A stretch of DNA of 64,000 nucleotides from Candidatus Shapirobacteria bacterium (lineage in GTDB: Bacteria; Patescibacteriota; Microgenomatia; UBA12405). Within the stretch, counting starts at the first letter, position 1; every line of letters begins with the position of its first letter. The stretch is taken from positions 1,064 through 65,063 of the forward strand of contig JBAZTV010000003.1 of NCBI GenBank assembly GCA_041661765.1, written 5' to 3'. Below the pieces are notes generated by a model that made no database searches, was not told where the DNA came from, and worked only from the letters and a program-made list of their open reading frames with translations. This document shows positions 1 to 64,000 of this stretch, piece by piece. The translations under genes were made by a program, and so were the position numbers.

Positions 1-260
1 GCTACAAGATGATCCAGTGTAATAATATCTATTATCACTACTGCAAGTACTTGGACAAGTCGTAGCTGTCGGATAATTATGGGAACAAGTACTTTGGCTA
101 CAAGATGATCCAGTGTAATAATATCTATTATCACTACTGCAAGTACTTGGACAAGTCGTAGCTGTCGGATAATTATGGGAACAAGTTATTGTTCCACAGC
201 TTCCATCATCTACGGTTCTCTCACTACTGCTACAAGTACTCAAACAAGTACCTGCTGCTG
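1..260 (-). repeat. 96-bp tandem direct repeat (copy 1 at 1-96, copy 2 at 97-~186, degenerate copies beyond); encodes 32-aa Cys-containing protein repeats; array probably continues off the window
   Basis: 1-96 and 97-186 are near-identical by eye; the minus-strand translation repeats QSTCSHNYPTATTCPSTCSSDNRYYYTGSSCS. Confidence 0.8.
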
Positions 261-696
261 GACAAATCTTACAACAATAACCTATATTACTACAACTAGT
301 ACAAGTATCTGTAATAATTGCTTTTGAGGGAGAGACACAAGAATTTTGAGACAAAGTACCTTCATAAGGAGGATAGATACAATATTTTAATGAACTACCA
401 GCACACCATCGTCCATAAACGTTGCAATCTCCGCTAACACAAGAAGCACTACAAGCACTGTTGTCGTTGATATTATAACAACCAAGAGTTTCACAAGACA
501 TTGCTCCACTAGCAGGACAAAACGTAGTAGTACAAGAACTCCCAATATTTATCCATCCTGAACTAGTACAACGATATACCGCACCAGTAGATGGTAAACA
601 AGAAACTTCTCCAACAGTGTAAGGTTTATGAGTCTCGTTATTAGTGCAATCAGCTAAAATATTTTTATTAAAAAGTGTTATTAATAAAAAAAACAT
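1..696 (-). CDS. Partial (3' end off window) secreted Cys-rich repeat protein. Minus-strand ATG at 696-694; N-terminal hydrophobic signal-like segment MFFLLITLFNKNILA, then a Cys-rich region and 32-aa tandem repeats
   Basis: Manually translated the whole minus frame from 696 to 1 with no stop; missed by the ORF track because it is open at the window edge. Confidence 0.6.
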   Translation of the reverse strand, partial: MFFLLITLFNKNILADCTNNETHKPYTVGEVSCLPSTGAVYRCTSSGWINIGSSCTTTFCPASGAMSCETLGCYNINDNSACSASCVSGDCNVYGRWCAGSSLKYCIYPPYEGTLSQNSCVSPSKAIITDTCTSCSNIGYCCKICPAAGTCLSTCSSSERTVDDGSCGTITCSHNYPTATTCPSTCSSDNRYYYTGSSCSQSTCSHNYPTATTCPSTCSSDNRYYYTGSSCS

Positions 697-723
697 TAAT
701 AAAAAATATGTTAACTTTTTCAT

Positions 724-1911
724 TTATTCTGACAATAAACCAACAATTAATCCATTTTCATAAATACCTCTCTCAAAATCATTTTCATTTAATCTTGTAA
801 TAAAACCATTTTCCCAACTATTTTCAATTTCAGAATCTTTTAAACTTGTTAAGTAATTGTTTTTATAATTTAAAAATTTTTTATCATTAGTTTCCTTATA
901 TAAATTACTTGCCAACATTGCACAATCCAAAGAATTTTTATTTGAATACCAATTAAAAATCTTTTTGGCTAATTCGCTATAATTTTTATTTTCTTCTAAT
1001 TGATTTAAGTCTAGTGCCGACCTTCCAATTTTACAAGCCAGTTCATCTCTGTTTAGTATTGTAGGATCAATAAGATATAAATCTAGAATAATATCAAAAA
1101 TTAAATATGACTTCCTCGTGTATTCTTCACTTAAAATTAATTTATTTCTATAAATATATTCCGAGGTGTAATTTGCATGTTCATTTAAATTAACGTTTTT
1201 AATTAAATCAGTATACTGATCAGAACTATAATTAAAATTATCTGTGTCTGAATCTAAAATTGTCTTTATTTTTTTATTCAAACTTAATTTAATTTCATCA
1301 GTTCTTTTATTGTATTTTTTATAGTCAATACTATCTGGATATTCAATTTTTATACAAATACTATCAAGCTTTTTTTTATCTATTTCAGTTAAATCATTAT
1401 TTACTTTGATCTCCATCAGTAATTTACAGCCAAATTTATTAGTACCAATTGATGGATTCTTTTTTCTATCATCATAATTATTAATATCGTTTTTAATTGT
1501 ATTTAAAATATTTTGGTCTTTAGTTTCCAAATAATATTTATTCATACCCCACATAACCGCTATACCGGAATAGCTACTTTTCTCCTTTTTTTGACAATTA
1601 TTTGGTTCATCTATTAAACATTTTTGACTAAACCAATACATCCCTCGCTCGTCACGCTCACCATCTAACCAATCAATAACTGATTTTACTATTTCTGAAT
1701 TAGATGCTTCAACTGCATCCTGATTAGTTGTTAAAGTTTTATTTACACTAGTTTTATTAATATCTTTTTTCACATACAAATATGTACCACCAATAATCAA
1801 AACCAAAACTCCCAAAACAATTAATATAAAATATAAAAACTTAAGCACCTTAATTCTTCCTATTGGCAAAGCCAATTTCGAGCAGCTATTTTTACTCAAA
1901 TCATCGGTCAT
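724..1911 (-). CDS. Hypothetical membrane-anchored protein (N-terminal TM helix, large extracytoplasmic domain)
   Basis: 395-aa ORF; hydrophobic segment ILIVLGVLVLIIGGTYLYV near the N-terminus; no recognisable catalytic motif. Confidence 0.5.
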   Translation of the reverse strand: MTDDLSKNSCSKLALPIGRIKVLKFLYFILIVLGVLVLIIGGTYLYVKKDINKTSVNKTLTTNQDAVEASNSEIVKSVIDWLDGERDERGMYWFSQKCLIDEPNNCQKKEKSSYSGIAVMWGMNKYYLETKDQNILNTIKNDINNYDDRKKNPSIGTNKFGCKLLMEIKVNNDLTEIDKKKLDSICIKIEYPDSIDYKKYNKRTDEIKLSLNKKIKTILDSDTDNFNYSSDQYTDLIKNVNLNEHANYTSEYIYRNKLILSEEYTRKSYLIFDIILDLYLIDPTILNRDELACKIGRSALDLNQLEENKNYSELAKKIFNWYSNKNSLDCAMLASNLYKETNDKKFLNYKNNYLTSLKDSEIENSWENGFITRLNENDFERGIYENGLIVGLLSE

Positions 1912-1971
1912 CTACGATAAATATATATAAATAGATAGGTAAAGTAAAGACCTCTAAAAAAATTACTGTTT

Positions 1972-2544
1972 TTAGTTTCTCAAAATTACATCAATTGAAA
2001 ATGATCTAGTCGTTCCACTAGATAAACCAAATACCCCCGCTCCTAAATTAAAATTAAATTTAACTTTAGACAACTGTAAAGAGGGGAGAGTAGAACAAGT
2101 TACAAATCCATCACAATTTTCTAAATACAAATCATTATTTTTTTGAAACAAATAAATTGTTGTTCCTACATCTTTTTTCCCCGAAATCGAAGCAATTTTA
2201 TAACTATTAGTACCAGAATCATAAAGACAAGAAATGGTTGTTTTCTCCCCATCTTTAACATTAGTCATCACCATAGAAGTGCCACCGCCCACTGGACAAT
2301 TAAAATTAGAATCCGCTCCATTATAACCACTACTATTAGCATTCAAAATATTTTTTTTGAGTTCATTCAAAATCCAACTACCATTCTGATTAATTTTATC
2401 AGTCGCTTTATTTTTACTTTGCGAACTAAAAACTCCCGACATTATTCCACTTATCGATCCAATTATAATCATAATCAAACTAATTACTATTAAAATTTCA
2501 ATGAATGTAAAACCTGTCTGCCGACAGGCATGGCCTTTTTTCAT
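1972..2544 (-). CDS. Type IV pilin-like / pseudopilin protein (prepilin N-terminus GFTFIEILIV)
   Basis: Class III signal peptide motif G|FTFIE with Glu+5 and a hydrophobic N-terminal helix. Confidence 0.6.
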   Translation of the reverse strand: MKKGHACRQTGFTFIEILIVISLIMIIIGSISGIMSGVFSSQSKNKATDKINQNGSWILNELKKNILNANSSGYNGADSNFNCPVGGGTSMVMTNVKDGEKTTISCLYDSGTNSYKIASISGKKDVGTTIYLFQKNNDLYLENCDGFVTCSTLPSLQLSKVKFNFNLGAGVFGLSSGTTRSFSIDVILRN

Positions 2545-2930
2545 AATCCTTTTCTCAAAAAAACTCTTTCAACAGATAACCTTTGAGAATCTCCCCATGT
2601 TATTGTAAAAATAATTTTACAACTATTATTATCGCAATTATCATATGTAGTATCATACGAATAACCAGAAAAATCAGTGTTAGATTGATTAGTGATATTA
2701 GTATGGCTTGGTGCATTCCAAAAACTGAGAATATTATTTTCATCTTTAAAATAATTAACCTTATCTTCAATTAACAATTGAGACAATTCTATTGCTTTTT
2801 GCCTCTCTGAAGCTATTCTTTTAGCCTTAGCCGTAACCACCATCAACATCACCACTCCCACCAACACTAAAATTACAATTCCCATCGAAAAAATTACTTC
2901 AACTAAACTTTGCCCTTTATTATTTTTCAT
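2541..2930 (-). CDS. Minor pilin/pseudopilin (prepilin motif GQSLVEVIFS)
   Basis: N-terminal G|QSLVEV followed by a hydrophobic helix; small size. Confidence 0.55.
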   Translation of the reverse strand: MKNNKGQSLVEVIFSMGIVILVLVGVVMLMVVTAKAKRIASERQKAIELSQLLIEDKVNYFKDENNILSFWNAPSHTNITNQSNTDFSGYSYDTTYDNCDNNSCKIIFTITWGDSQRLSVERVFLRKGL

Positions 2931-3393
2931 AAATTAATCCTGATTCATCAATTTTAATATTTTTAGTTGCACCCACACCATTAATAATAATACTAGCCGT
3001 TCCACCAATTGATCTACCATCAGTAACACTAAATCTAATTATTCCTGTTCCGCCTGGGCCATAAAAAGTTACTCCCACTCCTTTTGGAGTAATATCTTTT
3101 GAAAAAATGGTTTCAATATAAGAAATATCATCTTCCTTGTAAGATTCCATTTCCATCAATCCATCACTATTAATTTTTACGAATAATCTGTTTCCATCGC
3201 CCGTAAATTGATTAGTAGCAGCATAATTTCTGGCAAATCTCAAATTAGATATTAACTCTTGTCTAGTCGATTCTACTTTTTGATTTTCAAAAAAATTATT
3301 CAAAGACACTGTACCAAAACCCACCACCAACATCCCAATCGTTATTGCTATCAATAATTCAATTAAAGTAAAACCAAAACTATTTTTTTTCAT
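2920..3393 (-). CDS. Minor pilin/pseudopilin (GspH/FimT-like; leader MKKNSFG|FTLIELL)
   Basis: Canonical prepilin cleavage motif with Glu+5. Confidence 0.65.
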   Translation of the reverse strand: MKKNSFGFTLIELLIAITIGMLVVGFGTVSLNNFFENQKVESTRQELISNLRFARNYAATNQFTGDGNRLFVKINSDGLMEMESYKEDDISYIETIFSKDITPKGVGVTFYGPGGTGIIRFSVTDGRSIGGTASIIINGVGATKNIKIDESGLIYEK

Positions 3394-3798
3394 TTACGGA
3401 TTAGTCACAGTATAATCACCAGTTTCTTCTAAAGTTGCAGTAATAGTATAAGTATAACCCGAATGGGTATAATCATAATCTTGATTAGTTTTCGGATCCT
3501 TAGGCAAATTTTGAAGATAACTAGGAACTAAAGATGACGAAAGCGCCGGATAAGAAGTCCCCACATTTTGTCTATACAATTCCAACGCTATTCTTATTTT
3601 TTCCAAATCAGCCATTCTTCTATTATCCCTAGCTTTTTTGCTGGTTCCACTATAACTAACCATTCCTACTACAGTTAATACTGCAATTATCGTTACCGTC
3701 ACAATCAACTCAATCAAAGTAAAGCCTGAATTACCTTCCTTTTTAAGGGAGGTCCTTGAACGAAGTGAAAGGGGTGGGTTTGTTCCTTGATTTTTCAT
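3394..3798 (-). CDS. Pilin/pseudopilin (GspG-like) with an elongated 25-aa leader peptide that is encoded by an inserted G-rich repeat element
   Basis: Leader ...PPLSLRSRTSLKKEGNSG|FTLIELIV; KARDNRR..DL motif typical of GspG/PilA N-domains. Confidence 0.65.
   Translation of the reverse strand: MKNQGTNPPLSLRSRTSLKKEGNSGFTLIELIVTVTIIAVLTVVGMVSYSGTSKKARDNRRMADLEKIRIALELYRQNVGTSYPALSSSLVPSYLQNLPKDPKTNQDYDYTHSGYTYTITATLEETGDYTVTNP
3745..3781 (+). repeat. G-rich hairpin element copy R1 (AAGGGAGGT-ccttgaacgaagtgaaagg-GGTGGGTTT)
   Basis: Shares AAGGGAGG...GGGTTT flanks and an internal hairpin with 8 other copies; lies in the prepilin leader coding region. Confidence 0.7.
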
Positions 3799-3808
3799 AT
3801 CTTTTAAA

Positions 3809-3845
3809 CCCTCCTTTCCTCAAGGGAGGGTAGGGTGGGTTTTTA
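3809..3845 (+). repeat. Degenerate G-rich element copy R2 (CCCTCC-loop-GGGAGGG tagGGTGGGTTTTT). On the minus strand it reads as a stem-loop plus T-run, a terminator-like structure downstream of pilin 3843..4292
   Basis: Stem CCCTCC/GGGAGG followed by GGGTTTTT. Confidence 0.5.
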
Positions 3846-4292
3846 TTGTTGATTTTTTACACAAAAATAACCTTTTGGAGACACGTTAAATTGACAACTA
3901 ACATTAGCATTAGAATTAGCACTATTTTCCATTGCAACACAAATACAATATCCACTTGCGTTACAATCAGTAGCACAACTATAATCTTCACCTTTAGGAC
4001 CACTTGGATAACTCTCTAAAACAACAACACCACTAGCCGGAGACCACTGATCCCCAGAACTATAAGTAGTTGGGTAAGAATACGCATTTTGAGAATAATA
4101 TTGTTCAGCTGCTGTCTGTATTAATTTTAAATCTTCTATTCTTCTTACATCTCTAGTTTTCTTCTGAGCTCCAGAATAAGCCACCGACACTATCGCCGTC
4201 AAAATTCCAATAATCGAAATCACTATCAACAACTCAAATAATGAAAACCCGATTTGCCAATATATATAATCTCTTTTTTTTTCAATACTCAT
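3843..4292 (-). CDS. Type IV pilin-like protein (leader ...YWQIG|FSLFELLIV), Cys-rich C-terminal domain
   Basis: Prepilin motif plus KKTRDVRR..DL N-domain signature. Confidence 0.6.
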   Translation of the reverse strand: MSIEKKRDYIYWQIGFSLFELLIVISIIGILTAIVSVAYSGAQKKTRDVRRIEDLKLIQTAAEQYYSQNAYSYPTTYSSGDQWSPASGVVVLESYPSGPKGEDYSCATDCNASGYCICVAMENSANSNANVSCQFNVSPKGYFCVKNQQ

Positions 4293-4849
4293 TATAATTT
4301 AGTCTCGTCAAAACCTGAAGTAAGAGCAGAATTAGGACTAGAAATACCATAACAATAGGTTACACTATTAGACACAAAAGCAGATTTACATTGAGAATCA
4401 CTTTTATTTTCCAAATTAGCAAAAAGATAGAAGGTTTTATTATCAGTCTTATGTCTATAAGAATATATATAAGGGTCCACATTTTTTGGATCTTTTGGCA
4501 TTTCCGCCATATAAACAATTCCTCCAGGACCAGTCAAACCAACACTACTTCCCAAAAAAGCATCTGAATTTAAATCCGGCAAAACTCCATTATCATTGTA
4601 ATACATAATCAAAGCTTTTGACAACGCATCTAACTCAGTTTTTCTTTGAGTATCCCGAGCTTTCTTTTGAGCCCCAGAAAAGGCCACCGCTCCAATCATT
4701 GTCAAAATTCCAATAATCGAAATCACCACCAATAATTCTACTAAAGTAAAACCAAAATTAAATCCTCCTTTTTTAAGGGAGGTCTTTGAACGAAGTGAAA
4801 AGAGTGGTTTTGTTCTTTGATTTTTATTTTTCATATTTTTAATTTCCAC
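4292..4849 (-). CDS. Type IV pilin-like protein with a ~25-30 aa leader (alternative start at 4834) that contains a repeat-element-encoded segment KPLFSLRSKTSLKKGG before G|FTLVELL
   Basis: Prepilin motif; AQKKARDTQRK..L signature. Confidence 0.65.
   Translation of the reverse strand: MEIKNMKNKNQRTKPLFSLRSKTSLKKGGFNFGFTLVELLVVISIIGILTMIGAVAFSGAQKKARDTQRKTELDALSKALIMYYNDNGVLPDLNSDAFLGSSVGLTGPGGIVYMAEMPKDPKNVDPYIYSYRHKTDNKTFYLFANLENKSDSQCKSAFVSNSVTYCYGISSPNSALTSGFDETKL
4775..4811 (+). repeat. G-rich hairpin element copy R3 (AAGGGAGGT-ctttgaacgaagtgaaaaga-GTGGTTTT)
   Basis: Near-identical to R1, with a compensatory stem change (CCTT/AAGG becomes TCTTT/AAAGA). Confidence 0.7.
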
Positions 4850-5291
4850 AAACCATAAAAACCTTATCTTCTGTTACACCAACACCACATTTCACCTGAG
4901 AATCAGTATCATCACTTCCAGCCCCAGTCTCCAAAGCCGCTTTTAACCTAAAAGTATCACCACTAGAATCCATATAAGCATAACTATAACCAATATTTTC
5001 CATCGACGGCATATAAGTTTTACCAACTGATTCATTTAAACAAGTAGAGTTATAAACACCAACTTCATCATCACAACCCGTAGTCGGATAAGACTGATTA
5101 TCATTATAATACATTCTCAACGCAGATTTAATCGAATTCAAATCCTGAATTTTTTGAGCATCTTTAGCTCTCTCTCTCATCCCCATAAAATTCACCACCA
5201 AAACAGCTGTCAAAATTCCAATAATCGAAATCACCACCAATAATTCAATTAAACTAAAACCACTATTATTTTGTTGTTTCATTTGTTTCAT
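4839..5291 (-). CDS. Type IV pilin-like protein (start MKQMKQQNNSG|FSLIELLVV); the ORF-track N-terminal extension is probably not translated
   Basis: Prepilin motif at internal Met 85 of the listed ORF; ERAKDAQK..DL signature. Confidence 0.6.
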   Translation of the reverse strand: MKQMKQQNNSGFSLIELLVVISIIGILTAVLVVNFMGMRERAKDAQKIQDLNSIKSALRMYYNDNQSYPTTGCDDEVGVYNSTCLNESVGKTYMPSMENIGYSYAYMDSSGDTFRLKAALETGAGSDDTDSQVKCGVGVTEDKVFMVCGN

Positions 5292-5718
5292 TAACGTTAT
5301 TAATATCAGTATAACAATATTTAATTCCATTGCACAAGTATTTATTTTCTTTACAATCAGTGTCATTTTTATTTTCAAATTCAGCAGACATTTTAAAAGA
5401 AACACCATCACTTCCAATCTCATAACAATATTCTTTATCTCCATGTTTTTCCCTTGGCACTGAATTTGCATATGTATAACCATTATCAACAAAACTCTTT
5501 CCCCAAAGACTATTAACCAATTCATTACTCGGCAACTTTCCATAATCAGTAAAATAAAGTTTAATTACTTTAGAAAATTCATTCAAATCAGATCTCCTTT
5601 GTAAATCTCTAGATTTTGCCTGGGCTAAATCAAATTGTTTACAAGTTATAAAAGACAAAATTCCAACCACTGTCACTATTATTAATAATTCCAAACAAGT
5701 CTTTTTTTTCATAAACAC
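5266..5718 (-). CDS. Pilin-like protein with an atypical N-terminus (MFMKKKTCLELLIIVTVVG; no canonical Gly-Phe cleavage site)
   Basis: Hydrophobic N-helix plus AKSRDLQRRSDL N-domain signature. Confidence 0.45.
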   Translation of the reverse strand: MFMKKKTCLELLIIVTVVGILSFITCKQFDLAQAKSRDLQRRSDLNEFSKVIKLYFTDYGKLPSNELVNSLWGKSFVDNGYTYANSVPREKHGDKEYCYEIGSDGVSFKMSAEFENKNDTDCKENKYLCNGIKYCYTDINNVNETNETTK

Positions 5719-6407
5719 TCATCACCACAACAACTAACTTGACATTTACTTAAACAATCACCGCTATCAATTGACACATAAAAACAATTATCACCACTAC
5801 AACCACCACTTCTACTTTCACAACTACCACCCACACTACCTACTAAACAGGAACTAGTATCACAATCTGGATTTATATAATTCTCATACCATACAATGTT
5901 TGGACTCGACACCCCATAGTTAACTTTATTTTTAGTTATACCAGTTAAAAGTATATCTGTTCGTATATACCAATCTTTCGGAATGTCATCATCTTCCTTG
6001 TTTTCTAAATTAGTCATCACCCTAAATTTATTTGTTTCCGCAATTACCATATAAGGATTTCCGTCTGGATCACACGGCCACGGAGACAAATATTGGGAAA
6101 AATTAATACTATTACTATGACAATTTGATTTTATATTCCAATTACTAATATCTTGCGGATAATATCCCTTATCATTAAAATATTCCTCAAAAGCCTGTTT
6201 AATTCTATTTAGATCTTTTTTCCTCTGCGAATCTCTACTCTTATTCACCGGATTAATCATCACAAAAGCTCCAATCATTATTATCGCTATCATAATAACA
6301 ATTGTCATTACTATTAAAATTTCCACCAAAGTAAAACCTAAATTACGTCGCCCTATCAAGGGAGATGTCCCGACTTGTCGGGACAGAGGGTTTATTCCTT
6401 TTTTCAT
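5709..6407 (-). CDS. Type IV pilin-like protein; true start is probably the ATG at 6407 (MKKGINPLSRQVGTSPLIGRRNLG|FTLVEIL). The 24-aa leader is encoded by repeat copy R4; very Cys-rich C-terminus
   Basis: Prepilin motif; start overlaps the pilD stop (TAATG); leader region coincides with the repeat element. Confidence 0.6.
   Translation of the reverse strand: MKKGINPLSRQVGTSPLIGRRNLGFTLVEILIVMTIVIMIAIIMIGAFVMINPVNKSRDSQRKKDLNRIKQAFEEYFNDKGYYPQDISNWNIKSNCHSNSINFSQYLSPWPCDPDGNPYMVIAETNKFRVMTNLENKEDDDIPKDWYIRTDILLTGITKNKVNYGVSSPNIVWYENYINPDCDTSSCLVGSVGGSCESRSGGCSGDNCFYVSIDSGDCLSKCQVSCCGDECL
6358..6393 (+). repeat. G-rich hairpin element copy R4 (AAGGGAGA-TGTCCCGACttGTCGGGACA-GAGGGTTTA)
   Basis: Perfect 9-bp hairpin between the conserved G-rich flanks. 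Confidence 0.75.
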
Positions 6408-7237
6408 TACTGTATTAATTTTACAATTAAATCTCCCCACCACCAAGCCACCAAAATTCCTAAAATCATAAACGGACCAAAAGGGACTTGTGTTTTCCTA
6501 TCCGCTTTTTTAAAAATCATCAATATTAACCCCAAAATTGCCCCAACAACAAAAGCCACATAAAAGGCTATTATCGTTTTAGGATATCCTAAAAACAATC
6601 CCATAAACAAAGCCAACTTAACATCTCCCATCCCCATTCCACTACCTTTAGTTATCAAATTTAAAATTAATAAAAACCCACTAGCCACCAACGCTGATAG
6701 TATTTGTTGTAAGGGCAGACCGATGTGTCTGCCCCACATATCGCCCAGCAGAAAAACAATTGCACATCCAATTAAAATTACTGTCGAAAAATCCGGCAAA
6801 ATCATATATTTTAAATCAAATACCGCACTAAAAACCAAGAAAACAATAATCAAAAAACCTAAAATTAACTGTAGTAGAGACGTTGCATGCAACGTCTCTA
6901 CGAAATTAAACCTAAAAACTAAAAAAAACAATACAAATAAAATCCCCATAACTAATTCCACAACAGGGTAGGAGAGTGGTAATTTTTTATAGCAACATTT
7001 TGTTTTACCTTTTAAAATCAACCAAGAAATCACTGGCACATTTTCATACCAATTCAATTGTCTACCACAATAATCACAAAACGATCTTTTCTCATTTATG
7101 TAGGGGCTAACCCTTGTGTCCGCCCTTTTAATTTTTAAAATTTTATAATTTACAGCCGTCCTATAAACCAACATATTCACAAAACTCCCAAAACATAAAC
7201 CCAAAACAAAAATAATAATTCCAATTAACATTTCCAT
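6407..7237 (-). CDS. pilD: Prepilin peptidase (A24 family, PilD-like) with an in-frame REP-like palindrome insertion
   Basis: N-terminal CDYCGRQ...C..KCC zinc-binding motif, multiple TM helices, GMGDVKL motif; insertion encodes VETLHATSLLQ. Confidence 0.8.
   Translation of the reverse strand: MEMLIGIIIFVLGLCFGSFVNMLVYRTAVNYKILKIKRADTRVSPYINEKRSFCDYCGRQLNWYENVPVISWLILKGKTKCCYKKLPLSYPVVELVMGILFVLFFLVFRFNFVETLHATSLLQLILGFLIIVFLVFSAVFDLKYMILPDFSTVILIGCAIVFLLGDMWGRHIGLPLQQILSALVASGFLLILNLITKGSGMGMGDVKLALFMGLFLGYPKTIIAFYVAFVVGAILGLILMIFKKADRKTQVPFGPFMILGILVAWWWGDLIVKLIQ
6874..6901 (+). repeat. REP-like palindrome GTAGAGACG-ttgcatgcaa-CGTCTCTAC, in frame inside pilD
   Basis: Perfect 9-bp stem with terminal GTAG/CTAC; same family as 15872, 33299, 41917, 41995, 63605. 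Confidence 0.8.
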
Positions 7238-7276
7238 ATCTCATTCTAACAAAAATTAAAGGCTTCTCCCTTTTTT

Positions 7277-7315
7277 AAGGGGAGATGTCCCGATTTATCG
7301 GGACAGAGAGGTTTT
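7277..7315 (+). repeat. G-rich hairpin element copy R5 (AAGGGGAGA-TGTCCCGATttATCGGGACA-GAGAGGTTTT), intergenic between pilD and pilA
   Basis: Same as R4 but with a compensatory C/G to T/A change that keeps the stem. Confidence 0.75.
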
Positions 7316-7323
7316 CTCCAATC

Positions 7324-7349
7324 AAAAACCCCGCCATCAAGCGGGGTTT
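7324..7349 (-). terminator. Rho-independent terminator hairpin AAACCCCGC-catcaa-GCGGGGTTT downstream of the major pilin gene (palindromic, could act bidirectionally)
   Basis: 9-bp GC-rich stem; T-run follows on the minus strand. Confidence 0.6.
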
Positions 7350-7371
7350 AAAGTTTATTCTTAATTCTTTA

Positions 7372-8088
7372 TTAAGGAACACATTTAAACAAAGATGTTG
7401 CAACAGTTTCAAAATCCCATGGAGATACAGGATAACCAGTAGTTTGGTCAAACACTGCAGCATCAGTATTAATAACTCTAGTTAAAGAAGTTACATTTGC
7501 ACCAGTCATAGTAGGTTTATAAAGTACAGTATCAACTGTACCAGCTCTATTTGCTTTTGCCTTCGGGATATAACAAACAAGAACTGAATTACCCTCCGCA
7601 GTCCCAAGCTTATTAATAACCAAATAATTAGTTCCATCATCAACAAATTTGGGATCAGCACTAGAAAGTGAAGTATATCCCTTAATCAAAAATGAATCTT
7701 TTAACTCATCCTTTACTACTAAAGCCCCCCGTTGATTATAACTACTACACAAAGAAGTAGGAGTTTGTAAAAGAGGGTCAATGCTATTAGTAGAACATAA
7801 ACCAGCTCCCACCATATTACTAGATCCAACCCATGCAGTATCAGCAGAAGCGACCGCACCACTATTAGTGTCCATCCAAGGATAAGTAAATTTAACAGTA
7901 TAATACCTTTCATAAGCATTCATAACTTCAGCTGCATCATTCTGTGCAGTCGCATCCTTCGCCTTATTCGATTGTTCAATTGGATTAATAGTCGCCAACA
8001 CAGCCACCGACAAAATTGCAATCAACGCTATAACAATTAAAAGTTCCACTAAGGTAAAACCTCTCATTTTACTTATCTTATTTTTCAT
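7372..8088 (-). CDS. pilA: Major type IV pilin (PilA-like), leader MKNKISKMRG|FTLVELLIV
   Basis: Canonical prepilin motif; largest pilin; followed by its own terminator; immediately downstream of pilC. Confidence 0.7.
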   Translation of the reverse strand: MKNKISKMRGFTLVELLIVIALIAILSVAVLATINPIEQSNKAKDATAQNDAAEVMNAYERYYTVKFTYPWMDTNSGAVASADTAWVGSSNMVGAGLCSTNSIDPLLQTPTSLCSSYNQRGALVVKDELKDSFLIKGYTSLSSADPKFVDDGTNYLVINKLGTAEGNSVLVCYIPKAKANRAGTVDTVLYKPTMTGANVTSLTRVINTDAAVFDQTTGYPVSPWDFETVATSLFKCVP

Positions 8089-8166
8089 TTATTTTAATAA
8101 ATATTTAATTCTATTTAATTCATTATTCACCACTAAAATTACGATGTCAAGTTGTTGTTTTTTAAA

Positions 8167-9378
8167 TTACATACTCGATGTCAAATTATAGATTGGCATC
8201 AAAACCGCCACCACTAAAAAAGCCACACCTATCCCCAACAAAATCATAATTATCGGCTCAATTGCTGAAGTCAATGATTTAACCGATTGTTCCGCCTCAG
8301 CCGAAAAATAATCTGATACTTTTAAAAGTACACTATCTAATTTTCCCGTTGCTTCGCCTGTCGCCACCATCTGGTTTACAATTACCGGAAAAACTCCTGT
8401 TTCTTCAAAAGAATTCGCAATCGAAAAACCTTTTTGAACTCTTTCAGATATTTTTAAATACGCCCCTCTAAAAAGTTCATTTGCCGACACACTTGAAACA
8501 ATTCTTAAAGCATCAACTAAAGAAATTCCTGCCGATAAAAGCATTGACAAAGTCCTAATAGTATCTGCCAAAACAGTTTTTTGGCTTAAGGGTCCGATAA
8601 TTGGAATTTTTAATTTATAAATATCCACCTTTAATCTAAACTTAGCATTTCTATCTCCAATCTTAAAAAGTACAAAAAAACCAAAAATTAAAAATGGAAT
8701 TAAAAACCAAAATTTAACTATAAAATCAGATGTTGCCATTAAGGCTTGGGTTGATGCTGGCATTTTTGCATCAAAATCCTCATACAAAGACATCATTTTT
8801 GGAATCACAAAAATCATCATTATAATAACCACAATAATCATACCTACAACCACAATTGCCGGATAAATCATTGCTCCTTTAACCTTACCGGAAAATTCAT
8901 TTTGTTTTTCCAAATTATCAGCTAATTTAACCAATACTTCCTCCAAAACCCCACCTTCTTCACCAGCTTCAATCGAAGCAATATATGCCTCACCAAAATT
9001 TTTTTTATACCTTCCTAAACCATCTGCCAAAGTATGCCCTCCTTGAACCGTTGCCAAAGTATATTCCAAAATTTCAAACATCAAGCTTTTTTTATCAGAT
9101 TGACTTTTCAAAAGCGATAAAGCATCGGTTAAAACTAGACCAGAAGTCATCATTGTTGATAACTGTCTAGTAAAATTAGTAATTTGTTTCAAATTAATTT
9201 TTGAAAAAATCTTTTTATACATCTCATTTATAATCGAAGTACTTTCAACAACTACCGACAATGGTACTAACCCTCCACCTTTTATTGATTCCACAGCTGA
9301 ATTCTTGTCTTGCGATTCCAAAAACCCCTTAATTGTTTTTCCATTCCAATCTTTAGCTTTATAAAAAAATTTCGTCAT
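8167..9378 (-). CDS. pilC: Type IV pilus platform protein PilC (GspF family)
   Basis: 403 aa; duplicated GspF domain; three TM segments. Confidence 0.8.
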   Translation of the reverse strand: MTKFFYKAKDWNGKTIKGFLESQDKNSAVESIKGGGLVPLSVVVESTSIINEMYKKIFSKINLKQITNFTRQLSTMMTSGLVLTDALSLLKSQSDKKSLMFEILEYTLATVQGGHTLADGLGRYKKNFGEAYIASIEAGEEGGVLEEVLVKLADNLEKQNEFSGKVKGAMIYPAIVVVGMIIVVIIMMIFVIPKMMSLYEDFDAKMPASTQALMATSDFIVKFWFLIPFLIFGFFVLFKIGDRNAKFRLKVDIYKLKIPIIGPLSQKTVLADTIRTLSMLLSAGISLVDALRIVSSVSANELFRGAYLKISERVQKGFSIANSFEETGVFPVIVNQMVATGEATGKLDSVLLKVSDYFSAEAEQSVKSLTSAIEPIIMILLGIGVAFLVVAVLMPIYNLTSSM

Positions 9379-10442
9379 ATTTTTTGACGTCCTAATTTAC
9401 CCTGTAGTTCAATTGCATTATTTGCATAAGTCATGGCCACTTCTTCCGAAACTTTTCCTTCCAAGACCAATTTAGCCATATATGCATCAAAACTTATCAT
9501 CCCAATATCAGCACCAGTCTGAATAATATTATCAATCATAAAAGATTTTCCTTCCCTTATTACATTTCGAACCGCCGGTGTGGCAATTAAAATTTCAAAA
9601 ACAGGAATTCTACCACCAGCAATTGCTGGCACTAATCTTTGAGAAACAATTGCTGTAATTACTGTTGCCAACTGAACTCTGATCTGATCCTTTGATCCAA
9701 TTGGAAAAACATCCACAATCCTATCAATTGTCTGTGCCGCTGAATTTGTATGTAAAACCGAAAAAACTAAATGTCCTGTTTCAGCAATCGTTAAAGCCGA
9801 AGACGTCGATTCTAAATCCCTCATTTCACCTAAAAACACCACATTTGGATCCTGCCTTAAACAAGACCTTAATGCTAAACCAAAACTATTTGTGTCTCCC
9901 CCCATTTCTCTTTGTGAAATTATCGCTTTTTCTGGCTTAATTAAATACTCAACCGGATCCTCAATCGTCACAATATGCCCACCCTTAGTCCTATTAATTT
10001 CCTCCAGTATTGCCGCCACTGTCGTTGATTTACCATGTCCAGTTGGACCAGTAACTAATATAAAACCTTGTTTATATTTAATAAAATCTCTTAAAATACT
10101 TGGAATACTTAATTCCTCAAAATCAGGTATTTTTGAAGAAATTAACCTCAAAGCACAAGCAGGGTCACCTTTTTGTAAATAAACATTCGCCCTAAAACGA
10201 ACCCCAACTGCCTCAAATGAAAAATCCAATTCTTTTTCTTTTTTAAAAATTTCTAATTGTTCCTCATTTAAAAGCGATAAAACCATTTCCATTATTTCTT
10301 TATTCGTTGTTTTTTCAAAACCAAACACATTTAAAAGCTCTCCATCAACCCTAATTTTTGGAGATACGTCTGAAATTAAATGAACATCCGAAGCCTTATA
10401 ATCAACTGCATATTTTAAAATTTCCTCCATTTTTATGTTCAT
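9375..10442 (-). CDS. pilT: Type IV pilus retraction ATPase PilT
   Basis: 355 aa; Walker A GPTGHGKST; PilT/GspE family architecture. Confidence 0.75.
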   Translation of the reverse strand: MNIKMEEILKYAVDYKASDVHLISDVSPKIRVDGELLNVFGFEKTTNKEIMEMVLSLLNEEQLEIFKKEKELDFSFEAVGVRFRANVYLQKGDPACALRLISSKIPDFEELSIPSILRDFIKYKQGFILVTGPTGHGKSTTVAAILEEINRTKGGHIVTIEDPVEYLIKPEKAIISQREMGGDTNSFGLALRSCLRQDPNVVFLGEMRDLESTSSALTIAETGHLVFSVLHTNSAAQTIDRIVDVFPIGSKDQIRVQLATVITAIVSQRLVPAIAGGRIPVFEILIATPAVRNVIREGKSFMIDNIIQTGADIGMISFDAYMAKLVLEGKVSEEVAMTYANNAIELQGKLGRQKI

Positions 10443-10460
10443 ACTTTTGTTTTTAATTTT

Positions 10461-12200
10461 TTAATATTGAGCAACTCTAATAACTTCATCCATACTTGTC
10501 ACTCCTTCTAAAACCTTTACATATCCATCTTCTTTCATTGATAACATTCCTTCTTCCATCGCCAATCTCTGGATATCTGAAGCCGACGCTTTACCAACTA
10601 TTAACTTACTTATTTTTTCACTAATCGGCATCACCTCATAAATAGCAATTCTTCCTAAATATCCAGTATTATTACATTTTTCACAACCAACAATTTTAGG
10701 CAACATCATTTTCTTTCCTTCTTTTTTAAATTTATCCTCAATCATATTATAAATAGGACCCAAAGTTTTTTTAAGTTCTTCTAATTTATCTGGCGGTATT
10801 TCCATTTCACTTACACAAGTTTTACAAACTTTTCTTAAAACTCTTTGCCCCACCACACAATTCAAAGACGATACTAATAAAAACGGCTCCGCTCCCATAT
10901 CTAAAAGTCTTGGAGGCACACCTGAAGCGTCATTAGTATGTAGTGTTGAAAAAACTAAATGACCAGTCAAGGCAGCATTAATAGCCAAATCTGCCGTTTC
11001 TGAATCACGAATTTCTCCCACCATAATTATGTTAGGATCTTGACGTAAAAATGATCTCAACGCCGAAGCAAAAGTCAAACCAGCCTGGACATTCACCTGA
11101 ACCTGATTTACACCTTTCATTTGATATTCCACTGGATCCTCAACTGTCACCACATTAACCTTCGATGTTGCCACAATATCTAAAATCGAATATAAAGTTG
11201 TTGTTTTACCAGATCCAGTTGGACCACAAATAATAATAATTCCATGAGGTCTCTGAATCGCATTCATTAAATTTTTTAAAGCCAATCCTCTCAGCCCCAA
11301 ATCTTGCAATGTTGGCACTTTTTGAGATTTTTTAAGTAAACGCATAACCACTTTTTCACCGTAAGTTGTCGGTAAGGTTGATATACGTAAATCAACATCA
11401 TTACCATCAGTCGTAAAGAAAAATCTTCCGTCTTGAGGTATTCTTTTTTCATCAATTTTTAAACCAGACAAAATTTTAATTCTTGATATTACCGCGTCAT
11501 GAACGTTTCTTGGTAATAAATATTTTTCCTGCAAAATTCCGTCAATTCTATACCTAATCCTAACACTATCTTCCTGTGGTTCAATATGAACATCAGAAGC
11601 TCTTGATTTAACAGCGTATTCCAAAATTGTTGTTACTATTTTCGATACTGGTGCTTCTACTGTCACTTTTTCTTCAGCTAATTTCATTATTTTTTCTTCA
11701 TCTTTTCTTTCATCCAAAGCCCTTGTCACCTCTGAAGTAATATTTTTCTCCCTGATATATTTTTCTTTAACGAAAGAAACAATCTGTTTTTCCAAAGCAA
11801 TTGCAACACCCACTTTTAAACCCGTTTTCTTTTCTAAAAATTCAATAGTCTCCAAATCTAACGGATTAACCATGGCCACTGACAAAATCTTATTCTTTGT
11901 ATCTAGATTATAGGGGACTATTTTATATTTTCGGGCCACACTCTCTGGTACCAAAGTTAAAGCTTCTGGTGAAAATCCAATCGTTTCTAAATCGACAAAT
12001 GGTACTCTTAAAAAATCCGCTTTCGCCTTAATAAAATCTACATCTGAAACAAATCTCAACGCCTTAATTACTTCTTCTTCTGTCTCTCCAGTTTTTAACT
12101 GTCTCAACTTAATTTCCTCTACCTTTTCTTGATTAATTAATCCTTTTTCCAAAAGGACTCCCTTTAAATTCTTATATATTTTTGAGGCAAAATCATTCAT
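10461..12200 (-). CDS. pilB: Type IV pilus assembly ATPase PilB (GspE family)
   Basis: 579 aa; N-terminal GspE_N domain; Walker A GPTGSGKTTT; tetracysteine CKTC...CEKC. Confidence 0.8.
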   Translation of the reverse strand: MNDFASKIYKNLKGVLLEKGLINQEKVEEIKLRQLKTGETEEEVIKALRFVSDVDFIKAKADFLRVPFVDLETIGFSPEALTLVPESVARKYKIVPYNLDTKNKILSVAMVNPLDLETIEFLEKKTGLKVGVAIALEKQIVSFVKEKYIREKNITSEVTRALDERKDEEKIMKLAEEKVTVEAPVSKIVTTILEYAVKSRASDVHIEPQEDSVRIRYRIDGILQEKYLLPRNVHDAVISRIKILSGLKIDEKRIPQDGRFFFTTDGNDVDLRISTLPTTYGEKVVMRLLKKSQKVPTLQDLGLRGLALKNLMNAIQRPHGIIIICGPTGSGKTTTLYSILDIVATSKVNVVTVEDPVEYQMKGVNQVQVNVQAGLTFASALRSFLRQDPNIIMVGEIRDSETADLAINAALTGHLVFSTLHTNDASGVPPRLLDMGAEPFLLVSSLNCVVGQRVLRKVCKTCVSEMEIPPDKLEELKKTLGPIYNMIEDKFKKEGKKMMLPKIVGCEKCNNTGYLGRIAIYEVMPISEKISKLIVGKASASDIQRLAMEEGMLSMKEDGYVKVLEGVTSMDEVIRVAQY

Positions 12201-12221
12201 AGTATATAATCATAATACGCT

Positions 12222-12860
12222 ATGAATCTCTTTCCATCAACATTAATTATCAGCAAAAAAAATGAAACTATCGACTCGAAAATCGACCAGTTGTGTTCTG
12301 ATTTAGGACATAAAATTAATCAAAACAATCCTGATATTTTATTAATCAATCAGATTTCTGGGTGGGGAATTGACCAAATCAGAAAAATTAATAATTTTCT
12401 TTATCAAAAACCATTTTCTCATCAAAGCAAAATTATCATCATTTTGGAAGCTCAAAATCTAAACACTGAATCTCAAAACGCCTTATTAAAAATTTTAGAG
12501 GAACCGGGCAAAGAAAATTATATAATTCTTGCTACTAACAAAATCAAAAGTATTTTACCCACCATTATTTCCCGCTGCCAGACCATCAAACTAATTTCTT
12601 TTTCTAAAAAAGATATTTCTCAAAAAATAAAAATTACTGGAAATCTTCAAAAAGATTTAACTTTATCTGAAACTCTTGGCAAAAATAAAGAAGATATTTT
12701 ACCCCTACTCGAAAACCAACTTTATTTTTACCAACAAGAATTAATTAAAAATCCAAGTCAAAAAAACGCCTATCCCATTGAAAAAATTATTAAAGCCATT
12801 CAGATGATTAACGCCAACGTAGACCCTCGAAATGCCCTTGATTATGTTTTTATAATTTAA
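12222..12860 (+). CDS. holB: DNA polymerase III delta-prime-like clamp loader subunit
   Basis: No Walker A; SRC motif (IISRCQ); AAA+ lid-like region; about 212 aa. Confidence 0.5.
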   Translation: MNLFPSTLIISKKNETIDSKIDQLCSDLGHKINQNNPDILLINQISGWGIDQIRKINNFLYQKPFSHQSKIIIILEAQNLNTESQNALLKILEEPGKENYIILATNKIKSILPTIISRCQTIKLISFSKKDISQKIKITGNLQKDLTLSETLGKNKEDILPLLENQLYFYQQELIKNPSQKNAYPIEKIIKAIQMINANVDPRNALDYVFII

Positions 12861-12899
12861 TCAATTTCCGCATTTTCCCCTTATTGATTTTTAAAAAAG

Positions 12900-12908
12900 T
12901 GTTATAAT
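12900..12908 (+). promoter_or_regulatory. Extended -10 element TGTTATAAT about 9 nt upstream of the fic ATG
   Basis: TGnTATAAT match; no good -35. Confidence 0.35.
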
Positions 12909-12917
12909 CTTACTTAG

Positions 12918-14051
12918 ATGTTTTACCCCATCTTTTCAATCAATAATCAAATTCTAAAAAATATTGGTGCCATCGAAGGTGCTAAAGCTATTATTGATGA
13001 AGCCCCATTAATTCCTGCATACGAAAAACAATTTCAACAAGAAGCAATTGTTCGTACTGTCCATTTCGGCACCCGCATCGAAGGAAATGATTTAACTTAT
13101 CAAGAAGTCGCAAAACTAGTTGAAGGTCAAAAAATCACCGCCACCGAACGTGACATTCAAGAAGTTATAAACTATCGCAATGTTGTCTCTTATCTCGAAG
13201 AACTTTGGTCTCTTTACGATGCCAACATGCCACTTCCTGAAGAAAAAACCGTTCCTGCTTTTTCCGACAATAAAAATCGACCATTTTTCTACAGTGAAAC
13301 TATCATTAAAAGAATTCACCAATTAACCACTGCTAAAATTATTCCAGAACTCGATTGTGGTAAATATCGTCATCAACAAGTCGTTTTAAAAAACACTCGC
13401 ACTGGCGAAATTGCCCATCGACCACCTCCAGCCATTGAAGTTCCTTATTTAATCGCCGATTTTATTGATTGGTTTAATGGTCATTCTTCCAGGGAAATCC
13501 ATCCTGCTATTCGTGCCGCTATTTCCCAATACATTTTAGTTGCCATTCATCCTTTCATTGAAGGCAATGGTCGTGTCAGTCGTGCTTTCGCCATGCTGCC
13601 TCTTTATGTTGAAGGTTATGACATTCGCCGTCTTTTTTCTCTTGAAGAATATTTCGATCGCAACGCAGAAATTTATTACAACACTCTTCAAAGCACTCAT
13701 GAACTTTCTTCTGATATTTTCAAAAGAGATCTAACCAATTGGATTAGCTATTTTACAGAGGCTGTTGCCATAGAATTATCCCGTGTTAAGGCAAAAGTTC
13801 AATCTCTTTCCAGAGACATCAAATTAAAACAAAAACTTGGTGGCAAACAAATTCATTTAACCGAGCGACAAATTAAATTAGTTGAATATATGCAACAATT
13901 CGGTGGGCTTCGCATGCCCGATGCCCAACAACTTCTTCCTATGGTTTCCGACGACACCATCTGGCGTGATCTCAAAAAATTAGTCGACAGTGGAGCAGTC
14001 GAAAAACGCGGTTCCACCAAAGGCGCCTACTACTGTCTCGCCAACGCCTAA
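12918..14051 (+). CDS. fic: Fic family protein (AMPylase-type Fic motif) with a C-terminal winged-helix domain
   Basis: HPFIEGNGRVSR matches HxFx(D/E)GNGRxxR; upstream TRIEGN looks like an inhibitory-helix glutamate. Confidence 0.8.
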   Translation: MFYPIFSINNQILKNIGAIEGAKAIIDEAPLIPAYEKQFQQEAIVRTVHFGTRIEGNDLTYQEVAKLVEGQKITATERDIQEVINYRNVVSYLEELWSLYDANMPLPEEKTVPAFSDNKNRPFFYSETIIKRIHQLTTAKIIPELDCGKYRHQQVVLKNTRTGEIAHRPPPAIEVPYLIADFIDWFNGHSSREIHPAIRAAISQYILVAIHPFIEGNGRVSRAFAMLPLYVEGYDIRRLFSLEEYFDRNAEIYYNTLQSTHELSSDIFKRDLTNWISYFTEAVAIELSRVKAKVQSLSRDIKLKQKLGGKQIHLTERQIKLVEYMQQFGGLRMPDAQQLLPMVSDDTIWRDLKKLVDSGAVEKRGSTKGAYYCLANA

Positions 14052-14083
14052 ATCCTCTTTGTTTTTTAGTTTATAATAATTCC

Positions 14084-16135
14084 ATGATCAATCTTGATTC
14101 TCCCGAATTAAAAAATATTTCTCCCGAAAAATTGGGTGAACTTCTAATCGAAGCCAAAAAAGCTTACTACACCGACAGCAAGCCCATCATGGATGATCAC
14201 ACCTACGATATTCTCGAAGACATATTGCGAAAAATTAATCCTTATCATCGGATTTTTACTAAAATCGGCAGTTCCCATTTCAATAGCGGTTTTGACAAAA
14301 AAAAGCATTCCATGCCCATGGGCTCCCAAAACAAAGTCAATAAAATCGACGATCTCGTTCACTATTTTGAATTAAAGAAAGTTTTACCCCTCCTTGTCAA
14401 AGGAGGGGATAGGGGTGGATTGGTCGTTCAACCAAAATGTGACGGCATTTCCTTAGAAATTGAATATAAAAATGGTAAATTAGTTGATGCTATCACTCGC
14501 GGCGACGGCGAAATAGGAGATGTTATCACCCAAAATGTTGTCAAAATGAAAAATTTTGTCCAAGAATTCAAGGACAATTTTTCCGGCTCAGTCCGTTGCG
14601 AAATCGTAATGCTCGAAAAAGATTTTCAAAAATTAAATGAAATAATAAAAAACCGCCCTATCTCGGCCACAGGCCGATCCGCCTCTGGCGGAAAGGGAGG
14701 TGTCCCCGCCACAGCGGGGACGGAGGGTTTCTACAGTAACTCTCGCAATGCCGTCTCTGGTATCTCACAGCGCCTTGACGGCAAATTTTCTGAACTCTGT
14801 AGTCTTTATGCTGTCGACATTTATAGCCTCCCTGTCAAGGGAGGTGCCCAAAGGGCGGAGGGTTTCAAAACCGAACAAGAAAAAATTGATTTTCTAAAAC
14901 ATCATGGCTTCACTACTGTTGAAGATCTTCATTGTCAAAATTTTGACCAAATCGAAAAAATCTACCAAGAATTTTTAATTAAAAAAAGAAAAAATTATCC
15001 TTTTGAAATCGACGGTCTCGTCATTAAAATTAACGATACTGAAATACAACATCGTCTAGGTTCTAAAAATAATCGTCCCAAAGGTCAAGTGGCCTACAAA
15101 TTTCCATCTCGCTCCAGTCAAACGAGAATTATTAATATCAATTGGCAAGTTGGTCCAATGGGAACAATTACTCCTGTCGCCGAAGTCGATCCCATCGAAA
15201 TTTCCGGCGCCATCATTACCTTTGCCTCGCTGGCCAATTACGATTTAATCAAAGAAAAAAATATTAATATTAATGACATCGTTGAAATTCAAAGAAGAGG
15301 AGATGTTATCCCTCACATTGAAAACGTCATTACCAAAATTAATCCCGGCCACATCGTCGCTCCCACAGTTTGTCCTTCTTGTGGCACCAAATTAATCATC
15401 GATAATAAATTTTTGCGCTGTCCTAATATTAAAAATTGTCCTACTCAAATTCTCGGTTCTCTTAAATTATTTTGTAGCACTTTAGAAATTAAAGGTATCT
15501 CCGAAAAAACCATCGACAAACTTTATAAAGAAAAATTAATTCGCCTTCCGGGTGATTTTTATGACCTAAAAGTTTCCTATTTTGAAAAACTTTTTGGCCT
15601 TGGCCACAAATCGGGGACCAATATCATTAAAGAAATCCAAAATAAAAGAAAACTATCATTAAAACAAATTTTTGACGCCGCAATTATTCCCAACTTTAGT
15701 TCTCAACGAATTGTTCAACTGATTAATGCTGGTTTCGATACTCCTGAAAAAATTTTAAATATCACCATCGATCAGCTCGAAGCACTTCCCGGAATTCAAA
15801 TTACTTTGGCTAAAAAAATCTATCAAGGCATCCAAGACCGCCGCGATTTTATTATATCCATTCTTGCTCATGTAGAGACGCCCCGCCGGGACGTCTCTAC
15901 ATCAAACAAACTAAACAACCTATCTTTTGCCATCACCGGCGCTCTTAATAAACCCAGAAAAGAAATTGAAGATCAAATCATTTCTCTCGGTGGTCAATTA
16001 GTTTCCTCTATTTCTAAAAATACTAACTATTTGATTACTAACGAAACCGAATCCAATTCCAGTAAATTTTTAAACGCTAAAAAATTTGGAACCAAAATAA
16101 TTTCTGAATCTGATTTTGAATTATTAGCAGTCTAG
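14084..16135 (+). CDS. ligA: NAD-dependent DNA ligase LigA carrying three in-frame repeat-element insertions
   Basis: KxDG adenylation motif (KCDGISLE), Zn finger C..C...C..C, HhH and BRCT regions; insertions SATGRSASGGKGGVPATAGTEGF, PVKGGAQRAEGF and HVETPRRDVSTS. Confidence 0.85.
   Translation: MINLDSPELKNISPEKLGELLIEAKKAYYTDSKPIMDDHTYDILEDILRKINPYHRIFTKIGSSHFNSGFDKKKHSMPMGSQNKVNKIDDLVHYFELKKVLPLLVKGGDRGGLVVQPKCDGISLEIEYKNGKLVDAITRGDGEIGDVITQNVVKMKNFVQEFKDNFSGSVRCEIVMLEKDFQKLNEIIKNRPISATGRSASGGKGGVPATAGTEGFYSNSRNAVSGISQRLDGKFSELCSLYAVDIYSLPVKGGAQRAEGFKTEQEKIDFLKHHGFTTVEDLHCQNFDQIEKIYQEFLIKKRKNYPFEIDGLVIKINDTEIQHRLGSKNNRPKGQVAYKFPSRSSQTRIININWQVGPMGTITPVAEVDPIEISGAIITFASLANYDLIKEKNININDIVEIQRRGDVIPHIENVITKINPGHIVAPTVCPSCGTKLIIDNKFLRCPNIKNCPTQILGSLKLFCSTLEIKGISEKTIDKLYKEKLIRLPGDFYDLKVSYFEKLFGLGHKSGTNIIKEIQNKRKLSLKQIFDAAIIPNFSSQRIVQLINAGFDTPEKILNITIDQLEALPGIQITLAKKIYQGIQDRRDFIISILAHVETPRRDVSTSNKLNNLSFAITGALNKPRKEIEDQIISLGGQLVSSISKNTNYLITNETESNSSKFLNAKKFGTKIISESDFELLAV
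14661..14730 (+). repeat. G-rich element copy R6, long form with two hairpins (CCGCCtctGGCGG and GTCCCCGC-caca-GCGGGGAC), in frame in ligA
   Basis: Its 5' extension is homologous to R9 with a compensatory stem change. Confidence 0.75.
14827..14865 (+). repeat. G-rich element copy R7 (CCTCCCTgtcaAGGGAGGTGCCCaaaGGGCGGAGGGTTT), in frame in ligA
   Basis: Near-identical to R8. Confidence 0.75.
15872..15900 (+). repeat. REP-like palindrome GTAGAGACG-ccccgccggga-CGTCTCTAC, in frame in ligA
   Basis: 9-bp stem with GTAG/CTAC termini. Confidence 0.8.
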
Positions 16136-16150
16136 TGAATCGACTGCTAA
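16124..16150 (+). terminator. Hairpin TTAGCAGTC-N9-GACTGCTAA spanning the ligA stop codon; possible terminator or attenuator
   Basis: Perfect 9-bp inverted repeat; weak T-tract downstream. Confidence 0.3.
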
Positions 16151-16250
16151 TATAAGCCTGGTTTTTACTTTTTCCTATCTTTAGGTATAAATAAGTATCA
16201 ATATATATCTAAATACTATATATATACTATTATATATATCAATTTATCAA

Positions 16251-16259
16251 TGCTAAAAT
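16251..16259 (+). promoter_or_regulatory. Extended -10 TGCTAAAAT, 5 nt upstream of the pth ATG (candidate leaderless transcript)
   Basis: TGn-TAAAAT in an AT-rich intergenic region. Confidence 0.3.
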
Positions 16260-16264
16260 AGACT

Positions 16265-16798
16265 ATGAAACTAATCGTCGGTCTCGGTAACCCAGATAAA
16301 AAATATCAAAACACTCGCCATAATTTAGGCCAAAAAATTATTATTGATTTTGTACGGGCGTGGCGTGACACGCCCTTTATAACCAAATCAAACCTCTCCG
16401 CTCAAATTTACGAAATCGGACAGGGGACTAATAAAACAATTTTTGCCATCCCCACTGAATACATGAACAATTCAGGAATCACCGTCCAAAAAATCTCTCA
16501 ATTTTATAAAATTTCTCCCTTAAATATTTATGTCATCCATGATGATCTTGATTTAGAGGTAGGAGATTATAAAGTTCAATTTGATCGTGGTCCAGCCGGC
16601 CACAATGGCATTAAGTCTATTATTGAAAACTTAGGTACCCAACAGTTTAATCGCATTAGAATCGGTATCGGCAAGTCTCAAAATAATATTCCCGTTGAAG
16701 ACTATGTCCTCCAGCCATTTTCCTCTGAAGAAAAAGATACAATCAATACTCTAACTCCTGAAATATTTGAAGAAATTAAAAATATTTTGGGCTCATAG
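16265..16798 (+). CDS. pth: Peptidyl-tRNA hydrolase
   Basis: N-terminal MKLIVGLGNP...Y...RHN signature. Confidence 0.85.
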   Translation: MKLIVGLGNPDKKYQNTRHNLGQKIIIDFVRAWRDTPFITKSNLSAQIYEIGQGTNKTIFAIPTEYMNNSGITVQKISQFYKISPLNIYVIHDDLDLEVGDYKVQFDRGPAGHNGIKSIIENLGTQQFNRIRIGIGKSQNNIPVEDYVLQPFSSEEKDTINTLTPEIFEEIKNILGS

Positions 16799-16859
16799 TT
16801 AAACGGTATAACGCGTCATTCGCATTGACGTATTCTGGGTTCAATTCCCAGTGGGTCCA
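16789..16859 (+). tRNA. tRNA-Ala (anticodon CGC), 71 nt, G3:U70 present, CCA not encoded; 5' end overlaps the last codons of pth
   Basis: Manual cloverleaf: acceptor GGGCUCA/UGGGUCC, D-stem GUUA/UAAC, anticodon stem CGUCA/UGACG with loop UUCGCAU, T-arm CUGGG-UUCAAUU-CCCAG. Confidence 0.75.
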
Positions 16860-16861
16860 CT

Positions 16862-18391
16862 ATGGTAAAAATCGTTTTAAAATCAGTCGTTAAATCAGTC
16901 GGCCACGGGATTAAAAATGACCCCGAAATTAAACGCATCTACAACAAATATCCAAAAACTTTTAGATTTATCAAAAACAGACTTACCATTAATGAAAAAT
17001 ATGGTCTCTATTTAACCATTGGTAGCCTGATTACTTTATTTTTCATTTACTTATTCTTTAAAGTTATTCAAAGCTATATCGGACAAGAAGCTTTAATTCG
17101 CGCCGACCTAAGAATCATAAATCTCATCAGTCATTTTCGTACCCCTGAGCTAAACCAATTCATGCTTTTTATCACTTATCTAGCTCAAGGAGAAATCATT
17201 GCCATTGCTGTTATTTTTTCCCTAATAATTTTATTCTTACTTCGCAAATGGTCTTATCTTCGCAGTCTTTTAGTTTTTGTGGTCGGAGGAGAATTGTTTG
17301 TCTGGGTTATTAAAAACATTGTCGACCGCCAACGACCACCATTATCCGAAGCCTTAGTTACTGAAACCAGTTATAGTTTCCCTAGCGGTCACAGTTTCAT
17401 TGCCATCGCTTTTTACGGTCTTATTGTTTTTTTTCTTTTCGACAGTCTCAAAAAAAAATATCTCAAAATCATTAGTCTAATCTTAGGAATTATTTTAGTA
17501 ATTTTAATCGGCACTTCCAGAATTTATCTTGGCGCTCACTGGCCATCAGATGTCCTGGCCAGCTATGCCTCGAGTCTGGCTTGGCTTTCCATTATTATTA
17601 CCATCACTCATATCAAGAAAAAATTTCATCCCAAAATTATCCAATCACCCCGTTTATCATCTAAAACCATTTCTAAAATTAGTATCCTACTAATAATAAT
17701 CTTTTCTTTTATTGTTTATCTCTTTTATCAAAACCATCCACTTAAAAATATAACCGTCGCTCCAATTTCTAAAACAATTATCGAAACCAACGAAATTGAC
17801 ACTAAATTATTTACAACCTTACCTAAAATCAGTGAAACCATCACTGCCGCTCCGGCCGAACCGATAAATATTATTATCGTTACTAATAAAAAAGTTTTAA
17901 ATAAAGCCTTCATTAATTCCGGCTGGTTTTTATTAGATCAGATTAATCCCAAAACTAGTCTAAAAATTATTAGTTCTATTATCAAAAAACAATCTTACCC
18001 TCAAACACCTGGCCTTCCAGTTTTTTGGGACACTCGTTCCAATGATATTGGTTTTGGTAAACCTACCTCAGAAAATTTAGCCAATTCTCGCCAACACATT
18101 CATTTTTGGGAAACCAATTTCATCACCTCCGATAATCAGTTGATTTGGGTCGGTACTGCTCATTTTGATGAAGAGATAAAAACTATCGGTAAACTAATTT
18201 TACCCATTCACACTACTGACAAAATGGTCGACAAAGAACGAGAAGAGATTAAAAATAATTTAGAACAAAATGGTTTCTTAAAATCATTCGAAAAAATTAA
18301 TCTCACCGGTCTAGCTTATGGATCCAAAAAAAGTGGAAATAATTTTCTTACCGACGGCCAAGCTTATATTTTATACCTCAAAGACAAATGA
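16862..18391 (+). CDS. PAP2-family phosphatase (membrane) fused to a C-terminal LssY-like domain
   Basis: PAP2 motifs RP...PSGH...SRIYLGAHWPSD; several TM helices; ~250-aa C-terminal extension. Confidence 0.65.
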   Translation: MVKIVLKSVVKSVGHGIKNDPEIKRIYNKYPKTFRFIKNRLTINEKYGLYLTIGSLITLFFIYLFFKVIQSYIGQEALIRADLRIINLISHFRTPELNQFMLFITYLAQGEIIAIAVIFSLIILFLLRKWSYLRSLLVFVVGGELFVWVIKNIVDRQRPPLSEALVTETSYSFPSGHSFIAIAFYGLIVFFLFDSLKKKYLKIISLILGIILVILIGTSRIYLGAHWPSDVLASYASSLAWLSIIITITHIKKKFHPKIIQSPRLSSKTISKISILLIIIFSFIVYLFYQNHPLKNITVAPISKTIIETNEIDTKLFTTLPKISETITAAPAEPINIIIVTNKKVLNKAFINSGWFLLDQINPKTSLKIISSIIKKQSYPQTPGLPVFWDTRSNDIGFGKPTSENLANSRQHIHFWETNFITSDNQLIWVGTAHFDEEIKTIGKLILPIHTTDKMVDKEREEIKNNLEQNGFLKSFEKINLTGLAYGSKKSGNNFLTDGQAYILYLKDK

Positions 18392-18681
18392 CCAAAAACC
18401 AACCAACCGCAATTGGCGATCAACTATTTAAATTTAAAGAAACTTTAGATCAGCGTAAAAAATATATCAAGAATGAATTTCAATCATACGGTCTTGAACT
18501 AGCCAAAGAATTAGGTGACTGGAAAAATCGTTCTCTTTATATTCGTTTATCCAAAACCATGGATCGTCAAATTTTAGAAACAGCCAGATATTTTGTCAAA
18601 GACCAAAACCCAGGTGCCATTAAAACTCCATATAAGCTCTTTATGTGGAAACTTCGCCAGATTAAAGAAAGTAAATTATAG
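18388..18681 (+). CDS. Hypothetical small protein
   Basis: 97-aa ORF with a 4-nt overlap to the upstream gene. Confidence 0.35.
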   Translation: MTKNQPTAIGDQLFKFKETLDQRKKYIKNEFQSYGLELAKELGDWKNRSLYIRLSKTMDRQILETARYFVKDQNPGAIKTPYKLFMWKLRQIKESKL

Positions 18682-18695
18682 TATAATTCCAATAT

Positions 18696-19736
18696 ATGTC
18701 TTTTTTTAAAAAAAATTTTAAGAAAATAATTATTATTACTGTAATTTTACTTATAATTACAGGTGTAACTATTAAAGTCAGATCAACCGGAAACAAAGCT
18801 CAAACTTTCGATATTAAAAAAGAAACCACCATTTCTCCGACTAGACAAAACATAAAAGAAGAAATTACCCTAACAGGATCTATCGATGCCACCTCCAAAG
18901 CCAATCTTCAATTTCAAACAAGCGGACAACTTGCTTGGATTGGAGTTAAAGTAGGGGATAAAGTAAAAAAATATCAAGCCATCGCTAGCCTAAATAAAGA
19001 AGTACTAAAAAAACAGCTTCAATCCGATTTTAATAATTACAAAACAGCTGCTTCTAATTTTTACGATAAAGCCGATGAATATAAAGACTCCGCTCTCACT
19101 ACCGAAGTTAGAAGAATTCTTGAACGCAATCAAAATACTTTAGATAATTCTGTCATCAATTACGAACTTCAAGATTTAGCTATTAAATACGCCACCTTAG
19201 TTTCACCTATTGCTGGTGTAGTCGTTGATATCGAGCAGCCAAATAGTGGTGTTAATATCACTCCCAGTAGTGCTTCTTTCGTCATTATCGATCCAAACAG
19301 TCTTTATTTCAGATCAAAAATTGATCAAGAAGATGTTTCAAAAATAAAAGTTGGAGATAAAACAACTATTAAATTAGACAGTTTTCCAGAAAAAACATTT
19401 GAATCAGAAATAGAATATATTGCTTTTACCCCAATTACTGGAGAATCAAATACTATATATGAAGTTAGATTTAAGTTTCCAAAAGAAAACGACAATCTTC
19501 AATATCGTCTTGGTATGGATGGAGATGCTGTTATTTCTCTAAGAGAAGTTGAAAATGCTTTAACTATTCCGATAGAATCACTCCATCAAGAAAATGACCA
19601 GATCTACGTCTTTGTAAAAGAAAATAATAATACTAATATGTCTAAAAAATACGTTAAAACTGGTATTGAAACTGATACTTTTGTTGAAATTTTAGAAGGA
19701 CTTTCCGAAAATGACCAAATCGTCATCTCTAAATAA
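18696..19736 (+). CDS. Efflux transporter periplasmic adaptor (HlyD/MacA family)
   Basis: N-terminal TM, coiled-coil and biotinyl-like beta-barrel segments. Confidence 0.65.
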   Translation: MSFFKKNFKKIIIITVILLIITGVTIKVRSTGNKAQTFDIKKETTISPTRQNIKEEITLTGSIDATSKANLQFQTSGQLAWIGVKVGDKVKKYQAIASLNKEVLKKQLQSDFNNYKTAASNFYDKADEYKDSALTTEVRRILERNQNTLDNSVINYELQDLAIKYATLVSPIAGVVVDIEQPNSGVNITPSSASFVIIDPNSLYFRSKIDQEDVSKIKVGDKTTIKLDSFPEKTFESEIEYIAFTPITGESNTIYEVRFKFPKENDNLQYRLGMDGDAVISLREVENALTIPIESLHQENDQIYVFVKENNNTNMSKKYVKTGIETDTFVEILEGLSENDQIVISK

Positions 19737-20406
19737 TTCTAAAACCATTTTGGAATTAAAAAATGTTTTTAAAACTTATTTTTCTAATGAAGATCTTTTT
19801 TATGCCCTTAAAAATGTTTCTTTTAAAATTAACGAAGGTGATTTTATTTCTATTACCGGTCCATCTGGATCCGGAAAATCAACCCTAATGCACATTATCG
19901 GTTTATTAGACAACCCCACTTCTGGTGAAGTTCTTTTAAATAGAAAAAATATTTCTCAACTTCCCGAAAAAAAATTAGCCCAAATCAGAAACGTTACTCT
20001 TGGTTTTGTTTTTCAACAATTTAATTTATTAGCTAAAACTTCATCTTTAGAAAATGTTATTTTACCTTTGGTTTATTCCGATGTACCCCAAAAAGACAGA
20101 AATCAAATGGGTATAAAAATGCTAACCAAAGTTGGCCTTCAAGATAAATTTAAAAACACTCCAAATCAACTCTCTGGTGGTCAACAACAACGTGTGGCTA
20201 TTGCCAGAGCATTAATAAATAATCCTCAAATAATTTTAGCCGACGAACCAACTGGAAATCTCGACAGTAAATCTGGTGCCGCCATCATGAAATTTCTCCA
20301 CCAATTAAACAAAGAGGGGAAAACTATTGTTTTTGTCACTCATGACTCAGACCTTGCTAAACAAGCTAAAAAAATTATTATTATTAAAGACGGTCAAATA
20401 ATTTAA
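19711..20406 (+). CDS. ABC transporter ATP-binding protein (MacB/LolD-like)
   Basis: Walker A GPSGSGKST, signature LSGGQQQRVAIARAL, Walker B ILADEPT. Confidence 0.85.
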   Translation: MTKSSSLNNSKTILELKNVFKTYFSNEDLFYALKNVSFKINEGDFISITGPSGSGKSTLMHIIGLLDNPTSGEVLLNRKNISQLPEKKLAQIRNVTLGFVFQQFNLLAKTSSLENVILPLVYSDVPQKDRNQMGIKMLTKVGLQDKFKNTPNQLSGGQQQRVAIARALINNPQIILADEPTGNLDSKSGAAIMKFLHQLNKEGKTIVFVTHDSDLAKQAKKIIIIKDGQII

Positions 20407-20408
20407 TT

Positions 20409-21626
20409 ATGCTTAAACCTTCATTTAACGAATTACTTCGCTCAAGTGTCCGCTCTATTTTAAAAAATAAAAGTCGAACTATTTTAACTTCTCTTGGAAT
20501 TATTATTGGTGTCACTTCAGTAATTCTCTTAACCTCAATTGGTAATGGTCTTAAAGGTTATATCACTAAACAGTTTGATTCTTTAGGAGCAAATTCCATT
20601 TATGTTATGCCTGGAAAAGTCTTTAATGACAATGGCGGATTCAGTAATAGTGGGGGGATGATGACTACCAGTTTCACTCAAAAAGATATTAGTTCGTTAA
20701 AAAGAGAAATAAAAGATGTCGAAATTATTCCTGTTAATGCTGTATTTACTGACATTAGCTCGTCTCAAGCAACTAAAAAATCAATCGAAATAGATGGTGC
20801 TACTGAAGGTTTTGGTAAAGCCACTAATCTTATCCCTTCCAATGAAAATGGTCGTTGGTTTACAAAAGAAGAAGAAGAAAAAAATACCCCTGTTATTGTT
20901 TTAGGGTACAAATTAGCCCAAGATCTTTTTCCCAAATCTAGTGCTCTAGGTAAAAAAGTAATAGTTAAAGGTAAAAATCTTAAAGTTATTGGTATTGTTG
21001 ATAAAAAAGGTGCATCAATGGGTGGACCAAGTATAGATGATCAAGCATACGTTCCTTTATCTATTGCTTTTAATTTTTCTGGAAATGAAAATATAAATAC
21101 TATTTTGGTTAAAACAATCAATAAAGAGGTAATTGAAAAAACAAAAAAAGATATTACTAAAGTTATGTTAAAAAAATATGACTCAGATGCTTTTTCTGTT
21201 TTTGATAGTTCTCAACTTTTGAATTCAATAAATTCAATTATTAATATTCTTACTATCGGTCTTAGTGGCATCGCTGCTATTTCCCTTGTTGTCGGCGGTA
21301 TCGGCATTATGAACATAATGTTAGTTTCTGTCACCGAACGCACCAGAGAAATTGGTCTTAGAAAAGCCATTGGCGCTTCTCCAAATGCCATTTTAATTCA
21401 ATTTTTAATCGAGGCTGTTATTTTATCTTGTTTTGGTGGAATAATAGGCATTATTATTGGATTTTTAGGAACGTTAGCTATTAATCCATTTTTTCCCGCC
21501 AAAATCACCTTATCCTCTGTTCTATTAGCTTTTGGTGTTTCATCAGCTGTCGGTATCATATTTGGAGTTGCTCCAGCCAGAAAAGCCTCCAAACTTTCCC
21601 CAATCGAAGCCCTTAGATACGAATAG
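20409..21626 (+). CDS. ABC transporter permease (FtsX/MacB family)
   Basis: N-terminal TM, large periplasmic domain, C-terminal FtsX-like 3-TM bundle. Confidence 0.7.
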   Translation: MLKPSFNELLRSSVRSILKNKSRTILTSLGIIIGVTSVILLTSIGNGLKGYITKQFDSLGANSIYVMPGKVFNDNGGFSNSGGMMTTSFTQKDISSLKREIKDVEIIPVNAVFTDISSSQATKKSIEIDGATEGFGKATNLIPSNENGRWFTKEEEEKNTPVIVLGYKLAQDLFPKSSALGKKVIVKGKNLKVIGIVDKKGASMGGPSIDDQAYVPLSIAFNFSGNENINTILVKTINKEVIEKTKKDITKVMLKKYDSDAFSVFDSSQLLNSINSIINILTIGLSGIAAISLVVGGIGIMNIMLVSVTERTREIGLRKAIGASPNAILIQFLIEAVILSCFGGIIGIIIGFLGTLAINPFFPAKITLSSVLLAFGVSSAVGIIFGVAPARKASKLSPIEALRYE

Positions 21627-21650
21627 TTTTATTTTGCTATTATTAATAAA

Positions 21651-22214
21651 GTGAAACAAAATTTACTGTTTGATTTATTGCCAACAATTATTGTTTTTTT
21701 TATAGTTTCTATTTTTTGGGTTATTTTTGGAATTTCCAATATTGAAATACTCTACCTATTAATTGGCCTAATTTTAGGACATATCTTTCTCGATCTCGAT
21801 CATGTCATTTATTGGTTTTACCGAAAACCCAACACTGACGAAAGCCGAATTATAAAAAACACTCTCGAAAAAAAAGACTTTAAGTCATTTTTTAAATTAA
21901 TAAAAGCGGCCAGAACTAGTCATGATAATTTAATTTTCCATCATTATTTCTTCCAAGTTAGTATCAATTTGATTTCATTTTTTATTTTTATTTCTTCATC
22001 AAACATTTTTTGTCTTTCTTTTCTTTTATCCATCAATTTACATCTCTTAACCGACGAAATTCGAGACTATTTACGTAATCCAAAATTTCTTCAAAATTGG
22101 CTTTTTGCAAGGGAAGAAAAACAATTGTCAATAGAATCTCTTAAAAATTATTTAATAATTTTTATTATTCTCTTCTTTATTTTCCTATTCCTTCTTGTAA
22201 AATCTAAAACATGA
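21651..22214 (+). CDS. Hypothetical integral membrane protein
   Basis: Multiple hydrophobic helices; no recognisable motifs. Confidence 0.4.
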   Translation: MKQNLLFDLLPTIIVFFIVSIFWVIFGISNIEILYLLIGLILGHIFLDLDHVIYWFYRKPNTDESRIIKNTLEKKDFKSFFKLIKAARTSHDNLIFHHYFFQVSINLISFFIFISSSNIFCLSFLLSINLHLLTDEIRDYLRNPKFLQNWLFAREEKQLSIESLKNYLIIFIILFFIFLFLLVKSKT

Positions 22215-22732
22215 TTATGTCATCACCTCAACTTTTCGATGATGCTAAAAAATTTTTATCTCAACATCAACAAGATTTATTGAGCGATGTTGAAACCGTT
22301 CTCCAAAGAATTGATTCTGTTGACAATATCCACGATTATTCTTTTTTTGTTGCTCCAATTTCCAAAGCTTACGAAGGATTTTTGAAAGATTTTTTCCTTA
22401 AAATAGGTATTATTTCTGAAAATGACTACGAAAGTGATCGTTTTAGGGTTGGTAAAACTTTAAACCCATCTCTTCGTTATAAAAGATTTTCCGTTTTTCA
22501 AAAGTTAGCCGATATTCACAATGATGGTGAAGAATTAGCCGAAGATCTCTGGACCGCCTGGAAGTTCGGTCGAAATGAAATTTTTCATTATTTTCCCAAT
22601 ACATCTCAAGATTTAACTTTAATACAAGCCCAAGAAAGAATCGATTTACTTTTAAAAACAATTATTAAAGCAGGGGAGTTTTTAGTCAAAAACAAAGAAA
22701 TTATTCGTCAATCTCAATCAACTTATTATTAA
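22211..22732 (+). CDS. Hypothetical protein with a possible HEPN-type Rx4H motif (RNEIFH)
   Basis: Rx4-6H motif near the C-terminus; 4-nt start/stop overlap with the upstream membrane protein. Confidence 0.3.
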   Translation: MIMSSPQLFDDAKKFLSQHQQDLLSDVETVLQRIDSVDNIHDYSFFVAPISKAYEGFLKDFFLKIGIISENDYESDRFRVGKTLNPSLRYKRFSVFQKLADIHNDGEELAEDLWTAWKFGRNEIFHYFPNTSQDLTLIQAQERIDLLLKTIIKAGEFLVKNKEIIRQSQSTYY

Positions 22733-23489
22733 AATTCAAAGGCACTGGTATTTTTTCAGCACTCCCTGGTACGTCAAAAATTAAAGTTGGACAAGCTAAT
22801 CCAGAAAGTTTCCTTCTCAACTCTGTCATAATCTCTATTTCTTTCTTTAACGGTACTATAAAATGTTCTATTCCTTCAATCTTATTGCACTGATAGATAT
22901 TGTAAGGTCTAACGCCAAGTTTAATTAGCCTAGAAAAAAGTTTTTCTAAAACTTCAAACGAATCATTTACTCCTTTTAAAAACACTGATTGAGAATATAA
23001 AATTACACCTGTCTTTCTAATTTTTTTAATAGCCAATTCAACTTTTGAATTTAATTCTTTGTAATGATTAATATGAATTGAAAGATAAATTATTTGTTTA
23101 TATTGTTGTCTTAAAATTTTTAAAAACTCCTCTGATACCAATAATGGAGCAGTAATCACCGCTCGAGTGTGAATTCTAAAAATTTTGATTTGGTCCAAAA
23201 CTTTTAATTTTTTAATTAAATAATCTAATAAATCTACCATCATCAACGGTTCACCACCCGAAAAAATCACTTCTGTAATTTCCTTATGTTGGATAATATA
23301 TTCCACAATTTTATCAATATCCTTTTTATTTAATACTTCTCTATTTTCCTCTTTTTTCCACTTCCTATAACAAAATTCACATTCCACTGGACATTTTAAA
23401 GTTAACTCAATTAAAACCCTGTTTTCATATCTCCTAATTAGGCCTTTGGTTGGGGTATATTTGTCTTCTTTAAAAAGATCCCTGGTCAT
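22701..23489 (-). CDS. Radical SAM protein, KamA/EpmB-like (lysine 2,3-aminomutase family), unusually short at 262 aa
   Basis: CPVECEFCYRKW matches the KamA-family CxxxCxxC cluster context. Confidence 0.55.
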   Translation of the reverse strand: MTRDLFKEDKYTPTKGLIRRYENRVLIELTLKCPVECEFCYRKWKKEENREVLNKKDIDKIVEYIIQHKEITEVIFSGGEPLMMVDLLDYLIKKLKVLDQIKIFRIHTRAVITAPLLVSEEFLKILRQQYKQIIYLSIHINHYKELNSKVELAIKKIRKTGVILYSQSVFLKGVNDSFEVLEKLFSRLIKLGVRPYNIYQCNKIEGIEHFIVPLKKEIEIMTELRRKLSGLACPTLIFDVPGSAEKIPVPLNFNNKLIEIDE

Positions 23490-24633
23490 GGAGATATGTT
23501 ATCATACAACCATGAAAGAACTAGAGATTAATATTTCTAAAAATATTGATGCTAATATTGGATCAATCAACAGCCTCGAATTTCAAGAAAACGGAACTGA
23601 GCGTCTTAAAGGGTCATACACAAAATTAGTCAATAACAGCCAAGAAATTTTTGATCATTTAAAACAATCTATTCCCAATTTACTCGACCAAAATCCAAGC
23701 CGACTTTGCAGTCGTTATTTTGTCACCAAAAAAGGCATAGCCAATCTAACTTCTTTAATTGATGATCAAAGAATAGAAAAATTTTTACTTAAAGTCGAAG
23801 CTCAAATTCCTTTAGGTAAAATAGATCGATTAAATAACCAAGAAATTTTTTGGGTATGGGTGGGAGGTAACACTAAAAATCGAAACCTTGATCCAACTTT
23901 AGAAAAACAATTTTTAAAAGAAATCCATCAAAAATCAGAAATTCAATTAAAATCTCATATTGAACAAATCCCCAATAATTATCGTTTCGTTTTATTGGGA
24001 ACAAAAAAAAGGATAAGTCAACTTCAAACAAATGAGGTTCCAAAATTCGTTAAATTTGAAGAAATAACTAAAGATTACGCCACTCAAATTGCTAAATTAT
24101 ACAAAGACAGGATGCCTATCTATGTTGCTCCAAATGATGATCCTGAATATATTTTGAATACAGTAGCCGATAGTAATGAAACCGTCCTCTTGGTTGGAAT
24201 TAATACTCAAACCAATCAAATAGAAGCCGTCATGGCTAATGAATTTACTCAATATCCATTAGAAGACACTACTATCAACATTTGTGAATCAAATGATTGG
24301 ATTAAAAAAAGAGGTAGTGAAATACCAAAAGAAGTTTTATATACGGTTCTAAATATTGGTATGATTAATGCTATTAATCATCAAATCGACGGTATTGAAG
24401 TTGAATGTGTACCAGAAAGTATTAAACTTGCCAAAGAAGTTGGTGGTTTTGAAGCCACTAAATATTTTTTAAAACGAACCTCTTTTATGGTTACCGATGG
24501 TAAAAATATTGAAGCCAATGACACTACTATTCCTCCAGAATATAGAAAATTTAATTCACTTTTTTTATTCTATATCACTCCACCAACTCAATCTTGGCAA
24601 TTTTGGAAAGAATTAAGTCAAAAAACCACTTAA
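23488..24633 (+). CDS. Hypothetical protein (start likely ATG at 23488 or 23512, divergent from the kamA-like gene)
   Basis: Long ORF; no recognisable motifs. Confidence 0.4.
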   Translation: MEICYHTTMKELEINISKNIDANIGSINSLEFQENGTERLKGSYTKLVNNSQEIFDHLKQSIPNLLDQNPSRLCSRYFVTKKGIANLTSLIDDQRIEKFLLKVEAQIPLGKIDRLNNQEIFWVWVGGNTKNRNLDPTLEKQFLKEIHQKSEIQLKSHIEQIPNNYRFVLLGTKKRISQLQTNEVPKFVKFEEITKDYATQIAKLYKDRMPIYVAPNDDPEYILNTVADSNETVLLVGINTQTNQIEAVMANEFTQYPLEDTTINICESNDWIKKRGSEIPKEVLYTVLNIGMINAINHQIDGIEVECVPESIKLAKEVGGFEATKYFLKRTSFMVTDGKNIEANDTTIPPEYRKFNSLFLFYITPPTQSWQFWKELSQKTT

Positions 24634-25611
24634 AAAAGAAAAAACATTCTTACCAACGTCTTCATGGTAACCACCTTCTTGAACAATTACTGTTGGGCAA
24701 TTTAAAGATTCTATTTCTTTAGCCATATTTTGGTAATAATCATTTGTTAATTTAAAATCACCCAACAAGTCTTTTTTGTAGGTATCCAATCCTAAACTTA
24801 TAACTAAATATTTCGGGCCAAAAATTTTAATTTTTTCTAGAGCTTTTTTTAAAGCTTTAGAATAATCATTATCATTAGCACCCGAAGATAAAATTATATT
24901 TAAATTTTTATTTTCACCTAAACCCACACCAATTTCATCTTCAAAACCCCAATAATAAGGAAATTTATTTCGTGGATCTGCATGAATGGAAACAGTTAAA
25001 ACATCACCTCTATCATAAAAAATATCTTGCGTTCCGTTACCATGATGATAATCAATATCCAAAACAGCTACCGTTCCTAATTTTGACAAATATTGAGCTG
25101 CAATCGCTGCATTATTTAAATAACAAAAACCTCCCATTAAAGATTTCATTGCATGATGTCCTGATGGTCTAGTCAAAGCATAAACTATTTTATTTCCATC
25201 AACTACTTTTTTTGCTGCAGTATAAGCAACAGCCGCACTAGACAAAATACTAGTAAAAATATTTTTAGAAACCGGAGTATAGATATCTAAGCTAAATCTC
25301 CCTAATTTAGGTAAAAAACTCGATAACTCACGTTTTTTATCATGCCAAAAATCAGTCGGAAAATGATATGCCTCATCAATAATTGATTTATCTAAATCTC
25401 CCAAAAAATCCACATAATCTGAATCATGGATTTCTTTAATAAATTCTGTTTCTAAATTTTCCGGACCAAATTCAACACCTATATTTTTTTTCTTTAACTC
25501 ACTTAATATATTGTCTATTCTTTTAACTTGATCAAAATGTTCCTCATTCCATAATAAAACTGGACTATATTTTTTATTTTCCAAACTGTAAATAATTGGA
25601 ATTTTATTCAT
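24613..25611 (-). CDS. Histone deacetylase-family amidohydrolase (HDAC/AcuC/acetylpolyamine amidohydrolase-like)
   Basis: VLDIDYHHGNGTQDIFY matches the HDAC zinc-site motif. Confidence 0.75.
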   Translation of the reverse strand: MNKIPIIYSLENKKYSPVLLWNEEHFDQVKRIDNILSELKKKNIGVEFGPENLETEFIKEIHDSDYVDFLGDLDKSIIDEAYHFPTDFWHDKKRELSSFLPKLGRFSLDIYTPVSKNIFTSILSSAAVAYTAAKKVVDGNKIVYALTRPSGHHAMKSLMGGFCYLNNAAIAAQYLSKLGTVAVLDIDYHHGNGTQDIFYDRGDVLTVSIHADPRNKFPYYWGFEDEIGVGLGENKNLNIILSSGANDNDYSKALKKALEKIKIFGPKYLVISLGLDTYKKDLLGDFKLTNDYYQNMAKEIESLNCPTVIVQEGGYHEDVGKNVFSFLSGFLT

Positions 25612-26620
25612 TACTACTATTTAAAATAGTAATAACTCTTAAATCTTGAATACTTTTTAAGTCAGCCAAAATCATAGCCAACCTATCCATTCCAATAGCG
25701 ATTCCTGCACATTTTGGTAATTTTTGTAAAATATCTATAAAATTATAATCTGGTTCTATTTTAATCATCTTTGTTTTTTCTCTAATTTGAATATCTTCTT
25801 CAAATCTTCTTCTATGTTCCTCTATATTAGTTTTTTCAGTGGAAGCATTACCGCAATTTCCCAATTCAATTCCCTCTATGTAAAATTCTAATCTTTCAGC
25901 AATGTTTTTTTCTTTATTATATTGAGCCGTAGCTGCTAATTCTCGTGGATATTCGTAAATAAAAGTCACTAAACCATCTTTTCCTAAATTTGGCTCCACT
26001 TCAATTCCGTAAATCTGAGACCAAACATCAGTATAATCCATTCCTTCAGTTCGATAACCTTTTTCCTTTGCTTGTCCAAAAAAAATCTTATGATTAAAAA
26101 TATCAGTTATTCCGGCATATTTTTTAAAAGCCTCAGCCACAGTAATTTTTTCATAAGTATTTAAGTTTATTTTTTTACCCTGATACTCCAATTCATTTTT
26201 ATTAAACATTTTTTTGGCCATAAACCTCAACATTTCCATCACATCTTCGATAATATCGAAATAATCACCATTTACCCGATAAAATTCCAACATTGTAAAT
26301 TCATAGGAATGTTTTTTTTCGACCGGCTCATTATTTCTAAAAGATTTTCCCAAAAAATAACAATTACCAATTCCTCCAACTATTAATCTTTTTAAAAACA
26401 ATTCTGGCGACGGAATTAGATACATTTCCTGTTTATCTTTATTAAATAAATTTTTAGTTTCAAAAATTTCCAAATAAGACTCTGGTATTAGTTTAGGTGA
26501 GAGTAGGGGAGTATCGATTTCTTCAAAATCATTTTTTTGCAAAAAAACACTTGCCAATCCTTTTATTTTCAAAAAAATCTGATGGTTTTTTAAATTATCA
26601 ATTTTACATTCAATTTCCAT
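25604..26620 (-). CDS. Class II aminoacyl-tRNA synthetase catalytic-core paralog, EpmA/PoxA-like (EF-P lysyl transferase) or AsnA-like; no anticodon-binding domain
   Basis: Motif 2 FRNEP...EFTMLEFY and motif 3 GIAIGMDRL; 338 aa. Confidence 0.55.
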   Translation of the reverse strand: MEIECKIDNLKNHQIFLKIKGLASVFLQKNDFEEIDTPLLSPKLIPESYLEIFETKNLFNKDKQEMYLIPSPELFLKRLIVGGIGNCYFLGKSFRNNEPVEKKHSYEFTMLEFYRVNGDYFDIIEDVMEMLRFMAKKMFNKNELEYQGKKINLNTYEKITVAEAFKKYAGITDIFNHKIFFGQAKEKGYRTEGMDYTDVWSQIYGIEVEPNLGKDGLVTFIYEYPRELAATAQYNKEKNIAERLEFYIEGIELGNCGNASTEKTNIEEHRRRFEEDIQIREKTKMIKIEPDYNFIDILQKLPKCAGIAIGMDRLAMILADLKSIQDLRVITILNSSNE

Positions 26621-26682
26621 AGGACCTATTATATCAATCTTATTATTATTGACATAAACATTAAATCTAGTAATATAAAGAC

Positions 26683-26874
26683 ATGATAAAAATTAATCTC
26701 GATCAAAATAAATGTATTGGTTGTAATACCTGTGTTTTAATGGATCCAGAAACTTTTGAAATGGATACCACTATATACAAGGCCAAAGTTAAAAAACAGC
26801 CAGAAATTATTACTGACAATATCAAGTCCGCTGTTGAGGCTTGTCCTGTCAGTGCCATTACTATCGAACAATAA
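26683..26874 (+). CDS. Small 4Fe-4S ferredoxin
   Basis: CIGCNTC ... ACPVSAI cysteine pattern; 63 aa. Confidence 0.6.
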   Translation: MIKINLDQNKCIGCNTCVLMDPETFEMDTTIYKAKVKKQPEIITDNIKSAVEACPVSAITIEQ

Positions 26875-26895
26875 ATTAATAATTTATAAAAAAAT

Positions 26896-27963
26896 ATGGT
26901 CAAAATCAAAAAATCAATTAAAGAAAATAGTTCTCCAAAAACTATAAAAGAATTAAATAAAATTTATATAAAAGTCCCTCTAATTGGGGTTATTCTGTTT
27001 CTACTACTATTAGTTGCTGCTTCTTTCGCTGCCGGATTCTCTTTAATGAAAATCAAAAATGGAGACAATCCATCAACAGTTACCGATACAAAATTAACCT
27101 CTGGTAATGTTTTTGATGCAGATAATACTGATAAACCAGAATTAGATTTTTATGTTATGAGTTTTTGCCCATACGGTAATCAAATGGAAACTACCCTTCG
27201 CCCTGTCTTTGACCTTCTTGGCGACAAAGTCACCATTAAGCCTCGTTATATTTTTGAAAAAATAGAAGGCGATTTAACTACCTACTGTAAAAACAGTAGT
27301 CCAGACGCAACCAATTGCGCTACTTATGTCAAAAATAGTAATGGTCAACTCAAAGATGTTGATGATTGTAAAAACCAAATTGCCGCTATGGTTAAAACCT
27401 GCAATAATGAAAGTCAATATTTAAAAATAGGTAATAACCTTTATTCATCCCTGCATGGTCGAGTTGAGGCAAATCAAGATGTTCGAGAACTTTGTGCCTA
27501 CAATTTAGCTGATAATAAAAAACTTTGGTGGGATTTTGTTAAAAACGTCAATGATAACTGCACAGTACAAAACGCTGATACTTGTTGGGAAGAGCAAGCC
27601 ACTAAAGCTGGTCTCGATGCCAATAAAATTACTGAGTGTTTCAACAAAGATGCTGCTAATTTAATTGAAGCAGAAATTGCTGATACTACTAAAAATAAAA
27701 TTTCTGGATCTCCAACTTTAATGATAGCTGACAAAGCTTTTCCTCCAACAATTGACAGTGCTTCAACTGACCAAAACATCAAAATTGGAAAAGAAGTTTT
27801 TACTTTAGCCAATACTCGCACTTCAAATGTGATTAAAGCTGCTCTTTGCACTGGTTTCAAAAATCAACCAAAAGAATGTAAGACTAAAATAGAAGAAGCA
27901 GTTGCTGCCAATGGCCAACCTGCTGCTGCAGTCGCTGCTGGCGGTGGTTGCGCCGCTCAATAG
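26896..27963 (+). CDS. Membrane-anchored Cys-rich extracytoplasmic protein (possible thioredoxin-fold, CPYG motif)
   Basis: N-terminal TM helix; many Cys; C-terminal Ala/Gly-rich tail. Confidence 0.3.
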   Translation: MVKIKKSIKENSSPKTIKELNKIYIKVPLIGVILFLLLLVAASFAAGFSLMKIKNGDNPSTVTDTKLTSGNVFDADNTDKPELDFYVMSFCPYGNQMETTLRPVFDLLGDKVTIKPRYIFEKIEGDLTTYCKNSSPDATNCATYVKNSNGQLKDVDDCKNQIAAMVKTCNNESQYLKIGNNLYSSLHGRVEANQDVRELCAYNLADNKKLWWDFVKNVNDNCTVQNADTCWEEQATKAGLDANKITECFNKDAANLIEAEIADTTKNKISGSPTLMIADKAFPPTIDSASTDQNIKIGKEVFTLANTRTSNVIKAALCTGFKNQPKECKTKIEEAVAANGQPAAAVAAGGGCAAQ

Positions 27964-27976
27964 TTTTTTGCAATTT

Positions 27977-28007
27977 AAAAACCCTCCGAAATTTCGGAGG
28001 GTTTTTT
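27977..28007 (+). terminator. Rho-independent terminator AAAACCCTCCGAAAT/ATTTCGGAGGGTTTTTT
   Basis: Perfect 13-bp palindrome followed by a T-run, right after the stop of 26896..27963. Confidence 0.8.
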
Positions 28008-28022
28008 GGTTATAATCTACCT

Positions 28023-28565
28023 ATGAAACTCAATTCCCATCAAATCCGCAAATCAAAAGTAGGGGATTCTTTAAAGCTACAAAAACAAATCAAAAGAAAT
28101 CCAATTGTTTTAGTTTTAGATAATGTCCTAGATACTTACAATATTGGCTCTTTTTTTCGTCTGGCCGATGCCTTAGCTGTCGAAAAAATTTGTCTTTGTG
28201 GTCCAGTAGTCACTCCACCAAACATAAAAATTCACCGAGCTTCAATTGGCACTTGGAAGTGGGTTCCCTGGGAACAATATCAAAACACAAAAGAATGTAT
28301 TGAAAAACTTAAAAAAGACGGTTATCAAATCATTGCCTGTGAACAAACCAAAGACAGTATTAATTATTTAGATGCCAAATATAAATTTCCAGTCGCCATA
28401 ATTGCTGGCAGTGAATCATTTGGAATCTCTAAAGATGTTTTAAAATTGGTTGATAAAGTAGTAGAAATACCTATGTTTGGGATAAATATCTCTCTAAACG
28501 TTTTAGTTGCCACTTCTGTTATCAGTTTTGATGTTGTATCTAAACTTACACATAAAAAAGCCTAA
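28023..28565 (+). CDS. SpoU/TrmH-family RNA 2'-O-methyltransferase (start at ATG 28023, after the terminator)
   Basis: NIGSFFRLADA motif and SPOUT fold-like C-terminus. Confidence 0.65.
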   Translation: MKLNSHQIRKSKVGDSLKLQKQIKRNPIVLVLDNVLDTYNIGSFFRLADALAVEKICLCGPVVTPPNIKIHRASIGTWKWVPWEQYQNTKECIEKLKKDGYQIIACEQTKDSINYLDAKYKFPVAIIAGSESFGISKDVLKLVDKVVEIPMFGINISLNVLVATSVISFDVVSKLTHKKA

Positions 28566-28642
28566 AGTAGGGCATTTTTTAAAAAATAATTTTATACAAT
28601 TTTATACAAAAATTTATCCTAAAGATAGGAATAATTTGCTTG

Positions 28643-30621
<1,979 letters not shown>

Positions 30622-30634
30622 GGGAGAAAAAAAT

Positions 30635-33283
30635 ATGGCTAGTAATATAGAAGATAAAATCCAAAACAAAACTCCATTTAATATTGGTAAGATTCTTGAT
30701 GTCGATCTTGTTCCTGAAATGGAAAAATCTTACCTCGATTATTCAATGAGTGTTATCGTTCAACGCGCTCTTCCAGACGTTCGGGACGGCATGAAACCGG
30801 TTCATCGTCGCATTATTTACGCCATGAATCAAGCCGGCATGACTCCCAGCAGTAAAAATGTAAAATCAGCCGCTGTTGTCGGTGATGTTTTAAAATCTTA
30901 TCATCCACACGGCGACATGTCTGTCTACATGGCTCTCGTTCGTATGGCCCAAGAATTTTCCCTTAGATATCCTCTGATCAAAGGTCAAGGAAACTTTGGT
31001 TCAATCGACGGCGATCCTCCAGCCGCCATGCGTTACACTGAAGTTAAAATGGATAAACTAACTGCTGAAATGGTCACTGACATCAATAAAAATACTGTCG
31101 AGATGATGCCAAACTACGACGCCTCAACTGAAGAGCCAACTGTTCTTCCAGCTAGAATTCCCAATCTTTTATTAAACGGTGCCGACGGTATTGCTGTTGG
31201 TATGGCCACTCGCATTCCACCTCATAATTTAAAGGAATTATGCCAGGCCATTGATTTTATTTTAGACAAAAGTCGTCTTGAAAGAATCGAATCCGAAGTT
31301 GAAATAAATAATCTTTTAATTCAACCCAAAACCACCATTGATTTAGTTTTAAAACCAATTTACGAACTAGAAAAAGAACATTTTAATTTTGAAACCAGTG
31401 CCACTGTCGAAGATTTAACTAAATTTGTTCAAGGCCCAGATTTTCCTACCTCAGGAGAAATTTACGGAAAAACCGGCATTCTTGAAATGTATGCCACTGG
31501 CCGTGGTAAATTTATTGTTCGCGGTAAAACCAATATAGAAGAAACCAAATCTGGTCGAATTAGAATCATTATTACTGAATTACCTTACCAAGTAAATAAG
31601 GCCGAATTTGTCAAAAAAATTGCTGATTTAGTTCGTGACAAAAAAATAATTGGCATCTCTGATCTTCGCGACGAATCCGATCGTCATGGTATTAGAGTTG
31701 TGGTTGAAATTAAAAAAATCGGCAGACCAAAGTCAGTTTTAAACAAACTCTTTAAATATACCGCTCTTCAATCATCTTATTCAGCCAATATGTTGGCTCT
31801 GGTTGACGGTGTTCCTCAAACTCTCAACTTACGTCAAATGTTACTTCTTTTCCTTCGACATCGAGAAACAGTTATTCGTCGTCGCACCATTTTTGATCTC
31901 AAAGGCATGATGATGCGTTCTCATATTCTCGAAGGTCTTAAAAAAGCACTCGATATCATCGACGAAATTATTAAAACCATTCGTGCTTCAAAAAGTACTG
32001 ATGAAGCTCGAGAAAATTTAATAACCAAATTTGAATTTACAGATCTTCAAGCCAATGCTATTCTTGAAATGCAACTTCGTAAACTCGCCGCCCTCGAACG
32101 TCAAAAACTCGAAGAAGAATTAAAGAATGTATTAGAGACAATCAATGAATTAACCGCAATCATCACCAAACCAGAAATTATGGTTGCTGTTCTAAAAAAA
32201 GAAAACAGTGAAATTATTGAAAAATATGGAGATGTTCGAAAAACTAAAATATTTGTTCGAGGTCTAGACGATTTTAGTGAAGAAGATTTAATTCCAAACG
32301 AAGCCGTTCTTATCGCTCTTACTAAAACAGGTTATATTAAACGAGTTGCCAAAGAAACCTATCATACTCAAAAACGCGGTGGTGTCGGTGTCGTTGGTAT
32401 GACCACTAAAAATGAAGACGAAATTGAATGTATGCTTTCCGTTGACACCCACGATGATCTCTTATTTTTCACCAACCGCGGTCGAGTTTTTAAAACCAAA
32501 GTTTGGGATGTTCAAGAAGGTAGTCGACAAGCCAAAGGTCAGGCAGTCGTCAATTTAATTAATACTATTCAAGGTGAAACTGTTCAAACAATTCTTCCTA
32601 TTAGTAAAAATACTAAAGCTAAGTTTATTTTACTTGCCACAAAAAATGGAGTTGTCAAAAAGACTTCTATTGATAAATTTAAAAATATTCGTCAAACCGG
32701 TTTAGCCGCCATCAAACTCGATCTCAATGATCAACTTACTTGGGCTAAACTAACCGAAGGTGATAACCAAATATTTTTAGTTACTAAAAATGGTAAATGT
32801 ATTCGTTTTGATGAAAGAGATTGTCGACCAATGGGTCGTCAAACTCGAGGTGTTCGAGGCATTCTTCTTAAAGAAGGTGACACCCTAGTTGGTATGGCTG
32901 TTGTCCCCAGTGTTATTGATAAAAAAGAAAAGGGGATTTTTAAACACCTTCTAGTTGTCACTGAAAATGGTGTCGGTAAAAGAACTGATGTCTATCTCTA
33001 CCCTTCCCAAAAACGAGGTGGTATCGGCATTAAAGTTGCCAATCTCAGTGTTAAATCCGGTAAAATCGCCGCCGCTCAAGTCGTTTCTGAAGTTGATGAA
33101 TTAGTTGTTCTTGTTTCCAAAAAAGCTATAACCATCAAACTACCATTAAAAAATATTCCCACCCTTAGTCGTAACACTAAAGGAGTTATCCTTATGCGTT
33201 TCAAATCCACCGATGACAAGCTAAATGCCATGACTATTATTGACAAAAATGATTCCGCCGTGGAAGACGAAAAAATCAAATAA
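30635..33283 (+). CDS. gyrA: DNA gyrase subunit A
   Basis: AMRYTEVKM active-site Tyr region; GyrA-box-like QKRGGVG in the C-terminal beta-pinwheel. Confidence 0.9.
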
Positions 33284-33298
33284 AATAAAATCTATTTG

Positions 33299-33332
33299 GT
33301 AGAGACGGTCCGAAATTTCGGACCGTCTCTAC
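33299..33332 (+). repeat. REP-like perfect 34-nt palindrome GTAGAGACGGTCCGAAATTTCGGACCGTCTCTAC, intergenic after gyrA (probably also a terminator)
   Basis: 17-bp perfect stem with GTAG/CTAC termini. Confidence 0.8.
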
Positions 33333-33541
33333 ATATTTTATTAATACTATAAGACATACACATTTAATAAGCACACATTAGCAGATAATATAAATAATTG
33401 CTAATACACCCCATATTTCTATTTTTGGCCTAAATTAGGGATAAATTCAACACTACTAAAGATAAACCGAATGAAAACAGTGCAGGGGAGTGATTTTTAT
33501 AAAAATGGCCTCACTATAGGGTATTAATATTACATGTGATC

Positions 33542-34480
33542 TTATTTATTACCACTATGAAATTTCTCATGAACTTCTCTTAATCTAGCATCTGTCACAT
33601 GGGTGTAAATTTGAGTCGTAGCAATATTTTTATGTCCCAAAAGTTCTTGGACTGATCTCAAATCCGCTCCAGATCGAAGCAGGTCAGTCGCCATTGAATG
33701 TCTTAAAGTATGAGGCGTCGCATCAACCGGTAAATTCGCCGTTTTTACATAATGCTTCACCAATCTTTGCACCGATCTAACCGTCAATCTAACTTTTTCT
33801 TCACTCGCTGGAATTTCATTTGGCCGCAAGACTCTACTAAACAGGGGTTTATATTTGTCCTCTCGACTCATTAAATATTTTGCGACATAATCAGCTGCTT
33901 GCCTAGAAATAAAAACCACTCTCGCTCGTCCACCTTTTCCAATCACTCCAAACTCTCTGGTTTTTAAATTAATTTGGTCACGATTCAAATGAACCAATTC
34001 CGAAACCCGCAATCCAGTTGAAAACAAAAGTTCTAAAATTGCTCTGTCTCTAAAACCATTTTTACTAGAGGGGATTGGCTGCACTAAAAGTCTCTCCATC
34101 TGTTGAGCATCTAAAAATTTTAATGAATGATCTTTAACTTTCGGCACATCCAATTTTTCTGGTTGAAGCACTTTGTAATCATTTTTAATCAACCATTTCA
34201 AAAATGACCTCAGGGCAATCACATAATAACCTTGCGTCACCAATTTCATTTCTCCCACAGTTCCCTTCTGTCTGGCCAAAAACAATCTAAACCTTCTCAC
34301 CATATCCGAAGTTATATCATTAATTGTATTTTTTTCATTTTCCTTTTTTCCTTCTGATAAAAACTTTGTCAAGACTTCTAAATAATGCTGATAATTTCTA
34401 ATCGTCAATCTTGAACAATTTTTTTCAATTTCCAGATGCTCTAAAAATCGCCTAATCAAAATATTCAAATCATTTTCCAT
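33542..34480 (-). CDS. Tyrosine site-specific recombinase (XerC/XerD family)
   Basis: C-terminal R..HxxR..Y catalytic signature (HTLRHSMAT...LGH...TQIYTHV). Confidence 0.8.
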   Translation of the reverse strand: MENDLNILIRRFLEHLEIEKNCSRLTIRNYQHYLEVLTKFLSEGKKENEKNTINDITSDMVRRFRLFLARQKGTVGEMKLVTQGYYVIALRSFLKWLIKNDYKVLQPEKLDVPKVKDHSLKFLDAQQMERLLVQPIPSSKNGFRDRAILELLFSTGLRVSELVHLNRDQINLKTREFGVIGKGGRARVVFISRQAADYVAKYLMSREDKYKPLFSRVLRPNEIPASEEKVRLTVRSVQRLVKHYVKTANLPVDATPHTLRHSMATDLLRSGADLRSVQELLGHKNIATTQIYTHVTDARLREVHEKFHSGNK

Positions 34481-35322
34481 AAACTATCTTATCATGATAC
34501 CAATTAAGAGGTAAAAGTAATCAGAAAATTTTTAATCTTCATTTCTAGGGGCTCTGGTGACGTCTTAGGTTCATTTTGCCTATCTTTAGGCACAATTATC
34601 AAAATCTCCTCTTTAAAATAGTACAGGGGAGTCAATCACCAAATTTTAAACCCAAAGACCATCTATAAAGCAGGCAAGTCAAATAGGGAATTTGTTTATT
34701 AATTAATTATTAAAAATAAATAAATAAAAGCATGATCCAAATAAAAGAAAAAATAAAAATTTTGAAAAAGACAAAAAACAGCACTCCCCCTACCTAACTC
34801 TTTAGTTAATGTCGCAAAAGATACATTGTGCGACATAGCATATTTAGCCACCTTCTGCTAGGAGATAGGAATAAAAACTCTTTTCCCTCTCTTAGTTATT
34901 TATTAATTAATAATTAATTCTCCATTATTAATTAATTGATAAATAACTCTTACTCCTCCCTCTTGGGCAGTCCTTTTTGATACATTCGGTAAAAAATAGG
35001 TTTTCCACATAGACTATATCACACTATATCACCTGCTCCGTGAAAACTATAGTATATTTCGTGAAAATATTATAGGATGTTTTATATTATAGGACTCCCC
35101 TCCGCCCTGCCCACCTGTTCTTAAAAAAAATTAAAAAACTATAAACTTTAAATTAAAATACCCGTTTTTTTAACCTAACTCTGGTTTTTTTATAGATTAA
35201 AAAAATAGTTCATTGCCTATCATCTACAATTTAAAAATTAATTCTAAACTCCCCTGTTTTAAGAACAAAAAACCATCAAATTATACCTATCTTTCCATTA
35301 AAAATAAATATAAAGTCGCTCT
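34481..35322. other. ~850-bp ORF-free AT-rich region with iteron-like direct repeats (ctatatcac x2, cgtgaaaaNta x2, tattatagg x2), inverted repeats (34897-34952; ATGTCGCA-N12-TGCGACAT at 34817-34844) and three CAGGGGAGT motifs; candidate replication origin, Xer/dif-like site or element boundary
   Basis: Read directly; none of the six-frame ORFs explains it (the one 79-aa ORF there has no support). Confidence 0.4.
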
Positions 35323-35384
35323 GTCTCAGCCAAAGGCTGATCGGCCTCTGGCCGAAAGGGAGGTGCCCGCATGGCGGAGGGTTT
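35323..35384 (+). repeat. G-rich element copy R9, long form (CGGCCtctGGCCG hairpin plus AAGGGAGGTGCCCgcatGGCGGAGGGTTTT), abutting the stop of the ABC exporter gene
   Basis: Homologous to R6 over ~60 nt. Confidence 0.75.
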
Positions 35385-37144
35385 TATTTTATAAACCCAC
35401 CCACTTGTATATTCCAAAGCCTTTTATAAACACCTTTTTCTTGTTTAATTAATTTTTCATGAATTCCTTCCTCAACAATCTTTTTATTATCTATAACTAC
35501 AATTCTATCCGCTTTTTTAATAGTAGATAATCTATGAGCAATTATAATCACCGTTTTATTTTTCATTAACGCATCCAATGATTCTTGTATAAATCTTTCT
35601 GATTCCGAATCTAAACTTGAAGTAGCCTCATCTAAAACCAATATTGGTGCGTTTCTTAAAATTGCCCTAGCAATAGCCACTCTTTGACGTTCACCACCAG
35701 AAAGCTTGATTCCTCTTTCCCCAACAAAAGTATCGTAACCAAAATGCAATTTACTTATAAATTCATCACAATGTGCCAATTTAGCCGCCCTAATTACTTC
35801 TTCATCAGTCGCATCAAACTTACCATATCGAATATTTTCCATCAAACTCCTGTGAAATAATATCGGATCTTGCGGCACTAAACTAATATTGTTTCTTAAA
35901 CTCTCTTGAGTAACCTGTGAAATATCCTGACCGTCAATCAATATTTTCCCTTTTTGTATTTCAAACATCCTTAATAATAATTTAGTTAGTGTCGTCTTTC
36001 CTGCACCAGATGTTCCTATCAATGCCACAGTTTCTTTTGCCTTAATTTCTAAACTAAAATCATCAATAATACTTTCGTCTTCTTCATAAGCAAAACCAAC
36101 ATTATTAAAATTTATTTTTCCAAACTTAACTTTCAAATCACTAGCATTTTTTGTATCAACAATTTCATGTGGAATATTCAAAATAACTGTCATCTCCTCA
36201 GCTTCAGCCAATTTTTCATATATCTTCATAATTATTTTACCAAAATCCCAAACCATCGACATCACAAATATAATATAAGTTTGTATTAATACAAAATCAC
36301 CAACAGTTATAACATCTCTACTCCAAAGTTTAATTGCAAAATAAAATATTCCTACTTCTAAAAACACCAGTAAAAGTGATTGTAAACCATAAAATCCTGA
36401 ACCTAACTCCCAAGCAAACACTCTCACTTTATGTAAATTATCTGCCAAATTAGAAAAACTATTGTTTTCCTTTTTATATCCGTTAAATAACTTTATATTA
36501 GCATTATTAGTTACCGTATCAGCCAAAAAACTACTTGTAGCCGTTTCTGCTTCACTTCTCTGAATATCAAATTTTAATTTATATTTAGTAAAAATCCAAT
36601 TAATTAATAAGAATAATATTATCCAAACCAATATTCCCAACCCCAAATAAATATTAATCTTAGCCAAAACAATAATAATAATTGATATTTTTATAAACGA
36701 TGGTAGTAACTGATAAAAAAATTGATCTGCTAGAACTTCAAAAGCACCAATAAAACTTTTAACTTTTTTAACAATAGAACCAGTAAAACTATTAGAAAAA
36801 TAAGCAAAAGAATGATAATGTAAATAAGAAAAGCATTCCTTGCTTAAATCTGTCATGATTTTTGACTCATAGAAATTTAAAATGAAGAATGCAACTCGCC
36901 AAAAAAACCACTTAAGTAATTTCAATACTGATATCACTAACAAAATCGAAAACAAACTTACGGTTAAAATATCTTTAGGCTGGTTTTCAGTTAAAACATT
37001 AAAAAAATTCTTAAAATATATAGGAATTATTGACTCTAATACTGAACCAGTAATAATTAAAAAACACAAACTAAAACTGAGCAATTTATAATTACCCATA
37101 TTCTTTAAATAATACTTAACTGTTTTTTTAGTGTTATCTTTCAT
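35384..37144 (-). CDS. ABC exporter, fused permease/ATPase (MsbA-like)
   Basis: 6-TM N-domain; Walker A GTSGAGKTT; LSGGERQRVAIARA; Walker B LVLDEATS. Confidence 0.85.
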   Translation of the reverse strand: MKDNTKKTVKYYLKNMGNYKLLSFSLCFLIITGSVLESIIPIYFKNFFNVLTENQPKDILTVSLFSILLVISVLKLLKWFFWRVAFFILNFYESKIMTDLSKECFSYLHYHSFAYFSNSFTGSIVKKVKSFIGAFEVLADQFFYQLLPSFIKISIIIIVLAKINIYLGLGILVWIILFLLINWIFTKYKLKFDIQRSEAETATSSFLADTVTNNANIKLFNGYKKENNSFSNLADNLHKVRVFAWELGSGFYGLQSLLLVFLEVGIFYFAIKLWSRDVITVGDFVLIQTYIIFVMSMVWDFGKIIMKIYEKLAEAEEMTVILNIPHEIVDTKNASDLKVKFGKINFNNVGFAYEEDESIIDDFSLEIKAKETVALIGTSGAGKTTLTKLLLRMFEIQKGKILIDGQDISQVTQESLRNNISLVPQDPILFHRSLMENIRYGKFDATDEEVIRAAKLAHCDEFISKLHFGYDTFVGERGIKLSGGERQRVAIARAILRNAPILVLDEATSSLDSESERFIQESLDALMKNKTVIIIAHRLSTIKKADRIVVIDNKKIVEEGIHEKLIKQEKGVYKRLWNIQVGGFIK

Positions 37145-37170
37145 CCTTAGTAAAATTGATTATATCCTAT

Positions 37171-38001
37171 TTAATCACCTGAAATTCCAGTCAGTATTAT
37201 TCCTAAAATAGTCGCTATTCCGACCCATACAAAAACTAACCAAGTCCTTTTAAATAATCTACCCCTTAATTCAGCATGTAATAAACCGTTTATTATATAA
37301 ACTATCATCACTAAATAAATTGATCCTTTAAAAATACCAATCGGCCAAAAACTTAAAATCAATGCTATTTCTGAGACCAAAAGTGATGGCATTAATATGT
37401 AATACCAAATGTTTTTATCCTTTCCATCATTAGCCAATTCTATTGTCACACTAAAAAATATATATAAAAAGATTATCATCGATATAATAAAAACGAACAG
37501 CATGTTTAACCAATAAACCAATTTAAAAGAGAATAAACTGTTAAACAAAAAAAATGAAGTCAACAATAATAAAATTAATCCAACAGTATAAGCAGCTCTA
37601 TATAAGGGTGGAGTCCTAAACCCAATTGCCACTAAAAACACATTTTCCACTAAAAACATAGCATAACAAATAAATCCAAAAAATAAACTGTACATTAAAC
37701 TTAAAAATAAATTTTGGGGTAATAAAATTGCAAATAAAGCAAAACCAATAAAAAAAGCAGTCGGCATTACCATCGACATCAAACGAATATATACACTCTT
37801 ATCAAATACAATTCCCAATCCAAACCAAAAACAAAAAATTATTAAAACAATACCTATAAATAACCCATAATAATGAGATTCATAAGGTAAACTTAAAAAA
37901 AAATAAAAACCAACTGACGCTAATAAAGATGAAATAAAATACTTAAATCTTTTTGACATTAGTATATTATACCTTCTTATAATCGAATCCCATAAAAACA
38001 T
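37171..38001 (-). CDS. Hypothetical polytopic membrane protein
   Basis: 8 or more hydrophobic helices. Confidence 0.45.
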   Translation of the reverse strand: MFLWDSIIRRYNILMSKRFKYFISSLLASVGFYFFLSLPYESHYYGLFIGIVLIIFCFWFGLGIVFDKSVYIRLMSMVMPTAFFIGFALFAILLPQNLFLSLMYSLFFGFICYAMFLVENVFLVAIGFRTPPLYRAAYTVGLILLLLTSFFLFNSLFSFKLVYWLNMLFVFIISMIIFLYIFFSVTIELANDGKDKNIWYYILMPSLLVSEIALILSFWPIGIFKGSIYLVMIVYIINGLLHAELRGRLFKRTWLVFVWVGIATILGIILTGISGD

Positions 38002-38668
38002 TTACCACATCATCATTTTCTTCCAATTCTTCCACCATATCCATAATTTTACCCACTTCTTCTTCTGAATTAAGCATAACTGGGTTATTTGATCTTAAAA
38101 CCAATTCTGACCTATTTATAGTTAAACCCATATCCTCTATCTTTTTTACTACACTATCCAAATCATTTGGCTCTACTAAAACAATATTCCCATCAAAATC
38201 AACTGCCCCAGCATCAATTAATTCCAATTGCTTTTCTTCAGGAATTTCACCATTCTGCTCCACAAAATCCAACTCTATCTCCCCTACTCTTTTAAATTGA
38301 AATAATACTGAGTTGTTATCCCCTAAACTTCCACCATAATTTCTAAAAATTAATTTAATTTCACCCAAAATTCTGTTTTTATTATCCGTTTCTAGTTCAA
38401 TCACAACTGGCACTCCAAAAGGACCATAACCTTCCATTGTCATTACTACCAAATTTGCTTTTCTTGACTCAAACTTAGCAATTAATCTATCAATATTTTC
38501 CTTTGGCATATTTACTTCTTTTGCTTTCTCAATCGCCGCCTTTAAACCCACTCCGTCTCTGATTGCTGTCAAAATATTTTTTGATGCTCTAGTAAAAACT
38601 GCACTTCTCTTTTTATCCTGCGCTCCCTTTCGATTTTTAATATTTGACCATTTAGAGTGACCTGACAT
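37967..38668 (-). CDS. YebC/PmpR-family transcriptional regulator
   Basis: N-terminal MSGHSKWSNIK...K signature. Confidence 0.8.
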   Translation of the reverse strand: MSGHSKWSNIKNRKGAQDKKRSAVFTRASKNILTAIRDGVGLKAAIEKAKEVNMPKENIDRLIAKFESRKANLVVMTMEGYGPFGVPVVIELETDNKNRILGEIKLIFRNYGGSLGDNNSVLFQFKRVGEIELDFVEQNGEIPEEKQLELIDAGAVDFDGNIVLVEPNDLDSVVKKIEDMGLTINRSELVLRSNNPVMLNSEEEVGKIMDMVEELEENDDVVNVFMGFDYKKV

Positions 38669-38671
38669 AAA

Positions 38672-39535
38672 TTAATTCCTATTTAAATAACTAGAGTATT
38701 TTATCATTGAAGCTAAATTATCACCAAAATATAATTCCAACTCATTTTCATTCAAAGTTTGATCATATTTTTTATCACAATCAAAAATTTTATTGATCAT
38801 TTTCCATCCATAATTTAAATCAACCTTATCTCCATAAACCATTAAACATTTATCTATTTTTCCTTCATTATTATCAGCCGAAATCACCGAAAATCCTGAC
38901 CATTCCAATCTTTTTGTCATAAAACCAGCCAAACCACTTTCACTGGTATTATTAAAAATTGACAACCTTAAATCCTCATTATTTAACCTATTTTCCGAAA
39001 AATCTCTAACCATAATCTCACTTAAAAATAATTCATTTTGATCTAAACTTCCATCTATTTTTTCCTCTTTCAAAAGCATTTTATCATAATTGATTCTGTA
39101 TTTTAACCAATTTAAAAATCCTAAATTATCAATCAAAACCGAATCTTTTTTCCAATCATTAACTGAATTCAAAACTAAAATCTTATCCGTTAAAAATCCA
39201 AAATTATACCAAAAAACATCCTTCATTAAATCTATTTTTTTCTCTTGTTCTAAAATATTTTTAACTTTTTTATTGTTATACCAAGACATTCCATATGGAA
39301 TCCAAATATCAACCTCAGGCCCCAAATTTAACACATTAATCATTTTTCGCTCATCAGAAATCGATACTAAAACAATTCCATCACTAGCAATTATTCCCAA
39401 TTTATAGTCTAAATTTTCACTTTTATCTCTCTTTTTCAAAAAACCAACTAAAATTAAAATTGCCAAAAATAATAATAAAACCAATCCTAACAATAATTTT
39501 AAATTCAGTATTTTTTTTGTTTTAGCATTCTTCAT
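38672..39535 (-). CDS. Membrane-anchored protein, possibly LytR-CpsA-Psr (LCP) family
   Basis: N-terminal TM; segment DGIVLVSISDERKMINVLNLGPEVDIWIP resembles the LCP core. Confidence 0.35.
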   Translation of the reverse strand: MKNAKTKKILNLKLLLGLVLLLFLAILILVGFLKKRDKSENLDYKLGIIASDGIVLVSISDERKMINVLNLGPEVDIWIPYGMSWYNNKKVKNILEQEKKIDLMKDVFWYNFGFLTDKILVLNSVNDWKKDSVLIDNLGFLNWLKYRINYDKMLLKEEKIDGSLDQNELFLSEIMVRDFSENRLNNEDLRLSIFNNTSESGLAGFMTKRLEWSGFSVISADNNEGKIDKCLMVYGDKVDLNYGWKMINKIFDCDKKYDQTLNENELELYFGDNLASMIKYSSYLNRN

Positions 39536-40196
39536 ATTTCTTTAAAATTTCAACCAAATCTTCAGGCAAATCTATTTCCACTTTCATTTCCTGATTACTA
39601 ATTGGATGTTCAAAAATTATTTTATACGCATGCAAAAATGGCCTTTTAAAACCATCAAGAACTTCCCCTCCATAAACTTTATCACCTACCAACGGCCATC
39701 TTAAATGACTCAAATGAACCCTAATTTGATGCGTTCTTCCAGTTTTTAAATCAATATCCAACAAACTATAAGTTTTTCCATTTTTTTTATATTTTTTAAT
39801 TAATTTAAATTTTGTTAATGCTCTTTTTCCTTCCTCATTGACCCCAAATTTAGCAAAAGAATATTTTGATCTGGCAATCGGCATATCTACTGTCCCCTCA
39901 AAAGAGGCGTCTCCACCTATTAAACAATAATATTTTTTAGTTAAACTTCTTTCTTTAAATTGCTTTTTTAAGCCCAAAAAAACCTCTTCATTTTTAGCCA
40001 CCAAAACTAATCCTGAAGTTCCTTTGTCTAATCTATGAATTATTCCATTTCTCGGTAAATTATTATGTCGAATTTCATGTAGATAATCTTCCAAAGTATT
40101 ACTTTCCTCTTTTTTTTCCTTAGTTGTCGTCATTAATGACGGTTTTTCTATCACTATAATATCTTTATCCTCAAAAATTATTTTGACTTTTTCCAT
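39522..40196 (-). CDS. RluA-family pseudouridine synthase
   Basis: HRLDKGTSGLVLVAKN catalytic Asp motif. Confidence 0.8.
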   Translation of the reverse strand: MEKVKIIFEDKDIIVIEKPSLMTTTKEKKEESNTLEDYLHEIRHNNLPRNGIIHRLDKGTSGLVLVAKNEEVFLGLKKQFKERSLTKKYYCLIGGDASFEGTVDMPIARSKYSFAKFGVNEEGKRALTKFKLIKKYKKNGKTYSLLDIDLKTGRTHQIRVHLSHLRWPLVGDKVYGGEVLDGFKRPFLHAYKIIFEHPISNQEMKVEIDLPEDLVEILKKYEEC

Positions 40197-40465
40197 AATA
40201 AATCAATTAAACAAAATAAAACTCCTATTCCAATTATCCAATCATTAATATTATTGTAAAGACCCGTTCCTAAAAAATTCCAATAATCACCAACATATCC
40301 AAACATTATTCTCTCAATTAAGTTTAAAAAACCCCCAATAAAGATAAACCAATACCATCGACCTTTTTTAATACTCAAAACCAAAAAAACAAAAACAAAA
40401 ATCACACTCAACGCAATAAAAAAAAACCCACTTATTCCAAAACTTATTCCATAATTTTTGACCAT
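40178..40465 (-). CDS. Truncated lipoprotein signal peptidase-like protein (LspA-like, 95 aa)
   Basis: NYGISFGI and NINDW resemble LspA conserved boxes; only 12 nt to the upstream gene, so there is no room for a longer N-terminus. Confidence 0.4.
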   Translation of the reverse strand: MVKNYGISFGISGFFFIALSVIFVFVFLVLSIKKGRWYWFIFIGGFLNLIERIMFGYVGDYWNFLGTGLYNNINDWIIGIGVLFCLIDLLWKKSK

Positions 40466-40477
40466 AAAACCAAAAAA

Positions 40478-40861
40478 TTAATTTTCGCTTTCTTTACTAC
40501 ATTTAATACAAGTTGTTGCTTCTGCCCTAACCGCCAACCTATCAGTATCAATCATTTTTCCACATTTTTCACAAATTCCATATTTACCTATTTTAATTCT
40601 AGTTAATGCAGTTCTAAATTGTGCAATCTGCCTGCTCAAAAATTTAGTCTTAATTTCATTATCAAAATGGCCAATTTGTTCATCAACATCCTCTTCTAAA
40701 GAATTCTCAGTAGTCCTATTTTCATCCAAAAAGGGATCGTCTTTTTTTAATTGTTTTTTTGTTCTTTTAAGCTTAACTAGTTCTTTTTCCAAAAATAACT
40801 TAATCGGCAACAACAATCGACTAGGAAAATTTAAAATTACTTTATCTTTTTTTTCTCTCAT
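40478..40861 (-). CDS. DksA/TraR-family C4 zinc-finger protein
   Basis: CEKCGKMI...CIKC four-cysteine motif; coiled-coil N-part. Confidence 0.7.
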   Translation of the reverse strand: MREKKDKVILNFPSRLLLPIKLFLEKELVKLKRTKKQLKKDDPFLDENRTTENSLEEDVDEQIGHFDNEIKTKFLSRQIAQFRTALTRIKIGKYGICEKCGKMIDTDRLAVRAEATTCIKCSKESEN

Positions 40862-40862
40862 A

Positions 40863-41528
40863 TTATCTCCTCTTATTAATCGTTAAAAAATTAAAAACCT
40901 CACCTAAGATACACAATTCCACCAAAGAAATCAAACTAATAACCCAATATAAAATTGAATAAAATATATTAAATTTAAAAAATACCCCTAAAAAACCAAG
41001 TAATAAAAAAGACAATGAAATAGTTGATAAAAAAGCAAAACCTTTTTTACCGCTTTTGTACCAAACAAAAGATCTATATTTCTTTTTTGTCAGTTTCACA
41101 AAAAACACCATTAAGATCAAAAGCAATAAATATGCACCAATTTTAAGATCAAATTTTGTTCTCAAAAACTCATCTGCCACCAAAAAAACCAACAATACTA
41201 AATTATTAATTAATCCATCTTCGCAAAAAGGTATAATTTTCCAATTGTTCATTTTAGAAAAAATAACACTAGTCGCTATCAAAGTTAAAAATCCACCAAC
41301 ATAATCCATCCCCGGTTTATTCCAAACCGAAAACCAACTCATCCAATTATCGTTCCAAACACCAAAATTAACCAATCCATAAATAATTCTTCCACCAACA
41401 AAAAAACTCAACAGAGCAATCCAAGAATAAGTCACAATTTTATCTTCTTCGTAATTTTCTCTTAAATTTCTCCAAGTCAAATAAGCAAAAAGTATTATCC
41501 CAAAAGTTCTTATAATTCCTAAACTCAT
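40863..41528 (-). CDS. lgt: Prolipoprotein diacylglyceryl transferase-like membrane protein
   Basis: GGRIIYG...W..W..PGMDYVGGF resembles the Lgt signature; adjacent to the lspA-like gene. Confidence 0.45.
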   Translation of the reverse strand: MSLGIIRTFGIILFAYLTWRNLRENYEEDKIVTYSWIALLSFFVGGRIIYGLVNFGVWNDNWMSWFSVWNKPGMDYVGGFLTLIATSVIFSKMNNWKIIPFCEDGLINNLVLLVFLVADEFLRTKFDLKIGAYLLLLILMVFFVKLTKKKYRSFVWYKSGKKGFAFLSTISLSFLLLGFLGVFFKFNIFYSILYWVISLISLVELCILGEVFNFLTINKRR

Positions 41529-41552
41529 AATCTATTTTACCATTATCTTTTT

Positions 41553-41635
41553 GTACCGAAGGAGGGACTTGAACCCCCATGATATTGCTATCACACGATT
41601 TTGAGTCGTGCGTGTCTACCATTCCACCACTCCGG
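41553..41635 (-). tRNA. tRNA-Leu (anticodon CAA), type II with long variable arm
   Basis: Manual cloverleaf on the reverse complement: acceptor GCCGGAG, anticodon stem CACGA/UCGUG with loop CUCAAAA, 16-nt variable arm, T-arm GGGGG-UUCAAGU-CCCUC. Confidence 0.75.
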
Positions 41636-41681
41636 CTTGAAAGTAAATCTATTATCTCACAACCAAAGCTATTTTTTAAGT

Positions 41682-41700
41682 TGTAGAGACCCCCTGTGGG
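41682..41700 (+). repeat. Partial REP (GTAGAGAC + CCCCtgtGGGG hairpin) at the 3' end of the RAYT gene
   Basis: Shares the GTAGAGAC head with the other REPs. Confidence 0.5.
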
Positions 41701-41916
41701 GCAATTTATAAAATTTATCTTTTTGCCAATTAATAGGATTATTGATTATATAATTTTTGATCATTAATAGTTCTTTTTCATCTTTAATGATTTGATCGTG
41801 GAAACGAGGTTGCCAAGCAAACCAAAGATTTTGATGGTTACAAATTGATTTTACTGAAGCTTTAAATAATTTTATAACTCTAGGAATAATCTGATTGGAT
41901 TTAATATTAATTTTTT

Positions 41917-41942
41917 GTAGAGACGCATTGAATGCGTCTCTT
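41917..41942 (+). repeat. REP-like palindrome GTAGAGACGCATT-ga-AATGCGTCTCT inside the RAYT gene
   Basis: 11-bp perfect stem, GTAG head. Confidence 0.8.
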
Positions 41943-41994
41943 GTATTATTATTTGTATTTTGTGTTGAATTATTGTTTGTATCCTGTGTTAGAC

Positions 41995-42019
41995 AGAGAC
42001 GCACACAGTGCGTCTCTAC
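41995..42019 (-). repeat. REP-like palindrome AGAGACGCAC-aca-GTGCGTCTCTAC (GTAG head on the minus strand), inverted relative to 41917; the two form a BIME-like doublet
   Basis: 10-bp perfect stem, CTAC tail on plus. Confidence 0.8.
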
Positions 42020-42350
42020 ATTTGTGTTAAGTGGTTGGTTTTTAATTTGAATTAATATATGCACATGGTTTGGCATAATTACCCATTCATGTAATTTAAT
42101 ATTTTTTCTTATTTTAAATGTTTTTAATAATTCAGATTTAGTAAAAATCACCACGTTTAGATAATTTCATTTTATTATCAATAATTTTTCCAAAAAAATT
42201 ATTATGGTTGTAAGTGCAGATGGTGATGAAATAATATCCAGGGGTGGAATAATTCCAATTTTGAAGACGAGAATATTTTAATTTAAATTTGTCGGCAAAT
42301 TTGGTTGGATTATCGACCACACATTATTGTAACAATTTTTACAAAATAAA

Positions 42351-42941
42351 CTATTTACCCCACTCCCATCCCAATTTATCCGGAATACTTCTGTATAGAA
42401 TACCTTTCTTTTTTGGCATTATTTGTCCTGATATTTTTTCTTTAGCTATCTTTAATAAAAACGTTTCCGAACCATTTGACTTAGGACATAAAGCCATGTC
42501 TAAATTTTTAGGATCTTTTTTAAATTCTCCAAGCAATTCACTAATAGTTTTATTATTATCTTTTGAAAAATAAATCTCTTTACTTATACTTTTAAATTCT
42601 GAATCTTCTATTAAATAGAATTCCTCATTTTTTAAACTCGGAACATAAGACAAGATATTATCTTCTGTCTTTAATAAATCCACAACAGAAAATCTGTCAT
42701 CAGATAATTCATAACTATGATGAAAATAGTTTTCTAAAAACTGATATTTTGCCAAAAGATTTTCTTTACCACCCAGTGACTTTATAATTTCTTCTTGACA
42801 TAATTTCTGAAGAGCTTTTCTTCCATTTAAATATGCAATTTTTTCATCTCTTGTTTCTACTTTATTTTCATTTTGAGATGGATTATAACCACCAAACTCA
42901 TCAATACTAACATTATAATCCATATTATTTTTTTCACTCAT
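42351..42941 (-). CDS. Hypothetical protein
   Basis: 196-aa ORF, no motifs recognised. Confidence 0.4.
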   Translation of the reverse strand: MSEKNNMDYNVSIDEFGGYNPSQNENKVETRDEKIAYLNGRKALQKLCQEEIIKSLGGKENLLAKYQFLENYFHHSYELSDDRFSVVDLLKTEDNILSYVPSLKNEEFYLIEDSEFKSISKEIYFSKDNNKTISELLGEFKKDPKNLDMALCPKSNGSETFLLKIAKEKISGQIMPKKKGILYRSIPDKLGWEWGK

Positions 42942-42963
42942 AATATGAGTATATCATTTTCTT

Positions 42964-44274
42964 TTATTGTTTTTTCTCCACATCAAAGAAACTCACTTGT
43001 TTACCATTAAAGTACAAATTAAAACTTCCGGTTGGACCATTTCTATGTTTTTCAATATTACAACTCACCATCTCACGAACTTCTTCATCTTCTCGATATA
43101 AAAAGAACACCACATCAGCATCCTGCTCAATACTTCCTGATTCTCTTAAATCAGACAATCGTGGTCGTCCTCCCCTCGCCTCCATGGCTCTTGACAATTG
43201 AGCCAATGCTAAAACCGGAACTTTTAATTCTCTTGCTAAGTTTTTTAATCCCTGAGAAATTTCCGAAACCTCTTGAACCCGATTATCTCGAGTACTTCCA
43301 TGCATTAATTGTAAATAATCCACAACAATAAGTTTAATTCCTTTATCCACCTGCAATCTTCTAGCCTTAGTTCTCAATTCTGTCACAGTTAAACCAGGTG
43401 TATCATCTATATAAAGCGGTGCTTCGGCTAATACACCCATTGCTTCCGACAAGGAATCAAAGTCATTAACCGACAACTGTCCCGTCTTCAATTTCCAAGC
43501 ATCAATTAATCCTTGTCTAACCAATAAACGATCCACTAGTTCTTCTTTGCTCATTTCCAATGAAAATATACAAACCGGCATTTTTTTTTCTACCGCCACA
43601 TAACGAGCAATATTCAAACCAAAAGCAGTTTTACCTACACCTGGCCGTGCCGCCAAAATCAACAAGTTACTATCTTGCATCCCCGCCAAAATGTTATCTA
43701 ACCCATTAAAACCACTCGGCACTCCCCTTAACCCTGTTCCCATTTTTTGCAATTCATCTAATCGATCAAAACTCGCTGTTAATACCTCTCTTAATGAAGT
43801 TGGAATCGATTTTAAATGTTTTTGTGATAAAGAAAAAATTTCCTGTTCGGCAATATCCAATAATTGGTCTGCTGGTAAACCAGGATCAAAAGCTTTTTCA
43901 CTAATTCTTCCCGCTGCCGAAATTAACTCTCTTTTAGCCGACAACGATTTAATAATATGTCCATAACTTTCCACATTTGCCGCCGTCGGCACTTCACTTG
44001 CCAATCTAGTTAAAAATCCTTTACCTCCAATCTTTTTTAAAATTTTAAACTCTTTTAATTTTTCCGCTACAGTCACAATATCAATCGGCATTCTCTCTTC
44101 ATACAACTTCATCATTGCCTCATAAATCTTGCCATAATTTGAATTGTAAAAATGTTCCGATCTCAAAAATTCAGACACTGCTAAAACTGCATCATTATCA
44201 ATTAAAATCGAACCCAATACACAAACCTCAGCCTCTTCTGAAGAGGGAGGTAACCTAATCACATCTGTTGTCAT
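42964..44274 (-). CDS. dnaB: Replicative DNA helicase DnaB
   Basis: Walker A ARPGVGKT in a RecA-like C-domain; DnaB N-domain. Confidence 0.9.
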   Translation of the reverse strand: MTTDVIRLPPSSEEAEVCVLGSILIDNDAVLAVSEFLRSEHFYNSNYGKIYEAMMKLYEERMPIDIVTVAEKLKEFKILKKIGGKGFLTRLASEVPTAANVESYGHIIKSLSAKRELISAAGRISEKAFDPGLPADQLLDIAEQEIFSLSQKHLKSIPTSLREVLTASFDRLDELQKMGTGLRGVPSGFNGLDNILAGMQDSNLLILAARPGVGKTAFGLNIARYVAVEKKMPVCIFSLEMSKEELVDRLLVRQGLIDAWKLKTGQLSVNDFDSLSEAMGVLAEAPLYIDDTPGLTVTELRTKARRLQVDKGIKLIVVDYLQLMHGSTRDNRVQEVSEISQGLKNLARELKVPVLALAQLSRAMEARGGRPRLSDLRESGSIEQDADVVFFLYREDEEVREMVSCNIEKHRNGPTGSFNLYFNGKQVSFFDVEKKQ

Positions 44275-44281
44275 AAAAATA

Positions 44282-44881
44282 TTATACCTTTTTTAATACC
44301 TTCAATTCCAAACCGTCTGGCAAATCATTTTTATCAACTTTTAAAGATTCAACTGCTTCCAATCCTTCTTGATCAACCTGATCCAAAAATTTATCTAAAT
44401 TAGTATTATCTTCATCATCATAACCAATCGGAATTAAATAATTTACACCCCATTTTTTGGCCCAACCCAAGACCGACTTTCCACTCAAATCATCTTTTAT
44501 TAAAACTGGAGCAAATAACACATCAGCTGAATTAATTTTTTCAATTCTTTTATCACTCAACGATTCATCTAAATCTCCCAAAAACACCACTTTAATTCCA
44601 TCAATATTAACAATAAAAAAAGTGTTTTCCCCACCAGCAGAATAACCATTTATTTCAACACCACCAACTTCATATTCTCCCGGAGCTCGAATTAAAATTT
44701 TATCACCACTAAAGCCCATTCCATCATACTTTTCCGCTGTAAATAAAAAAATTCTTGACGGATATTTAGCATCATCTCTTCTTTTTTCGCTCGGATTAAT
44801 TAAAATATTTTCCTTTTTACCTTTTAAATAAACTGAATTGTTTTCTAAAACTTTTATTTCCATATGGTTCAATTCTATCAC
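44282..44881 (-). CDS. Hypothetical protein (possibly a degenerate MBL-fold)
   Basis: 199 aa; no HxHxDH. Confidence 0.35.
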   Translation of the reverse strand: MIELNHMEIKVLENNSVYLKGKKENILINPSEKRRDDAKYPSRIFLFTAEKYDGMGFSGDKILIRAPGEYEVGGVEINGYSAGGENTFFIVNIDGIKVVFLGDLDESLSDKRIEKINSADVLFAPVLIKDDLSGKSVLGWAKKWGVNYLIPIGYDDEDNTNLDKFLDQVDQEGLEAVESLKVDKNDLPDGLELKVLKKV

Positions 44882-44919
44882 CTTAGTTCGATTTTTTGTG
44901 ATATGATCTATATCATCAG

Positions 44920-45369
44920 ATGATAAAAGAATATTTTATTGCCATTATCCTCGGCGCAATTTTAGGTTTCGGTGTCACCGGATCTTTTTTTGCCCTTCAT
45001 CAAAATAATACAAAACAAAATATCACCACAATTTCTCCTGTTCCCACCAATACACAAATGTCTACTCAAGTTTCTATTACCCCATCCATTTCTGAAAAAA
45101 AATCTTCCATCGATATCATTTCTCCAGAAAATAATACTGTTCTTTCCACTGCCAAAACTAATATTAAGGGTAATACTAAACCAAATAGCTTAATAATTAT
45201 TTCTACACCCTCCCAAACTTTCAGTGACAAAAGTAATTCCAATGGTGTTTTTAATATTAATATCGAACTTGACAGTGGTGTCAATTTCATTAAAATCAGT
45301 AGCATCGATTCAGATGACAACCAAGAGGAAACCGAATTGAATCTTACTTATTCAACTACCAAAATTTAA
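44920..45369 (+). CDS. Hypothetical membrane-anchored Ser/Thr-rich protein
   Basis: N-terminal TM; low-complexity extracellular part. Confidence 0.4.
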   Translation: MIKEYFIAIILGAILGFGVTGSFFALHQNNTKQNITTISPVPTNTQMSTQVSITPSISEKKSSIDIISPENNTVLSTAKTNIKGNTKPNSLIIISTPSQTFSDKSNSNGVFNINIELDSGVNFIKISSIDSDDNQEETELNLTYSTTKI

Positions 45370-45370
45370 T

Positions 45371-46087
45371 ATGTACTTACTTTTATCTTTTCTCCTATCT
45401 TTATTTTTTCCTAACCAAATATTTGCCAAAGAAGCCACTGCTACCGCTTCAACTTCAGATAAAAACTTAACCGAAGAGGTCCGAGAAATGGTCGCCAAAA
45501 GAGTAAAAGAAATTAAACAGAATGATACTAATAGTTCTTCTTTGACCACTCCAAAATCTATTACTGGCACTATCTCTAAAATCGAAAACAGTAAAATAAT
45601 AATCACTGATAAAAATGATTCAAAAACTATTACTTTCTCTGAAGATACTGTTTTTATTGATGTTAAAAAAAATAAAATCAAAATTGATAACCTTAAGTCT
45701 GGACAAGTAATTTTATCTATGGGTTATTACGATCAATACGACAATTTTGAAGCCAAAAGAATTGTTATTATTACTTCAGAATCTATTGAAAATAAAAATG
45801 AAATAATTTTTGGAAAGATTGCTGATATCTCTCAAACATCAAATGTCTTGATTTTAATCCCTATAAAAAACAAAAATACCCAATATCAAATAAAATCCGA
45901 CTCAAAAACCAAAATTGTTGATGAAAATGGAAACATTTTAACCATTAGTAAGTTAAAATCTGGTCAAAAAATTGTCGCCGTAATTCAACCAGATGCTAAA
46001 ATTGCCAACACTTTTAATGTTTCCCATATTATTACCTTCAATTCAAATTCCACTTCCAATTCTCCCACTCCAACTCCTAAAAAATAG
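45371..46087 (+). CDS. Hypothetical secreted protein (signal peptide MYLLLSFLLSLFFPNQIFA)
   Basis: Signal-peptide-like N-terminus; no motifs. Confidence 0.4.
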   Translation: MYLLLSFLLSLFFPNQIFAKEATATASTSDKNLTEEVREMVAKRVKEIKQNDTNSSSLTTPKSITGTISKIENSKIIITDKNDSKTITFSEDTVFIDVKKNKIKIDNLKSGQVILSMGYYDQYDNFEAKRIVIITSESIENKNEIIFGKIADISQTSNVLILIPIKNKNTQYQIKSDSKTKIVDENGNILTISKLKSGQKIVAVIQPDAKIANTFNVSHIITFNSNSTSNSPTPTPKK

Positions 46088-46146
46088 AATCATTCCTTTT
46101 TTTTAAAAACCATCAAAGCTTGATATAATAGTCAAGCAATTATCAT

Positions 46147-46224
46147 GGTGGTATTAGCTCAATTGGTTAGAGCGCAGCTCTGTGAAAGCTGAGGTTGCCG
46201 GTTCAAGTCCGGTATACCACCCCA
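46147..46224 (+). tRNA. tRNA-His (anticodon GTG) with encoded G-1 and 3' CCA
   Basis: G-1 + GUGGUAU acceptor pairing AUACCAC; anticodon stem CAGCU/AGCUG with loop CUGUGAA; T-arm GCCGG-UUCAAGU-CCGGU. Confidence 0.8.
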
Positions 46225-46262
46225 GATTTAAAAATTATCTTAAAATATACTTATAAACTAAA

Positions 46263-48356
46263 ATGAATTTAAATAAAATTTTTTATCCAAAATCAATTGC
46301 CATAATTGGAGCATCAACTCGAGAAGGAACTGTGGGTAATGATATTGTTAAGAATTTAGTTAATCAAAAATTTACAGGTAAAATTTATCCGATTAATCCA
46401 AAAACAGATACTCTTTATAATTTAGCGTGTTATCCAAGCGTAGGTCATATTGATGATGAAATTGATTTGGCGATCGTAGTAGTGCCAGCGATAATAGTAC
46501 CTGAAATGATGCAGGAAATTGCTAATAAAAATATTAAAGGAGTAATCATCATTTCAGCTGGTTTTAAAGAAATGGGGAGAATTGATTTAGAAAATAAAGT
46601 TAAAGAAATTTGTTTTAAAAATGATATTACTTTAATTGGTCCTAATTGTTTAGGAGTAATTAATCCAGAAATAAAAATGAATTCATCTTTTGCAATGTCC
46701 ATGCCAAATACGGGGAATTTAGCATTTTTGTCACAAAGCGGAGCCTTATGTACTGCAGTTTTAGATTGTGCTCAATCTTTAGGGATTGGTTTTTCAAAAT
46801 TTATTAGTGTAGGCAACAAAGCCTGCGTTGATGAGGTTGATTTTTTGGAATATTTTAGTGAAGACCAAAATACAAAAGTGATTGCCATTTATGCAGAACA
46901 ATTAACAAGAGCACAAGAATTAATTAAATCAGTTTTAAAATTAGCTAAAGAAAAACAAAAACCAATAATTTTAGTTAAAGCGGGTAAGACTAATGATGGA
47001 GCCAATGCTTCGGCTTCTCATACTGGAGCTTTAGGTGGTAGTGATGCAGCATATGAGGCCTTATTTAAACAAAGTGGCATTATCAGAGCTGAAAGTGTAT
47101 CTGAATTCTTTGATTTTATTCAAGTATTTACTAATAACCCCCTACCCCAAGGAAATAGGGTGGCAATTGTGACTAACGCTGGAGGTCCGGGAGTTTTAGC
47201 TACTGATGAGGCAATATTAAATAATTTAGTTTTGGTAAAATTAAGTGAAGAAACAAAAAATAATTTAAAGCAAAATTTACCGGAAGCAGCTAATGTAAAT
47301 AATCCAATAGACGTATTAGGTGATGCAAAGGCTGATAGATACAGAGCGGCAATGGAAACAGTAATTAAAGATGAAAAAGTGGATAGTGTAGTAGTAATTT
47401 TAACACCTCAATCAACGACTGAAATTGAAGCTACGGCTCAAATGTTGATCGAAACCAAAAAACAAAATAATAAACCCATTGTGGCTTGTTTTATGGGAGA
47501 AACAACTGTAATAAAAGCAGTGGAGATGATGAGAACAAATGGAATTAGTGTAATTAGTTTTCCAGAACAAGCAATAAAATCTTTAGCAGCACTAACTAAA
47601 TTTGCTGAAATTACTAGAGAAAATGAAATTGAACAATTTGAAAAAATAGATGTTGATAAACAAAAGGTAATAGAAATTTTTAATGAAGCACGTAGTCAAA
47701 ATATAACTAAATTTCCAGAAGCTCAAGCCTTGAAAATTTTAGAAGCGTATAAATTCCCTCTTTTAAAGAATAAAGTGGCTACCAATGCCAATGAAGCTAG
47801 TGAAATTGCTAAAGATTTTGGAACTAATTTGGCTATGAAAATAGTTTCTCAAGATATTTTACATAAAAGTGATATAGGTGGAGTGATACTGGATATTAAA
47901 GTAGAAGAGGCCGGAATTAAGTTTACTGAAATGGTAGAAAAAATTAAAACTAAATTACCAAATGCCAAAATTGAAGGTGTACTTTTAATGGAAATGGCGC
48001 CAAAAAATGGAGTTGAATTAATTTTAGGAGCAAAAAAAGACCCCGCTTTAGGACAAACGATAATGGTTGGTTTGGGGGGAATTTATGTGGAAGTGTTTAA
48101 AGATATAACTTTTGGAATTGTACCGATTAATAAAACTGATGCTAAAAAAATGATCGATAGTATTAAAGTTAAAAAATTATTTGAGGGAGTTCGAGGTGGA
48201 GTTGCGCTAGATGTTGAAGTATTAATCGAAACTTTAGGCCGATTATCCAAATTACTTTCAGATTTTCCAGAAATTGAAGAATTAGATATTAATCCCCTGT
48301 TGATATTACCACAAGGACAGGGAGTTAAAGTTTTGGACGCCAGAATTTTAATATGA
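46263..48356 (+). CDS. ADP-forming acetyl-CoA synthetase / NDP-forming acyl-CoA synthetase (alpha-beta fusion)
   Basis: N-terminal CoA-binding domain (IAIIGAS...G), succinyl-CoA-synthetase-like flavodoxin domain, C-terminal ATP-grasp; 697 aa. Confidence 0.65.
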   Translation: MNLNKIFYPKSIAIIGASTREGTVGNDIVKNLVNQKFTGKIYPINPKTDTLYNLACYPSVGHIDDEIDLAIVVVPAIIVPEMMQEIANKNIKGVIIISAGFKEMGRIDLENKVKEICFKNDITLIGPNCLGVINPEIKMNSSFAMSMPNTGNLAFLSQSGALCTAVLDCAQSLGIGFSKFISVGNKACVDEVDFLEYFSEDQNTKVIAIYAEQLTRAQELIKSVLKLAKEKQKPIILVKAGKTNDGANASASHTGALGGSDAAYEALFKQSGIIRAESVSEFFDFIQVFTNNPLPQGNRVAIVTNAGGPGVLATDEAILNNLVLVKLSEETKNNLKQNLPEAANVNNPIDVLGDAKADRYRAAMETVIKDEKVDSVVVILTPQSTTEIEATAQMLIETKKQNNKPIVACFMGETTVIKAVEMMRTNGISVISFPEQAIKSLAALTKFAEITRENEIEQFEKIDVDKQKVIEIFNEARSQNITKFPEAQALKILEAYKFPLLKNKVATNANEASEIAKDFGTNLAMKIVSQDILHKSDIGGVILDIKVEEAGIKFTEMVEKIKTKLPNAKIEGVLLMEMAPKNGVELILGAKKDPALGQTIMVGLGGIYVEVFKDITFGIVPINKTDAKKMIDSIKVKKLFEGVRGGVALDVEVLIETLGRLSKLLSDFPEIEELDINPLLILPQGQGVKVLDARILI

Positions 48357-49180
48357 TAAAGTACCATATGGTCGAAAAAAATACTTCAACTCCAGAAAAT
48401 TTAAATTCACTCAAAATTGAAACCATTAAATCAGGTAACAACGAAGTCTCCGTCTGTCCACAACGCGGTGGAATAATTACCTCTTTAAAATTAAATGGCA
48501 CTGAAATACTCTTTTTAAATCCAGAAAATTTTAATGACGTCAAAAATAATGTCCGAGGTGGTATCCCCATTCTTTTTCCCAACGCCGGTCCAATTACCAC
48601 CACCGATTCAGAATTTTCCAATTTAAAACAACACGGTTTTGCTAGAAATTCTTCAAAATGGAATTTTCAACAAACCACCAACGGATTCATTGAAAATTTA
48701 TCTTCAAACGAAGAAACATTAAAAGTCTATCCTTGTAAATTTAAACTTTCCATTATTGGAAAATTTGAGAAAGACGATTCTTTTACTCTCACTCAAGAAG
48801 TAAAAAATGAAGATAATAAAGAAATACCAGTTTCTTTCGGACTTCATCCTTATTTCAATGTTCCTACAAATCAAAAAAATAACATTGAATTTAATTTTCC
48901 AGGTGGTGAAATTATTAAAAATGAAACTGATAAATGGTCAAACGGTGGCACCACTTCCATTGATAATCCTCAAAAATTAGAAACTAAAATTCCAACAATT
49001 GGAACAATTACTCTTAACACCTCACCAGAATATCAACGAATTTGGACTTGGTCCATAAAAGATGAAAATTTTATCTGTATTGAACCAGTCATGCGCAATG
49101 TAAATGGTCTTGTTGAAAATCCAGAAAAAATCCAGCCCCAAGCCACTTTTTCCGCCAGTGTCAATTTTAAATTAAAATAA
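48353..49180 (+). CDS. Aldose 1-epimerase-family protein (mutarotase-like)
   Basis: HGFARN...W and LHPYFN motifs. Confidence 0.55.
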   Translation: MIKYHMVEKNTSTPENLNSLKIETIKSGNNEVSVCPQRGGIITSLKLNGTEILFLNPENFNDVKNNVRGGIPILFPNAGPITTTDSEFSNLKQHGFARNSSKWNFQQTTNGFIENLSSNEETLKVYPCKFKLSIIGKFEKDDSFTLTQEVKNEDNKEIPVSFGLHPYFNVPTNQKNNIEFNFPGGEIIKNETDKWSNGGTTSIDNPQKLETKIPTIGTITLNTSPEYQRIWTWSIKDENFICIEPVMRNVNGLVENPEKIQPQATFSASVNFKLK

Positions 49181-49281
49181 TATTTAAATCCCATAAACCC
49201 AACACAATTTGTTGATAAATCTTTTTTTTATTGTATAATCACGTGCTAGACTTTTTAAGTCATTTAGCACATTAAATTTTT

Positions 49282-49749
49282 GTGAAAGGTGGAATCCCGG
49301 TGAGTTTAAAACAACACCACGACGCCCTTTTAGATGGTCTACATCCAATCTTCCCAGAATCCATTAAAATAATAAATCAAATTTGCGGCAACAGAGAAGT
49401 AATACGTGGAATCGAATTCGAAAAAGTTAGTCAAACAATTGATGGATTTCTAAAAATTATACGACCCACCACTAGTGATGATTACTGTTGGTTTTGGGGA
49501 TTAGTTTTTAATATCCAAAATGAAGAAGTTATTATCACTTTTCCATGGGCTCAAGATTGGGATAAAAAAGACGGAATCCAACTTGATCGATCAATAGCCG
49601 TCTATATTAAAAAACCTTGGTTTCAGATTCTAGTTTTTAAATTCAAAAATAAACTTCATATTAAACAGTCAACCATCATTCTGACTAACGAAAATAAAAT
49701 TAACCAACTCATAAGCGAATTGGCTATTGGATTTCAAAAACCTAAATAA
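49282..49749 (+). CDS. Hypothetical protein (GTG start)
   Basis: 155-aa ORF. Confidence 0.35.
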   Translation: MKGGIPVSLKQHHDALLDGLHPIFPESIKIINQICGNREVIRGIEFEKVSQTIDGFLKIIRPTTSDDYCWFWGLVFNIQNEEVIITFPWAQDWDKKDGIQLDRSIAVYIKKPWFQILVFKFKNKLHIKQSTIILTNENKINQLISELAIGFQKPK

Positions 49750-49948
49750 AACTACCTATCAACAATCAATTTAAATCCCTCAAAATTTAATCATCACTAT
49801 TATTTAGTGACGACAATAATTTAATAGAGGGGCTTTTTTTTAAAAAACTTACTATTAATTATTTGACTTATTAAAAATTTTGAGTCACAAACGAAAATAT
49901 TTTGTCTTAAAACACGATTCCGATTTATTGGGATAAATAGTTATTACA

Positions 49949-51208
49949 ATGTTAAAATCAATTATGAATCAAATTAAACCACAAACATTAAAAGGCTTTC
50001 GTGATTTCCTTCCAAAGGAAATGGCAGTTCGTAATTATGTCAAAAATACTTTAATTGAAATTTTTGAAAAAAATGGCTTTTTACCTCTCGAAACTCCAGC
50101 ACTAGAATATGCCTCTGTTTTAAAAGGTAAATATAGTAATGAAACTGATGATAAATTAGGCTATTTTTTTAAAGACAATGGTGGTCGTGATATTGGTCTT
50201 CGTTACGATTTAACTGTCCCCACTGCCAAAGTTTTAGCTATCTATAATAATGAAATTCAGCTCCCATTTAAGCGATATCAAATACAACCAGTCTGGCGTG
50301 CCGAAAACACTCAACGAGGTCGTTACCGAGAATTTGTCCAATGTGATATAGATATTTTTGGTACCACCTCCGCCATCGCCGACGCCGAAATTATTTCCAT
50401 TATCTATATCGGCACCCAAAAATTAAATTTTAAAAACGCCATTATTAAAATCAACAGCCGGCCAATCCTTTTCGACATTTTGACTAAAAGCAACATCCAA
50501 AATAATCAAAATTCAATACTTCAATCAATCGATAAGTTGGACAAAATTGGTGAAGATGGAGTAAAAAAAGAACTCATTGACAAAGGTCTATCTAATACTC
50601 AAATTGATGACGTTTTTAAATACATCAAACTGGCTCAGCCAGACGACAATTTAAAACAAGTTTTTAACAATTTAAAAGCCTTAAACATCCCCGATAATGC
50701 CTATATTTTTGACCCAACTCTTGTCCGTGGTTGTGATTACTACACTGGCACTATTTTTGAAGTCTGTGTCACTGAGCCAAAAATGGGAGCCATCGGTGGC
50801 GGTGGTCGTTATGATAATTTAGTTTCCACTCTCGGTGGACCTCAAATTCCCGCCGTCGGTTTTGCTTTTGGTTTTGAAAGAGTAGTTGATGTTATTCAAG
50901 AATTAAATCTCCTTCCCCAAATCAATCGATCCAAAATTAAAATTTTAATTGCTAATTTTGGCCCAGAAACTGAAACTAATATTTTAAATTTAATTAGTAA
51001 GCTTCGTGATCAAAATATTCCCTTCATTATTTATCCCGATGCCGACAAGCTTGGCAAACAAATAAAATATGCCGATAATATGAGTATTCCTTATCTCGCT
51101 ATTATCGGTACTGACGAAGCCAAAAATAACCAAATTACTTTAAAAAATCTCACTACAACCGAACAAAAATCGGTTAGTTTTGATGAATTAGTTAATAAAT
51201 TAAAATAA
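49949..51208 (+). CDS. hisS: Histidine--tRNA ligase
   Basis: Class II motifs; RYQIQPVWRAENTQRGRYREF HisRS signature; anticodon-binding C-domain. Confidence 0.85.
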   Translation: MLKSIMNQIKPQTLKGFRDFLPKEMAVRNYVKNTLIEIFEKNGFLPLETPALEYASVLKGKYSNETDDKLGYFFKDNGGRDIGLRYDLTVPTAKVLAIYNNEIQLPFKRYQIQPVWRAENTQRGRYREFVQCDIDIFGTTSAIADAEIISIIYIGTQKLNFKNAIIKINSRPILFDILTKSNIQNNQNSILQSIDKLDKIGEDGVKKELIDKGLSNTQIDDVFKYIKLAQPDDNLKQVFNNLKALNIPDNAYIFDPTLVRGCDYYTGTIFEVCVTEPKMGAIGGGGRYDNLVSTLGGPQIPAVGFAFGFERVVDVIQELNLLPQINRSKIKILIANFGPETETNILNLISKLRDQNIPFIIYPDADKLGKQIKYADNMSIPYLAIIGTDEAKNNQITLKNLTTTEQKSVSFDELVNKLK

Positions 51209-51209
51209 A

Positions 51210-51249
51210 GCCGCCCTGTCAAGGGAGGTGCCCGAAGGGCGGAGGGTTT
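51210..51249 (+). repeat. G-rich element copy R8 (CCGCCCTgtcaAGGGAGGTGCCCgaaGGGCGGAGGGTTT) between hisS and the HAD gene; its GGAGGG tail sits 5 nt before the HAD ATG, so it may act as an RBS
   Basis: Near-identical to R7. Confidence 0.75.
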
Positions 51250-51251
51250 AT

Positions 51252-51845
51252 ATGATAAAAGTAATAATCTTTGACGTCGGTGGAGTTTATCTAAAAGGTA
51301 GTTTTATTGATTTTATAAACAAATCGCGAAAACTGCTTGGCATTGATAAAAAATTTTACACCGACAAAGAAATAATTTTTGATAAAGATTTTAATCGAGG
51401 AAAAATTTCAGCCGAAATTTGTTTTCAAAATTATTTTAGTGTTCCTATTTCTGATTCTCAAATGAAACAAATTATCAAAATCTGGACCACCACTTGGAAA
51501 CCAACTCTCTCAATGAAAAATTTAATTATCAAATTAAAGAAGAATTATCGATTAGCCATTCTTTCAAATTCTGATCCTCTCAATTCACCTAATTATTATA
51601 AAAAAGGTTTGTATCAATATTTTGATCCAATAATTTTATCCCATGAATTGGGAATTTTAAAACCAGATAAGAAAATTTATGAAATTACTATTAAAAAACT
51701 AAAAGTTAAATCAAATGAATGTATTTTTATTGATGATCAAGAAGATAATTTAAAACCAGCCAAAGATATGGGTATGACCACAATTTTATTCAAATCTCCT
51801 CTTCAATTAAAACAAGATTTAAAAAAACTTTTTATTAAACTTTAA
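51252..51845 (+). CDS. HAD-superfamily hydrolase (start at ATG 51252; the ORF-track N-extension is element-derived)
   Basis: Motif I IIFDVGGV; motif IV DD near the C-terminus. Confidence 0.65.
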   Translation: MIKVIIFDVGGVYLKGSFIDFINKSRKLLGIDKKFYTDKEIIFDKDFNRGKISAEICFQNYFSVPISDSQMKQIIKIWTTTWKPTLSMKNLIIKLKKNYRLAILSNSDPLNSPNYYKKGLYQYFDPIILSHELGILKPDKKIYEITIKKLKVKSNECIFIDDQEDNLKPAKDMGMTTILFKSPLQLKQDLKKLFIKL

Positions 51846-51852
51846 AATTAAA

Positions 51853-52092
51853 ATGACAGAAAAATTATCTAACAATATTTGTATTTGTTGTCTTCCGTTA
51901 AATTCTAACCCTCTATTAAAACAATTTATTAATGATGGAAAATTAAAATGTTCTTCAACTGTTTTTTGTGATCAAAGGATTCCTTTTACTTTTGATGAAA
52001 TAAACAACCAAGATATTGATTGTGTTGGTCCAAATAATCCAGATTGTCCCAAAAAACCTCTAGAAAACAAAAGTTATAAAAATTTGTTATAA
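51853..52092 (+). CDS. Small Cys-rich hypothetical protein
   Basis: 79 aa with CICC and multiple Cys pairs. Confidence 0.35.
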
Positions 52093-52100
52093 TATACCCT

Positions 52101-52358
52101 ATGAAACAAGGAATTCATCCTAAATATTTTGACGATTGCCAAGTTAATTGTGCTTGCGGCAATAAATTTACCACTGGCTCAACTTTAGAAAAAATTGACG
52201 TTGAAGTTTGTTCTAAATGTCATCCATTCTTTACTGGTCAACAAAAATTCGTTGACATCAAAGGAAGAATTGATAAATTTAACGAAAAGGTTAGTCAAGG
52301 TAAAAAATACGCTGCTGCTAAAGCTACTATTAAAAAAGCCGTCAAAAAATCAAACTAG
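52101..52358 (+). CDS. rpmE: 50S ribosomal protein L31
   Basis: MKQGIHPKY...C.C....CSKCHPF signature. Confidence 0.85.
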
Positions 52359-52425
52359 TTACTTTAAAAACCGTTTAAATTTTATAATTTGACGGTTTTT
52401 ATTTTATTAAAAATTTTAAATATCT

Positions 52426-53154
52426 ATGCCTACAATTAACCCCAACATTGCCATTATGGAATTTCACCCAGGTCCGGGAGGTCAAGAAGCGTCTTTATGG
52501 GCCCAAGATTTAATGAATATGTACATTCGCTACGCCGGAAAAGTTAATTGGAAAGTTAGCCAACTTGATGGTTTTATTATTCAAATTTCCGGTTTTGATG
52601 CTTATAACCAATTAAAATACGAAGCCGGCACTCATCGTGTCCAAAGAATTCCTATTACCGAAAAACGCGGTCGTCTTCAAACATCAACCGCCTCAATTGC
52701 AATTATGCCTAAAATTGATTCCAAAGAAGTTAATTTTAGAATGGAAGATGTCACCATCACCGCTTGTCGTGCCGGTGGTAACGGTGGACAGAATGTTAAT
52801 AAAGTATCTACAGCAGTCCATTTAGTTCACAAACCAACCGGTTTAATGTTTGACGTTAGAACCGAAAGATATCAACAACAAAACAGAGAAATCGCTCTTG
52901 AACTTCTTAAAAATAAACTTTGGCAAATTGAAGAGGAAAAACGTGCCTCTCAAGTTTCGGCTGGCCGAGCAAACATTAGTCAATCAACTAGAGCTGATAA
53001 AATTCGAACATATAATTACCCCAGAAATCAAATAAAAGACCATCGCATCGACAAATCTTTCAACAACTTAGACTCCATTGTGCAGGGCAATTTGGACGAT
53101 TTACTACTCGAACTCACCATCCTCGACCAACCAGAAACCGCCACAAAAGATTAA
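52426..53154 (+). CDS. Class I peptide chain release factor, RF1-type (PIT tripeptide), lacking N-terminal domain 1
   Basis: GGQ motif ([12 protein letters not shown]); [10 protein letters not shown] aligns to the RF1 PxT region; an in-frame upstream stop (TAA 52417-52419) precludes extension. Confidence 0.7.
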
Positions 53155-53899
53155 ACCTCATTCTTTCAAAATTAGTAATCTCTTGATCCTCAATTACCAC
53201 TCCAGTAAATCTTCCTTTTTTAAAAGATATAAACGCTACTTTATTATCCCAAAGCATATAATCAGTATCTGTACTATTTTCTCTTGGTATTGAAATTATT
53301 GTATTTAGTTTTGTTGAATATTTCTTTATATATTCTAAATCCCATTTAGAATCAGTTACAATTTCATTCGTTTCTATTCCCTTTTGAATTAATCTTTTTT
53401 CATAATTATCAATAAATTTTTCAAATTCAGAGTTAATAATTTGAGTCAAACAAAAAACCAAAATCTGCTTTGCTTCTAATGTTTCATTATAAATTTGTTT
53501 AATTGATTCCAAACCCTCATAAAATCTAACCTTAGAATTCAAATCAACAGTAGAATATAGTTTAATTTGAGGTAAAAATTCTTTGGCCAAATTAAACGCA
53601 TTTTCCGACTTTTCTTTTTCCTCTTTCAATAGATCAATTAATTTATCTGGATTTTGAGCCACTAAACTCCTTTTTTTTCCAAAGGGTGTCTCCATTACTA
53701 AACCCAAAAATTTTAGTCTTTCTAAAATTAGATAACAAGTACTTCTTGCCACCCCTATATTTTTCGAGATCTGATTAATAGTTGTCTTCCCATTAACCAA
53801 ACAATTTAAGTAAAAATCAGCCGATTTATCGTCTAATTTTAAATATTGAAAAACTGTTTTCAGTTCACTTTTAATCTTATCTTTTTCTATCATGACCAA
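53114..53899 (-). CDS. TrmB-like transcriptional regulator (N-terminal winged HTH)
   Basis: wHTH segment [22 protein letters not shown]; about 260 aa. Confidence 0.45.
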
Positions 53900-53996
53900 A
53901 TTATAACATAAATGTCGACGTTTATGACGATTTTTGTAGTTCCATTTATTTATAGATAAAATAGCCCATTATTTAATTTAATAACAAAAAAATAAT

Positions 53997-54773
53997 ATGA
54001 TAGAAATACAAAATTCAGATAGAAATGTCGCTTTTGCCGCGTACAAAATCGCTTTAAAAGAAGAAAGTCCACATGAAATTAATGGACAAAAATATCTAGC
54101 TAAACCACTAGAGTCAAGTGTTTTTATAAAAAAAATAAATAATTTATTATCAAATCCATCTGATCCATACACTACAATAGAAGAAAGTTTAAAATTCACT
54201 GCCAACAACTCAGAAACTTTTTGTGGCCTTAGCCCTGAAAATTATTACAAAAATAAAGAAGAACAAGAATCCATCATCAATGGAGCTGTCAGCGAATTAA
54301 CACAAATGATGGCTGTTTTAATTGAAAATGATTATAAAAATATAGTTATTCCACAACAATTAAAGAAAATATTTAGTGAAATTAAAAAGCCCACAGCAGA
54401 AAACATTATCAAAGGCACCAGAAGAGGTATGAAAACCGCTGAAAAATGTCACGCTTGTGAACAAGTCGACCCTATGGTTGGAGCCATGGTTCACACCGCT
54501 TCAGGAATATTAACAAAAATTATTAAAACAGGTTCAAATTTTATTAATTCAAATCCTGACTTAGCCAATCTTTGGAAAGATACATATTTTGAAGGAAGTA
54601 TCTCTGAATTAAGCAGTCCAAAAACAACTGGTATTGTTGATGTCTTGATAGTAATAACTGAAAGAAATAAAGAAAAATTTCCCAATATGGATAAGTTTTT
54701 TAGTTCCAATCTTAAATTAGAAGGATTTGAAGGAACTTATTACGACATGGTCAACATACCCGAATATCAATAA
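53997..54773 (+). CDS. Hypothetical protein
   Basis: 258-aa ORF. Confidence 0.4.
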   Translation: MIEIQNSDRNVAFAAYKIALKEESPHEINGQKYLAKPLESSVFIKKINNLLSNPSDPYTTIEESLKFTANNSETFCGLSPENYYKNKEEQESIINGAVSELTQMMAVLIENDYKNIVIPQQLKKIFSEIKKPTAENIIKGTRRGMKTAEKCHACEQVDPMVGAMVHTASGILTKIIKTGSNFINSNPDLANLWKDTYFEGSISELSSPKTTGIVDVLIVITERNKEKFPNMDKFFSSNLKLEGFEGTYYDMVNIPEYQ

Positions 54774-54775
54774 AC

Positions 54776-55495
54776 ATGATTATTGATAAAAATAACTCCG
54801 AGAGAAAAAAATTAGTTGATTTAATTCAACCTGAAAATAAAATTATTTTAGAAATTGGTTGTGGTGACGGCACAATCGCTAAATATATTTCCCCTCTTTG
54901 TCAAAAATATATTGGTATTGATGTCAATAAAAATATTATAGCTAAAGCCAAAAAAAATAACAAAAATAAAAATCTAATTTTTAATCAAACTTCTAGTAAA
55001 AACATTAAATTCCCAAACAATTCATTTGATACCGTCTTAATGCATTTATGCTTTCATGAGATCGCTGTTCAAAAACAAGGTTTAGTACTACAAGAAATTA
55101 ATCGAGTTCTTAAAAAAGGTGGCCAATTACTAATAGTTGACCCAACTGAACCACCAGATCAGGTTCAACAAATATTCAATGTTGCTTATAAAAACTTTCA
55201 ATATTTTGATCATTCAACTGTTGTAAAACATTCCATGTGGTCAATTAAAGAATCTATTTTCAATAAATTATTCAAAATAAATAAATTATCAAGTTATAAA
55301 GTTGACTGGAAATTTAATGATTTTAAAGAATTAATCGATTTCGTTATTAGTTGTTCCAAAGAAATTGTTTGGGATAAAAATAAAAAACAATTTTTAGAAA
55401 AAGAATTAATTAAAATTGCCAAACCAAAAAATAAAACCAATGCCATTATTATTTACGACAGTTTAACCATTAATAATTTAATAAATTTAAAATAA
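54776..55495 (+). CDS. Class I SAM-dependent methyltransferase
   Basis: Motif I ILEIGCGDG; motif post-I/II. Confidence 0.7.
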   Translation: MIIDKNNSERKKLVDLIQPENKIILEIGCGDGTIAKYISPLCQKYIGIDVNKNIIAKAKKNNKNKNLIFNQTSSKNIKFPNNSFDTVLMHLCFHEIAVQKQGLVLQEINRVLKKGGQLLIVDPTEPPDQVQQIFNVAYKNFQYFDHSTVVKHSMWSIKESIFNKLFKINKLSSYKVDWKFNDFKELIDFVISCSKEIVWDKNKKQFLEKELIKIAKPKNKTNAIIIYDSLTINNLINLK

Positions 55496-56095
55496 ATGCC
55501 AGCCATAATTAATTTTAAAATCTGTGATAATTCTGATGAATGTGGCGGTTTAACTGTTTGCCCAACTAAAGCCATAACTTGGGATAATATTAAAAAAACT
55601 CTTATTATCGATGAAAACAAATGTACTAATTGCGGTTTATGTGTCAAGGCTTGTCCTATTGGTGCTATTAAAGTCGCTGCCGATGTTGATTTTGAATTTA
55701 TTAAACAAAAATTTAAAAATGATACTCGAAAAACTTCAGATCTTTTTATTGATCGTTACGGTGCCCAATCCACTAATAAGACTTCTTTAATTTCTTATGC
55801 TTATTTTCAATCAATAATTAATAAAAAAAATCCAATGGCTTTTGAAGTTTTTAATTCAACTTCTACGATGTGTTTAATTAATTCTATTCCCATCCGTGAA
55901 TTATTCAAAAAAAACATTTTATATAATCGAATCGATACTAAAACTGATAAAACTTTAATTAACGGATATAAAATTAAAGAGCTACCATGTCTATTATTTT
56001 TCGAAAATAGCCAATTTAAAGATAAAATTGAAGGCTATTTTAACACTACCCAAAAAGAAATTTTATTGGAAAAAATAAAAAAAATTGGTTTTTAA
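55496..56095 (+). CDS. 4Fe-4S ferredoxin-domain protein with a C-terminal thioredoxin-like region
   Basis: CTNCGLCVKACP cluster motif plus a second Cys group. Confidence 0.45.
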   Translation: MPAIINFKICDNSDECGGLTVCPTKAITWDNIKKTLIIDENKCTNCGLCVKACPIGAIKVAADVDFEFIKQKFKNDTRKTSDLFIDRYGAQSTNKTSLISYAYFQSIINKKNPMAFEVFNSTSTMCLINSIPIRELFKKNILYNRIDTKTDKTLINGYKIKELPCLLFFENSQFKDKIEGYFNTTQKEILLEKIKKIGF

Positions 56096-57129
56096 CTCTC
56101 CTTTTTCTCCAAAGTCACATTTATTTTTTGTTCAGATTTGTCCCGCCAAACCATCACCTCAATCACCTGCCCGATCTTTTTCTTATTAATTACCTTAACC
56201 AAATCCCCACTGTCACTGTTCACTAATTTTTCTCCATCAATCGCCGTAATAATATCCCCAATTTTAATTCCGGCTTTACTGGCCGGGCTATTATCAGAAA
56301 TTTGTTGCACCCACGCCCCCGTCACCACTTTATTTTTCACTGCCTCCTCTTGAGTCACCATTTTATATCCCACCCCCAAATATGGCCGATCAAATTCTCC
56401 TGTTTGTTTAAAATAATTCAACGATTCTTTAATTAAATTTATCGGCAGAGCAAAACCAATATTTTGGCCATTAGCCGACACTGCCACATTAACCCCAATT
56501 ACTTGACCGCCGGAATTAAATAATGGGCCACCGGAATTTCCCGGATTAATGGCCGCGTCAGTTTGAATCACATTATCCAATTTTTCCGTATTTTCAGCTG
56601 ATCCAGCCACAATTCCTCTTCCTAGTCCAGAAACCACTCCCGTCGTCACTGTCGATCTAAATTCTCCCAAAGCTGTTCCAATCGCAATTACTGATTGTCC
56701 TACCTTCAACTTATCTGAATCACCCAAATTAACTGCACTTAAACCAGTTTTTTTCACCCTAAGAATGGCCAAATCATTCAATGGATCTCTGTAAATATTT
56801 TCAACCTCCACCACTTCATCCTTACCAATTATCACTTTATATTTAAGCGTCATGTCCACCACCACATGTTTATTAGTCACAATTAAACCATCACTACTAA
56901 CAATAAAACCACTACCCACATCTTGATTACCACCATCAGTCTTTTCCATCGAAATCGTTACCACACTTGGAGTTGCATCTTCCACCACGGTTGTCACCAC
57001 CGATTCTTCGTCTATAATTTCTTTTTTATTAATTATCTCTGTTTTACCATCAAATTTATTAATTAAATTGAAACTCGAAAGCATCACCACTATCCCCAGA
57101 ATTAATCCCACCAATATCCCTTTTTTCAT
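56092..57129 (-). CDS. HtrA/DegP-family serine protease with PDZ domain
   Basis: GNSGGPLFN catalytic Ser motif; His/Asp upstream; C-terminal PDZ. Confidence 0.85.
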   Translation of the reverse strand: MKKGILVGLILGIVVMLSSFNLINKFDGKTEIINKKEIIDEESVVTTVVEDATPSVVTISMEKTDGGNQDVGSGFIVSSDGLIVTNKHVVVDMTLKYKVIIGKDEVVEVENIYRDPLNDLAILRVKKTGLSAVNLGDSDKLKVGQSVIAIGTALGEFRSTVTTGVVSGLGRGIVAGSAENTEKLDNVIQTDAAINPGNSGGPLFNSGGQVIGVNVAVSANGQNIGFALPINLIKESLNYFKQTGEFDRPYLGVGYKMVTQEEAVKNKVVTGAWVQQISDNSPASKAGIKIGDIITAIDGEKLVNSDSGDLVKVINKKKIGQVIEVMVWRDKSEQKINVTLEKKES

Positions 57130-57133
57130 AAAA

Positions 57134-58342
57134 TTATTTTAAGAGTATTTCAATTGCCTTCTCTAATTGTGTATCAGTTTTAGCATCATCAGCAATCTTT
57201 ACCTCCACATCCGGCATTATTCCTTCCTTGTGAATATTTTTTCCGCTTGGCAATAACCATTTGGCAATTGTCACATGTAAACCACTACCATCAGAAAAAT
57301 CTTCCGGCTGTTGCACTGTTCCTTTACCAAAACTTTTTAATCCCACCAATTTTGCTCTATTATAATCTTTAAGTGCTCCAGCTAAAATTTCCGATGCCGA
57401 AGCCGATCCCCCATTTATTAATACCACCAATTTATCGTCCAATAAATTTCCTCTACCTGCTTCAACATTATATTTCTCCTCACTACCATCATAAGATTTT
57501 TGTGTCACAATCGTGCCCTCTTTTATAAAATCAGAAGCCACTAAAACACTAGCCTGTAAATATCCACCTGGATTATTTCTCAAATCCAACACAATTCCGC
57601 CAAAATTTCCTTTAGCTTTTTCTGCATTAATTTCTTCTACTTTTTTAAGCCAATCAGTAAATAATGTCTCAGTAAATTGATTTATTCGCACCCAAGCCAC
57701 TTTCTTTCCATCTTGTTCTTTCCACTCCAAAGTTATATTTGGTACCACAATTTTATCTCTTTTTAAAACCACGTCAAAATAATCGCTTTTACCCTCTCTA
57801 TACATTTTTAAAGTCACTTCAGTTCCAATTTTTCCTCTAATCAAACTCACCGCATCATCTAAGGCAATATCTGTTGTATCTTTATCGACATTATTCACTT
57901 TGTCGGTTATATGTAAAATTAAATCACCAGCCTTTACCCCCGCTTTCTCTGCTGGAGTACCTACCAATGGTGACATCACTGCCAATGTTTTATCTTTATA
58001 TCCTAAAGAAATCCCCACCCCACCAAACTCTCCAGCTAATGTCTCATTTGTACTTTTATTTTCATCAGGAGTCAAAAATACCGTATATGGATCATCTAAT
58101 GCTGCCACCATTCCCTTAACCGCCCCATATTCCATATTTTTATCCACCAACTTATCTTTTTCCAAAAACGTTTGATTTAATTGATTTTTAACCTTCCACA
58201 TTAAAGTCAAATTCAAGTTATCACCAACACCACTAGTCACCACACCAGCCGTTTCCCTTCCAATTTTGAAGCTAACTAAAGAAACAACCGATAATAACGC
58301 TAAAATTATAAAAAGATTTCTTATATTTCTAAATTTCATCAT
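57134..58342 (-). CDS. C-terminal processing (S41, tail-specific) peptidase
   Basis: PDZ plus GKSFGKGTVQ and S41 catalytic region. Confidence 0.8.
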   Translation of the reverse strand: MMKFRNIRNLFIILALLSVVSLVSFKIGRETAGVVTSGVGDNLNLTLMWKVKNQLNQTFLEKDKLVDKNMEYGAVKGMVAALDDPYTVFLTPDENKSTNETLAGEFGGVGISLGYKDKTLAVMSPLVGTPAEKAGVKAGDLILHITDKVNNVDKDTTDIALDDAVSLIRGKIGTEVTLKMYREGKSDYFDVVLKRDKIVVPNITLEWKEQDGKKVAWVRINQFTETLFTDWLKKVEEINAEKAKGNFGGIVLDLRNNPGGYLQASVLVASDFIKEGTIVTQKSYDGSEEKYNVEAGRGNLLDDKLVVLINGGSASASEILAGALKDYNRAKLVGLKSFGKGTVQQPEDFSDGSGLHVTIAKWLLPSGKNIHKEGIMPDVEVKIADDAKTDTQLEKAIEILLK

Positions 58343-59089
58343 CTATTCTAACACTAATAATAGTCTATCCATCTTAGCATTTACTAAGATCTTCTTTTTC
58401 TTTCCCAAATTTTCTTTCATAAATTCATTCCAAATTTGTTCTTCTAATCTCAATACTGGAACATCCATATCAACTTCTTTAACCTCATCATTATTCTTTA
58501 CCACCACAGCCTTAACTCCAACCACCTGGGCTTTCAATAAAAACGCTCTATTTAAATTAGTAGTAAATAAAATATTATCATCCATTTCGTAATCTAAAAA
58601 TTTTACCTCATCAATAATCTTAACTTCACCTTCTCCCCAAGCTTTCAATCCATTTAACCCTTGACCCTCATACTCTTTAGCTTTAAATTCTAAAACTAAC
58701 TTTCCATCTTCTATTTTTCCAACTCTAGCCTCAATTGGCGAAAAAATTTCTCTTTCTTCATCTTCAACTTTTTCTATTTTTAAATTTTTAAATTCATCAA
58801 AACCCAAACAAACACCCGTCAATGGAAAACAAATTTTATTTTTAAAAAATCCTATTTCATAAAAAATTTCCCCCTCTTGAACCATTTTTTCTTTAAAAAA
58901 GTTGTCCAATTCTCCTCTCTTTCTTTCACTCATTTTCGCCAAATCTCCACTGTAACTAAAAGTCTCTACCACATGACTATTAAAAATAGCCAATTTTTGA
59001 CCCACATCAACTTTATCCCCAACCTCAACTAAAAGCTTTGCCTTAGCCGGCAATTTAATAACCCATGTCCCTTTATCTTTAATGCTCAT
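58343..59089 (-). CDS. Hypothetical protein (N-terminal biotinyl/lipoyl-like hybrid barrel segment)
   Basis: 248-aa ORF. Confidence 0.35.
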   Translation of the reverse strand: MSIKDKGTWVIKLPAKAKLLVEVGDKVDVGQKLAIFNSHVVETFSYSGDLAKMSERKRGELDNFFKEKMVQEGEIFYEIGFFKNKICFPLTGVCLGFDEFKNLKIEKVEDEEREIFSPIEARVGKIEDGKLVLEFKAKEYEGQGLNGLKAWGEGEVKIIDEVKFLDYEMDDNILFTTNLNRAFLLKAQVVGVKAVVVKNNDEVKEVDMDVPVLRLEEQIWNEFMKENLGKKKKILVNAKMDRLLLVLE

Positions 59090-59100
59090 TATTTAATTAT

Positions 59101-59129
59101 AACCAAAAAACCCCGCCAATGCGGGGTTT
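59101..59129 (-). terminator. Terminator hairpin AAACCCCGC-caat-GCGGGGTTT (same stem as the pilA terminator at 7324..7349)
   Basis: 9-bp GC stem; T-run on the minus strand. Confidence 0.6.
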
Positions 59130-59140
59130 AAAATTTCTCT

Positions 59141-59170
59141 CAAAAAACAAGTCCCTCTTGTCAAAGAGGG
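59141..59170 (-). terminator. Terminator hairpin CCCTCTT-gtca-AAGAGGG plus T-run, downstream of rpsR
   Basis: 7-bp stem followed by TTTTTT on the minus strand. Confidence 0.6.
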
Positions 59171-59183
59171 ATTTAGGGAGATT

Positions 59184-59435
59184 TTATTGAGTTGTAAAAG
59201 GCAATAAAGCCAAATGCCTTGCTTGTTTAATAGCCTTCATTAATTTTCTTTGATGTTTGGCACAAGTTCCACTAAATTGAGATCCCACAATTCTCGATCT
59301 AGCCGACAAAAATTCTCTCATTTTTTCATAATCTTGCCAAGTCGGAACACTGTTAATTTTACAAAAAGAACAACCTTTCTCTCGCCCTCTTCTTTTTGCT
59401 GCTAATATATTATCTTTTTTACTTTTCTTTATCAT
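59184..59435 (-). CDS. rpsR: 30S ribosomal protein S18
   Basis: CxFC...RxxxG...RRQL-like S18 core. Confidence 0.85.
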   Translation of the reverse strand: MIKKSKKDNILAAKRRGREKGCSFCKINSVPTWQDYEKMREFLSARSRIVGSQFSGTCAKHQRKLMKAIKQARHLALLPFTTQ

Positions 59436-59444
59436 ATCTTCTCC

Positions 59445-59972
59445 TTAAAAAGGCATTTCATCACCTTTCTTTTCTTCAGTAATCAAAATTTCTCCTTCCT
59501 TTTTATTATCATCCACGATTGGAATTTCTCCCAAATCATCCGGAATAACAATATCTTCAATTGGAGACCCTTGGCTTCCAACTGATAAATCTGTACCACC
59601 AAAGTCACCAGAAACATCATGGTCACCAGTATTACCCTTATTATCAAGAATGATCATATCATCAATAATAATTTCAGCAATTTGTTTTTTATTATTCTCT
59701 TGATCAACAAAATCTCTATATTGAATTCTTCCATCAACATAAACTCTTCGACCTTTAGACAAAAGTTGTGAACAAAGCTCAGCCAACTTATTCCAAGCTA
59801 CAATTCGATGAAATTGAGCATCTTCTTTTCGCTCACCCTGCTTAGTTACCCAAACTCTATTGGTAGCTAAACCAAAAGAAACCACCGCCATACCAGCTGG
59901 TGTATATCTTAACTCTGGATCACGAGTTAAATTTCCTATTAACATTACTCTATTGAGACATCTACTTGGCAT
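59445..59972 (-). CDS. ssb: Single-stranded DNA-binding protein
   Basis: OB-fold N-domain (NRVMLIGNLTRDPELRYT); acidic C-terminal tail ending MPF. Confidence 0.85.
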   Translation of the reverse strand: MPSRCLNRVMLIGNLTRDPELRYTPAGMAVVSFGLATNRVWVTKQGERKEDAQFHRIVAWNKLAELCSQLLSKGRRVYVDGRIQYRDFVDQENNKKQIAEIIIDDMIILDNKGNTGDHDVSGDFGGTDLSVGSQGSPIEDIVIPDDLGEIPIVDDNKKEGEILITEEKKGDEMPF

Positions 59973-59985
59973 AAGTTTTCTCCTA

Positions 59986-60276
59986 TTACTTTTTCAAAAT
60001 TAAATAACGAATAACATTTATTTCTCTGTCTAATAAAAGATTAAACTCTTTTATTTTTAAAGTTTCCTTAGATTCCACATCCAAAACCCAAAAATCACCC
60101 TTATTATGATTTTGAATTTCATAAGCCAAATCTTTAAGACCCATGTGATCTTTGTTTAAGATTTCTGCCTTATTGCTTTCTAACCAAGAATAAGCTTTAG
60201 TTAAAACCTTCTCCTTGTCTTCGGTTTTTGGACTTAAAACCAAAATAATTTGATATTGATATTTATTTCCTTTCAT
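59986..60276 (-). CDS. rpsF: 30S ribosomal protein S6
   Basis: Size and position in the rpsF-ssb-rpsR operon; S6-like sequence. Confidence 0.75.
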   Translation of the reverse strand: MKGNKYQYQIILVLSPKTEDKEKVLTKAYSWLESNKAEILNKDHMGLKDLAYEIQNHNKGDFWVLDVESKETLKIKEFNLLLDREINVIRYLILKK

Positions 60277-60314
60277 GAACTAAATAGATTAACATATTAA
60301 GCGCAATTTGACAA

Positions 60315-61715
60315 TTACGTTATTGGTCTTATTTTACAGGTATTTCCTAAATCTTCAACTAGATAACCTTTATTTTTAATAATTTCCCTTAATTTGTCAG
60401 ACTCCGTCCAATTCTTATTCTCTCTTGCCTTTTGCCTTTCATCTGCTAATTTTGCAATTTCTTCCGGAATCTTTTCCTCCTCAACTCTTTTATCTAAATT
60501 TAATCCTAAAACTTTATCAAAATCTAAAATAGTTGCATATCTTTTTTCAAAACTCAAATCTGAGTCTAATAATTCTGAAATAATTGCCAGTACTTCTGGT
60601 ATAGCTAAATCATTACTAATTGCTTCAATAAATCTATTTTTATAATCTTCATCAATAATATCTAAATTTGGTTCAATATTTCCTTTTTTAAAACCTTCTT
60701 TCCATAAAAATAAAATATTTTTTATTTTATTTAAACGATTTTCGGATACTTTTAAATTTTCTAATGAAAATTCAATTCCTTTTCTATAATGAGAACCTAA
60801 CACCATATATCTAAAAGCCATTGGATCAAAACCCATTTCTTTTAAATCAAAAATTGTGTAAAGCCCACCACTCGACTTACTAATTTTTTCTCCTTTAAAA
60901 GAAATAAAAGCATTATGCATCCAGTAATGAGCCGTGTTATGGCCAAAAGCCGCAAAAGATTGAGCAACTTCATTAGTATGATGAACTGGAATATGATCCT
61001 CCCCACCAGTATGAATATCAAAAATATCACCTAAATATTTAGTCGACATGGCTGTGCATTCAACATGCCACCCCGGAAATCCCATCCCCCAAGGACTTTC
61101 CCATTCCATTTGTCTTTTTTCATCCTTGGGACTAAATTTCCACAAAGCAAAGTCGCTTGGATTTTTCTTTTCCTCATTAATTTCCACCCTCACCCCTTCT
61201 CTTATTTTTTTCAAATCTAAATTGGCAAATTTTCCATAATCAATAAACTTAGACGTGTCAAAATAAATTCCATCACTTATTTTATAAGTAAAACCATTAT
61301 TCTCAATTTTTTTGATTAAATCAATTTGCTCCTGAATATGATCTGTTGCTCTTGGCATTTTCCAAGGCAATTCTATATTTAATTCTTTTAAATTTTCCAA
61401 AAATTCATTTTCATATTTCTTAGCAATTTCCCAAACCGTCAATCCTTCCTTTTTAGAACCTTTTTCCATCTTATCTTCACCACTATCCGCATCCGAAGTT
61501 AAATGACCAACATCTGTAATATTTATTACATTATTAACTCTATATCCTAAATACTTAAAAGTTCGCGTCAAAACATCCCAACAAACATAAGCATACATAT
61601 TACCAATATGTGGACTGGAATAAACTGTCGGTCCACAAGAATAAATCCCTACCTCATTTTTTTTAATAGGCTTAAATTCTTCTTTTTGTCTAATTAGAGT
61701 ATTATAAATTTTCAT
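60315..61715 (-). CDS. cysS: Cysteine--tRNA ligase
   Basis: HIGN (SSPHIGNMYAY) and KMSKS-type (KISKSSGG) motifs; zinc-binding Cys. Confidence 0.85.
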   Translation of the reverse strand: MKIYNTLIRQKEEFKPIKKNEVGIYSCGPTVYSSPHIGNMYAYVCWDVLTRTFKYLGYRVNNVINITDVGHLTSDADSGEDKMEKGSKKEGLTVWEIAKKYENEFLENLKELNIELPWKMPRATDHIQEQIDLIKKIENNGFTYKISDGIYFDTSKFIDYGKFANLDLKKIREGVRVEINEEKKNPSDFALWKFSPKDEKRQMEWESPWGMGFPGWHVECTAMSTKYLGDIFDIHTGGEDHIPVHHTNEVAQSFAAFGHNTAHYWMHNAFISFKGEKISKSSGGLYTIFDLKEMGFDPMAFRYMVLGSHYRKGIEFSLENLKVSENRLNKIKNILFLWKEGFKKGNIEPNLDIIDEDYKNRFIEAISNDLAIPEVLAIISELLDSDLSFEKRYATILDFDKVLGLNLDKRVEEEKIPEEIAKLADERQKARENKNWTESDKLREIIKNKGYLVEDLGNTCKIRPIT

Positions 61716-62200
61716 TATTTATCAATTTTACCCTTATATTCACTAGTTTGTGACATTTGAGTCTGGTCGGGTTGTTGTGTTTTTCTTTTATTTCCACCTT
61801 TGTCTTTATGATGTTTCGATGGTTGTATCAATTCAAGATTAGCCATTTGATTTTGTCTTTCCATTTCTCTTTGTCTTTTTAAATTTTCCAATTCAATATT
61901 TCCTTTTTCTTCTTCCTCCTTTTCTTGTTGTCGTCTTAATTTTTCCATTTCATTTTCCACATTTCGTCCTTGTCCGCCAAAACCTTGACGAAGACGAGAC
62001 ATTTCTTCTTGCTTTTTATTTTCATCTTCTGCCTTTCTTTGGGCTATTTCTTGATCATTCAATGGCTTAATATCTCCCAAAAGTTCCCGTGCCGTAATTA
62101 CTGATCCAGCAATTTTCCCCGTTTCTTCCACTAATTTCTCCGCCGTCTCCACCCCTAATTGCCCCAACCCTTTTTTAAAATCATTTATAACCTGATTCAT
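61715..62200 (-). CDS. Hypothetical charged coiled-coil protein
   Basis: Glu/Arg/Gln-rich low-complexity ORF. Confidence 0.35.
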   Translation of the reverse strand: MNQVINDFKKGLGQLGVETAEKLVEETGKIAGSVITARELLGDIKPLNDQEIAQRKAEDENKKQEEMSRLRQGFGGQGRNVENEMEKLRRQQEKEEEEKGNIELENLKRQREMERQNQMANLELIQPSKHHKDKGGNKRKTQQPDQTQMSQTSEYKGKIDK

Positions 62201-62206
62201 AATTTA

Positions 62207-62812
62207 TTATATCTCCCTTCGTCCTTCCATGGCTCTACTCAAAGTTGCCTGATCAGCATACTCCAAATCAGCTCCCATCGGTAAACCGCTACCAATTCGA
62301 GAAATTTTAATATTTTCTTTAGCTAAATTTTCAATTTTTTTCTTAATATATAAAGCCGTTGCTTCACCTTCCATTGTTGGATTAGTCGCCAAAATAATTT
62401 CCATATCGGTTTCAACCCTATTAATAAGTTCTCCAATTTTTAAATCATCTGGACCTACGTGTTCCAAAGGATTCACCACTCCACCTAATACATGATAAAT
62501 ACCATTAAATCCGCCAATTTTTTCAATTGCCATCACATCAATCGCTCTTTCCACTACACAAATAATTTTTCTATTTCTCTTTTCATCTTCACAAATAGAG
62601 CATAACTCTCCCTCACAGACCGAAAAACATTCCTTGCAAATCTTTACTTCTTTTTTGATTGCCAGAAGTGATCTAGCTATTTCCATTACATAAGACTCTG
62701 GAGTATTCAGTAAGTAAAACACCAATCTACTGGCACTTTTAGGCCCAATTCCCGGCAATCTTTCAAACGCCGCAATTAAATTTTTAATACTCTTTGGTAA
62801 TTCTGCTGCCAT
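62207..62812 (-). CDS. recR: Recombination protein RecR
   Basis: HhH N-terminus; C4 zinc finger CKEC...CSIC; Toprim. Confidence 0.85.
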   Translation of the reverse strand: MAAELPKSIKNLIAAFERLPGIGPKSASRLVFYLLNTPESYVMEIARSLLAIKKEVKICKECFSVCEGELCSICEDEKRNRKIICVVERAIDVMAIEKIGGFNGIYHVLGGVVNPLEHVGPDDLKIGELINRVETDMEIILATNPTMEGEATALYIKKKIENLAKENIKISRIGSGLPMGADLEYADQATLSRAMEGRREI

Positions 62813-62820
62813 TAGAAAAT

Positions 62821-63069
62821 TTAAAATAATCCTTCAAGTCCACCCATATCTTTCATTCTTTTCGCCGCCATTTCCTGAGATTTTTTTAAAGCCTTATTAA
62901 TAGTGTCCACTAAGATTTTATTTTCCACTCCATTCACTGACAAAAACTTAATTTTTTGATCTCCAGTTACAACTACTTTAACTCCACTTTCTTCAACTTC
63001 AATTGATTCTGCTTCAATTGCTTTTTTCAATTTATAAGCCTGAGCTAACATTTTTGTTTTATCAAACAT
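62821..63069 (-). CDS. YbaB/EbfC-family nucleoid-associated protein
   Basis: About 82 aa, upstream of recR (conserved dnaX-ybaB-recR order). Confidence 0.5.
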   Translation of the reverse strand: MFDKTKMLAQAYKLKKAIEAESIEVEESGVKVVVTGDQKIKFLSVNGVENKILVDTINKALKKSQEMAAKRMKDMGGLEGLF

Positions 63070-63116
63070 AATTTAAATTAATTTTTAATTTTCTCTATTA
63101 TAACTTAAAAAATAAA

Positions 63117-64000
63117 TCAACCGAATATCTCTTTTGCCACATCATAAATGTCTCCACCACCAGCTTTGTCACCTTTATTCTCCGCCAACTGATCACTAAC
63201 GCATTCCATTGGTGTATCGTTTTTAATTACTAACGGTTGTCTTTTATTTTTTGCTAAAACACATTCAAAACCCAAATCCACTCCAAAAACCTTAGAAATC
63301 CCCTCTTCCACTATTTTTCTATTTTTACTTTCTTCCAATCGATCTTTATGAAACGGATAAAAAACTTCCAACAATAAAATATTTCCCTTAATTGATTTTG
63401 GTTTAGTTGCTCTCAAGAACGCTTCAACTGCATAATTAAACGGTTTAACCGCCACCAACAAACTTCCCCATTTTTCCTCTATTGTTTCCAATTCCAAAGA
63501 ACAAATATGTTGTGAATCTTGCATAGATGCATTGCAAGGTGTCTCTATAATTTCTACTTCATTTACAATCTGCCTTACAGTTTCCTTTTTATCCGTTTTT
63601 TTTTGTAGAGACGCCATGCTTGGCGTCTCTACCTCAGTAATAATAATTTTTTCATCAATTTCTGATTTTTTTTTAAAATTTTCTTGACTGCGATTTGTCT
63701 CCCCAAATTCCACCACTGCCAATTCCATTGGCAATTGATCAATTTCCACATCTTTTTCAATTTTAGATGCCTTCACTAAAAGATTCATAAAAAATTCCGA
63801 TTCTTCTAAATTAACTCCACCCATTTTTTTCTCTCCAATTCCATAAAACGCCAGAATTTTTTTTTGAAAAAAAATCATTAATTTCAACCTAAAACTAGAA
63901 AAATCCACTCCGTCAGTTGCCATTTTTTCCAACTTTTCTAAAATTAACTTTATCTCTCCATTATTCAAATCTTTATCAAAATCTTCCTCATTATAACTAC
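63117..64000 (-). CDS. Partial gene (5' end off window, in frame to position 64000); possibly the C-terminal part of DnaX. Contains one intact and one degenerate in-frame REP
   Basis: Synteny with ybaB-recR; ORF-track start is a TTG and the frame stays open upstream. Confidence 0.35.
   Translation of the reverse strand, partial: SYNEEDFDKDLNNGEIKLILEKLEKMATDGVDFSSFRLKLMIFFQKKILAFYGIGEKKMGGVNLEESEFFMNLLVKASKIEKDVEIDQLPMELAVVEFGETNRSQENFKKKSEIDEKIIITEVETPSMASLQKKTDKKETVRQIVNEVEIIETPCNASMQDSQHICSLELETIEEKWGSLLVAVKPFNYAVEAFLRATKPKSIKGNILLLEVFYPFHKDRLEESKNRKIVEEGISKVFGVDLGFECVLAKNKRQPLVIKNDTPMECVSDQLAENKGDKAGGGDIYDVAKEIFG
63523..63548 (+). repeat. Degenerate REP remnant ATAGATGCATTGCAAGGTGTCTCTAT (compare the 6874 copy)
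   Basis: Loop ttgcatgcaa-like and eroded stem. Confidence 0.4.
63605..63632 (+). repeat. REP-like palindrome GTAGAGACGCCA-tgct-TGGCGTCTCTAC, in frame inside 63117..64000
   Basis: 12-bp perfect stem with GTAG/CTAC termini. Confidence 0.8.

Follow-up and report, generated by a model that had tools for sequence, protein, structure and literature searches.

Three-arm triplex-motif repeats in a Candidatus Shapirobacteria genome, candidate solo copies of a selfish unit with a DUF559 nuclease gene

A 64-kb stretch of Candidatus Shapirobacteria DNA (hereafter the window) was found to contain 11 copies of a short repeat, all 11 on the plus strand (Table 1), in which three arms are arranged as in an intrastrand DNA triplex. 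The reading we favour, at a probability of roughly 0.6, is that they represent a selfish DUF559 unit with triplex ends in solo, non-autonomous form; elsewhere, elements of this kind are found at both ends of a small nuclease gene, and that gene may spread them. The original prediction, which was partly supported overall, had described nine clear copies (R1 to R9) as hairpins with purine flanks. All nine were confirmed at their places on the plus strand, and the inverted remnant proved to be a real, truncated copy; however, two more copies (14387-14420 and 59152-59182) had been overlooked, and the architecture was wrong in that a 5′ pyrimidine arm complementary to AAGGGAGG had been missed. A strict three-arm scan of the window gave 5 matches on the plus strand and 1 weak match on the minus strand, compared with 0 in block shuffles (n=100), indicating that the pattern is not due to chance. 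Against ~31% GC for the whole window, the copies stand out as some of its few GC-rich islands, as had been noted.

Table 1. Positions, make-up and surroundings of the repeat copies in the window
Copy	Position	Strand	Make-up	Surroundings
R1	3734-3780	+	arms CCTTCCTT / AAGGGAGG / tail GGTGGGTT (T over A); central insert TCCTTGAACGAAGTGAAAGG, weak pairing	antisense within leader-peptide codons of prepilin-like ORF 3394-3798(-)
R2	3809-3841	+	CCCTCCTT / AAGGGAGGG / GGGTGGGTT; triplex motif without hairpin, second loop 2 nt	intergenic
R3	4764-4811	+	degenerate R1 paralogue, tail decayed (GAGTGGTTTT)	antisense within leader codons of prepilin-like ORF 4292-4849(-)
R4	6349-6392	+	arms CGCCCT / AAGGGAGA / hairpin GTCCCGACTTGTCGGGAC / tail AGAGGGTT; identical G-to-A change in purine arm and tail	clean in-frame insertion, ~54 nt, in leader of prepilin ORF 5709-6446(-); site empty in 3 syntenic relatives
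R5	7265-7313	+	arms TCTCCCTT / AAGGGGAGA / hairpin GTCCCGATTTATCGGGAC / tail AGAGAGGTT (imperfect)	intergenic; found in L117 and L118 (L118 ortholog with compensatory change in stem), missing from L116
Extra copy	14387-14420	+	other arms CCCCTCCTT / AAGGAGGGG / GGGGTGGAT; mirror 9/9; hairpin-less	in frame within ligA; peptide LPLLVKGGDRGG
R6	14653-14729	+	arms CCGCCCT / AAGGGAGG / hairpin GTCCCCGCCACAGCGGGGAC / GGAGGGTT; loop 1 holds nested 30-nt double hairpin (14664-14691)	in frame in ligA
R7	14827-14864	+	canonical: CCTCCCT-gtc-AAGGGAGG-tG CCC AAA GGG Cg-GAGGGTT	in frame in ligA (SLPVKGGAQRAEGF)
Truncated inverted copy	35093-35113	-	CCCCTCCGCCCTGCCCACCTG, complement of tail, hairpin and purine-arm start	
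R9	35317-35383	+	pyrimidine arm decayed, nested double hairpin (35327-35354), AAGGGAGG, short hairpin, GGAGGGTT	intergenic; immediately 3′ of ABC-transporter ORF 35384-37144(-)
R8	51211-51248	+	canonical CPR variant: CCGCCCT-gtc-AAGGGAGG-tGCCCGAAGGGCg-GAGGGTT	intergenic; tail GGAGGG 5 nt ahead of HAD hydrolase gene ATG (51252)
Extra copy	59152-59182	+	other arms, hairpin-less: TCCCTCTT-gtca-AAGAGGGA-ttt-AGGGAGAT; mirror 8/8	intergenic, minus-strand ORFs on both sides

From 5′ to 3′, the order is a pyrimidine arm (CCTCCCT), a short loop, a purine arm (AAGGGAGG), a variable GC hairpin and a tail (GGAGGGTT); the 5′ arm is the Watson-Crick complement of the purine arm and the tail is its mirror, with G matched by G and A by either A or T. 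Such an order is characteristic of class II purine-motif intrastrand DNA triplexes. The rule is kept over many different arm sequences, and within the window matched changes across all arms were seen in R4, 14387-14420 and 59152-59182. Among 310 perfect 8-bp pyrimidine/purine hairpins (~1 Mb), 114 had a perfect 8/8 mirror tail at a distance of ≤45 nt, compared with 7 in the direct-repeat control, and in 35 of these 114 the arms differed from the searched consensus (e.g., AAAGAGGG/GGGAGTTT, AGGAGAGG/GGTGAGGT and AAGGGAGA/AGAGGGTT). Neither collection-wide pattern covered the complete motif, as the one for genomes lacked the pyrimidine arm and the one for metagenomes the tail; with both, the unsearched parts were still present, and the tail CGGAGGGTT was found in 83 of 90 copies. 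The triplex architecture of the repeats is well supported, although a G.A mismatch in stem 1 of the CPR variant arm CCGCCCT and the imperfect tails of several copies (R3, R5, R9) count against it. A partial Watson-Crick alternative, pairing 5′ CCTCC with the tail GGAGG, is adopted by R8 in the nearest-neighbour model, a folding tool by which triplexes cannot be scored. As we infer for the hairpin-bearing variant, the 5′ pyrimidine arm of one DNA strand, when single-stranded, would pair with the purine arm, the G-rich 3′ tail would fold back antiparallel onto the latter (G*G-C, A*A-T, T*A-T), and the GC-rich mini-hairpin, in place of the usual 3-nt second loop, would make the fold-back.

The proposed selection on structure was borne out by 149 distinct central hairpins across copies, with mostly perfect stems, and by an orthologous copy with a compensatory change (GAT..ATC vs GAC..GTC). 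Sister-pair stems were as claimed for R4/R5 (GTCCCGAC..GTCGGGAC vs GTCCCGAT..ATCGGGAC) and R1/R3 (CCTT..AAGG vs TCTTT..AAAGA); the R6/R9 sequences (CCGCC..GGCGG vs CGGCC..GGCCG) were also correct, but they come from the 30-nt double-hairpin insert nested within loop 1, not from the central hairpin. A perfect hairpin, said to be in every copy, was absent from R2; for R1 and R3, folding with the nearest-neighbour model gave a weak one (4-5 bp, 11-nt loop, z ~ -0.6 and -0.9, respectively). These two copies, both located in pilin leaders, are paralogues of each other. The closing pair of the central hairpin was C-G in 100 of 140. Selection had been placed at the RNA or ssDNA level; ssDNA is favoured, because DNA-type C-GNA-G loops were dominant (GNA in 33 of 60 triloops) and RNA-type loops rare (GNRA in 6 and UNCG in 0 of 48 tetraloops), and because the antiparallel purine-motif triplex has been described for DNA, not RNA (PMC4666352).

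Six of the 11 window copies are in frame inside genes, three in prepilin leader peptides (R1, R3, R4) and three in LigA loops (14387-14420, R6, R7). The pilin leader is about 23 aa in the window compared with 5 aa in relatives. Across 120 LigA homologs and 3 syntenic loci, the sites were filled in some and empty in others: the segment at 14387-14420 has 17 residues in the window, 10 being commonest (97 of 120 homologs), R6 makes a ~21-aa insertion relative to solved LigA structures, and R7 was found in no other genome among the 120 homologs. Neither a clean target-site duplication nor an exact boundary of insertion was definable in comparison with the relatives, which are just ~80% identical, so that filled and empty sites differ by substitutions too. 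GTAG-type palindromes were also present in the same genome, at the same LigA sites. In other phyla, the element was located inside genes for IlvD, a radical-SAM-like protein, pilin and Mur ligase. For elements this small, sitting even within essential genes of a tiny-genome bacterium, selfishness is the best reading; the window copies would be solo, non-autonomous units, read through in frame inside genes, and would persist where harm is small, namely in intergenic spacers, cleaved-off prepilin leader peptides and LigA surface loops.

Two elements in inverted orientation enclose a gene for a DUF559 Vsr-like nuclease in CPR and Flavobacteriaceae, and the arrangement is partly present in E. coli (ycjD, with BoxC ~170 nt downstream). 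Inverted elements flank DUF559 in L124, L142, L152, L174, L185 and L220, and DUF559 adjoins elements in Flavobacteriaceae loci L014, L039, L053 and L093 as well as in L102, where the gene and its elements are inserted in frame within a Mur ligase gene; DUF559 homologs picked regardless of the element were flanked in 4 of 4 cases. This compact unit with inverted ends was seen in differing gene neighbourhoods. A DUF559 protein annotated as Candidatus Shapirobacteria (P0132) ends in KASLSREVPKGRRV, fitting an R7-like element, and DUF559 structure matches were PDB 3HRL and, weakly, 3R3P, a 'mobile intron protein' nuclease (E=0.047). No DUF559 gene was found in the 64-kb window; 35093-35113 and R9 could be what is left of an inverted-pair unit, the DUF559 similarity between them being residual and not significant. 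The putative autonomous form is a ~0.5-kb unit having a DUF559 (Vsr-like PD-(D/E)XK) gene bracketed by two inverted elements, the right one of which encodes the DUF559 C-terminus; such a unit, seen in related genomes, is probably present elsewhere in this genome. We infer mobilisation by DUF559, with a specificity and mechanism whereby the putative nuclease would recognise or nick the folded or duplex element and would thus drive copying, homing-like or by an ssDNA route. To our knowledge, a PD-(D/E)XK nuclease by itself is not known to serve as a transposase, and a link between DUF559 and triplex elements was not found in the literature searched.

The motif spans CPR, Clostridia, Flavobacteriaceae, Gastranaerophilales and other groups. 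The predicted orientation bias was confirmed for CPR-type contigs, where 64 of 80 elements had their G-rich strand on the strand that is locally C-rich (p=6e-8), and it tracks GC skew, not gene direction: it was seen in both sense (27:5) and antisense (24:9) contexts, copies being sense or antisense to genes at 32:33 with the majority inside ORFs, and skew is negative throughout the window. The bias is lineage-specific, none having been found across non-CPR phyla (45:45). The C-rich strand is presumably the leading-strand template, on which the triplex-forming strand would seldom be single-stranded; CPR copies would survive mainly in this orientation, as replication stalling would be less likely.

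BoxC/PIT/TM_ECO of E. coli are intrastrand triplex motifs of the class II purine type (Hoyne et al. 2000 cited in Holder et al. 2015, PMC4666352). CD and NMR showed that ssDNA of TM_ECO/BoxC folds into a stable triplex, stable triplex was undetected in vivo in E. coli, and TM_ECO could be assigned neither a function nor a mobility gene (PMC4666352). Like these, our elements have a pyrimidine arm, a purine arm and a mirror (reverse-Hoogsteen) arm on one strand, with C-G*G and T-A*A/T triplets, and are G/C-rich, multi-copy, dispersed, variable between relatives and at times inverted pairs; the hairpin-less window copies (R2, 14387-14420, 59152-59182) fall directly under the published definition. 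They differ in that 1) the arms are CCTCCCT/AAGGGAGG/GGAGGGTT instead of CCCTCNCCC/GGGNGAGGG/GGGNGAGGG, 2) the second loop is a covarying hairpin of 10-35 nt instead of 3 nt, which puts them outside the ITxF search loop limit (1-6 nt), 3) they range over the groups named above, whereas TM_ECO came from 262 proteobacterial genomes, 4) they can be embedded in coding sequence, TM_ECO being 'always intergenic', 5) CPR elements have a strand bias, whereas E. coli TM_ECO has none, and 6) they are linked to a DUF559 nuclease gene, whereas no mobility genes were reported for TM_ECO (PMC4666352). The arms are new, and loop 2 is occupied by a hairpin. Rickettsia palindromic elements, likened here by description and not by sequence, are also short structured repeats, in frame in unrelated genes of a reduced genome and translated as an extra peptide at permissive sites (PMC10969869), but they are ~150 bp, Rickettsia-restricted and without triplex architecture or nuclease gene. 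REP/REPIN with RAYT (Y1 transposase) share short GC-rich structured repeats acting as single-stranded DNA, present in each genome as numerous single or paired copies, and a nuclease gene of their own with repeat copies on its flanks; the partner enzyme is HUH Y1 instead of PD-(D/E)XK Vsr-like DUF559, and the structure a GTAG-headed hairpin instead of triplex plus hairpin. Free-standing Vsr-like homing endonuclease genes (PDB 3R3P) are likewise small Vsr-like-fold nuclease genes found as selfish inserts, but the DUF559 unit is without intron or intein and has structured inverted ends that classical ones lack, and the 3R3P similarity is the weak one given above.

Other explanations were weighed against the selfish DUF559 unit. 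RNA-level cis-regulation, in which an anti-SD-like arm (CCUCCC) would sequester or release SD-like purine tracts as a thermosensor or riboswitch-like translation switch, is suggested by the resemblance of the arms to SD (AAGGGAGGUG) and anti-SD, by the R2 complement, which is the Shine-Dalgarno sequence for the pilin ORF 3394-3798(-), and by the tail GGAGGG 5-9 nt before ATG in R8, L026, L052 and L062, that of R8 being probably the ribosome-binding site of the HAD hydrolase gene. It is quite improbable, however, given the even sense/antisense placement and the predominance of CPR copies inside ORFs, the arms unlike SD in Flavobacteriaceae and other phyla, the DNA-type loops, and the A-to-T alternation of the tail, which disrupts Watson-Crick pairing with the pyrimidine arm yet suits a triplex; no Rfam family was matched. 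We also doubt that these are ordinary REP/MITE-like palindromes, in which hairpins alone matter and the purine tracts merely let a RAYT-like or other transposase recognise the repeat. Short, dispersed, GC-rich, structured repeats varying in presence between relatives would fit, as would the GTAG-type palindromes sharing the genome and LigA sites, but the symmetry between purine arm and tail is mirror, neither inverted nor direct, over many arm sequences, and a sequence-specific binding site would lack such covariation; moreover, hairpin-less members retain the three arms, and the neighbouring ORFs examined included no transposase, the recurrent neighbour being DUF559.

It is unlikely that the elements are not selfish but host-selected DNA structural signals (replication pause sites, recombination hot spots or nucleoid landmarks) with DUF559 as a resolving host factor: the skew-linked orientation and the association seen in E. 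coli between TM_ECO and local variability of the genome (PMC4666352) agree with this, whereas insertions in essential coding sequence at sites empty in most relatives resemble tolerated parasites, not signals, and both the occurrence of the compact DUF559 unit in different gene neighbourhoods and the unbiased orientation in other phyla argue against it. Least probable is the G-quadruplex suggested in the original prediction (GGGAGG ... GGAGGG), for which four short G-tracts are available and whose CD signature such sequences can imitate (PMC4666352), since it leaves unexplained the matched A/T positions, the AA/TT ends and the conserved complementary pyrimidine arm, which a quadruplex does not need and which would compete with it; for the E. 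coli relative TM_ECO, NMR gave 18 imino signals, which fit a triplex and excluded a quadruplex (PMC4666352).

Reading of the flanks showed that the nine G-rich repeats of the original prediction (R1 to R9) are present and that the stem pairs quoted for them were correct, while a pyrimidine arm, two extra copies (14400 and 59164, having other arm sequences and no central hairpin) and the location of 6 of the 11 copies within ORFs had been overlooked. The window is ~31% GC with a + strand that is C-rich throughout (GC skew negative in all 2-kb bins), and the motif AAGGGAGGTG occurs in it seven times at no more than one mismatch, every time on the + strand. In every window copy, an arm complementary to AAGGGAGG lies 3–4 nt upstream of it, in the forms CCTCCCT and CCTTCCTT or the variant CCGCCCT. 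The 3′ tail is the mirror image of the purine arm, G facing G and A facing either A or T, and is neither its repeat nor its complement, as exemplified by the pair AAGGGAGG/GGAGGGTT. Upon strict scanning for an 8-nt purine arm with its complement upstream and its mirror downstream (≤1 mismatch in total), five sites were found on the + strand of the window and one weak site on the − strand, as against none in 100 block shuffles. In ~1 Mb of retrieved loci, a perfect mirror tail was located within 45 nt of 114 of the 310 perfect 8-bp pyrimidine/purine hairpins (direct-repeat control, 7), and the arms of 35 of these 114 were unrelated to the pattern by which the loci had been fetched. An antiparallel purine-motif triple helix (G*G-C, A*A-T, T*A-T) follows just this rule, in which a mirror-symmetric arm tolerating A or T opposite A is combined with a pyrimidine arm that pairs in Watson-Crick fashion. 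The identity of the repeats as triplex motifs of the class II intrastrand type is well supported. An alternative outer stem, pairing 5′ AAAGCCTCC with GGAGGGTTT, was rejected because its 5′ AAA fails to covary with TTT (e.g. in locus L128), indicating that the flank is merely AT-rich. It was also noticed that the GGAGGG/CCCTCC words are reused in AAAAACCCTCCGAAATTTCGGAGGGTTTTTT, an ordinary terminator-like hairpin that lacks a third arm and does not belong to the family.

Positions of the features, with purine arm and tail where listed
Feature	Sequence	Position	Purine arm/tail
Copies R1 and R2	window		AAGGGAGG/GGTGGGTT
Copy R4	window		AAGGGAGA/AGAGGGTT
Copy 14400	window	14387-14420	AAGGAGGGG/GGGGTGGAT
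Copy 59164	window	59152-59182	AAGAGGGA/AGGGAGAT
Truncated inverted copy	window	35093-35113	
30-nt double-hairpin module in R6	window	14664-14691	
30-nt double-hairpin module in R9	window	35327-35354	
30-nt double-hairpin module, metagenomic relative	L112	~2440-2475	
GTAG-type palindromes	window	15866-15903, 16351-16378	
Terminator-like hairpin	window	27975-28004	
AT-rich non-coding stretch	window	34480-35316	
AT-only long inverted repeats	window	~34895-34950	
Tandem array, Saprospirales	L034	~2300-4000	
Mur ligase/DUF559 ORF, Peribacteria	L102	449-2506	
ycjD locus, E. coli K-12	L233, NC_000913	1351040-1351830	

Exactly the arm order found here is shared by the 'class II' intrastrand triplex motifs of Holder et al. 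(2015), who give the BoxC/PIT/TM_ECO consensus as 5′-CCCTCNCCC N3-6 GGGNGAGGG N3 GGGNGAGGG (PMC4666352). Single-stranded DNA oligonucleotides of TM_ECO folded into a very stable triplex, as judged by CD and NMR; in E. coli the family is always intergenic, with no strand bias and no known function, and the authors report that no mobility genes were found for it and that RNA does not adopt purine-motif triplexes (PMC4666352). The class II order (5′ pyrimidine, purine and reverse-Hoogsteen G/A/T 3′ on one strand) was observed in 11/11 window copies and in ~220 copies elsewhere. A class II stem (at least 6–8 nt, C-G*G with T-A*A/T, ≤1 mismatch) was present in R1, R2, R7, 14400 and 59164 (8+8 nt); stem 1 has a G.A mismatch in R4, R6 and R8, and R3, R5 and R9 are more degenerate. 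Loops within the 1–6 nt of the ITxF definition were seen in R2, 14400 and 59164 only, loop 2 being an 11–20-nt hairpin in R4–R9 and loop 1 of both R6 and R9 being enlarged by a 30-nt insert. This loop rule is imposed by the search and not by physical necessity; a hairpin-bearing loop 2 makes the element invisible to loop-limited searches. The element is present in many phyla, including the ultra-small CPR genomes. None of the window copies fitted the TM_ECO/BoxC consensus, and copies near that consensus were found in L087, in L103 and beside E. coli ycjD. The element differs from TM_ECO in its arms, in a loop 2 formed by a 10–35-nt GC hairpin, and in host range, coding location and strand bias. 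Searches of Rfam matched only 3 tRNAs in the window at the gathering threshold and left the element unmatched, as did those of eight element-bearing loci at E≤1, and no relevant paper emerged from a search with its sequence strings.

The predicted hairpin fold was recovered, as stem 1 plus the central hairpin, by DNA folding of R4–R8 (z −2.1 to −5.6) and was weak in R1 and R3; nearest-neighbour folding as used cannot model triplexes, and the triplex of the window copies is a predicted one. The loops of the central hairpins were mostly of DNA type. Stems of at least 3 bp were found in 140 of 149 distinct central inserts, 100 of them with a C-G closing pair; GNA made up 33 of the 60 triloops (GAA, 24), and the 48 tetraloops included only 6 of GNRA and 0 of UNCG type. 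Triloops of the C-GNA-G kind are a textbook case of DNA mini-hairpins of very high stability. Within the CPR metagenome set, 32 copies ran in the sense direction of the neighbouring genes and 33 in the antisense direction, which speaks against a primary function in RNA. The original prediction, which had placed selection on structure at the RNA or ssDNA level, was partly right. The observation is confirmed and extended, and the loop types favour ssDNA over RNA. An RNA switch is consequently a weaker reading, and a riboswitch or SD-sequestering RNA was rejected as the main one, since the copies are also mostly intragenic and the A/T alternation of the tail breaks Watson-Crick pairing. The G-quadruplex that the G-rich strand had suggested is likewise weaker, having been excluded for TM_ECO by NMR (PMC4666352). 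A plain REP-like palindrome also explains the data less well: the element lacks the GTAG head of REP/REPIN-RAYT systems, and the checked ORFs flanked by or adjoining it encode DUF559 (PF04480), where RAYT systems have a Y1 transposase. Comparison with integron attC sites, IS200/IS605 ends and group II introns revealed no matching core sites or enzymes.

The claim of a single orientation held in the window, where the G-rich strand of 11/11 copies is on the C-rich + strand, and largely in the CPR metagenome set, where it is on the C-rich strand in 64/80 of the copies flanked by 2 kb or more (p=6e-8; 61/76 after removal of duplicates), independent of gene direction (co-oriented genes 27:5, opposed 24:9); it did not hold across all phyla (45:45, no bias), and the bias is CPR-specific. 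Element orientation in CPR tracks the replication-associated skew. Assuming the usual G-rich leading strand, the triplex-forming strand would lie mostly on the leading-strand template and would rarely be single-stranded there, which would fit either counter-selection of folds that block replication or a route of insertion specific to one strand. A signal serving the host through its structure is a weaker explanation than a selfish element. The hairpin loop, the in-frame residence in essential CPR genes and the skew-linked orientation are unusual traits of the element.

Matches listed in a collection-wide pattern search came from Ruminococcus and other Clostridia, Flavobacteriaceae, Gastranaerophilales, Saprospirales, Patescibacteria and others, and nearly all among these carried the pyrimidine arm, which was not part of the pattern. 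When metagenomes were searched with CCCTGTCAAGGGAGGTG, a pattern made for the loop of the CPR copies, 90 true elements with 58 different hairpins were obtained, 83 of the 90 having the pattern-independent tail CGGAGGGTT. Left out of these counts was a tail-less recurrent sequence, TCTCCCTGTCAAGGGAGGTGATAGCATGACTG (L126, L132, L134, L139, L155 and others), on contigs of ~38–41% GC (L155 labelled human gut), which resembles an ordinary RBS plus start codon. In the Saprospirales locus L034, six element copies in one orientation lie in a tandem array of ~200–440-bp units, each unit also having a second pyrimidine/purine hairpin (TCCTTCTCTTGAAA..AGAAGGA).

The LigA protein of the window is 100% identical to one from Candidatus Shapirobacteria (CPR). 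Set against solved structures of LigA, R6 is an insertion of ~21 residues. Among 120 LigA homologs, length was highly variable at all three element sites, the commonest length being short: 10 residues at site 1 (97/120), 8 at the R6 site (72/120) and 11 at the R7 site (71/120). Most short sequences at the R6 site resemble 'KLNQI SEEK YSNSRN' and filled sites read 'IKSLPVKGGGPATAGTEGF'; R7 was found only in the window genome. R4 is a clean ~54-nt insertion by which the prepilin leader MNKRN|GFTLVE becomes MKKGI-NPLSRQVGTSPLIGRR-NLGFTLVE, and R1 and R3 lie within two further prepilin leaders. R5 is missing from one relative, and its ortholog in another has a compensatory stem change; R8 is intergenic, its tail lying 5 nt upstream of the ATG of a HAD hydrolase gene. 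In other phyla, in-frame elements were seen in IlvD, a radical-SAM-like protein, a pilin leader and a giant Saccharibacteria protein, and 55/80 copies of the CPR set fall within frames that run for 150 codons or more with no stop. Filled and empty sites were compared at ~80% identity, a level at which exact boundaries and target duplications are not definable. With its extra LigA peptides and longer prepilin leaders, the element acts in CPR like the Rickettsia palindromic elements, which also insert in frame into genes (PMC10969869); the likeness is one of behaviour. Many lineage-specific indels in CPR proteins are explained by such elements, which is of use for annotation.

The same LigA loops hold other repeat families in other lineages. 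GTAG-type perfect palindromes, a second repeat family also in frame within genes of the window and at ligA site 3 of the syntenic relative L118, encode for example the LigA peptide VETPRRDVST (GTAGAGACG..CGTCTCTAC), and in other Shapirobacteria they fill LigA loops that bear triplex elements here (peptides TNVETPRGASLQ and CRDVLQNVST). DNA alignment with three syntenic relatives indicated that R6 is a simple element with a 30-nt double hairpin (CGGCC-aca-GGCCG atc CCGCC-tct-GGCGG) nested in loop 1; the module also occurs in R9 and L112, and the orthologous LigA elements of L117 and L118 are without it. The module has the look of an independent insert targeting the GTC/AAGGG loop.

A candidate enzyme was provided by DUF559. 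An ORF of this family directly adjoins the element in four Flavobacteriaceae loci, and in the Peribacteria locus L102 a complete DUF559 domain with flanking elements is in frame inside a Mur ligase C-terminal domain (Pfam order: Mur_ligase_M, partial Mur_ligase_C, DUF559). Six CPR contigs have a DUF559 gene between two opposed element copies ~440 nt apart, arranged as a reverse-complemented left element, a ~50-nt leader and an ORF of 135–142 codons, the last ~15 codons of which are the right element. The unit proposed here consists of a PF04480 gene, an element in inverted orientation ahead of it, and a second one, in direct orientation, located at the 3′ end of the gene or overlapping that end. 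Four of four DUF559 homologs sampled independently of the element (48–57% identity, different gene neighbourhoods) were flanked by triplex motifs, with arms varying by unit (AAGGGGGA, AAGGGGAG(A), AAGGGGG and AGGGAGG), and the C-terminal end KASLSREVPKGRRV of P0132, a homolog annotated as Candidatus Shapirobacteria and probably encoded on the same contig as the LigA of the window, fits an R7-like element. In E. coli K-12, a degenerate motif covers the 3′ end of the DUF559 gene ycjD and a full BoxC lies ~170 nt downstream; ycjD is unmentioned by Holder et al. (PMC4666352). Downstream of the gene, between the two motifs, lies a duplicate of ~40 nt from the 3′ end of ycjD (GAGACGGTGCTGGAGAATATTC..GAACCG), which suggests a past rearrangement at this locus. 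The family matched PDB 3HRL, a structural-genomics entry (9e-19), and weakly 3R3P, a 'mobile intron protein' nuclease (0.047); YcjD-like proteins are Vsr-like PD-(D/E)XK nucleases (PMC1189080). Searches on DUF559, YcjD and intrastrand triplexes with endonucleases found no paper joining DUF559 to triplex motifs, and the association appears to be previously unreported.

Based on this recurrent and co-varying flanking of DUF559, it is reasonable to regard the window repeats as probable solo derivatives of a selfish unit bounded by the element; neither activity nor a target duplication nor a recent transposition was observed. In a broader reading, to which we assign a probability of about 0.45, slightly short of even odds, BoxC/PIT-type motifs, unexplained since the 1990s, would be the structured ends of an unrecognised and widespread class of minimal selfish elements, in which DUF559 would recognise the intrastrand triplex and mobilise a ~0.5-kb unit and its solo derivatives, including coding insertions, in CPR, Bacteroidota, Bacillota, Melainabacteria and Proteobacteria. 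With the elements as its inverted ends, including beside ycjD, the DUF559 gene is a concrete candidate for the enzyme behind the repeats, and the link hints at what this large domain of unknown function may do.

No DUF559 gene or pseudogene was found in the 64-kb window. A weak DUF559 match upstream of R9 stems for the most part from the tail that the element encodes; R9 and the truncated inverted copy are 200 nt apart, the residual protein similarity in the stretch separating them falls short of significance, and the two copies may be a decayed DUF559 unit. The AT-rich non-coding stretch in this region is unusually long (~850 nt), has no ORF of at least 80 aa and no Rfam match, and contains AT-only long inverted repeats such as AGTTATTTATTAATTAATAATTAATT...ATTATTAATTAATTGATAAATAACT. 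Left-end elements upstream of DUF559 (L124, L142, L152, L174 and L220) usually have a conserved, poorly paired insert, GGCGAGTGAAAYGAGAC, and not a perfect hairpin. Since the insert of R1 and R3, GAACGAAGTGA, is related to it, these two copies may be derived from such left ends.

Follow-up and report, generated by a model that had tools for sequence, protein, structure and literature searches.

We find that three prepilin genes of a Candidatus Shapirobacteria bacterium carry, in frame, a GC-rich repeat of 42-52 nt that follows the ATG and precedes the G|FTL(I/V)E cleavage motif, and that these repeats belong to one family with further copies in the same 64-kb stretch of DNA (the window, analysed at its full length). 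Their presence is polymorphic between related genomes, and in two of the three genes translation has to run through the repeat to reach the cleavage site. It is probable, in our judgement, that the cleaved leader is a permissive niche which has been colonised repeatedly by a lineage-restricted family of short, hairpin-forming interspersed repeats resembling REPs and RPEs; the processing by PilD, the neutrality of the insertions and the route of their spread are parts of this reading that we infer.

Prepilin genes with long leaders

Type IV prepilins have a class III signal peptide, in which a hydrophilic leader runs to Gly-1 and a stretch of about 21 hydrophobic residues that includes Glu5 comes after it. 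The three genes, named here by their lower coordinate (Table 1), are intact minus-strand ORFs with G(-1), F(+1) and E(+5) and then a hydrophobic tract. Each matches Pfam N_methyl (PF07963; E = 4.6e-6 for gene 3394, 7e-6 and 7e-4 for the other two) and, weakly, T2SSG. The leaders read MKNQGTN-PPLSLRSRTSLKKEG-NSG|FTLIE in gene 3394 (in full MKNQGTNPPLSLRSRTSLKKEGNSG|FTLIE), MKNKNQRT-KPLFSLRSKTSLKKGG-FNFG|FTLVE in gene 4292 and MKKGI-NPLSRQVGTSPLIGRR-NLG|FTLVE in gene 5709, and the first-pass annotation had placed the repeat correctly in all three, with the leader peptides as it gave them. Its leader range of 24-30 aa holds for lengths of 25, 28 and 24 aa, with gene 4292 starting at the ATG at 4834, 4 nt past the stop codon of the preceding pilin gene; the GTG at 4849 which it had chosen, and which is also the IMG start, gives 33 aa. 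Leaders of the neighbouring pilins measure 7, 8, 10 and 15 aa, in agreement with the 7-15 aa described earlier. The inserts lengthen the leaders in which they sit about 3- to 4-fold.

The protein of gene 3394 is an exact match to NCBI MFA6185253.1, and since identical protein sequences are present in two independent NCBI assemblies, the leader inserts are not an assembly artefact. PilD, encoded next to gene 5709, is the enzyme expected to cut off the leaders, and PilC-, PilT- and PilB-like ORFs, named from sequence features alone, lie at 8167-12200.

Table 1. Positions of the prepilin genes, repeats and associated features in the window
Feature	Position	Strand	Remarks
21-nt palindrome in leader of fourth prepilin (1972-2544)	2515..2535	-	MKK-GHACRQT-G|FTF; fold -11.3 kcal/mol, z=-2.5
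Prepilin gene 3394, 134 aa	3394..3798	-	Leader 25 aa coded by 3798..3724; N_methyl
Family A repeat, subfamily A1, in leader of gene 3394	3734..3781	-	C-rich strand read, codes PPLSLRSRTSLKKEG
Short family A copy between stop of pilin 3843-4292 and ATG 3798	3806..3845	-	R1 45.9 bits
Prepilin gene 4292, 180 aa from ATG 4834	4292..4834	-	Leader 28 aa coded by 4834..4751
Family A repeat, subfamily A1, in leader of gene 4292	4760..4811	-	Codes KPLFSLRSKTSLKKGG
Prepilin gene 5709, 232 aa	5709..6407	-	Leader 24 aa coded by 6407..6336
Family A repeat, A2 type (two hairpins), in leader of gene 5709	6347..6393	-	Codes NPLSRQVGTSPLIGRR
In-frame TTG inside element of gene 5709	6357..6359	-	8 codons before Phe+1
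Prepilin peptidase PilD	6407..7237	-	Pfam A24_N_bact E=3e-26, Peptidase_A24 E=5e-14
Family A copy in frame in ligA (14084-16135)	14386..14418	+	G-rich strand, LPLLVKGGDRGG; R1 39.8 bits
Long family A copy in frame in ligA, extra hairpins	14653..14735	+	RPISATGRSASGGKGGVPATAGTEGF; fold -45.4 kcal/mol, z=-3.9; R1 match
Family A copy in frame in ligA	14824..14865	+	SLPVKGGAQRAEGF; R1 44.1 bits
Long intergenic family A copy	35315..35384		Directly 3' of ABC-transporter gene 35384-37144; R1 match
RAYT-like (REP-associated Y1/HUH tyrosine transposase) gene	41669..42320	-	Pseudogene; frameshift near 42150
Intergenic family A copy between hisS and HAD-hydrolase gene	51210..51249		R1 42.1 bits
Divergent intergenic family A-like hairpin, then T run	59148..59190		R1 16.1 bits, E=0.0045

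A repeat family shared by pilin leaders and ligA

The repeats, which we call family A, were searched for with R1, a covariance model made from 9 non-leader copies only. It finds 10 copies in the window, six of them inside ORFs (three in leaders and three in ligA), and because a model without leader copies recovers the leader copies, the elements of ligA and of the leaders form one family. The leader match in gene 3394 spans 3730-3786 (27.3 bits, E=1.8e-6) and that in gene 5709 scores 19.2 bits (E=5e-4; RNA fold -19.4 kcal/mol, z=-2.8). The match in gene 4292 is partial (E=0.058), and this copy is 89% identical to 3734-3795 over 62 nt. A gapped pattern of the family matched 5 times in the real sequence and never in 100 shuffles, and Rfam returned no match to the element. 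The common layout is AAAC|CCNCC, hairpin, (A)CCTCCCTT, loop, AGGGNGG, over about 37-85 nt, and most of 43 family A copies are preceded by AAAC or AAAT. Most copies have folding z-scores between -2 and -4, but those of the two A1 copies are close to 0; the short copy just upstream of gene 3394, with AAGGAGGG 10 nt ahead of the ATG, folds at -14.7 kcal/mol (z=-2.5).

Regardless of gene direction, all 10 copies have the same absolute orientation (p=0.002), and for this reason the leaders read the C-rich strand and the ligA copies the G-rich one, an opposition already noticed in the first reading of the sequence. The GC skew keeps one sign over the entire window. All 13 intragenic GC-rich repeats of the window keep the reading frame; in-frame inserts with the ORF open on both sides number four in ligA, three in PilD (6713-6735, 6874-6901 and 7100-7125, from alignment with the related loci L001 and L087) and one in each of four pilins. 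The elements have no stop codon in the frames used by the leaders, and their net charge there is +3 to +5, in keeping with the positive-inside rule and with cleavage on the cytoplasmic side (PMC4471445). Leaders account for about 0.3-0.6% of the window and hold three of the ten family A copies (binomial p ~5e-6 to 3e-5); a crude GC-island density test gave no leader enrichment (p=0.07), but its metric overlooks the A1 copies and includes native GC-rich codons.

The subfamily A1 (NPPLSLRSRTSLKKGG), found in two of the three genes, stands apart in that all 10 of its known copies lie in prepilin leaders. They have common flanks, are spread over at least four paralogues and are near-identical in nucleotide sequence between genes and genomes, and the whole metagenome collection holds only 5 exact matches. 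This suggests that A1 is a leader cassette moving between paralogues, or a homing element, and for these two copies either is as likely as the independent colonisation by a general repeat that the first-pass annotation had assumed.

Comparison loci (L numbers) were fetched by pilin similarity and are biased thereby, the unbiased sample being only the window and five metagenome pattern hits. All three inserts are absent from the orthologues in L001 and L003, whose leaders are 6-10 aa long. The element of gene 3394 and the copy upstream of it are both absent there and both present in L004, the element of gene 4292 is likewise missing from both loci, and the L001 orthologue of gene 5709 has the leader MIKKNG with no element. 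L001 instead carries KPSVDKSTSPLTGRR in another pilin paralogue and GHACRQT in its orthologue of gene 3394, while its orthologue of the fourth prepilin (1972-2544) reads MKKG|FTL and is palindrome-free. The site of the copy upstream of gene 3394 is also occupied in L005, L006, L085, L086, L089 and L090. One orthologue pair, L085 and L086, differs by a clean 42-nt indel flanked by AAAC|CTTAAT, and at this filled/empty site, with one empty site available, no target-site duplication was found. Element presence varies freely between close orthologues, and element type varies at one and the same site.

Among 120 homologues of pilin 3394, about 14 have repeat-like inserts, all of them in the leader and none in the mature domain; counted as eight independent insertion events, all in the leader, this gives p ~4e-10. 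Large inserts occur in 10 of the 120 homologues of this minor pilin against 0 of 120 homologues of pilin 7372-8088, presumed to be the major pilin (Fisher p=0.0016). The claim that a permissive leader was colonised repeatedly is supported, with differing inserts across paralogues and genomes. That such colonisation should be unusual is not: leader insertion is common in this clade, with leaders reaching 36-44 aa in relatives and L087 carrying one or two elements in each of three pilins (leaders up to 44 aa).

Probable tolerance in the leader and its alternatives

We favor the explanation that family A repeats behave like REP or RPE palindromes, in that they lack stop codons, have lengths divisible by 3 nt and last in frame within genes. 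Translation would begin at the upstream ATG, and the repeat would yield a hydrophilic peptide of net positive charge (+3 to +5), which would remain on the cytoplasmic side. PilD would then cut after Gly-1 and leave the mature pilin unaltered, so that an insertion here should be near-neutral, and the leader would for that reason act as a sink in which insertions survive, while they would be purged from the small mature domain. As A1 is confined to leaders and its copies have flanks in common, this subfamily probably passes from one pilin paralogue to another as a cassette comprising the whole leader; a likely route would be recombination between the conserved A-rich start region or the upstream repeat on one side and the conserved alpha1-N coding sequence on the other.

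Alternatively, the leader could be a target rather than a refuge, with strand-specific single-strand transposons of the IS200/IS605 or REP-RAYT type inserting 3' of AAAC or beside GGTTTT, both of which are offered by an A-rich leader followed by GGT TTT ACT. We regard such homing as unlikely, though far from negligible. It would account for the single absolute orientation of all ten copies in a window of one-signed GC skew, for the missing duplication at the only clean filled/empty pair and for the AAAC or AAAT ahead of nearly all copies, but AAAC may simply be the element's own sequence, the GGTTTT target is absent at the ligA and intergenic copies, and there is just the single empty site. 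The 21-nt palindrome, always adjacent to GGT TTT and translated in two different frames, also speaks for homing, as does the RAYT-like gene in the window, a candidate for the enzyme mobilising family A. This gene matches Pfam Y1_Tnp (E=1.3e-6) and NCBIfam REP_Tyr_transpos (54.6 bits, E=1e-14, under the cut-off of 80), and its HUH and Y-x-x-N-P motifs align with those of TnpArep (PDB 4ER8, E=0.011). Against its involvement, it is frameshifted and broken up by GTAGAGACG hairpins, and is physically tied to the GTAG-tagged family B (GTAGAGACG...CGTCTCTAC; 12 half-sites in the window vs 0.43 expected) instead of family A, whose copies begin AAAC|CCNCC and lack the GTAG/CGTC end tetranucleotide, GTAG being typical of RAYT-mobilised REPs.

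The restriction of both A1 and the palindrome to leaders might be due to targeting or to function instead of tolerance. A bolder reading, which we consider unlikely, takes the A1 cassette and the 21-nt GHACRQxG palindrome to be modules specific to prepilins, namely a single-strand element that homes, or else an RNA or leader device maintained by selection. If so, the homing module would recognise the conserved 5' end of pilin genes, the device could set a hierarchy of translation, targeting or PilD processing among the minor pilins of Patescibacteria, and the copies just upstream of pilin starts could be translational-coupling hairpins that join an anti-SD mimic to an SD.

That the leader elements, A1 above all, are retained for an effect on their host gene seems improbable to us. 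A hairpin or anti-SD/SD duplex in the mRNA could tune the translation or mRNA stability of minor pilins, or the longer leader could alter targeting by SRP or the order in which PilD processes the pilins. Copies in pilin operons are all sense-oriented and sit at gene starts, just before or after the ATG, and the intergenic ones place AAGGAGGG, paired with CCTCCCTT, 10-12 nt before it. Between the window and L004, dS is 0.12 in the leader vs 0.58 in the mature part. A1 is near-invariant across paralogues and genomes and confined to leaders, yet it folds no better than shuffled sequence (z ~0), a combination not obviously expected of a purely neutral passenger; the weak fold also counts against co-option, and the identity could just as well mean recent spread in a narrow clade, as the few exact metagenome hits indicate. 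Free presence and absence between close orthologues, with the element type varying, is moreover the pattern of a dispensable passenger.

We find it very hard to believe that the elements are merely 5'-UTR and the true leaders short, which is what an internal start right before the G|F motif, named in the first-pass annotation, would imply. In genes 3394 and 4292 the stretch from the element to Gly-1 holds no ATG, GTG or TTG in frame, and past the SD-like motif there is no ATT, ATA or CTG in frame either, so that translation through the element is needed in these two of the three genes; a later start would lose Gly-1 and Phe+1. The frame is open through the element in all copies and every genome seen, and the upstream starts were called independently by PGAP and IMG. 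SD-like AAGGAGG sequences do occur inside elements, and Di Nocera et al. (PMC3733652) argue that many REPs predicted at ORF N-termini are in truth extragenic. The in-frame TTG of gene 5709 is the sole possible internal start among the three genes and would give an 8-aa leader, which counts against our explanation for this gene; no Shine-Dalgarno-like sequence was found upstream of it, and gene 5709 begins with an ATG that shares bases with the stop codon of pilD (TAATG), an overlap that the insert-free L001 orthologue has too. Equally implausible is that the insertions killed these genes and left decaying pseudogenes, since, for all that inserts concentrate in minor pilins and leaders of 24-44 aa exceed the documented type IVa-like range (PMC4471445), every ORF is intact and keeps Gly-1 and Glu5, dN/dS in the mature part of gene 3394 is 0.13 against L001 and L003 (0.43 against L004, which has the insert in common), and three pilins of one operon, and many in relatives, would have to be dead yet in frame.

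Comparison with known systems

In-frame insertions of REPs and RPEs are documented, some of them N-terminal (PMC3733652, PMC2229807). In their mode of existence our repeats come close to the Rickettsia RPEs (Ogata et al. 2000, via PMC2229807 and PMC3733652), selfish palindromes of a small, AT-rich, reduced genome that lie in frame in conserved genes, where they are translated and tolerated at permissive sites, sometimes N-terminal. The RPEs are ~100-150 bp long, alphaproteobacterial and presumably unrelated in sequence, and this likeness by description extends to the mode of existence only; in the accounts just cited, as far as they go, none is described in a cleaved signal peptide or as limited to the leader of one protein family.

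REPs with their RAYTs (Di Nocera et al. 2013, PMC3733652; Bertels and Rainey 2011, PMC3116915) are likewise GC-rich hairpins, of 20-40 nt, single or grouped and partly intragenic, the DNA ligase gene included, and here too a RAYT-like gene is present. The GTAG tag of known REPs is found on family B, whereas family A differs from GTAG/CGTC-tagged REPs in being untagged, mostly intragenic (6/10) where REPs are predominantly extragenic, and built as an asymmetric pair of hairpins. The 'peel and paste' elements of the IS200/IS605 type share with family A the hairpin ends, the AAAC 5' flank, the strand bias (10/10) and the absence of target-site duplication at the sole empty site, a circumstantial likeness; family A is far shorter, and an autonomous element or intact TnpA was not seen here. 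We also considered a MITE and rejected it, as the terminal inverted repeats are short and imperfect (AAACCC...GGGTTT) and the 42-nt indel between L085 and L086 has no duplication. The MITE-ORF fusions of Yersinia and other enterobacteria (YPO1552; Delihas 2007/2008, PMC2229807) do resemble our case in that a mobile repeat is translated within an N-terminal export signal. Those are isolated cases in Sec class I signal peptides of hypothetical proteins, whereas family A occupies the hydrophilic n-region of class III signals, repeatedly, across paralogues and genomes.

Prepilin leaders are 6-26 aa long overall and up to 18 aa in type IVa pilins, while type IVb and Tad pilins have naturally long leaders of 15-30 aa (PMC4471445), and the 24-28 aa found here thus lie within the range that prepilin peptidases process. 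The present pilins, unlike those, are small and type IVa-like, with leaders of 5-10 aa in their orthologues, and the extra length is a recent repeat insertion rather than an ancestral trait. In conclusion, family A represents a known kind of selfish DNA; what is new is its regularity and its niche, the cleaved prepilin leader, where related genomes show many such insertions.

Long prepilin leaders and translation through the element

The window, from a MAG of Candidatus Shapirobacteria (Patescibacteria), has 32% GC, and short GC-rich islands are conspicuous against this AT-rich background. Exact look-up finds proteins identical to its own in the annotation of two NCBI assemblies (accessions MFA6185253.1 and MFA6462423.1), where they lie on contigs of 68.8 kb and 210 kb. 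The three prepilin genes starting at 3394, 4292 and 5709 are all intact, match Pfam N_methyl and retain Gly-1, Phe+1 and Glu5. The unusually long leaders that the first-pass annotation had read in them are borne out by intact ORFs (see table), set against 7-15 aa in the adjacent pilins, and the peptides it ascribed to the repeat element match the translation exactly in all three. Its coordinate for the start of the second gene, 4849, is a GTG, and the ATG lies at 4834. Mis-annotation was considered, as the sole 100% match in the first homologue search was an 89-aa truncated protein, and was rejected since both PGAP and IMG annotate the long-leader forms. The same operon also contains a pilin-like ORF (5266-5712, minus strand) with a degenerate class III signal lacking Gly-1 and Phe+1 (MKKKTCLELLIIV...), which is conserved in three comparison loci (L001, L086 and L087).

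Features of the window and of comparison loci from other genomes (L numbers); positions are those of the window unless a locus is named
Feature	Position or sequence	Strand	Remarks
Type IV pilus locus	1972-12200	minus	PilB-, PilT- and PilC-like genes, pilins, PilD
Eight small pilin-like genes	1972-6407	minus	one operon
Prepilin peptidase PilD	6407-7237	minus	
Pilin, presumed major	7372-8088	minus	own promoter-like and terminator-like signals
Leader, gene 3394	MKNQGTNPPLSLRSRTSLKKEGNSG	minus	25 aa
Leader, gene 4292	MKNKNQRTKPLFSLRSKTSLKKGGFNFG	minus	28 aa from ATG 4834; GTG at 4849 is a start also used by IMG
Leader, gene 5709	MKKGINPLSRQVGTSPLIGRRNLG	minus	24 aa
Family-A copies at stop-ATG junctions	3806-3845; L006 5724-5764; L086 3235-3275; L090 237-287; L005 3301-3346; L089 2325-2366		
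21-nt palindrome GGCCATGCCTGYCGGCAGRCA	2515-2535; L001 5055-5075; L005; L010 8586, 9558; L086 649		
Family-B copies	6874-6901, 15872-15900, 33299-33332, 63605-63632		in frame in PilD, ligA and ORF 63117-63968; one intergenic
RAYT-like Y1 (HUH) transposase gene	41669-42320	minus	frameshift split near 42150

The element would be mere 5'-UTR if translation began downstream of it, and in-frame starts were enumerated from each G|F(T/S)L.E motif back to the preceding stop. Genes 3394 and 4292 have none between element and Gly-1, so that their leaders measure at least 25 and 28 aa, respectively, and near-cognate in-frame codons are also absent after the SD-like AAGGAGG. A pilin carrying Gly-1 and Phe+1 can thus only be made from these genes by reading through the element. 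Gene 5709 differs in having one in-frame TTG (6359..6357), which would give an 8-aa leader and is not preceded by an SD-like sequence; its ATG at 6407 overlaps the PilD stop (TAATG), an arrangement shared by the insert-free orthologue in L001. The upstream starts were chosen independently by PGAP and IMG. Translation of the element is hence required in genes 3394 and 4292 at least.

Start-codon migration, by which a UTR element would have turned coding, is rejected because the 0-12 nt between element and GGT TTT are too short for a former start and leader. Removal of the element at the mRNA level is likewise rejected, as all 13 GC-rich repeats inside window ORFs (four pilins, three in PilD, four in the DNA ligase gene ligA, one each in pth and ORF 63117-63968) are frame-preserving and stop-free, a chance of (1/3)^13.

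A dispersed repeat family with uniform orientation

The leader elements and the ligA copies had been proposed to form one repeat family, here called family A. We built a covariance model exclusively from non-leader copies (two from ligA, two intergenic in the window, five from related loci) and searched the window with filters off. It recovers the leader copies of gene 3394 (27.3 bits, E=2e-6) and gene 5709 (19.2 bits, E=5e-4), and that of gene 4292 as a partial match only (E=0.06), the latter being 89% identical to the 3394 copy over 62 nt; the proposal thus holds. A gapped consensus pattern of the family gave five matches and none in 100 shuffles. On the C-rich strand the layout is AAAC|CC(A/T)CC, a variable GC hairpin, (A)CCTCCCTT, a loop or extra hairpins, and AGGG(A/C)GG. 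Most copies form two adjacent hairpins, with z between -2 and -4 relative to shuffled sequences; not so the subfamily A1 copies of genes 3394 and 4292, whose folding is no better than that of the shuffles (z about 0). Rfam searches of the whole window at gathering threshold, and of 2400-7300 at a permissive E-value, returned only three tRNAs and one chance match, so the element belongs to no known RNA family.

Leader-coding DNA makes up 0.3-0.6% of the window yet holds three of the ten family-A copies (p about 5e-6 to 3e-5). In all ten, the minus strand is the C-rich one regardless of the direction of the host gene (p=0.002); hence ligA is translated across the other strand of its copies, and this accounts for the opposite-strand relation between leader and ligA copies in the first-pass annotation. 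GC skew is negative over the entire window, which therefore probably lies on a single replichore. Together, the uniform orientation and the one-sign skew suggest strand-specific, replication-linked insertion. A pattern scan of viral contigs gave no sign that phages carry family A: its 35 single matches, in higher-GC contigs, have low model scores, are not multi-copy and represent a different family. A tyrosine recombinase (Phage_integrase) gene is found within 33542-35384; the roughly 900 nt after it have no long ORF and contain a GC-rich island (35085-35126) and the long family-A copy. The window opens with a 90-nt sequence in two identical direct copies spaced 96 nt apart (1-186).

Pilin operons contain a second recurrent family-A site, between the stop of one pilin and a point 10-12 nt before the next ATG (see table). 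Here CCTCCCTT, an anti-SD-like stretch, pairs with the SD-like AAGGAGGG, and these copies could be translational-coupling or RBS-masking hairpins.

Recurrent insertion among relatives

Homology search with pilin 3394 gave 120 proteins, mostly with leaders of 5-10 aa like MKNKKNG. About 14 of the 120 carry repeat-like inserts of several kinds (NPPLLLCSRTSLKKGG, NPLSQQVGTSPLTGR, PISLNPSLTRGTSKQQ, TLRQAQGER, GHACRQT, and two tandem elements giving a 44-aa leader). In the multiple alignment all of these inserts lie in the leader, and the rare indels in the mature part concern the native Cys-containing C-terminal region. For comparison at the DNA level, about 30 loci were usable among the matches listed, many of the other matches being unrelated proteobacterial pilins. 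Comparison of leader length in orthologous genes of syntenic loci, a check suggested in the first-pass annotation, finds none of the three window inserts in L001 and L003, while the 3394 insert is present in L004. In L001 the 3394 orthologue has GHACRQT, and KPSVDKSTSPLTGRR occupies a paralogue whose window counterpart lacks an insert; L087 has three pilins with inserts, which are double in two cases. In this region L085 and L086 are near-identical but for a clean 42-nt indel without target-site duplication, flanked by AAAC|CTTAAT. The leader insertions are real, polymorphic between close genomes and members of a dispersed repeat family, and the sequence comparisons imply at least 15 independent insertion events, in line with the repeated colonization of leaders claimed at first.

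Large inserts are found in none of 120 homologues of the presumed major pilin versus 10 of 120 of the minor pilin (Fisher p=0.0016); the major-pilin homologues have the 21-nt palindrome alone, in 4 of 120. The density of GC islands in leader versus mature pilin DNA (12 loci) did not differ significantly (p=0.07), a metric that overlooks the A1 copies, whose GC richness is moderate, and includes native Gly/Ala-rich codons, and ortholog-based indels were used in its place. At the same leader position, other lineages of Patescibacteria have other repeats: L010 carries the 21-nt palindrome, and two L011 paralogues carry (GTTGCCA)n heptamers. The latter are tandem repeats (MKKVASCQLPVASC...) at 6667-6730 and 8203-8266, with more copies elsewhere in that locus.

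The five initial copies of A1 (core CTTTCACTTCGTTCAAGGACCTCCCTT) are all in leaders, and a context-blind, exact-pattern metagenome scan found five further copies, all between ATG and G|FTL and in the same frame. A1 occurs across at least four different pilin paralogues. Its copies have common flanks: AA(A/G)GAACA lies 5', and 3' there is either TAATTCNGG or a direct join, GGAGG(T/C)TTTAC. This argues that the whole leader is the spreading unit. Between the window and L004, dS is 0.12 in the leader versus 0.58 in the mature part. The simplest reading is that A1 spread by recombinational exchange of leader cassettes between paralogues, which would be anchored at one end by the conserved alpha1-N coding sequence and at the other by the A-rich start region or the upstream repeat. 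Alternatively, A1 could be restricted to leaders by homing or by selection. The 21-nt palindrome is likewise confined to pilin leaders among the sequences examined, always immediately 5' of GGT TTT (Gly-1 Phe+1) and in two reading frames (GHACRQxG or MPxGRQG). Together with the TTTT that comes next, it resembles a weak intrinsic terminator.

Mobility, predicted tolerance of the insert and known systems

The RAYT-like gene, a homologue of REP-associated transposases, matches Pfam Y1_Tnp (E=1.3e-6) and NCBIfam REP_Tyr_transpos (E=1e-14, under its cut-off), and aligns to PDB 4ER8 with both motifs, HUH and Y-x-x-N-P, in register. Two GTAGAGACG...CGTCTCT hairpins lie inside it, at about 41917-41945 and 41995-42019, and its 3'-end has a half-site (41683-41690). 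The gene is strewn with these repeats of the separate family B (GTAGAGACG-loop-CGTCTCTAC), which bears the GTAG tag of classical REPs; the family's half-site GTAGAGAC occurs 12 times in the window versus 0.43 expected. PilD has three in-frame GC-rich inserts relative to its counterparts in L001 (1706-2503) and L087 (1322-2122); after YRTAVxY the window has RADTRVSPY, and both counterparts have a different element, SPPLPRLRKG. Strand bias, lack of target duplication, the conserved AAAC flank and the RAYT-like gene point to copy movement that may be catalyzed by a single-strand HUH transposase, although family A lacks the GTAG tag and the sole RAYT-like gene seen is degenerate. At 52426-53154 (plus strand), directly 3' of an L31-like (rpmE) ORF, we also observe a 242-aa release-factor homologue with a partial PCRF domain, an RF-1 domain and no N-terminal domain.

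Prepilin leaders are hydrophilic, are cytoplasmic by the positive-inside rule and are cleaved off after Gly-1 on the cytoplasmic face; known lengths are 6-26 aa, and 15-30 aa in type IVb pilins (PMC4471445). The element-coded peptides are hydrophilic with a net charge of +3 to +5, and their reading frame has no stop. As Gly-1 and Glu5 are also untouched, we would expect PilD to cleave the long-leader precursors all the same, so that the insert is lost and the mature pilin stays as it was. Insertions would then build up in the leader but be purged from the rest of these 110-200-aa proteins, and the presumed major pilin, being more constrained, would remain nearly insert-free. For selfish hairpin repeats in a gene-dense, reduced genome, a discarded part of a protein can be a site of survival. 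Type IV pili have a central part in the episymbiotic life of Patescibacteria, which would give biological weight to any effect of the inserts on minor-pilin dosage. The inserts may be of use for probing the substrate limits of PilD and for pilin-leader engineering. For annotation, leaders of 25-44 aa are real in Patescibacteria pilins, and leader-length caps in pilin-finding rules would miss them. With its uniform orientation and RAYT-like gene, the lineage is a candidate system for REP-like mobility outside Proteobacteria.

Our literature search found no description of repeats colonizing class III signal peptides or prepilin leaders, and nothing specific on in-frame palindromes, REP-like elements or RAYT in Patescibacteria (CPR). 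In-frame palindromic repeats are already known from the Rickettsia RPEs (as summarized in PMC2229807 and PMC3733652), intragenic GTAG/CGTC REPs include one in a DNA ligase gene and some at N-termini (PMC3733652), and MITE-ORF fusions can supply part of a Sec signal peptide (PMC2229807). The leader elements work like these, but are members of neither the RPE nor the GTAG-REP families. In conclusion, the phenomenon first read from the sequence is real and that reading correct in its essentials; an in-frame repeat as such is of a known kind, and what is new is the prepilin-leader niche, the clade-wide recurrence, the leader-only subfamily and the uniform orientation.

Follow-up and report, generated by a model that had tools for sequence, protein, structure and literature searches.

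In-frame GTAG-type REP palindromes, probably tolerated as peptide inserts, within protein-coding genes of a Candidatus Shapirobacteria genome

A 64-kb stretch (the window) of a Candidatus Shapirobacteria MAG, a gene-dense member of the CPR with ~32% G+C, carries five loci of a GTAG-type REP palindrome, of which four lie inside open reading frames that they leave unbroken: those of the prepilin peptidase PilD, the DNA ligase LigA, the C-terminal part of DnaX and a RAYT-like transposase; the fifth adjoins gyrA. An earlier note, made from the letters of this DNA, had read such copies as tolerated in-frame inserts resembling the Rickettsia palindromic elements, and comparisons with orthologues support this reading, in which the REPs are short peptide inserts in hypervariable loops and linkers. 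We consider it probable that the account as a whole is correct, namely that copies of a RAYT-type GTAG REP are tolerated in frame at loop sites that are used repeatedly.

The exact 9-mer GTAGAGACG occurs ten times in the window, forming five inverted pairs (6874/6893, 15872/15892, 33299/33324, 41917/42011 and 63605/63624), whereas dinucleotide shuffles of the 64 kb give a mean of 0.11; if one mismatch is allowed, there are 17 matches against 3.3 expected. The palindromes at the five loci have the form GTAGAGACG...CGTCTCTAC and lengths of 27–34 nt, and folded as single-stranded DNA they have z-scores of −5.9 to −9.2. The window and related CPR loci together contain 33 intact copies in 868 kb, and the same head is present in at least 120 contig stretches of other genomes, from many phyla. 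An assembly artefact was considered and rejected, since many independent assemblies carry the same elements.

As in other GTAG-type REPs, the element is a short stem-loop palindrome, within their range of 20–40 nt, with a terminal GTAG and a copy number well above chance. The predominantly extragenic location that gave REPs their name is not seen, with four of five loci inside ORFs; exceptions to it are documented in PMC3733652, and because the window has only five loci its intragenic excess is statistically inseparable from the ~90% coding density. The one candidate for an inverted doublet as in REPINs is the pair within the RAYT gene (41917–42019), for which the minimum free energy structure is one long hairpin (−21.6 kcal/mol) and the centroid two separate hairpins; all other copies are singletons. 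Rfam searches of the whole window at gathering thresholds identified three tRNAs only and no match at the palindromes, and inspection by eye of the sequences around the copies revealed no convincing shared target motif.

The gene at 63117..64000 (minus strand, cut by the window end) had been assigned to dnaX only tentatively. Its product matches Pfam DnaX_C at residues 168–254 and NCBIfam PRK14950, and the assignment is confirmed because the full-length homologues are ~500-aa gamma/tau proteins. The 28-nt REP at 63605..63632, read VETPSMASLQ, is absent from 69 of the 69 homologues listed, the nearest (79% identity) included. A second copy, recognised previously as degenerate at 63523, spans 63521..63548 and reads IETPCNASMQ; its folding has lost significance (z = −1.7), and homologue P0122 has IETHHDASLQ at the same site. 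This copy is one of several examples of decay in place, with others in L002, P0032 and P0103.

The NAD-dependent DNA ligase gene ligA (14084..16135, plus strand; TIGR00575 at 458.5 bits) has four insertion hot spots, A to D. Site D, in the HhH-BRCT linker and upstream of a BRCT domain at residues 606–676, contains a 29-nt GTAGAGACG REP with a 1-nt bulge (15872..15900), read VETPRRDVST. Site A is occupied by the second-family palindrome CCCCTCCTTGTCAAAGGAGGGG (14387..14408, read PLLVKGG), which is found in 5 of 120 orthologues and has an intergenic relative at 3809–3830; site B by a composite GC-rich palindromic insert (14657..14735, read PISATGRSASGGKGGVPATAGTEGF) that corresponds to a 21-aa gap in the PDB LigA structures 1dgs and 2owo and is lacking in baseline orthologues; and site C by another second-family palindrome (14827..14870, read LPVKGGAQRAEGF), at which relatives have a GTAGAGACG REP in the RD..VST frame. 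Orthologues vary by presence or absence at all four sites, baseline relatives with ~80% identity have none of the inserts, and the distribution on a neighbour-joining tree is patchy (7, 14 and 18 parsimony changes for 9, 18 and 23 carriers). The earlier note had asked whether the insertions fall in surface loops; in the AlphaFold model of LigA the insertion sites, the linker with the site D REP included, are low-confidence coil, with pLDDT <50 at residues 192–214 (site B), 254–256 and 603–606.

In PilD (6407..7237, minus strand; Pfam PF06750 and PF01478) the A24_N_bact domain occupies residues 11–107 and Peptidase_A24 residues 129–237, and the loop that joins them holds a 28-nt GTAGAGACG REP (6874..6901) with the minus-strand reading VETLHATSL(LQ). 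This loop is hypervariable, and at this site none of 18 orthologues has a GTAGAGACG copy; L201 and L202 have other GTAG-type palindromes there. A second in-frame palindrome, GGGCAGAC..GTCTGCCC (6713..6734, read WGRHIGLPLQ), is a degenerate GTAG-type REP, and L202 has a perfect GTAGGTACGCGCCATGGCGCGTACCTAC in its place. Altogether, three different GTAG-type palindromes occupy the first site in three relatives, and two the second. The peptidyl-tRNA hydrolase gene pth (16265–16798) likewise has a degenerate GTAG-type palindrome (16356..16375, read VRAWRDTPF), and the annotated pth of L202 carries a GTAGAGACG REP, as do 171–184 aa ORFs just 3′ of ligA in L003, L009, L031 and L074, which from their position and length are presumably pth too.

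The earlier note had expected orthologue alignments to reveal lineage-specific indels. This holds for the DnaX copy at 63605, the only one of the three flagged copies with simple presence or absence, and not for those in LigA and PilD, which are at recurrent hot spots: LigA site D and the PilD sites are replacements within hypervariable linkers, the hot spots in relatives contain other REP variants or other palindrome families, and between close relatives the variants are swapped at fixed sites. For none of the three window copies does a clean alignment with a REP-free relative display an insertion of the REP plus nothing. REP-free orthologues with the same segments, named beforehand as evidence that would count against insertion, were looked for and not found.

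The copies at 6874, 15872 and 63605 preserve their reading frames as had been claimed, the host ORFs being open with recognisable domains on both sides, and the peptides VETLHATSLLQ (PilD), VETPRRDVSTS (LigA) and VETPSMASLQ (DnaX) were all reproduced. The palindrome has two stop-free frames; the third, which contains TAG, is excluded and is never used in a long ORF. Within the window the head does read consistently as Val-Glu-Thr (Ile-Glu-Thr in the degenerate DnaX copy), but the pattern is no general rule: in relatives the xRD....VST frame occurs as well, namely in 14 of 18 carriers at LigA site C and in 32 of 119 RAYT homologues. Selection on the VET frame itself was rejected, given the frequent use of the other open frame in relatives and a p of ~0.06 for four VET readings out of four in the window when two frames are allowed. 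A REP of 28 or 29 nt is not in frame alone, and therefore extra changes must have occurred. Most likely the segments are translated as ~10-residue peptides of the form VETxxxxSL or xRDxxxxVST.

The RAYT-like gene (41669..42320, minus strand; Pfam Y1_Tnp) encodes a Y1 HUH transposase whose N-terminal ~45 aa are in another frame, and its homologues carry the name RayT. Because of the interruption of the gene, its score against NCBIfam REP_Tyr_transpos is 51.7, which falls short of the cut-off (80); three-frame translation places the frameshift in a T-run near 42150. The earlier statement that the RAYT itself holds an in-frame REP is thus correct in that the REPs leave its ORF open, with the qualification that the gene is frameshifted upstream of them, and this sole RAYT of the window looks inactivated or degenerate. 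The two internal copies, of 25–26 nt each, are at 41917..41941 (minus-strand reading RDAFNASLQ) and 41994..42019 (minus-strand reading VETHCVRL, ~11 aa past the HUH motif), and a degenerate REP, GTAGAGACCCCCTGTGGGGCAA, is at the 3′ end of the ORF (41683..41704), such that this frameshifted RAYT gene is accompanied by the same REP both within it and at its 3′ end. The nearest RAYT homologues in which an HUH motif can be recognised number 119, and all of them have a REP-encoded peptide 4–40 aa past that motif; its occurrence in either frame points to conservation of the DNA palindrome and not of the peptide. A REP after the HUH motif is, to judge from these homologues, apparently a trait of this whole RAYT family; RAYT genes of other phyla (L092, L114 and L150) have no internal REP. 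Related REPtrons have the same REP both flanking and within the RAYT gene, and in the L031 REPtron the flanking and internal REPs share one core sequence. No report of a REP inside a RAYT ORF was found in the library searched, which is incomplete.

The remaining locus is a perfect 34-nt REP (33299..33332; 17+17 nt) located 15 nt past the gyrA stop, between convergent genes. It had been described as a perfect palindrome and a possible gyrA terminator; the palindrome is indeed perfect, and a terminator consensus scan finds 15 pairs followed by ATATTTTATT, a G+C-rich hairpin with a T-rich tract. The copy is therefore terminator-like and a putative gyrA terminator. The identical 34-mer recurs in frame within LigA of L074.

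In the account that we favour, REPs with the head GTAGAGACG and a variable self-complementary core would be moved as single-stranded hairpins by RAYT, and most landing sites would be coding because the host genome is gene-dense. In the surviving copies the TAG frame is avoided, the total length change keeps the frame, and the location is a hypervariable loop or inter-domain linker: between the two domains of PilD, between HhH and BRCT in LigA, and ahead of domain V in DnaX. They would be translated as peptides of about ten residues that the host protein tolerates. The sites are reused, since in relatives they hold further variants of this REP, GTAG-type REPs of another kind or GC-rich palindromes of an unrelated family, and some copies decay in place to ordinary linker sequence. 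In this account the repeats, the open frames, the indels among orthologues, the position in loops and the association with RAYT are observations, whereas translation of the inserts, their movement by a RAYT and the way in which sites come into repeated use are inferred.

Pure neutral tolerance does not predict one feature of the data, the conservation of the LigA site D REP far above its gene background: it is identical over 29/29 nt in the window, L200 and L201, whereas ligA identity to these two is 79% overall and 59–61% at third codon positions, and in L202, which is the nearest relative with 86% nt identity, another variant occupies that nucleotide position. This favours a reading that goes beyond tolerance, in which the intragenic palindromes would be kept because they function as DNA or RNA and would be actively renewed where they stand, either by site-specific re-insertion or by gene conversion; they could serve as RAYT binding sites (including autoregulation via the internal REP), in mRNA processing, in ribosome pausing at domain boundaries, or as reusable integration targets. 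The different palindromes at the two PilD sites, the REP that follows the HUH motif, in either frame, in all the nearest RAYT homologues, and the shared core of the L031 REPtron are consistent with it. Many orthologues, however, have no palindrome or a decayed one in genes that are still intact, tolerance predicts the linker location equally well, the RAYT genes of other phyla mentioned above do without an internal REP, and homogenisation by gene conversion would yield conservation without function; we regard the functional reading as rather unlikely. We suggest, with similar reserve, a speculative version in which the intragenic REPs of these CPR genomes do more than survive passively: certain positions within essential genes, and within the RAYT gene too, would be docking sites for repeated use, with REP hairpins swapped or replaced there again and again through re-insertion by RAYT or through gene conversion. 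The RAYT-internal REP would serve the system itself, for example in autoregulation or as a protected master copy.

Two further explanations would dispense with translated inserts. Were the segments a native, fast-evolving linker that is palindromic by chance, the similar linker lengths with or without a REP at LigA site D (7 residues in the REP-free relative L048 where the window has 9) and at PilD site 1, because of which no clean indel is visible there, would be accounted for. A 9-nt head with a perfect inverted partner at five loci and its presence in so many contig stretches across phyla would not be, nor would identical 28–34-nt variants in unrelated genes and intergenic DNA, such as the gyrA 34-mer in L074 LigA, or the clear presence/absence indels of the DnaX copy and LigA sites B and C, and we give this explanation almost no weight. 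It is scarcely more credible that excision from the transcript or skipping during translation keeps the palindromes out of the protein; nothing direct speaks for this beyond the fact that stable mRNA hairpins can be processing sites, while excision of exactly 28, 29 or 34 nt would shift the frame, reading through keeps BRCT, Peptidase_A24 and DnaX_C in frame, and avoidance of the TAG frame in long ORFs is as expected if the segments are translated.

The window REP acts like a Rickettsia palindromic element (RPE) but is not one. RPE-1 is much longer, at about 100–150 bp. The window REPs share with RPEs the in-frame insertion, the retention of domains and the loop or surface positions, and they lie outside the RPE sequence families, having a GTAG and not a CGTC head, another length, unrelated sequences, and a host other than an obligate intracellular alphaproteobacterium. 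So far as RPEs are described in PMC3733652, citing Ogata et al. (2000), they are likewise in-frame palindromes that add peptides to genes that are probably functional, and RPE-4 and RPE-6 bear a CGTC tag. Di Nocera, De Gregorio and Rocco (2013, BMC Genomics 14:522, PMC3733652) described intragenic GTAG and CGTC REPs that leave known genes undisrupted, many of them in replication and repair genes, including a DNA ligase of Opitutus terrae, and found that roughly one site in Xanthomonas recB can hold different REPs. Those REPs and ours have in common short GTAG-tagged palindromes, association with a RAYT gene and non-disruptive presence inside known genes; ours differ in a CPR host, a phylum outside the 2013 coverage, in being mostly intragenic in this region, in having several palindrome families per hot spot, and in the REP within the RAYT ORF.

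In the classical systems REPs and REPINs lie outside genes and flank the RAYT, whereas the REPs here are largely intragenic singletons and the RAYT has one or two copies in its ORF just past the HUH motif; common to both are the GTAG conserved at the 5′ end, the hairpin, the many copies and the presence of one Y1 HUH transposase gene with the same repeats. The E. coli RAYT binds REP hairpins and cuts at GTAG, and by analogy a RAYT of the window type may do the same. The REP/RAYT REPtron and REPIN systems were reportedly described by Nunvar (2010), Bertels and Rainey (2011), Ton-Hoang (2012) and Messing (2012). In the library searched, which is incomplete, REPs of Patescibacteria/CPR were not the subject of any paper, and the 2013 study of intragenic GTAG REPs had no successor.

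The phenomenon has been known in other bacteria since 2013, and what is added here is a new host and a richer example, with the Candidate Phyla Radiation now among the groups whose proteins carry such in-frame REP "decoration". In gene-dense, small CPR genomes there is little intergenic room, and the elements land in the replication proteins LigA and DnaX and in PilD, Pth and others, so part of the lineage-specific length variation of CPR proteins is traceable to repeats, and VETxxxxSL or xRDxxxxVST peptides in annotations are marks of repeat DNA, not conserved protein motifs. The reuse of hot spots together with the above-background conservation in LigA offers a concrete system for distinguishing gene conversion from site-specific re-insertion, and the REP just past the HUH motif in every nearest RAYT homologue is a testable lead on the linkage of RAYT and REP. 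If the docking-site reading is true, REP turnover would, as an inherent part of the system, keep diversifying the loops and linkers of proteins in reduced genomes.

Palindromes of the GTAG REP type, with the head GTAGAGACG, occur at five loci in the window, four of them intragenic. The 9-mer GTAGAGACG is present 10 times, always in an inverted pair, against 0.11 occurrences expected. Three copies lie within host genes: 6874-6901 (28 nt) in the prepilin peptidase gene pilD (ORF 6407-7237, minus strand), 15872-15900 (29 nt, with one bulged base) in ligA (14084-16135, plus strand; TIGR00575, 458.5 bits), and 63605-63632 (28 nt) in the C-terminal part of dnaX (63117-64000, minus strand). The peptides read across them are FNFVETLHATSLLQLILGF, ILAHVETPRRDVSTSNK and ITEVETPSMASLQK, respectively. 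A perfectly palindromic 34-mer (33299-33332) follows gyrA (ORF 30635-33283), and two shorter copies (41917-41941 and 41994-42019) lie in an ORF (41669-42154, minus strand) resembling the REP-associated transposases known as RAYTs; it matches Y1_Tnp and, below cut-off, the NCBIfam REP-associated tyrosine transposase model. The LigA protein has an identical entry in public databases, with Candidatus Shapirobacteria as its source, and the dnaX assignment, at first tentative, is secured by a DnaX_C match and by full-length homologues that are gamma/tau proteins of ~500 aa. In each host gene a single frame carries recognisable domains both 5′ and 3′ of the palindrome, so the reading frame is kept, as the earlier note had claimed.

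Folded as single-stranded DNA, the intact palindromes have z-scores of −5.9 to −9.2; a decayed copy in dnaX (63521-63548) has no significant folding. The hairpins are conspicuous because they are G+C-rich in a window of ~32% G+C, in which a scan found 20 perfect stems that were G+C-rich and 7 bp or longer, versus ~1.5 in shuffles. The conserved arms of all GTAGAGACG REPs include GAGACG/CGTCTC, the site recognised by the type IIS enzymes BsmBI and Esp3I; each REP thus holds two inverted sites, probably by coincidence.

LigA was compared with some 120 orthologues of 65-88% identity. Four insertion hot spots, A to D from N- to C-terminus, are evident (window residues ~100, 190-213, 250-258 and 597-607), with short baseline sequences and, in various lineages, palindrome-encoded inserts. 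The window REP occupies site D, in the HhH-BRCT linker, where 23 of the 120 orthologues carry a GTAGAGACG REP that always starts at the same Val codon and differs in its core. REPs at sites B and C are found in 9 and 18 orthologues, respectively. The distribution of carriers is patchy, requiring 18 (site D), 7 (site B) and 14 (site C) parsimony changes on a neighbor-joining tree, and decayed copies remain in place in, for example, locus L002 and proteins P0032 and P0103. The REP peptides are missing from REP-free relatives, which is not the pattern of native sequence that the earlier note had named as the alternative. AlphaFold2 modelling of LigA from the window (mean pLDDT 81.5) predicts residues 192-214, 254-256 and 603-606, corresponding to sites B, C and D, as coil with pLDDT below 50, consistent with the placement of the inserts in loops.

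The neighboring gene pth (16265-16798) contains an in-frame degenerate palindrome at 16356-16375 (peptide VRAWRDTPF), and GAWRDTPF, the same peptide, is present at site C of the LigA homologue P0010. Probable pth orthologues in L003 (6790), L009 (10055), L031 (7557), L074 (551) and L202 (12391) have GTAGAGACG REPs; pth is annotated only in L202, the other four being ORFs directly downstream of ligA.

The DnaX copy at 63605 falls within a hypervariable acidic linker before DnaX_C; of the 69 homologues inspected none has it, not even the nearest (79% identity). One relative shares the second, decayed copy, which there reads IETHHDASLQ. The PilD REP is located in a loop of 0 to ~17 residues between two Pfam domains and is found in none of 18 orthologues, two closer relatives having other GTAG-type palindromes at exactly the same position (IGRPQESPLQ and VGAIHELPLL). 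At a second PilD palindrome site, too, relatives have other GTAG-type palindromes. The gene belongs to a type IV pilus/T2SS-like cluster with N_methyl pilins (724-12200), in which the syntenic loci L200-L202 have T2SSE and T2SSF genes, and related Shapirobacteria contigs keep the order pilus cluster, ligA, pth. Two small intergenic palindrome families flank pilD and other genes: TGTCCCGA..TCGGGACA (7286-7305 and 6366-6385) and AAACCCCGC..GCGGGGTTT (7326-7349 and 59108-59129), the latter looking like a terminator.

In the window RAYT, both REPs come after the HUH motif and before the C-terminal YIINNP helix, with a degenerate copy overlapping the 3′ end. The N-terminal part (KYSRLQNWNYSTPGYYFITICT..., ~45 residues) is out of frame with the HUH-containing ORF, with the shift at a run of five Ts (GGTGATTTTTAC; ~42140-42160, minus strand); either this RAYT is a pseudogene or a homopolymer error in sequencing or assembly has affected it. 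Among the homologues surveyed (P0241-P0360; DNA loci including L018, L031, L091, L133 and L157), a REP-encoded peptide is present 4-40 residues past HUH in 119 of the 119 nearest with a recognisable HUH. Eight RAYT genes were available with DNA: five, including those from Bacteroidota and Balneolia, have both internal and flanking REPs, and three (L092, L114 and L150) only flanking ones. The three copies of the L031 RAYT have one core sequence in common. Six tandem related REPs (GTTGAGACGC.CGGCCGTGCGTCTTTAC), 57 nt apart, lie immediately downstream of a RAYT gene in L150 (5272-5584; a Paludibacteraceae MAG).

Two frames of the REP palindrome, VET....SL and xRD....VST, are stop-free, and the third contains TAG. 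A consistent Val-Glu-Thr reading, proposed previously, holds for every window copy and, in relatives, for LigA sites B and D; it fails at LigA site C, where 14 of 18 use the RD frame, and in RAYT homologues (73 VET, 32 RD, 1 both, and 13 with a 27-nt double form). Since both open frames are used in relatives, the codon phase of the site sets the frame and only TAG is excluded, a signature that would be expected of translated sequence. The element lengths of 28, 29 or 34 nt argue against excision of the palindrome in place of read-through, as the frame would be lost if only the palindrome were taken out. The occurrence of the post-HUH peptide in either frame indicates that what recurs in RAYTs is the DNA palindrome rather than a peptide motif.

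The window shares its 29-nt LigA REP without any difference with L200 and L201, and L005 departs from it at one base; between these loci ligA is 79-82% identical overall and 59-66% at third codon positions. The closest relative, L202 (86% nucleotide identity), has a different variant, GTAGAaACGCCAGATCTGGCGTCTCTAC, at the same LigA position, and PilD has different GTAG-type families at one nucleotide position. The LigA pattern and the different families in PilD both suggest that REPs at fixed sites may be renewed or exchanged, via gene conversion or site-specific re-insertion; alternatively, selection may act on the hairpin itself. We regard renewal or exchange as a secondary hypothesis, compatible with the main reading that in-frame REPs are tolerated.

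The 34-mer lies 15 nt past the gyrA stop codon, between convergent genes, and in a consensus scan matches a terminator (15 pairs, then ATATTTTATT), in line with the suggestion that it may terminate gyrA. The same 34-mer is in frame in LigA of L074, from another lineage (peptide VETVRNFGPSLH). A further family of G+C-rich palindromes, not of the GTAG type, has the form CCCTCC..GGAGGG (3 strict matches versus 0 in shuffles); another small hairpin and GGAGGGTTT often come after it. This family is in frame in LigA at 14387-14408 (PLLVKGG), 14657-14735 (GGKGGVPATAGTEGF) and 14827-14870 (LPVKGGAQRAEGF), and intergenic, with T-runs after it, at 3809-3830, 27982-28001 and 59152-59171.

At least 120 contig stretches contain exact GTAGAGACG-N10-CGTCTCTAC; the matches listed include Bacteroidota, Cyanobacteria, Chloroflexi, Acidobacteria, Spirochaetes, Planctomycetes and others. 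By a crude measure, about two-thirds of the listed copies in other genomes are in stop-free stretches of under 150 codons and are probably intergenic. The same REP also lies in frame within very long ORFs, the longest of 1188 codons, of Bacteroidota and Ignavibacteriota-type MAGs (L140 3387, L103 6096 and L135 5862), adjoining T9SS C-terminal sorting domain-like sequences (...YPNPT..., ...NPNPF...), which suggests that the linker before this domain may be another tolerated site.

REPs of the GTAG and CGTC types were described inside known genes of several phyla, with genes for replication and repair over-represented, one REP in the Opitutus terrae DNA ligase, different REPs at roughly one position in Xanthomonas recB, and RPE-4 and RPE-6 equivalent to CGTC REPs (Di Nocera et al. 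2013, PMC3733652). The window element has the defining features of the GTAG REP/RAYT system except that of being extragenic, and its REPs work like the Rickettsia palindromic elements, yet lie outside those families. Intragenic GTAG REPs were thus already known before this CPR case (PMC3733652), and a search of the literature accessible to us found no description of a REP inside a RAYT ORF. To our knowledge, the features new to this system are a CPR host with multi-family hot spots, the proposed swapping of REPs at fixed positions, and the REP inside the ORF in this RAYT clade.
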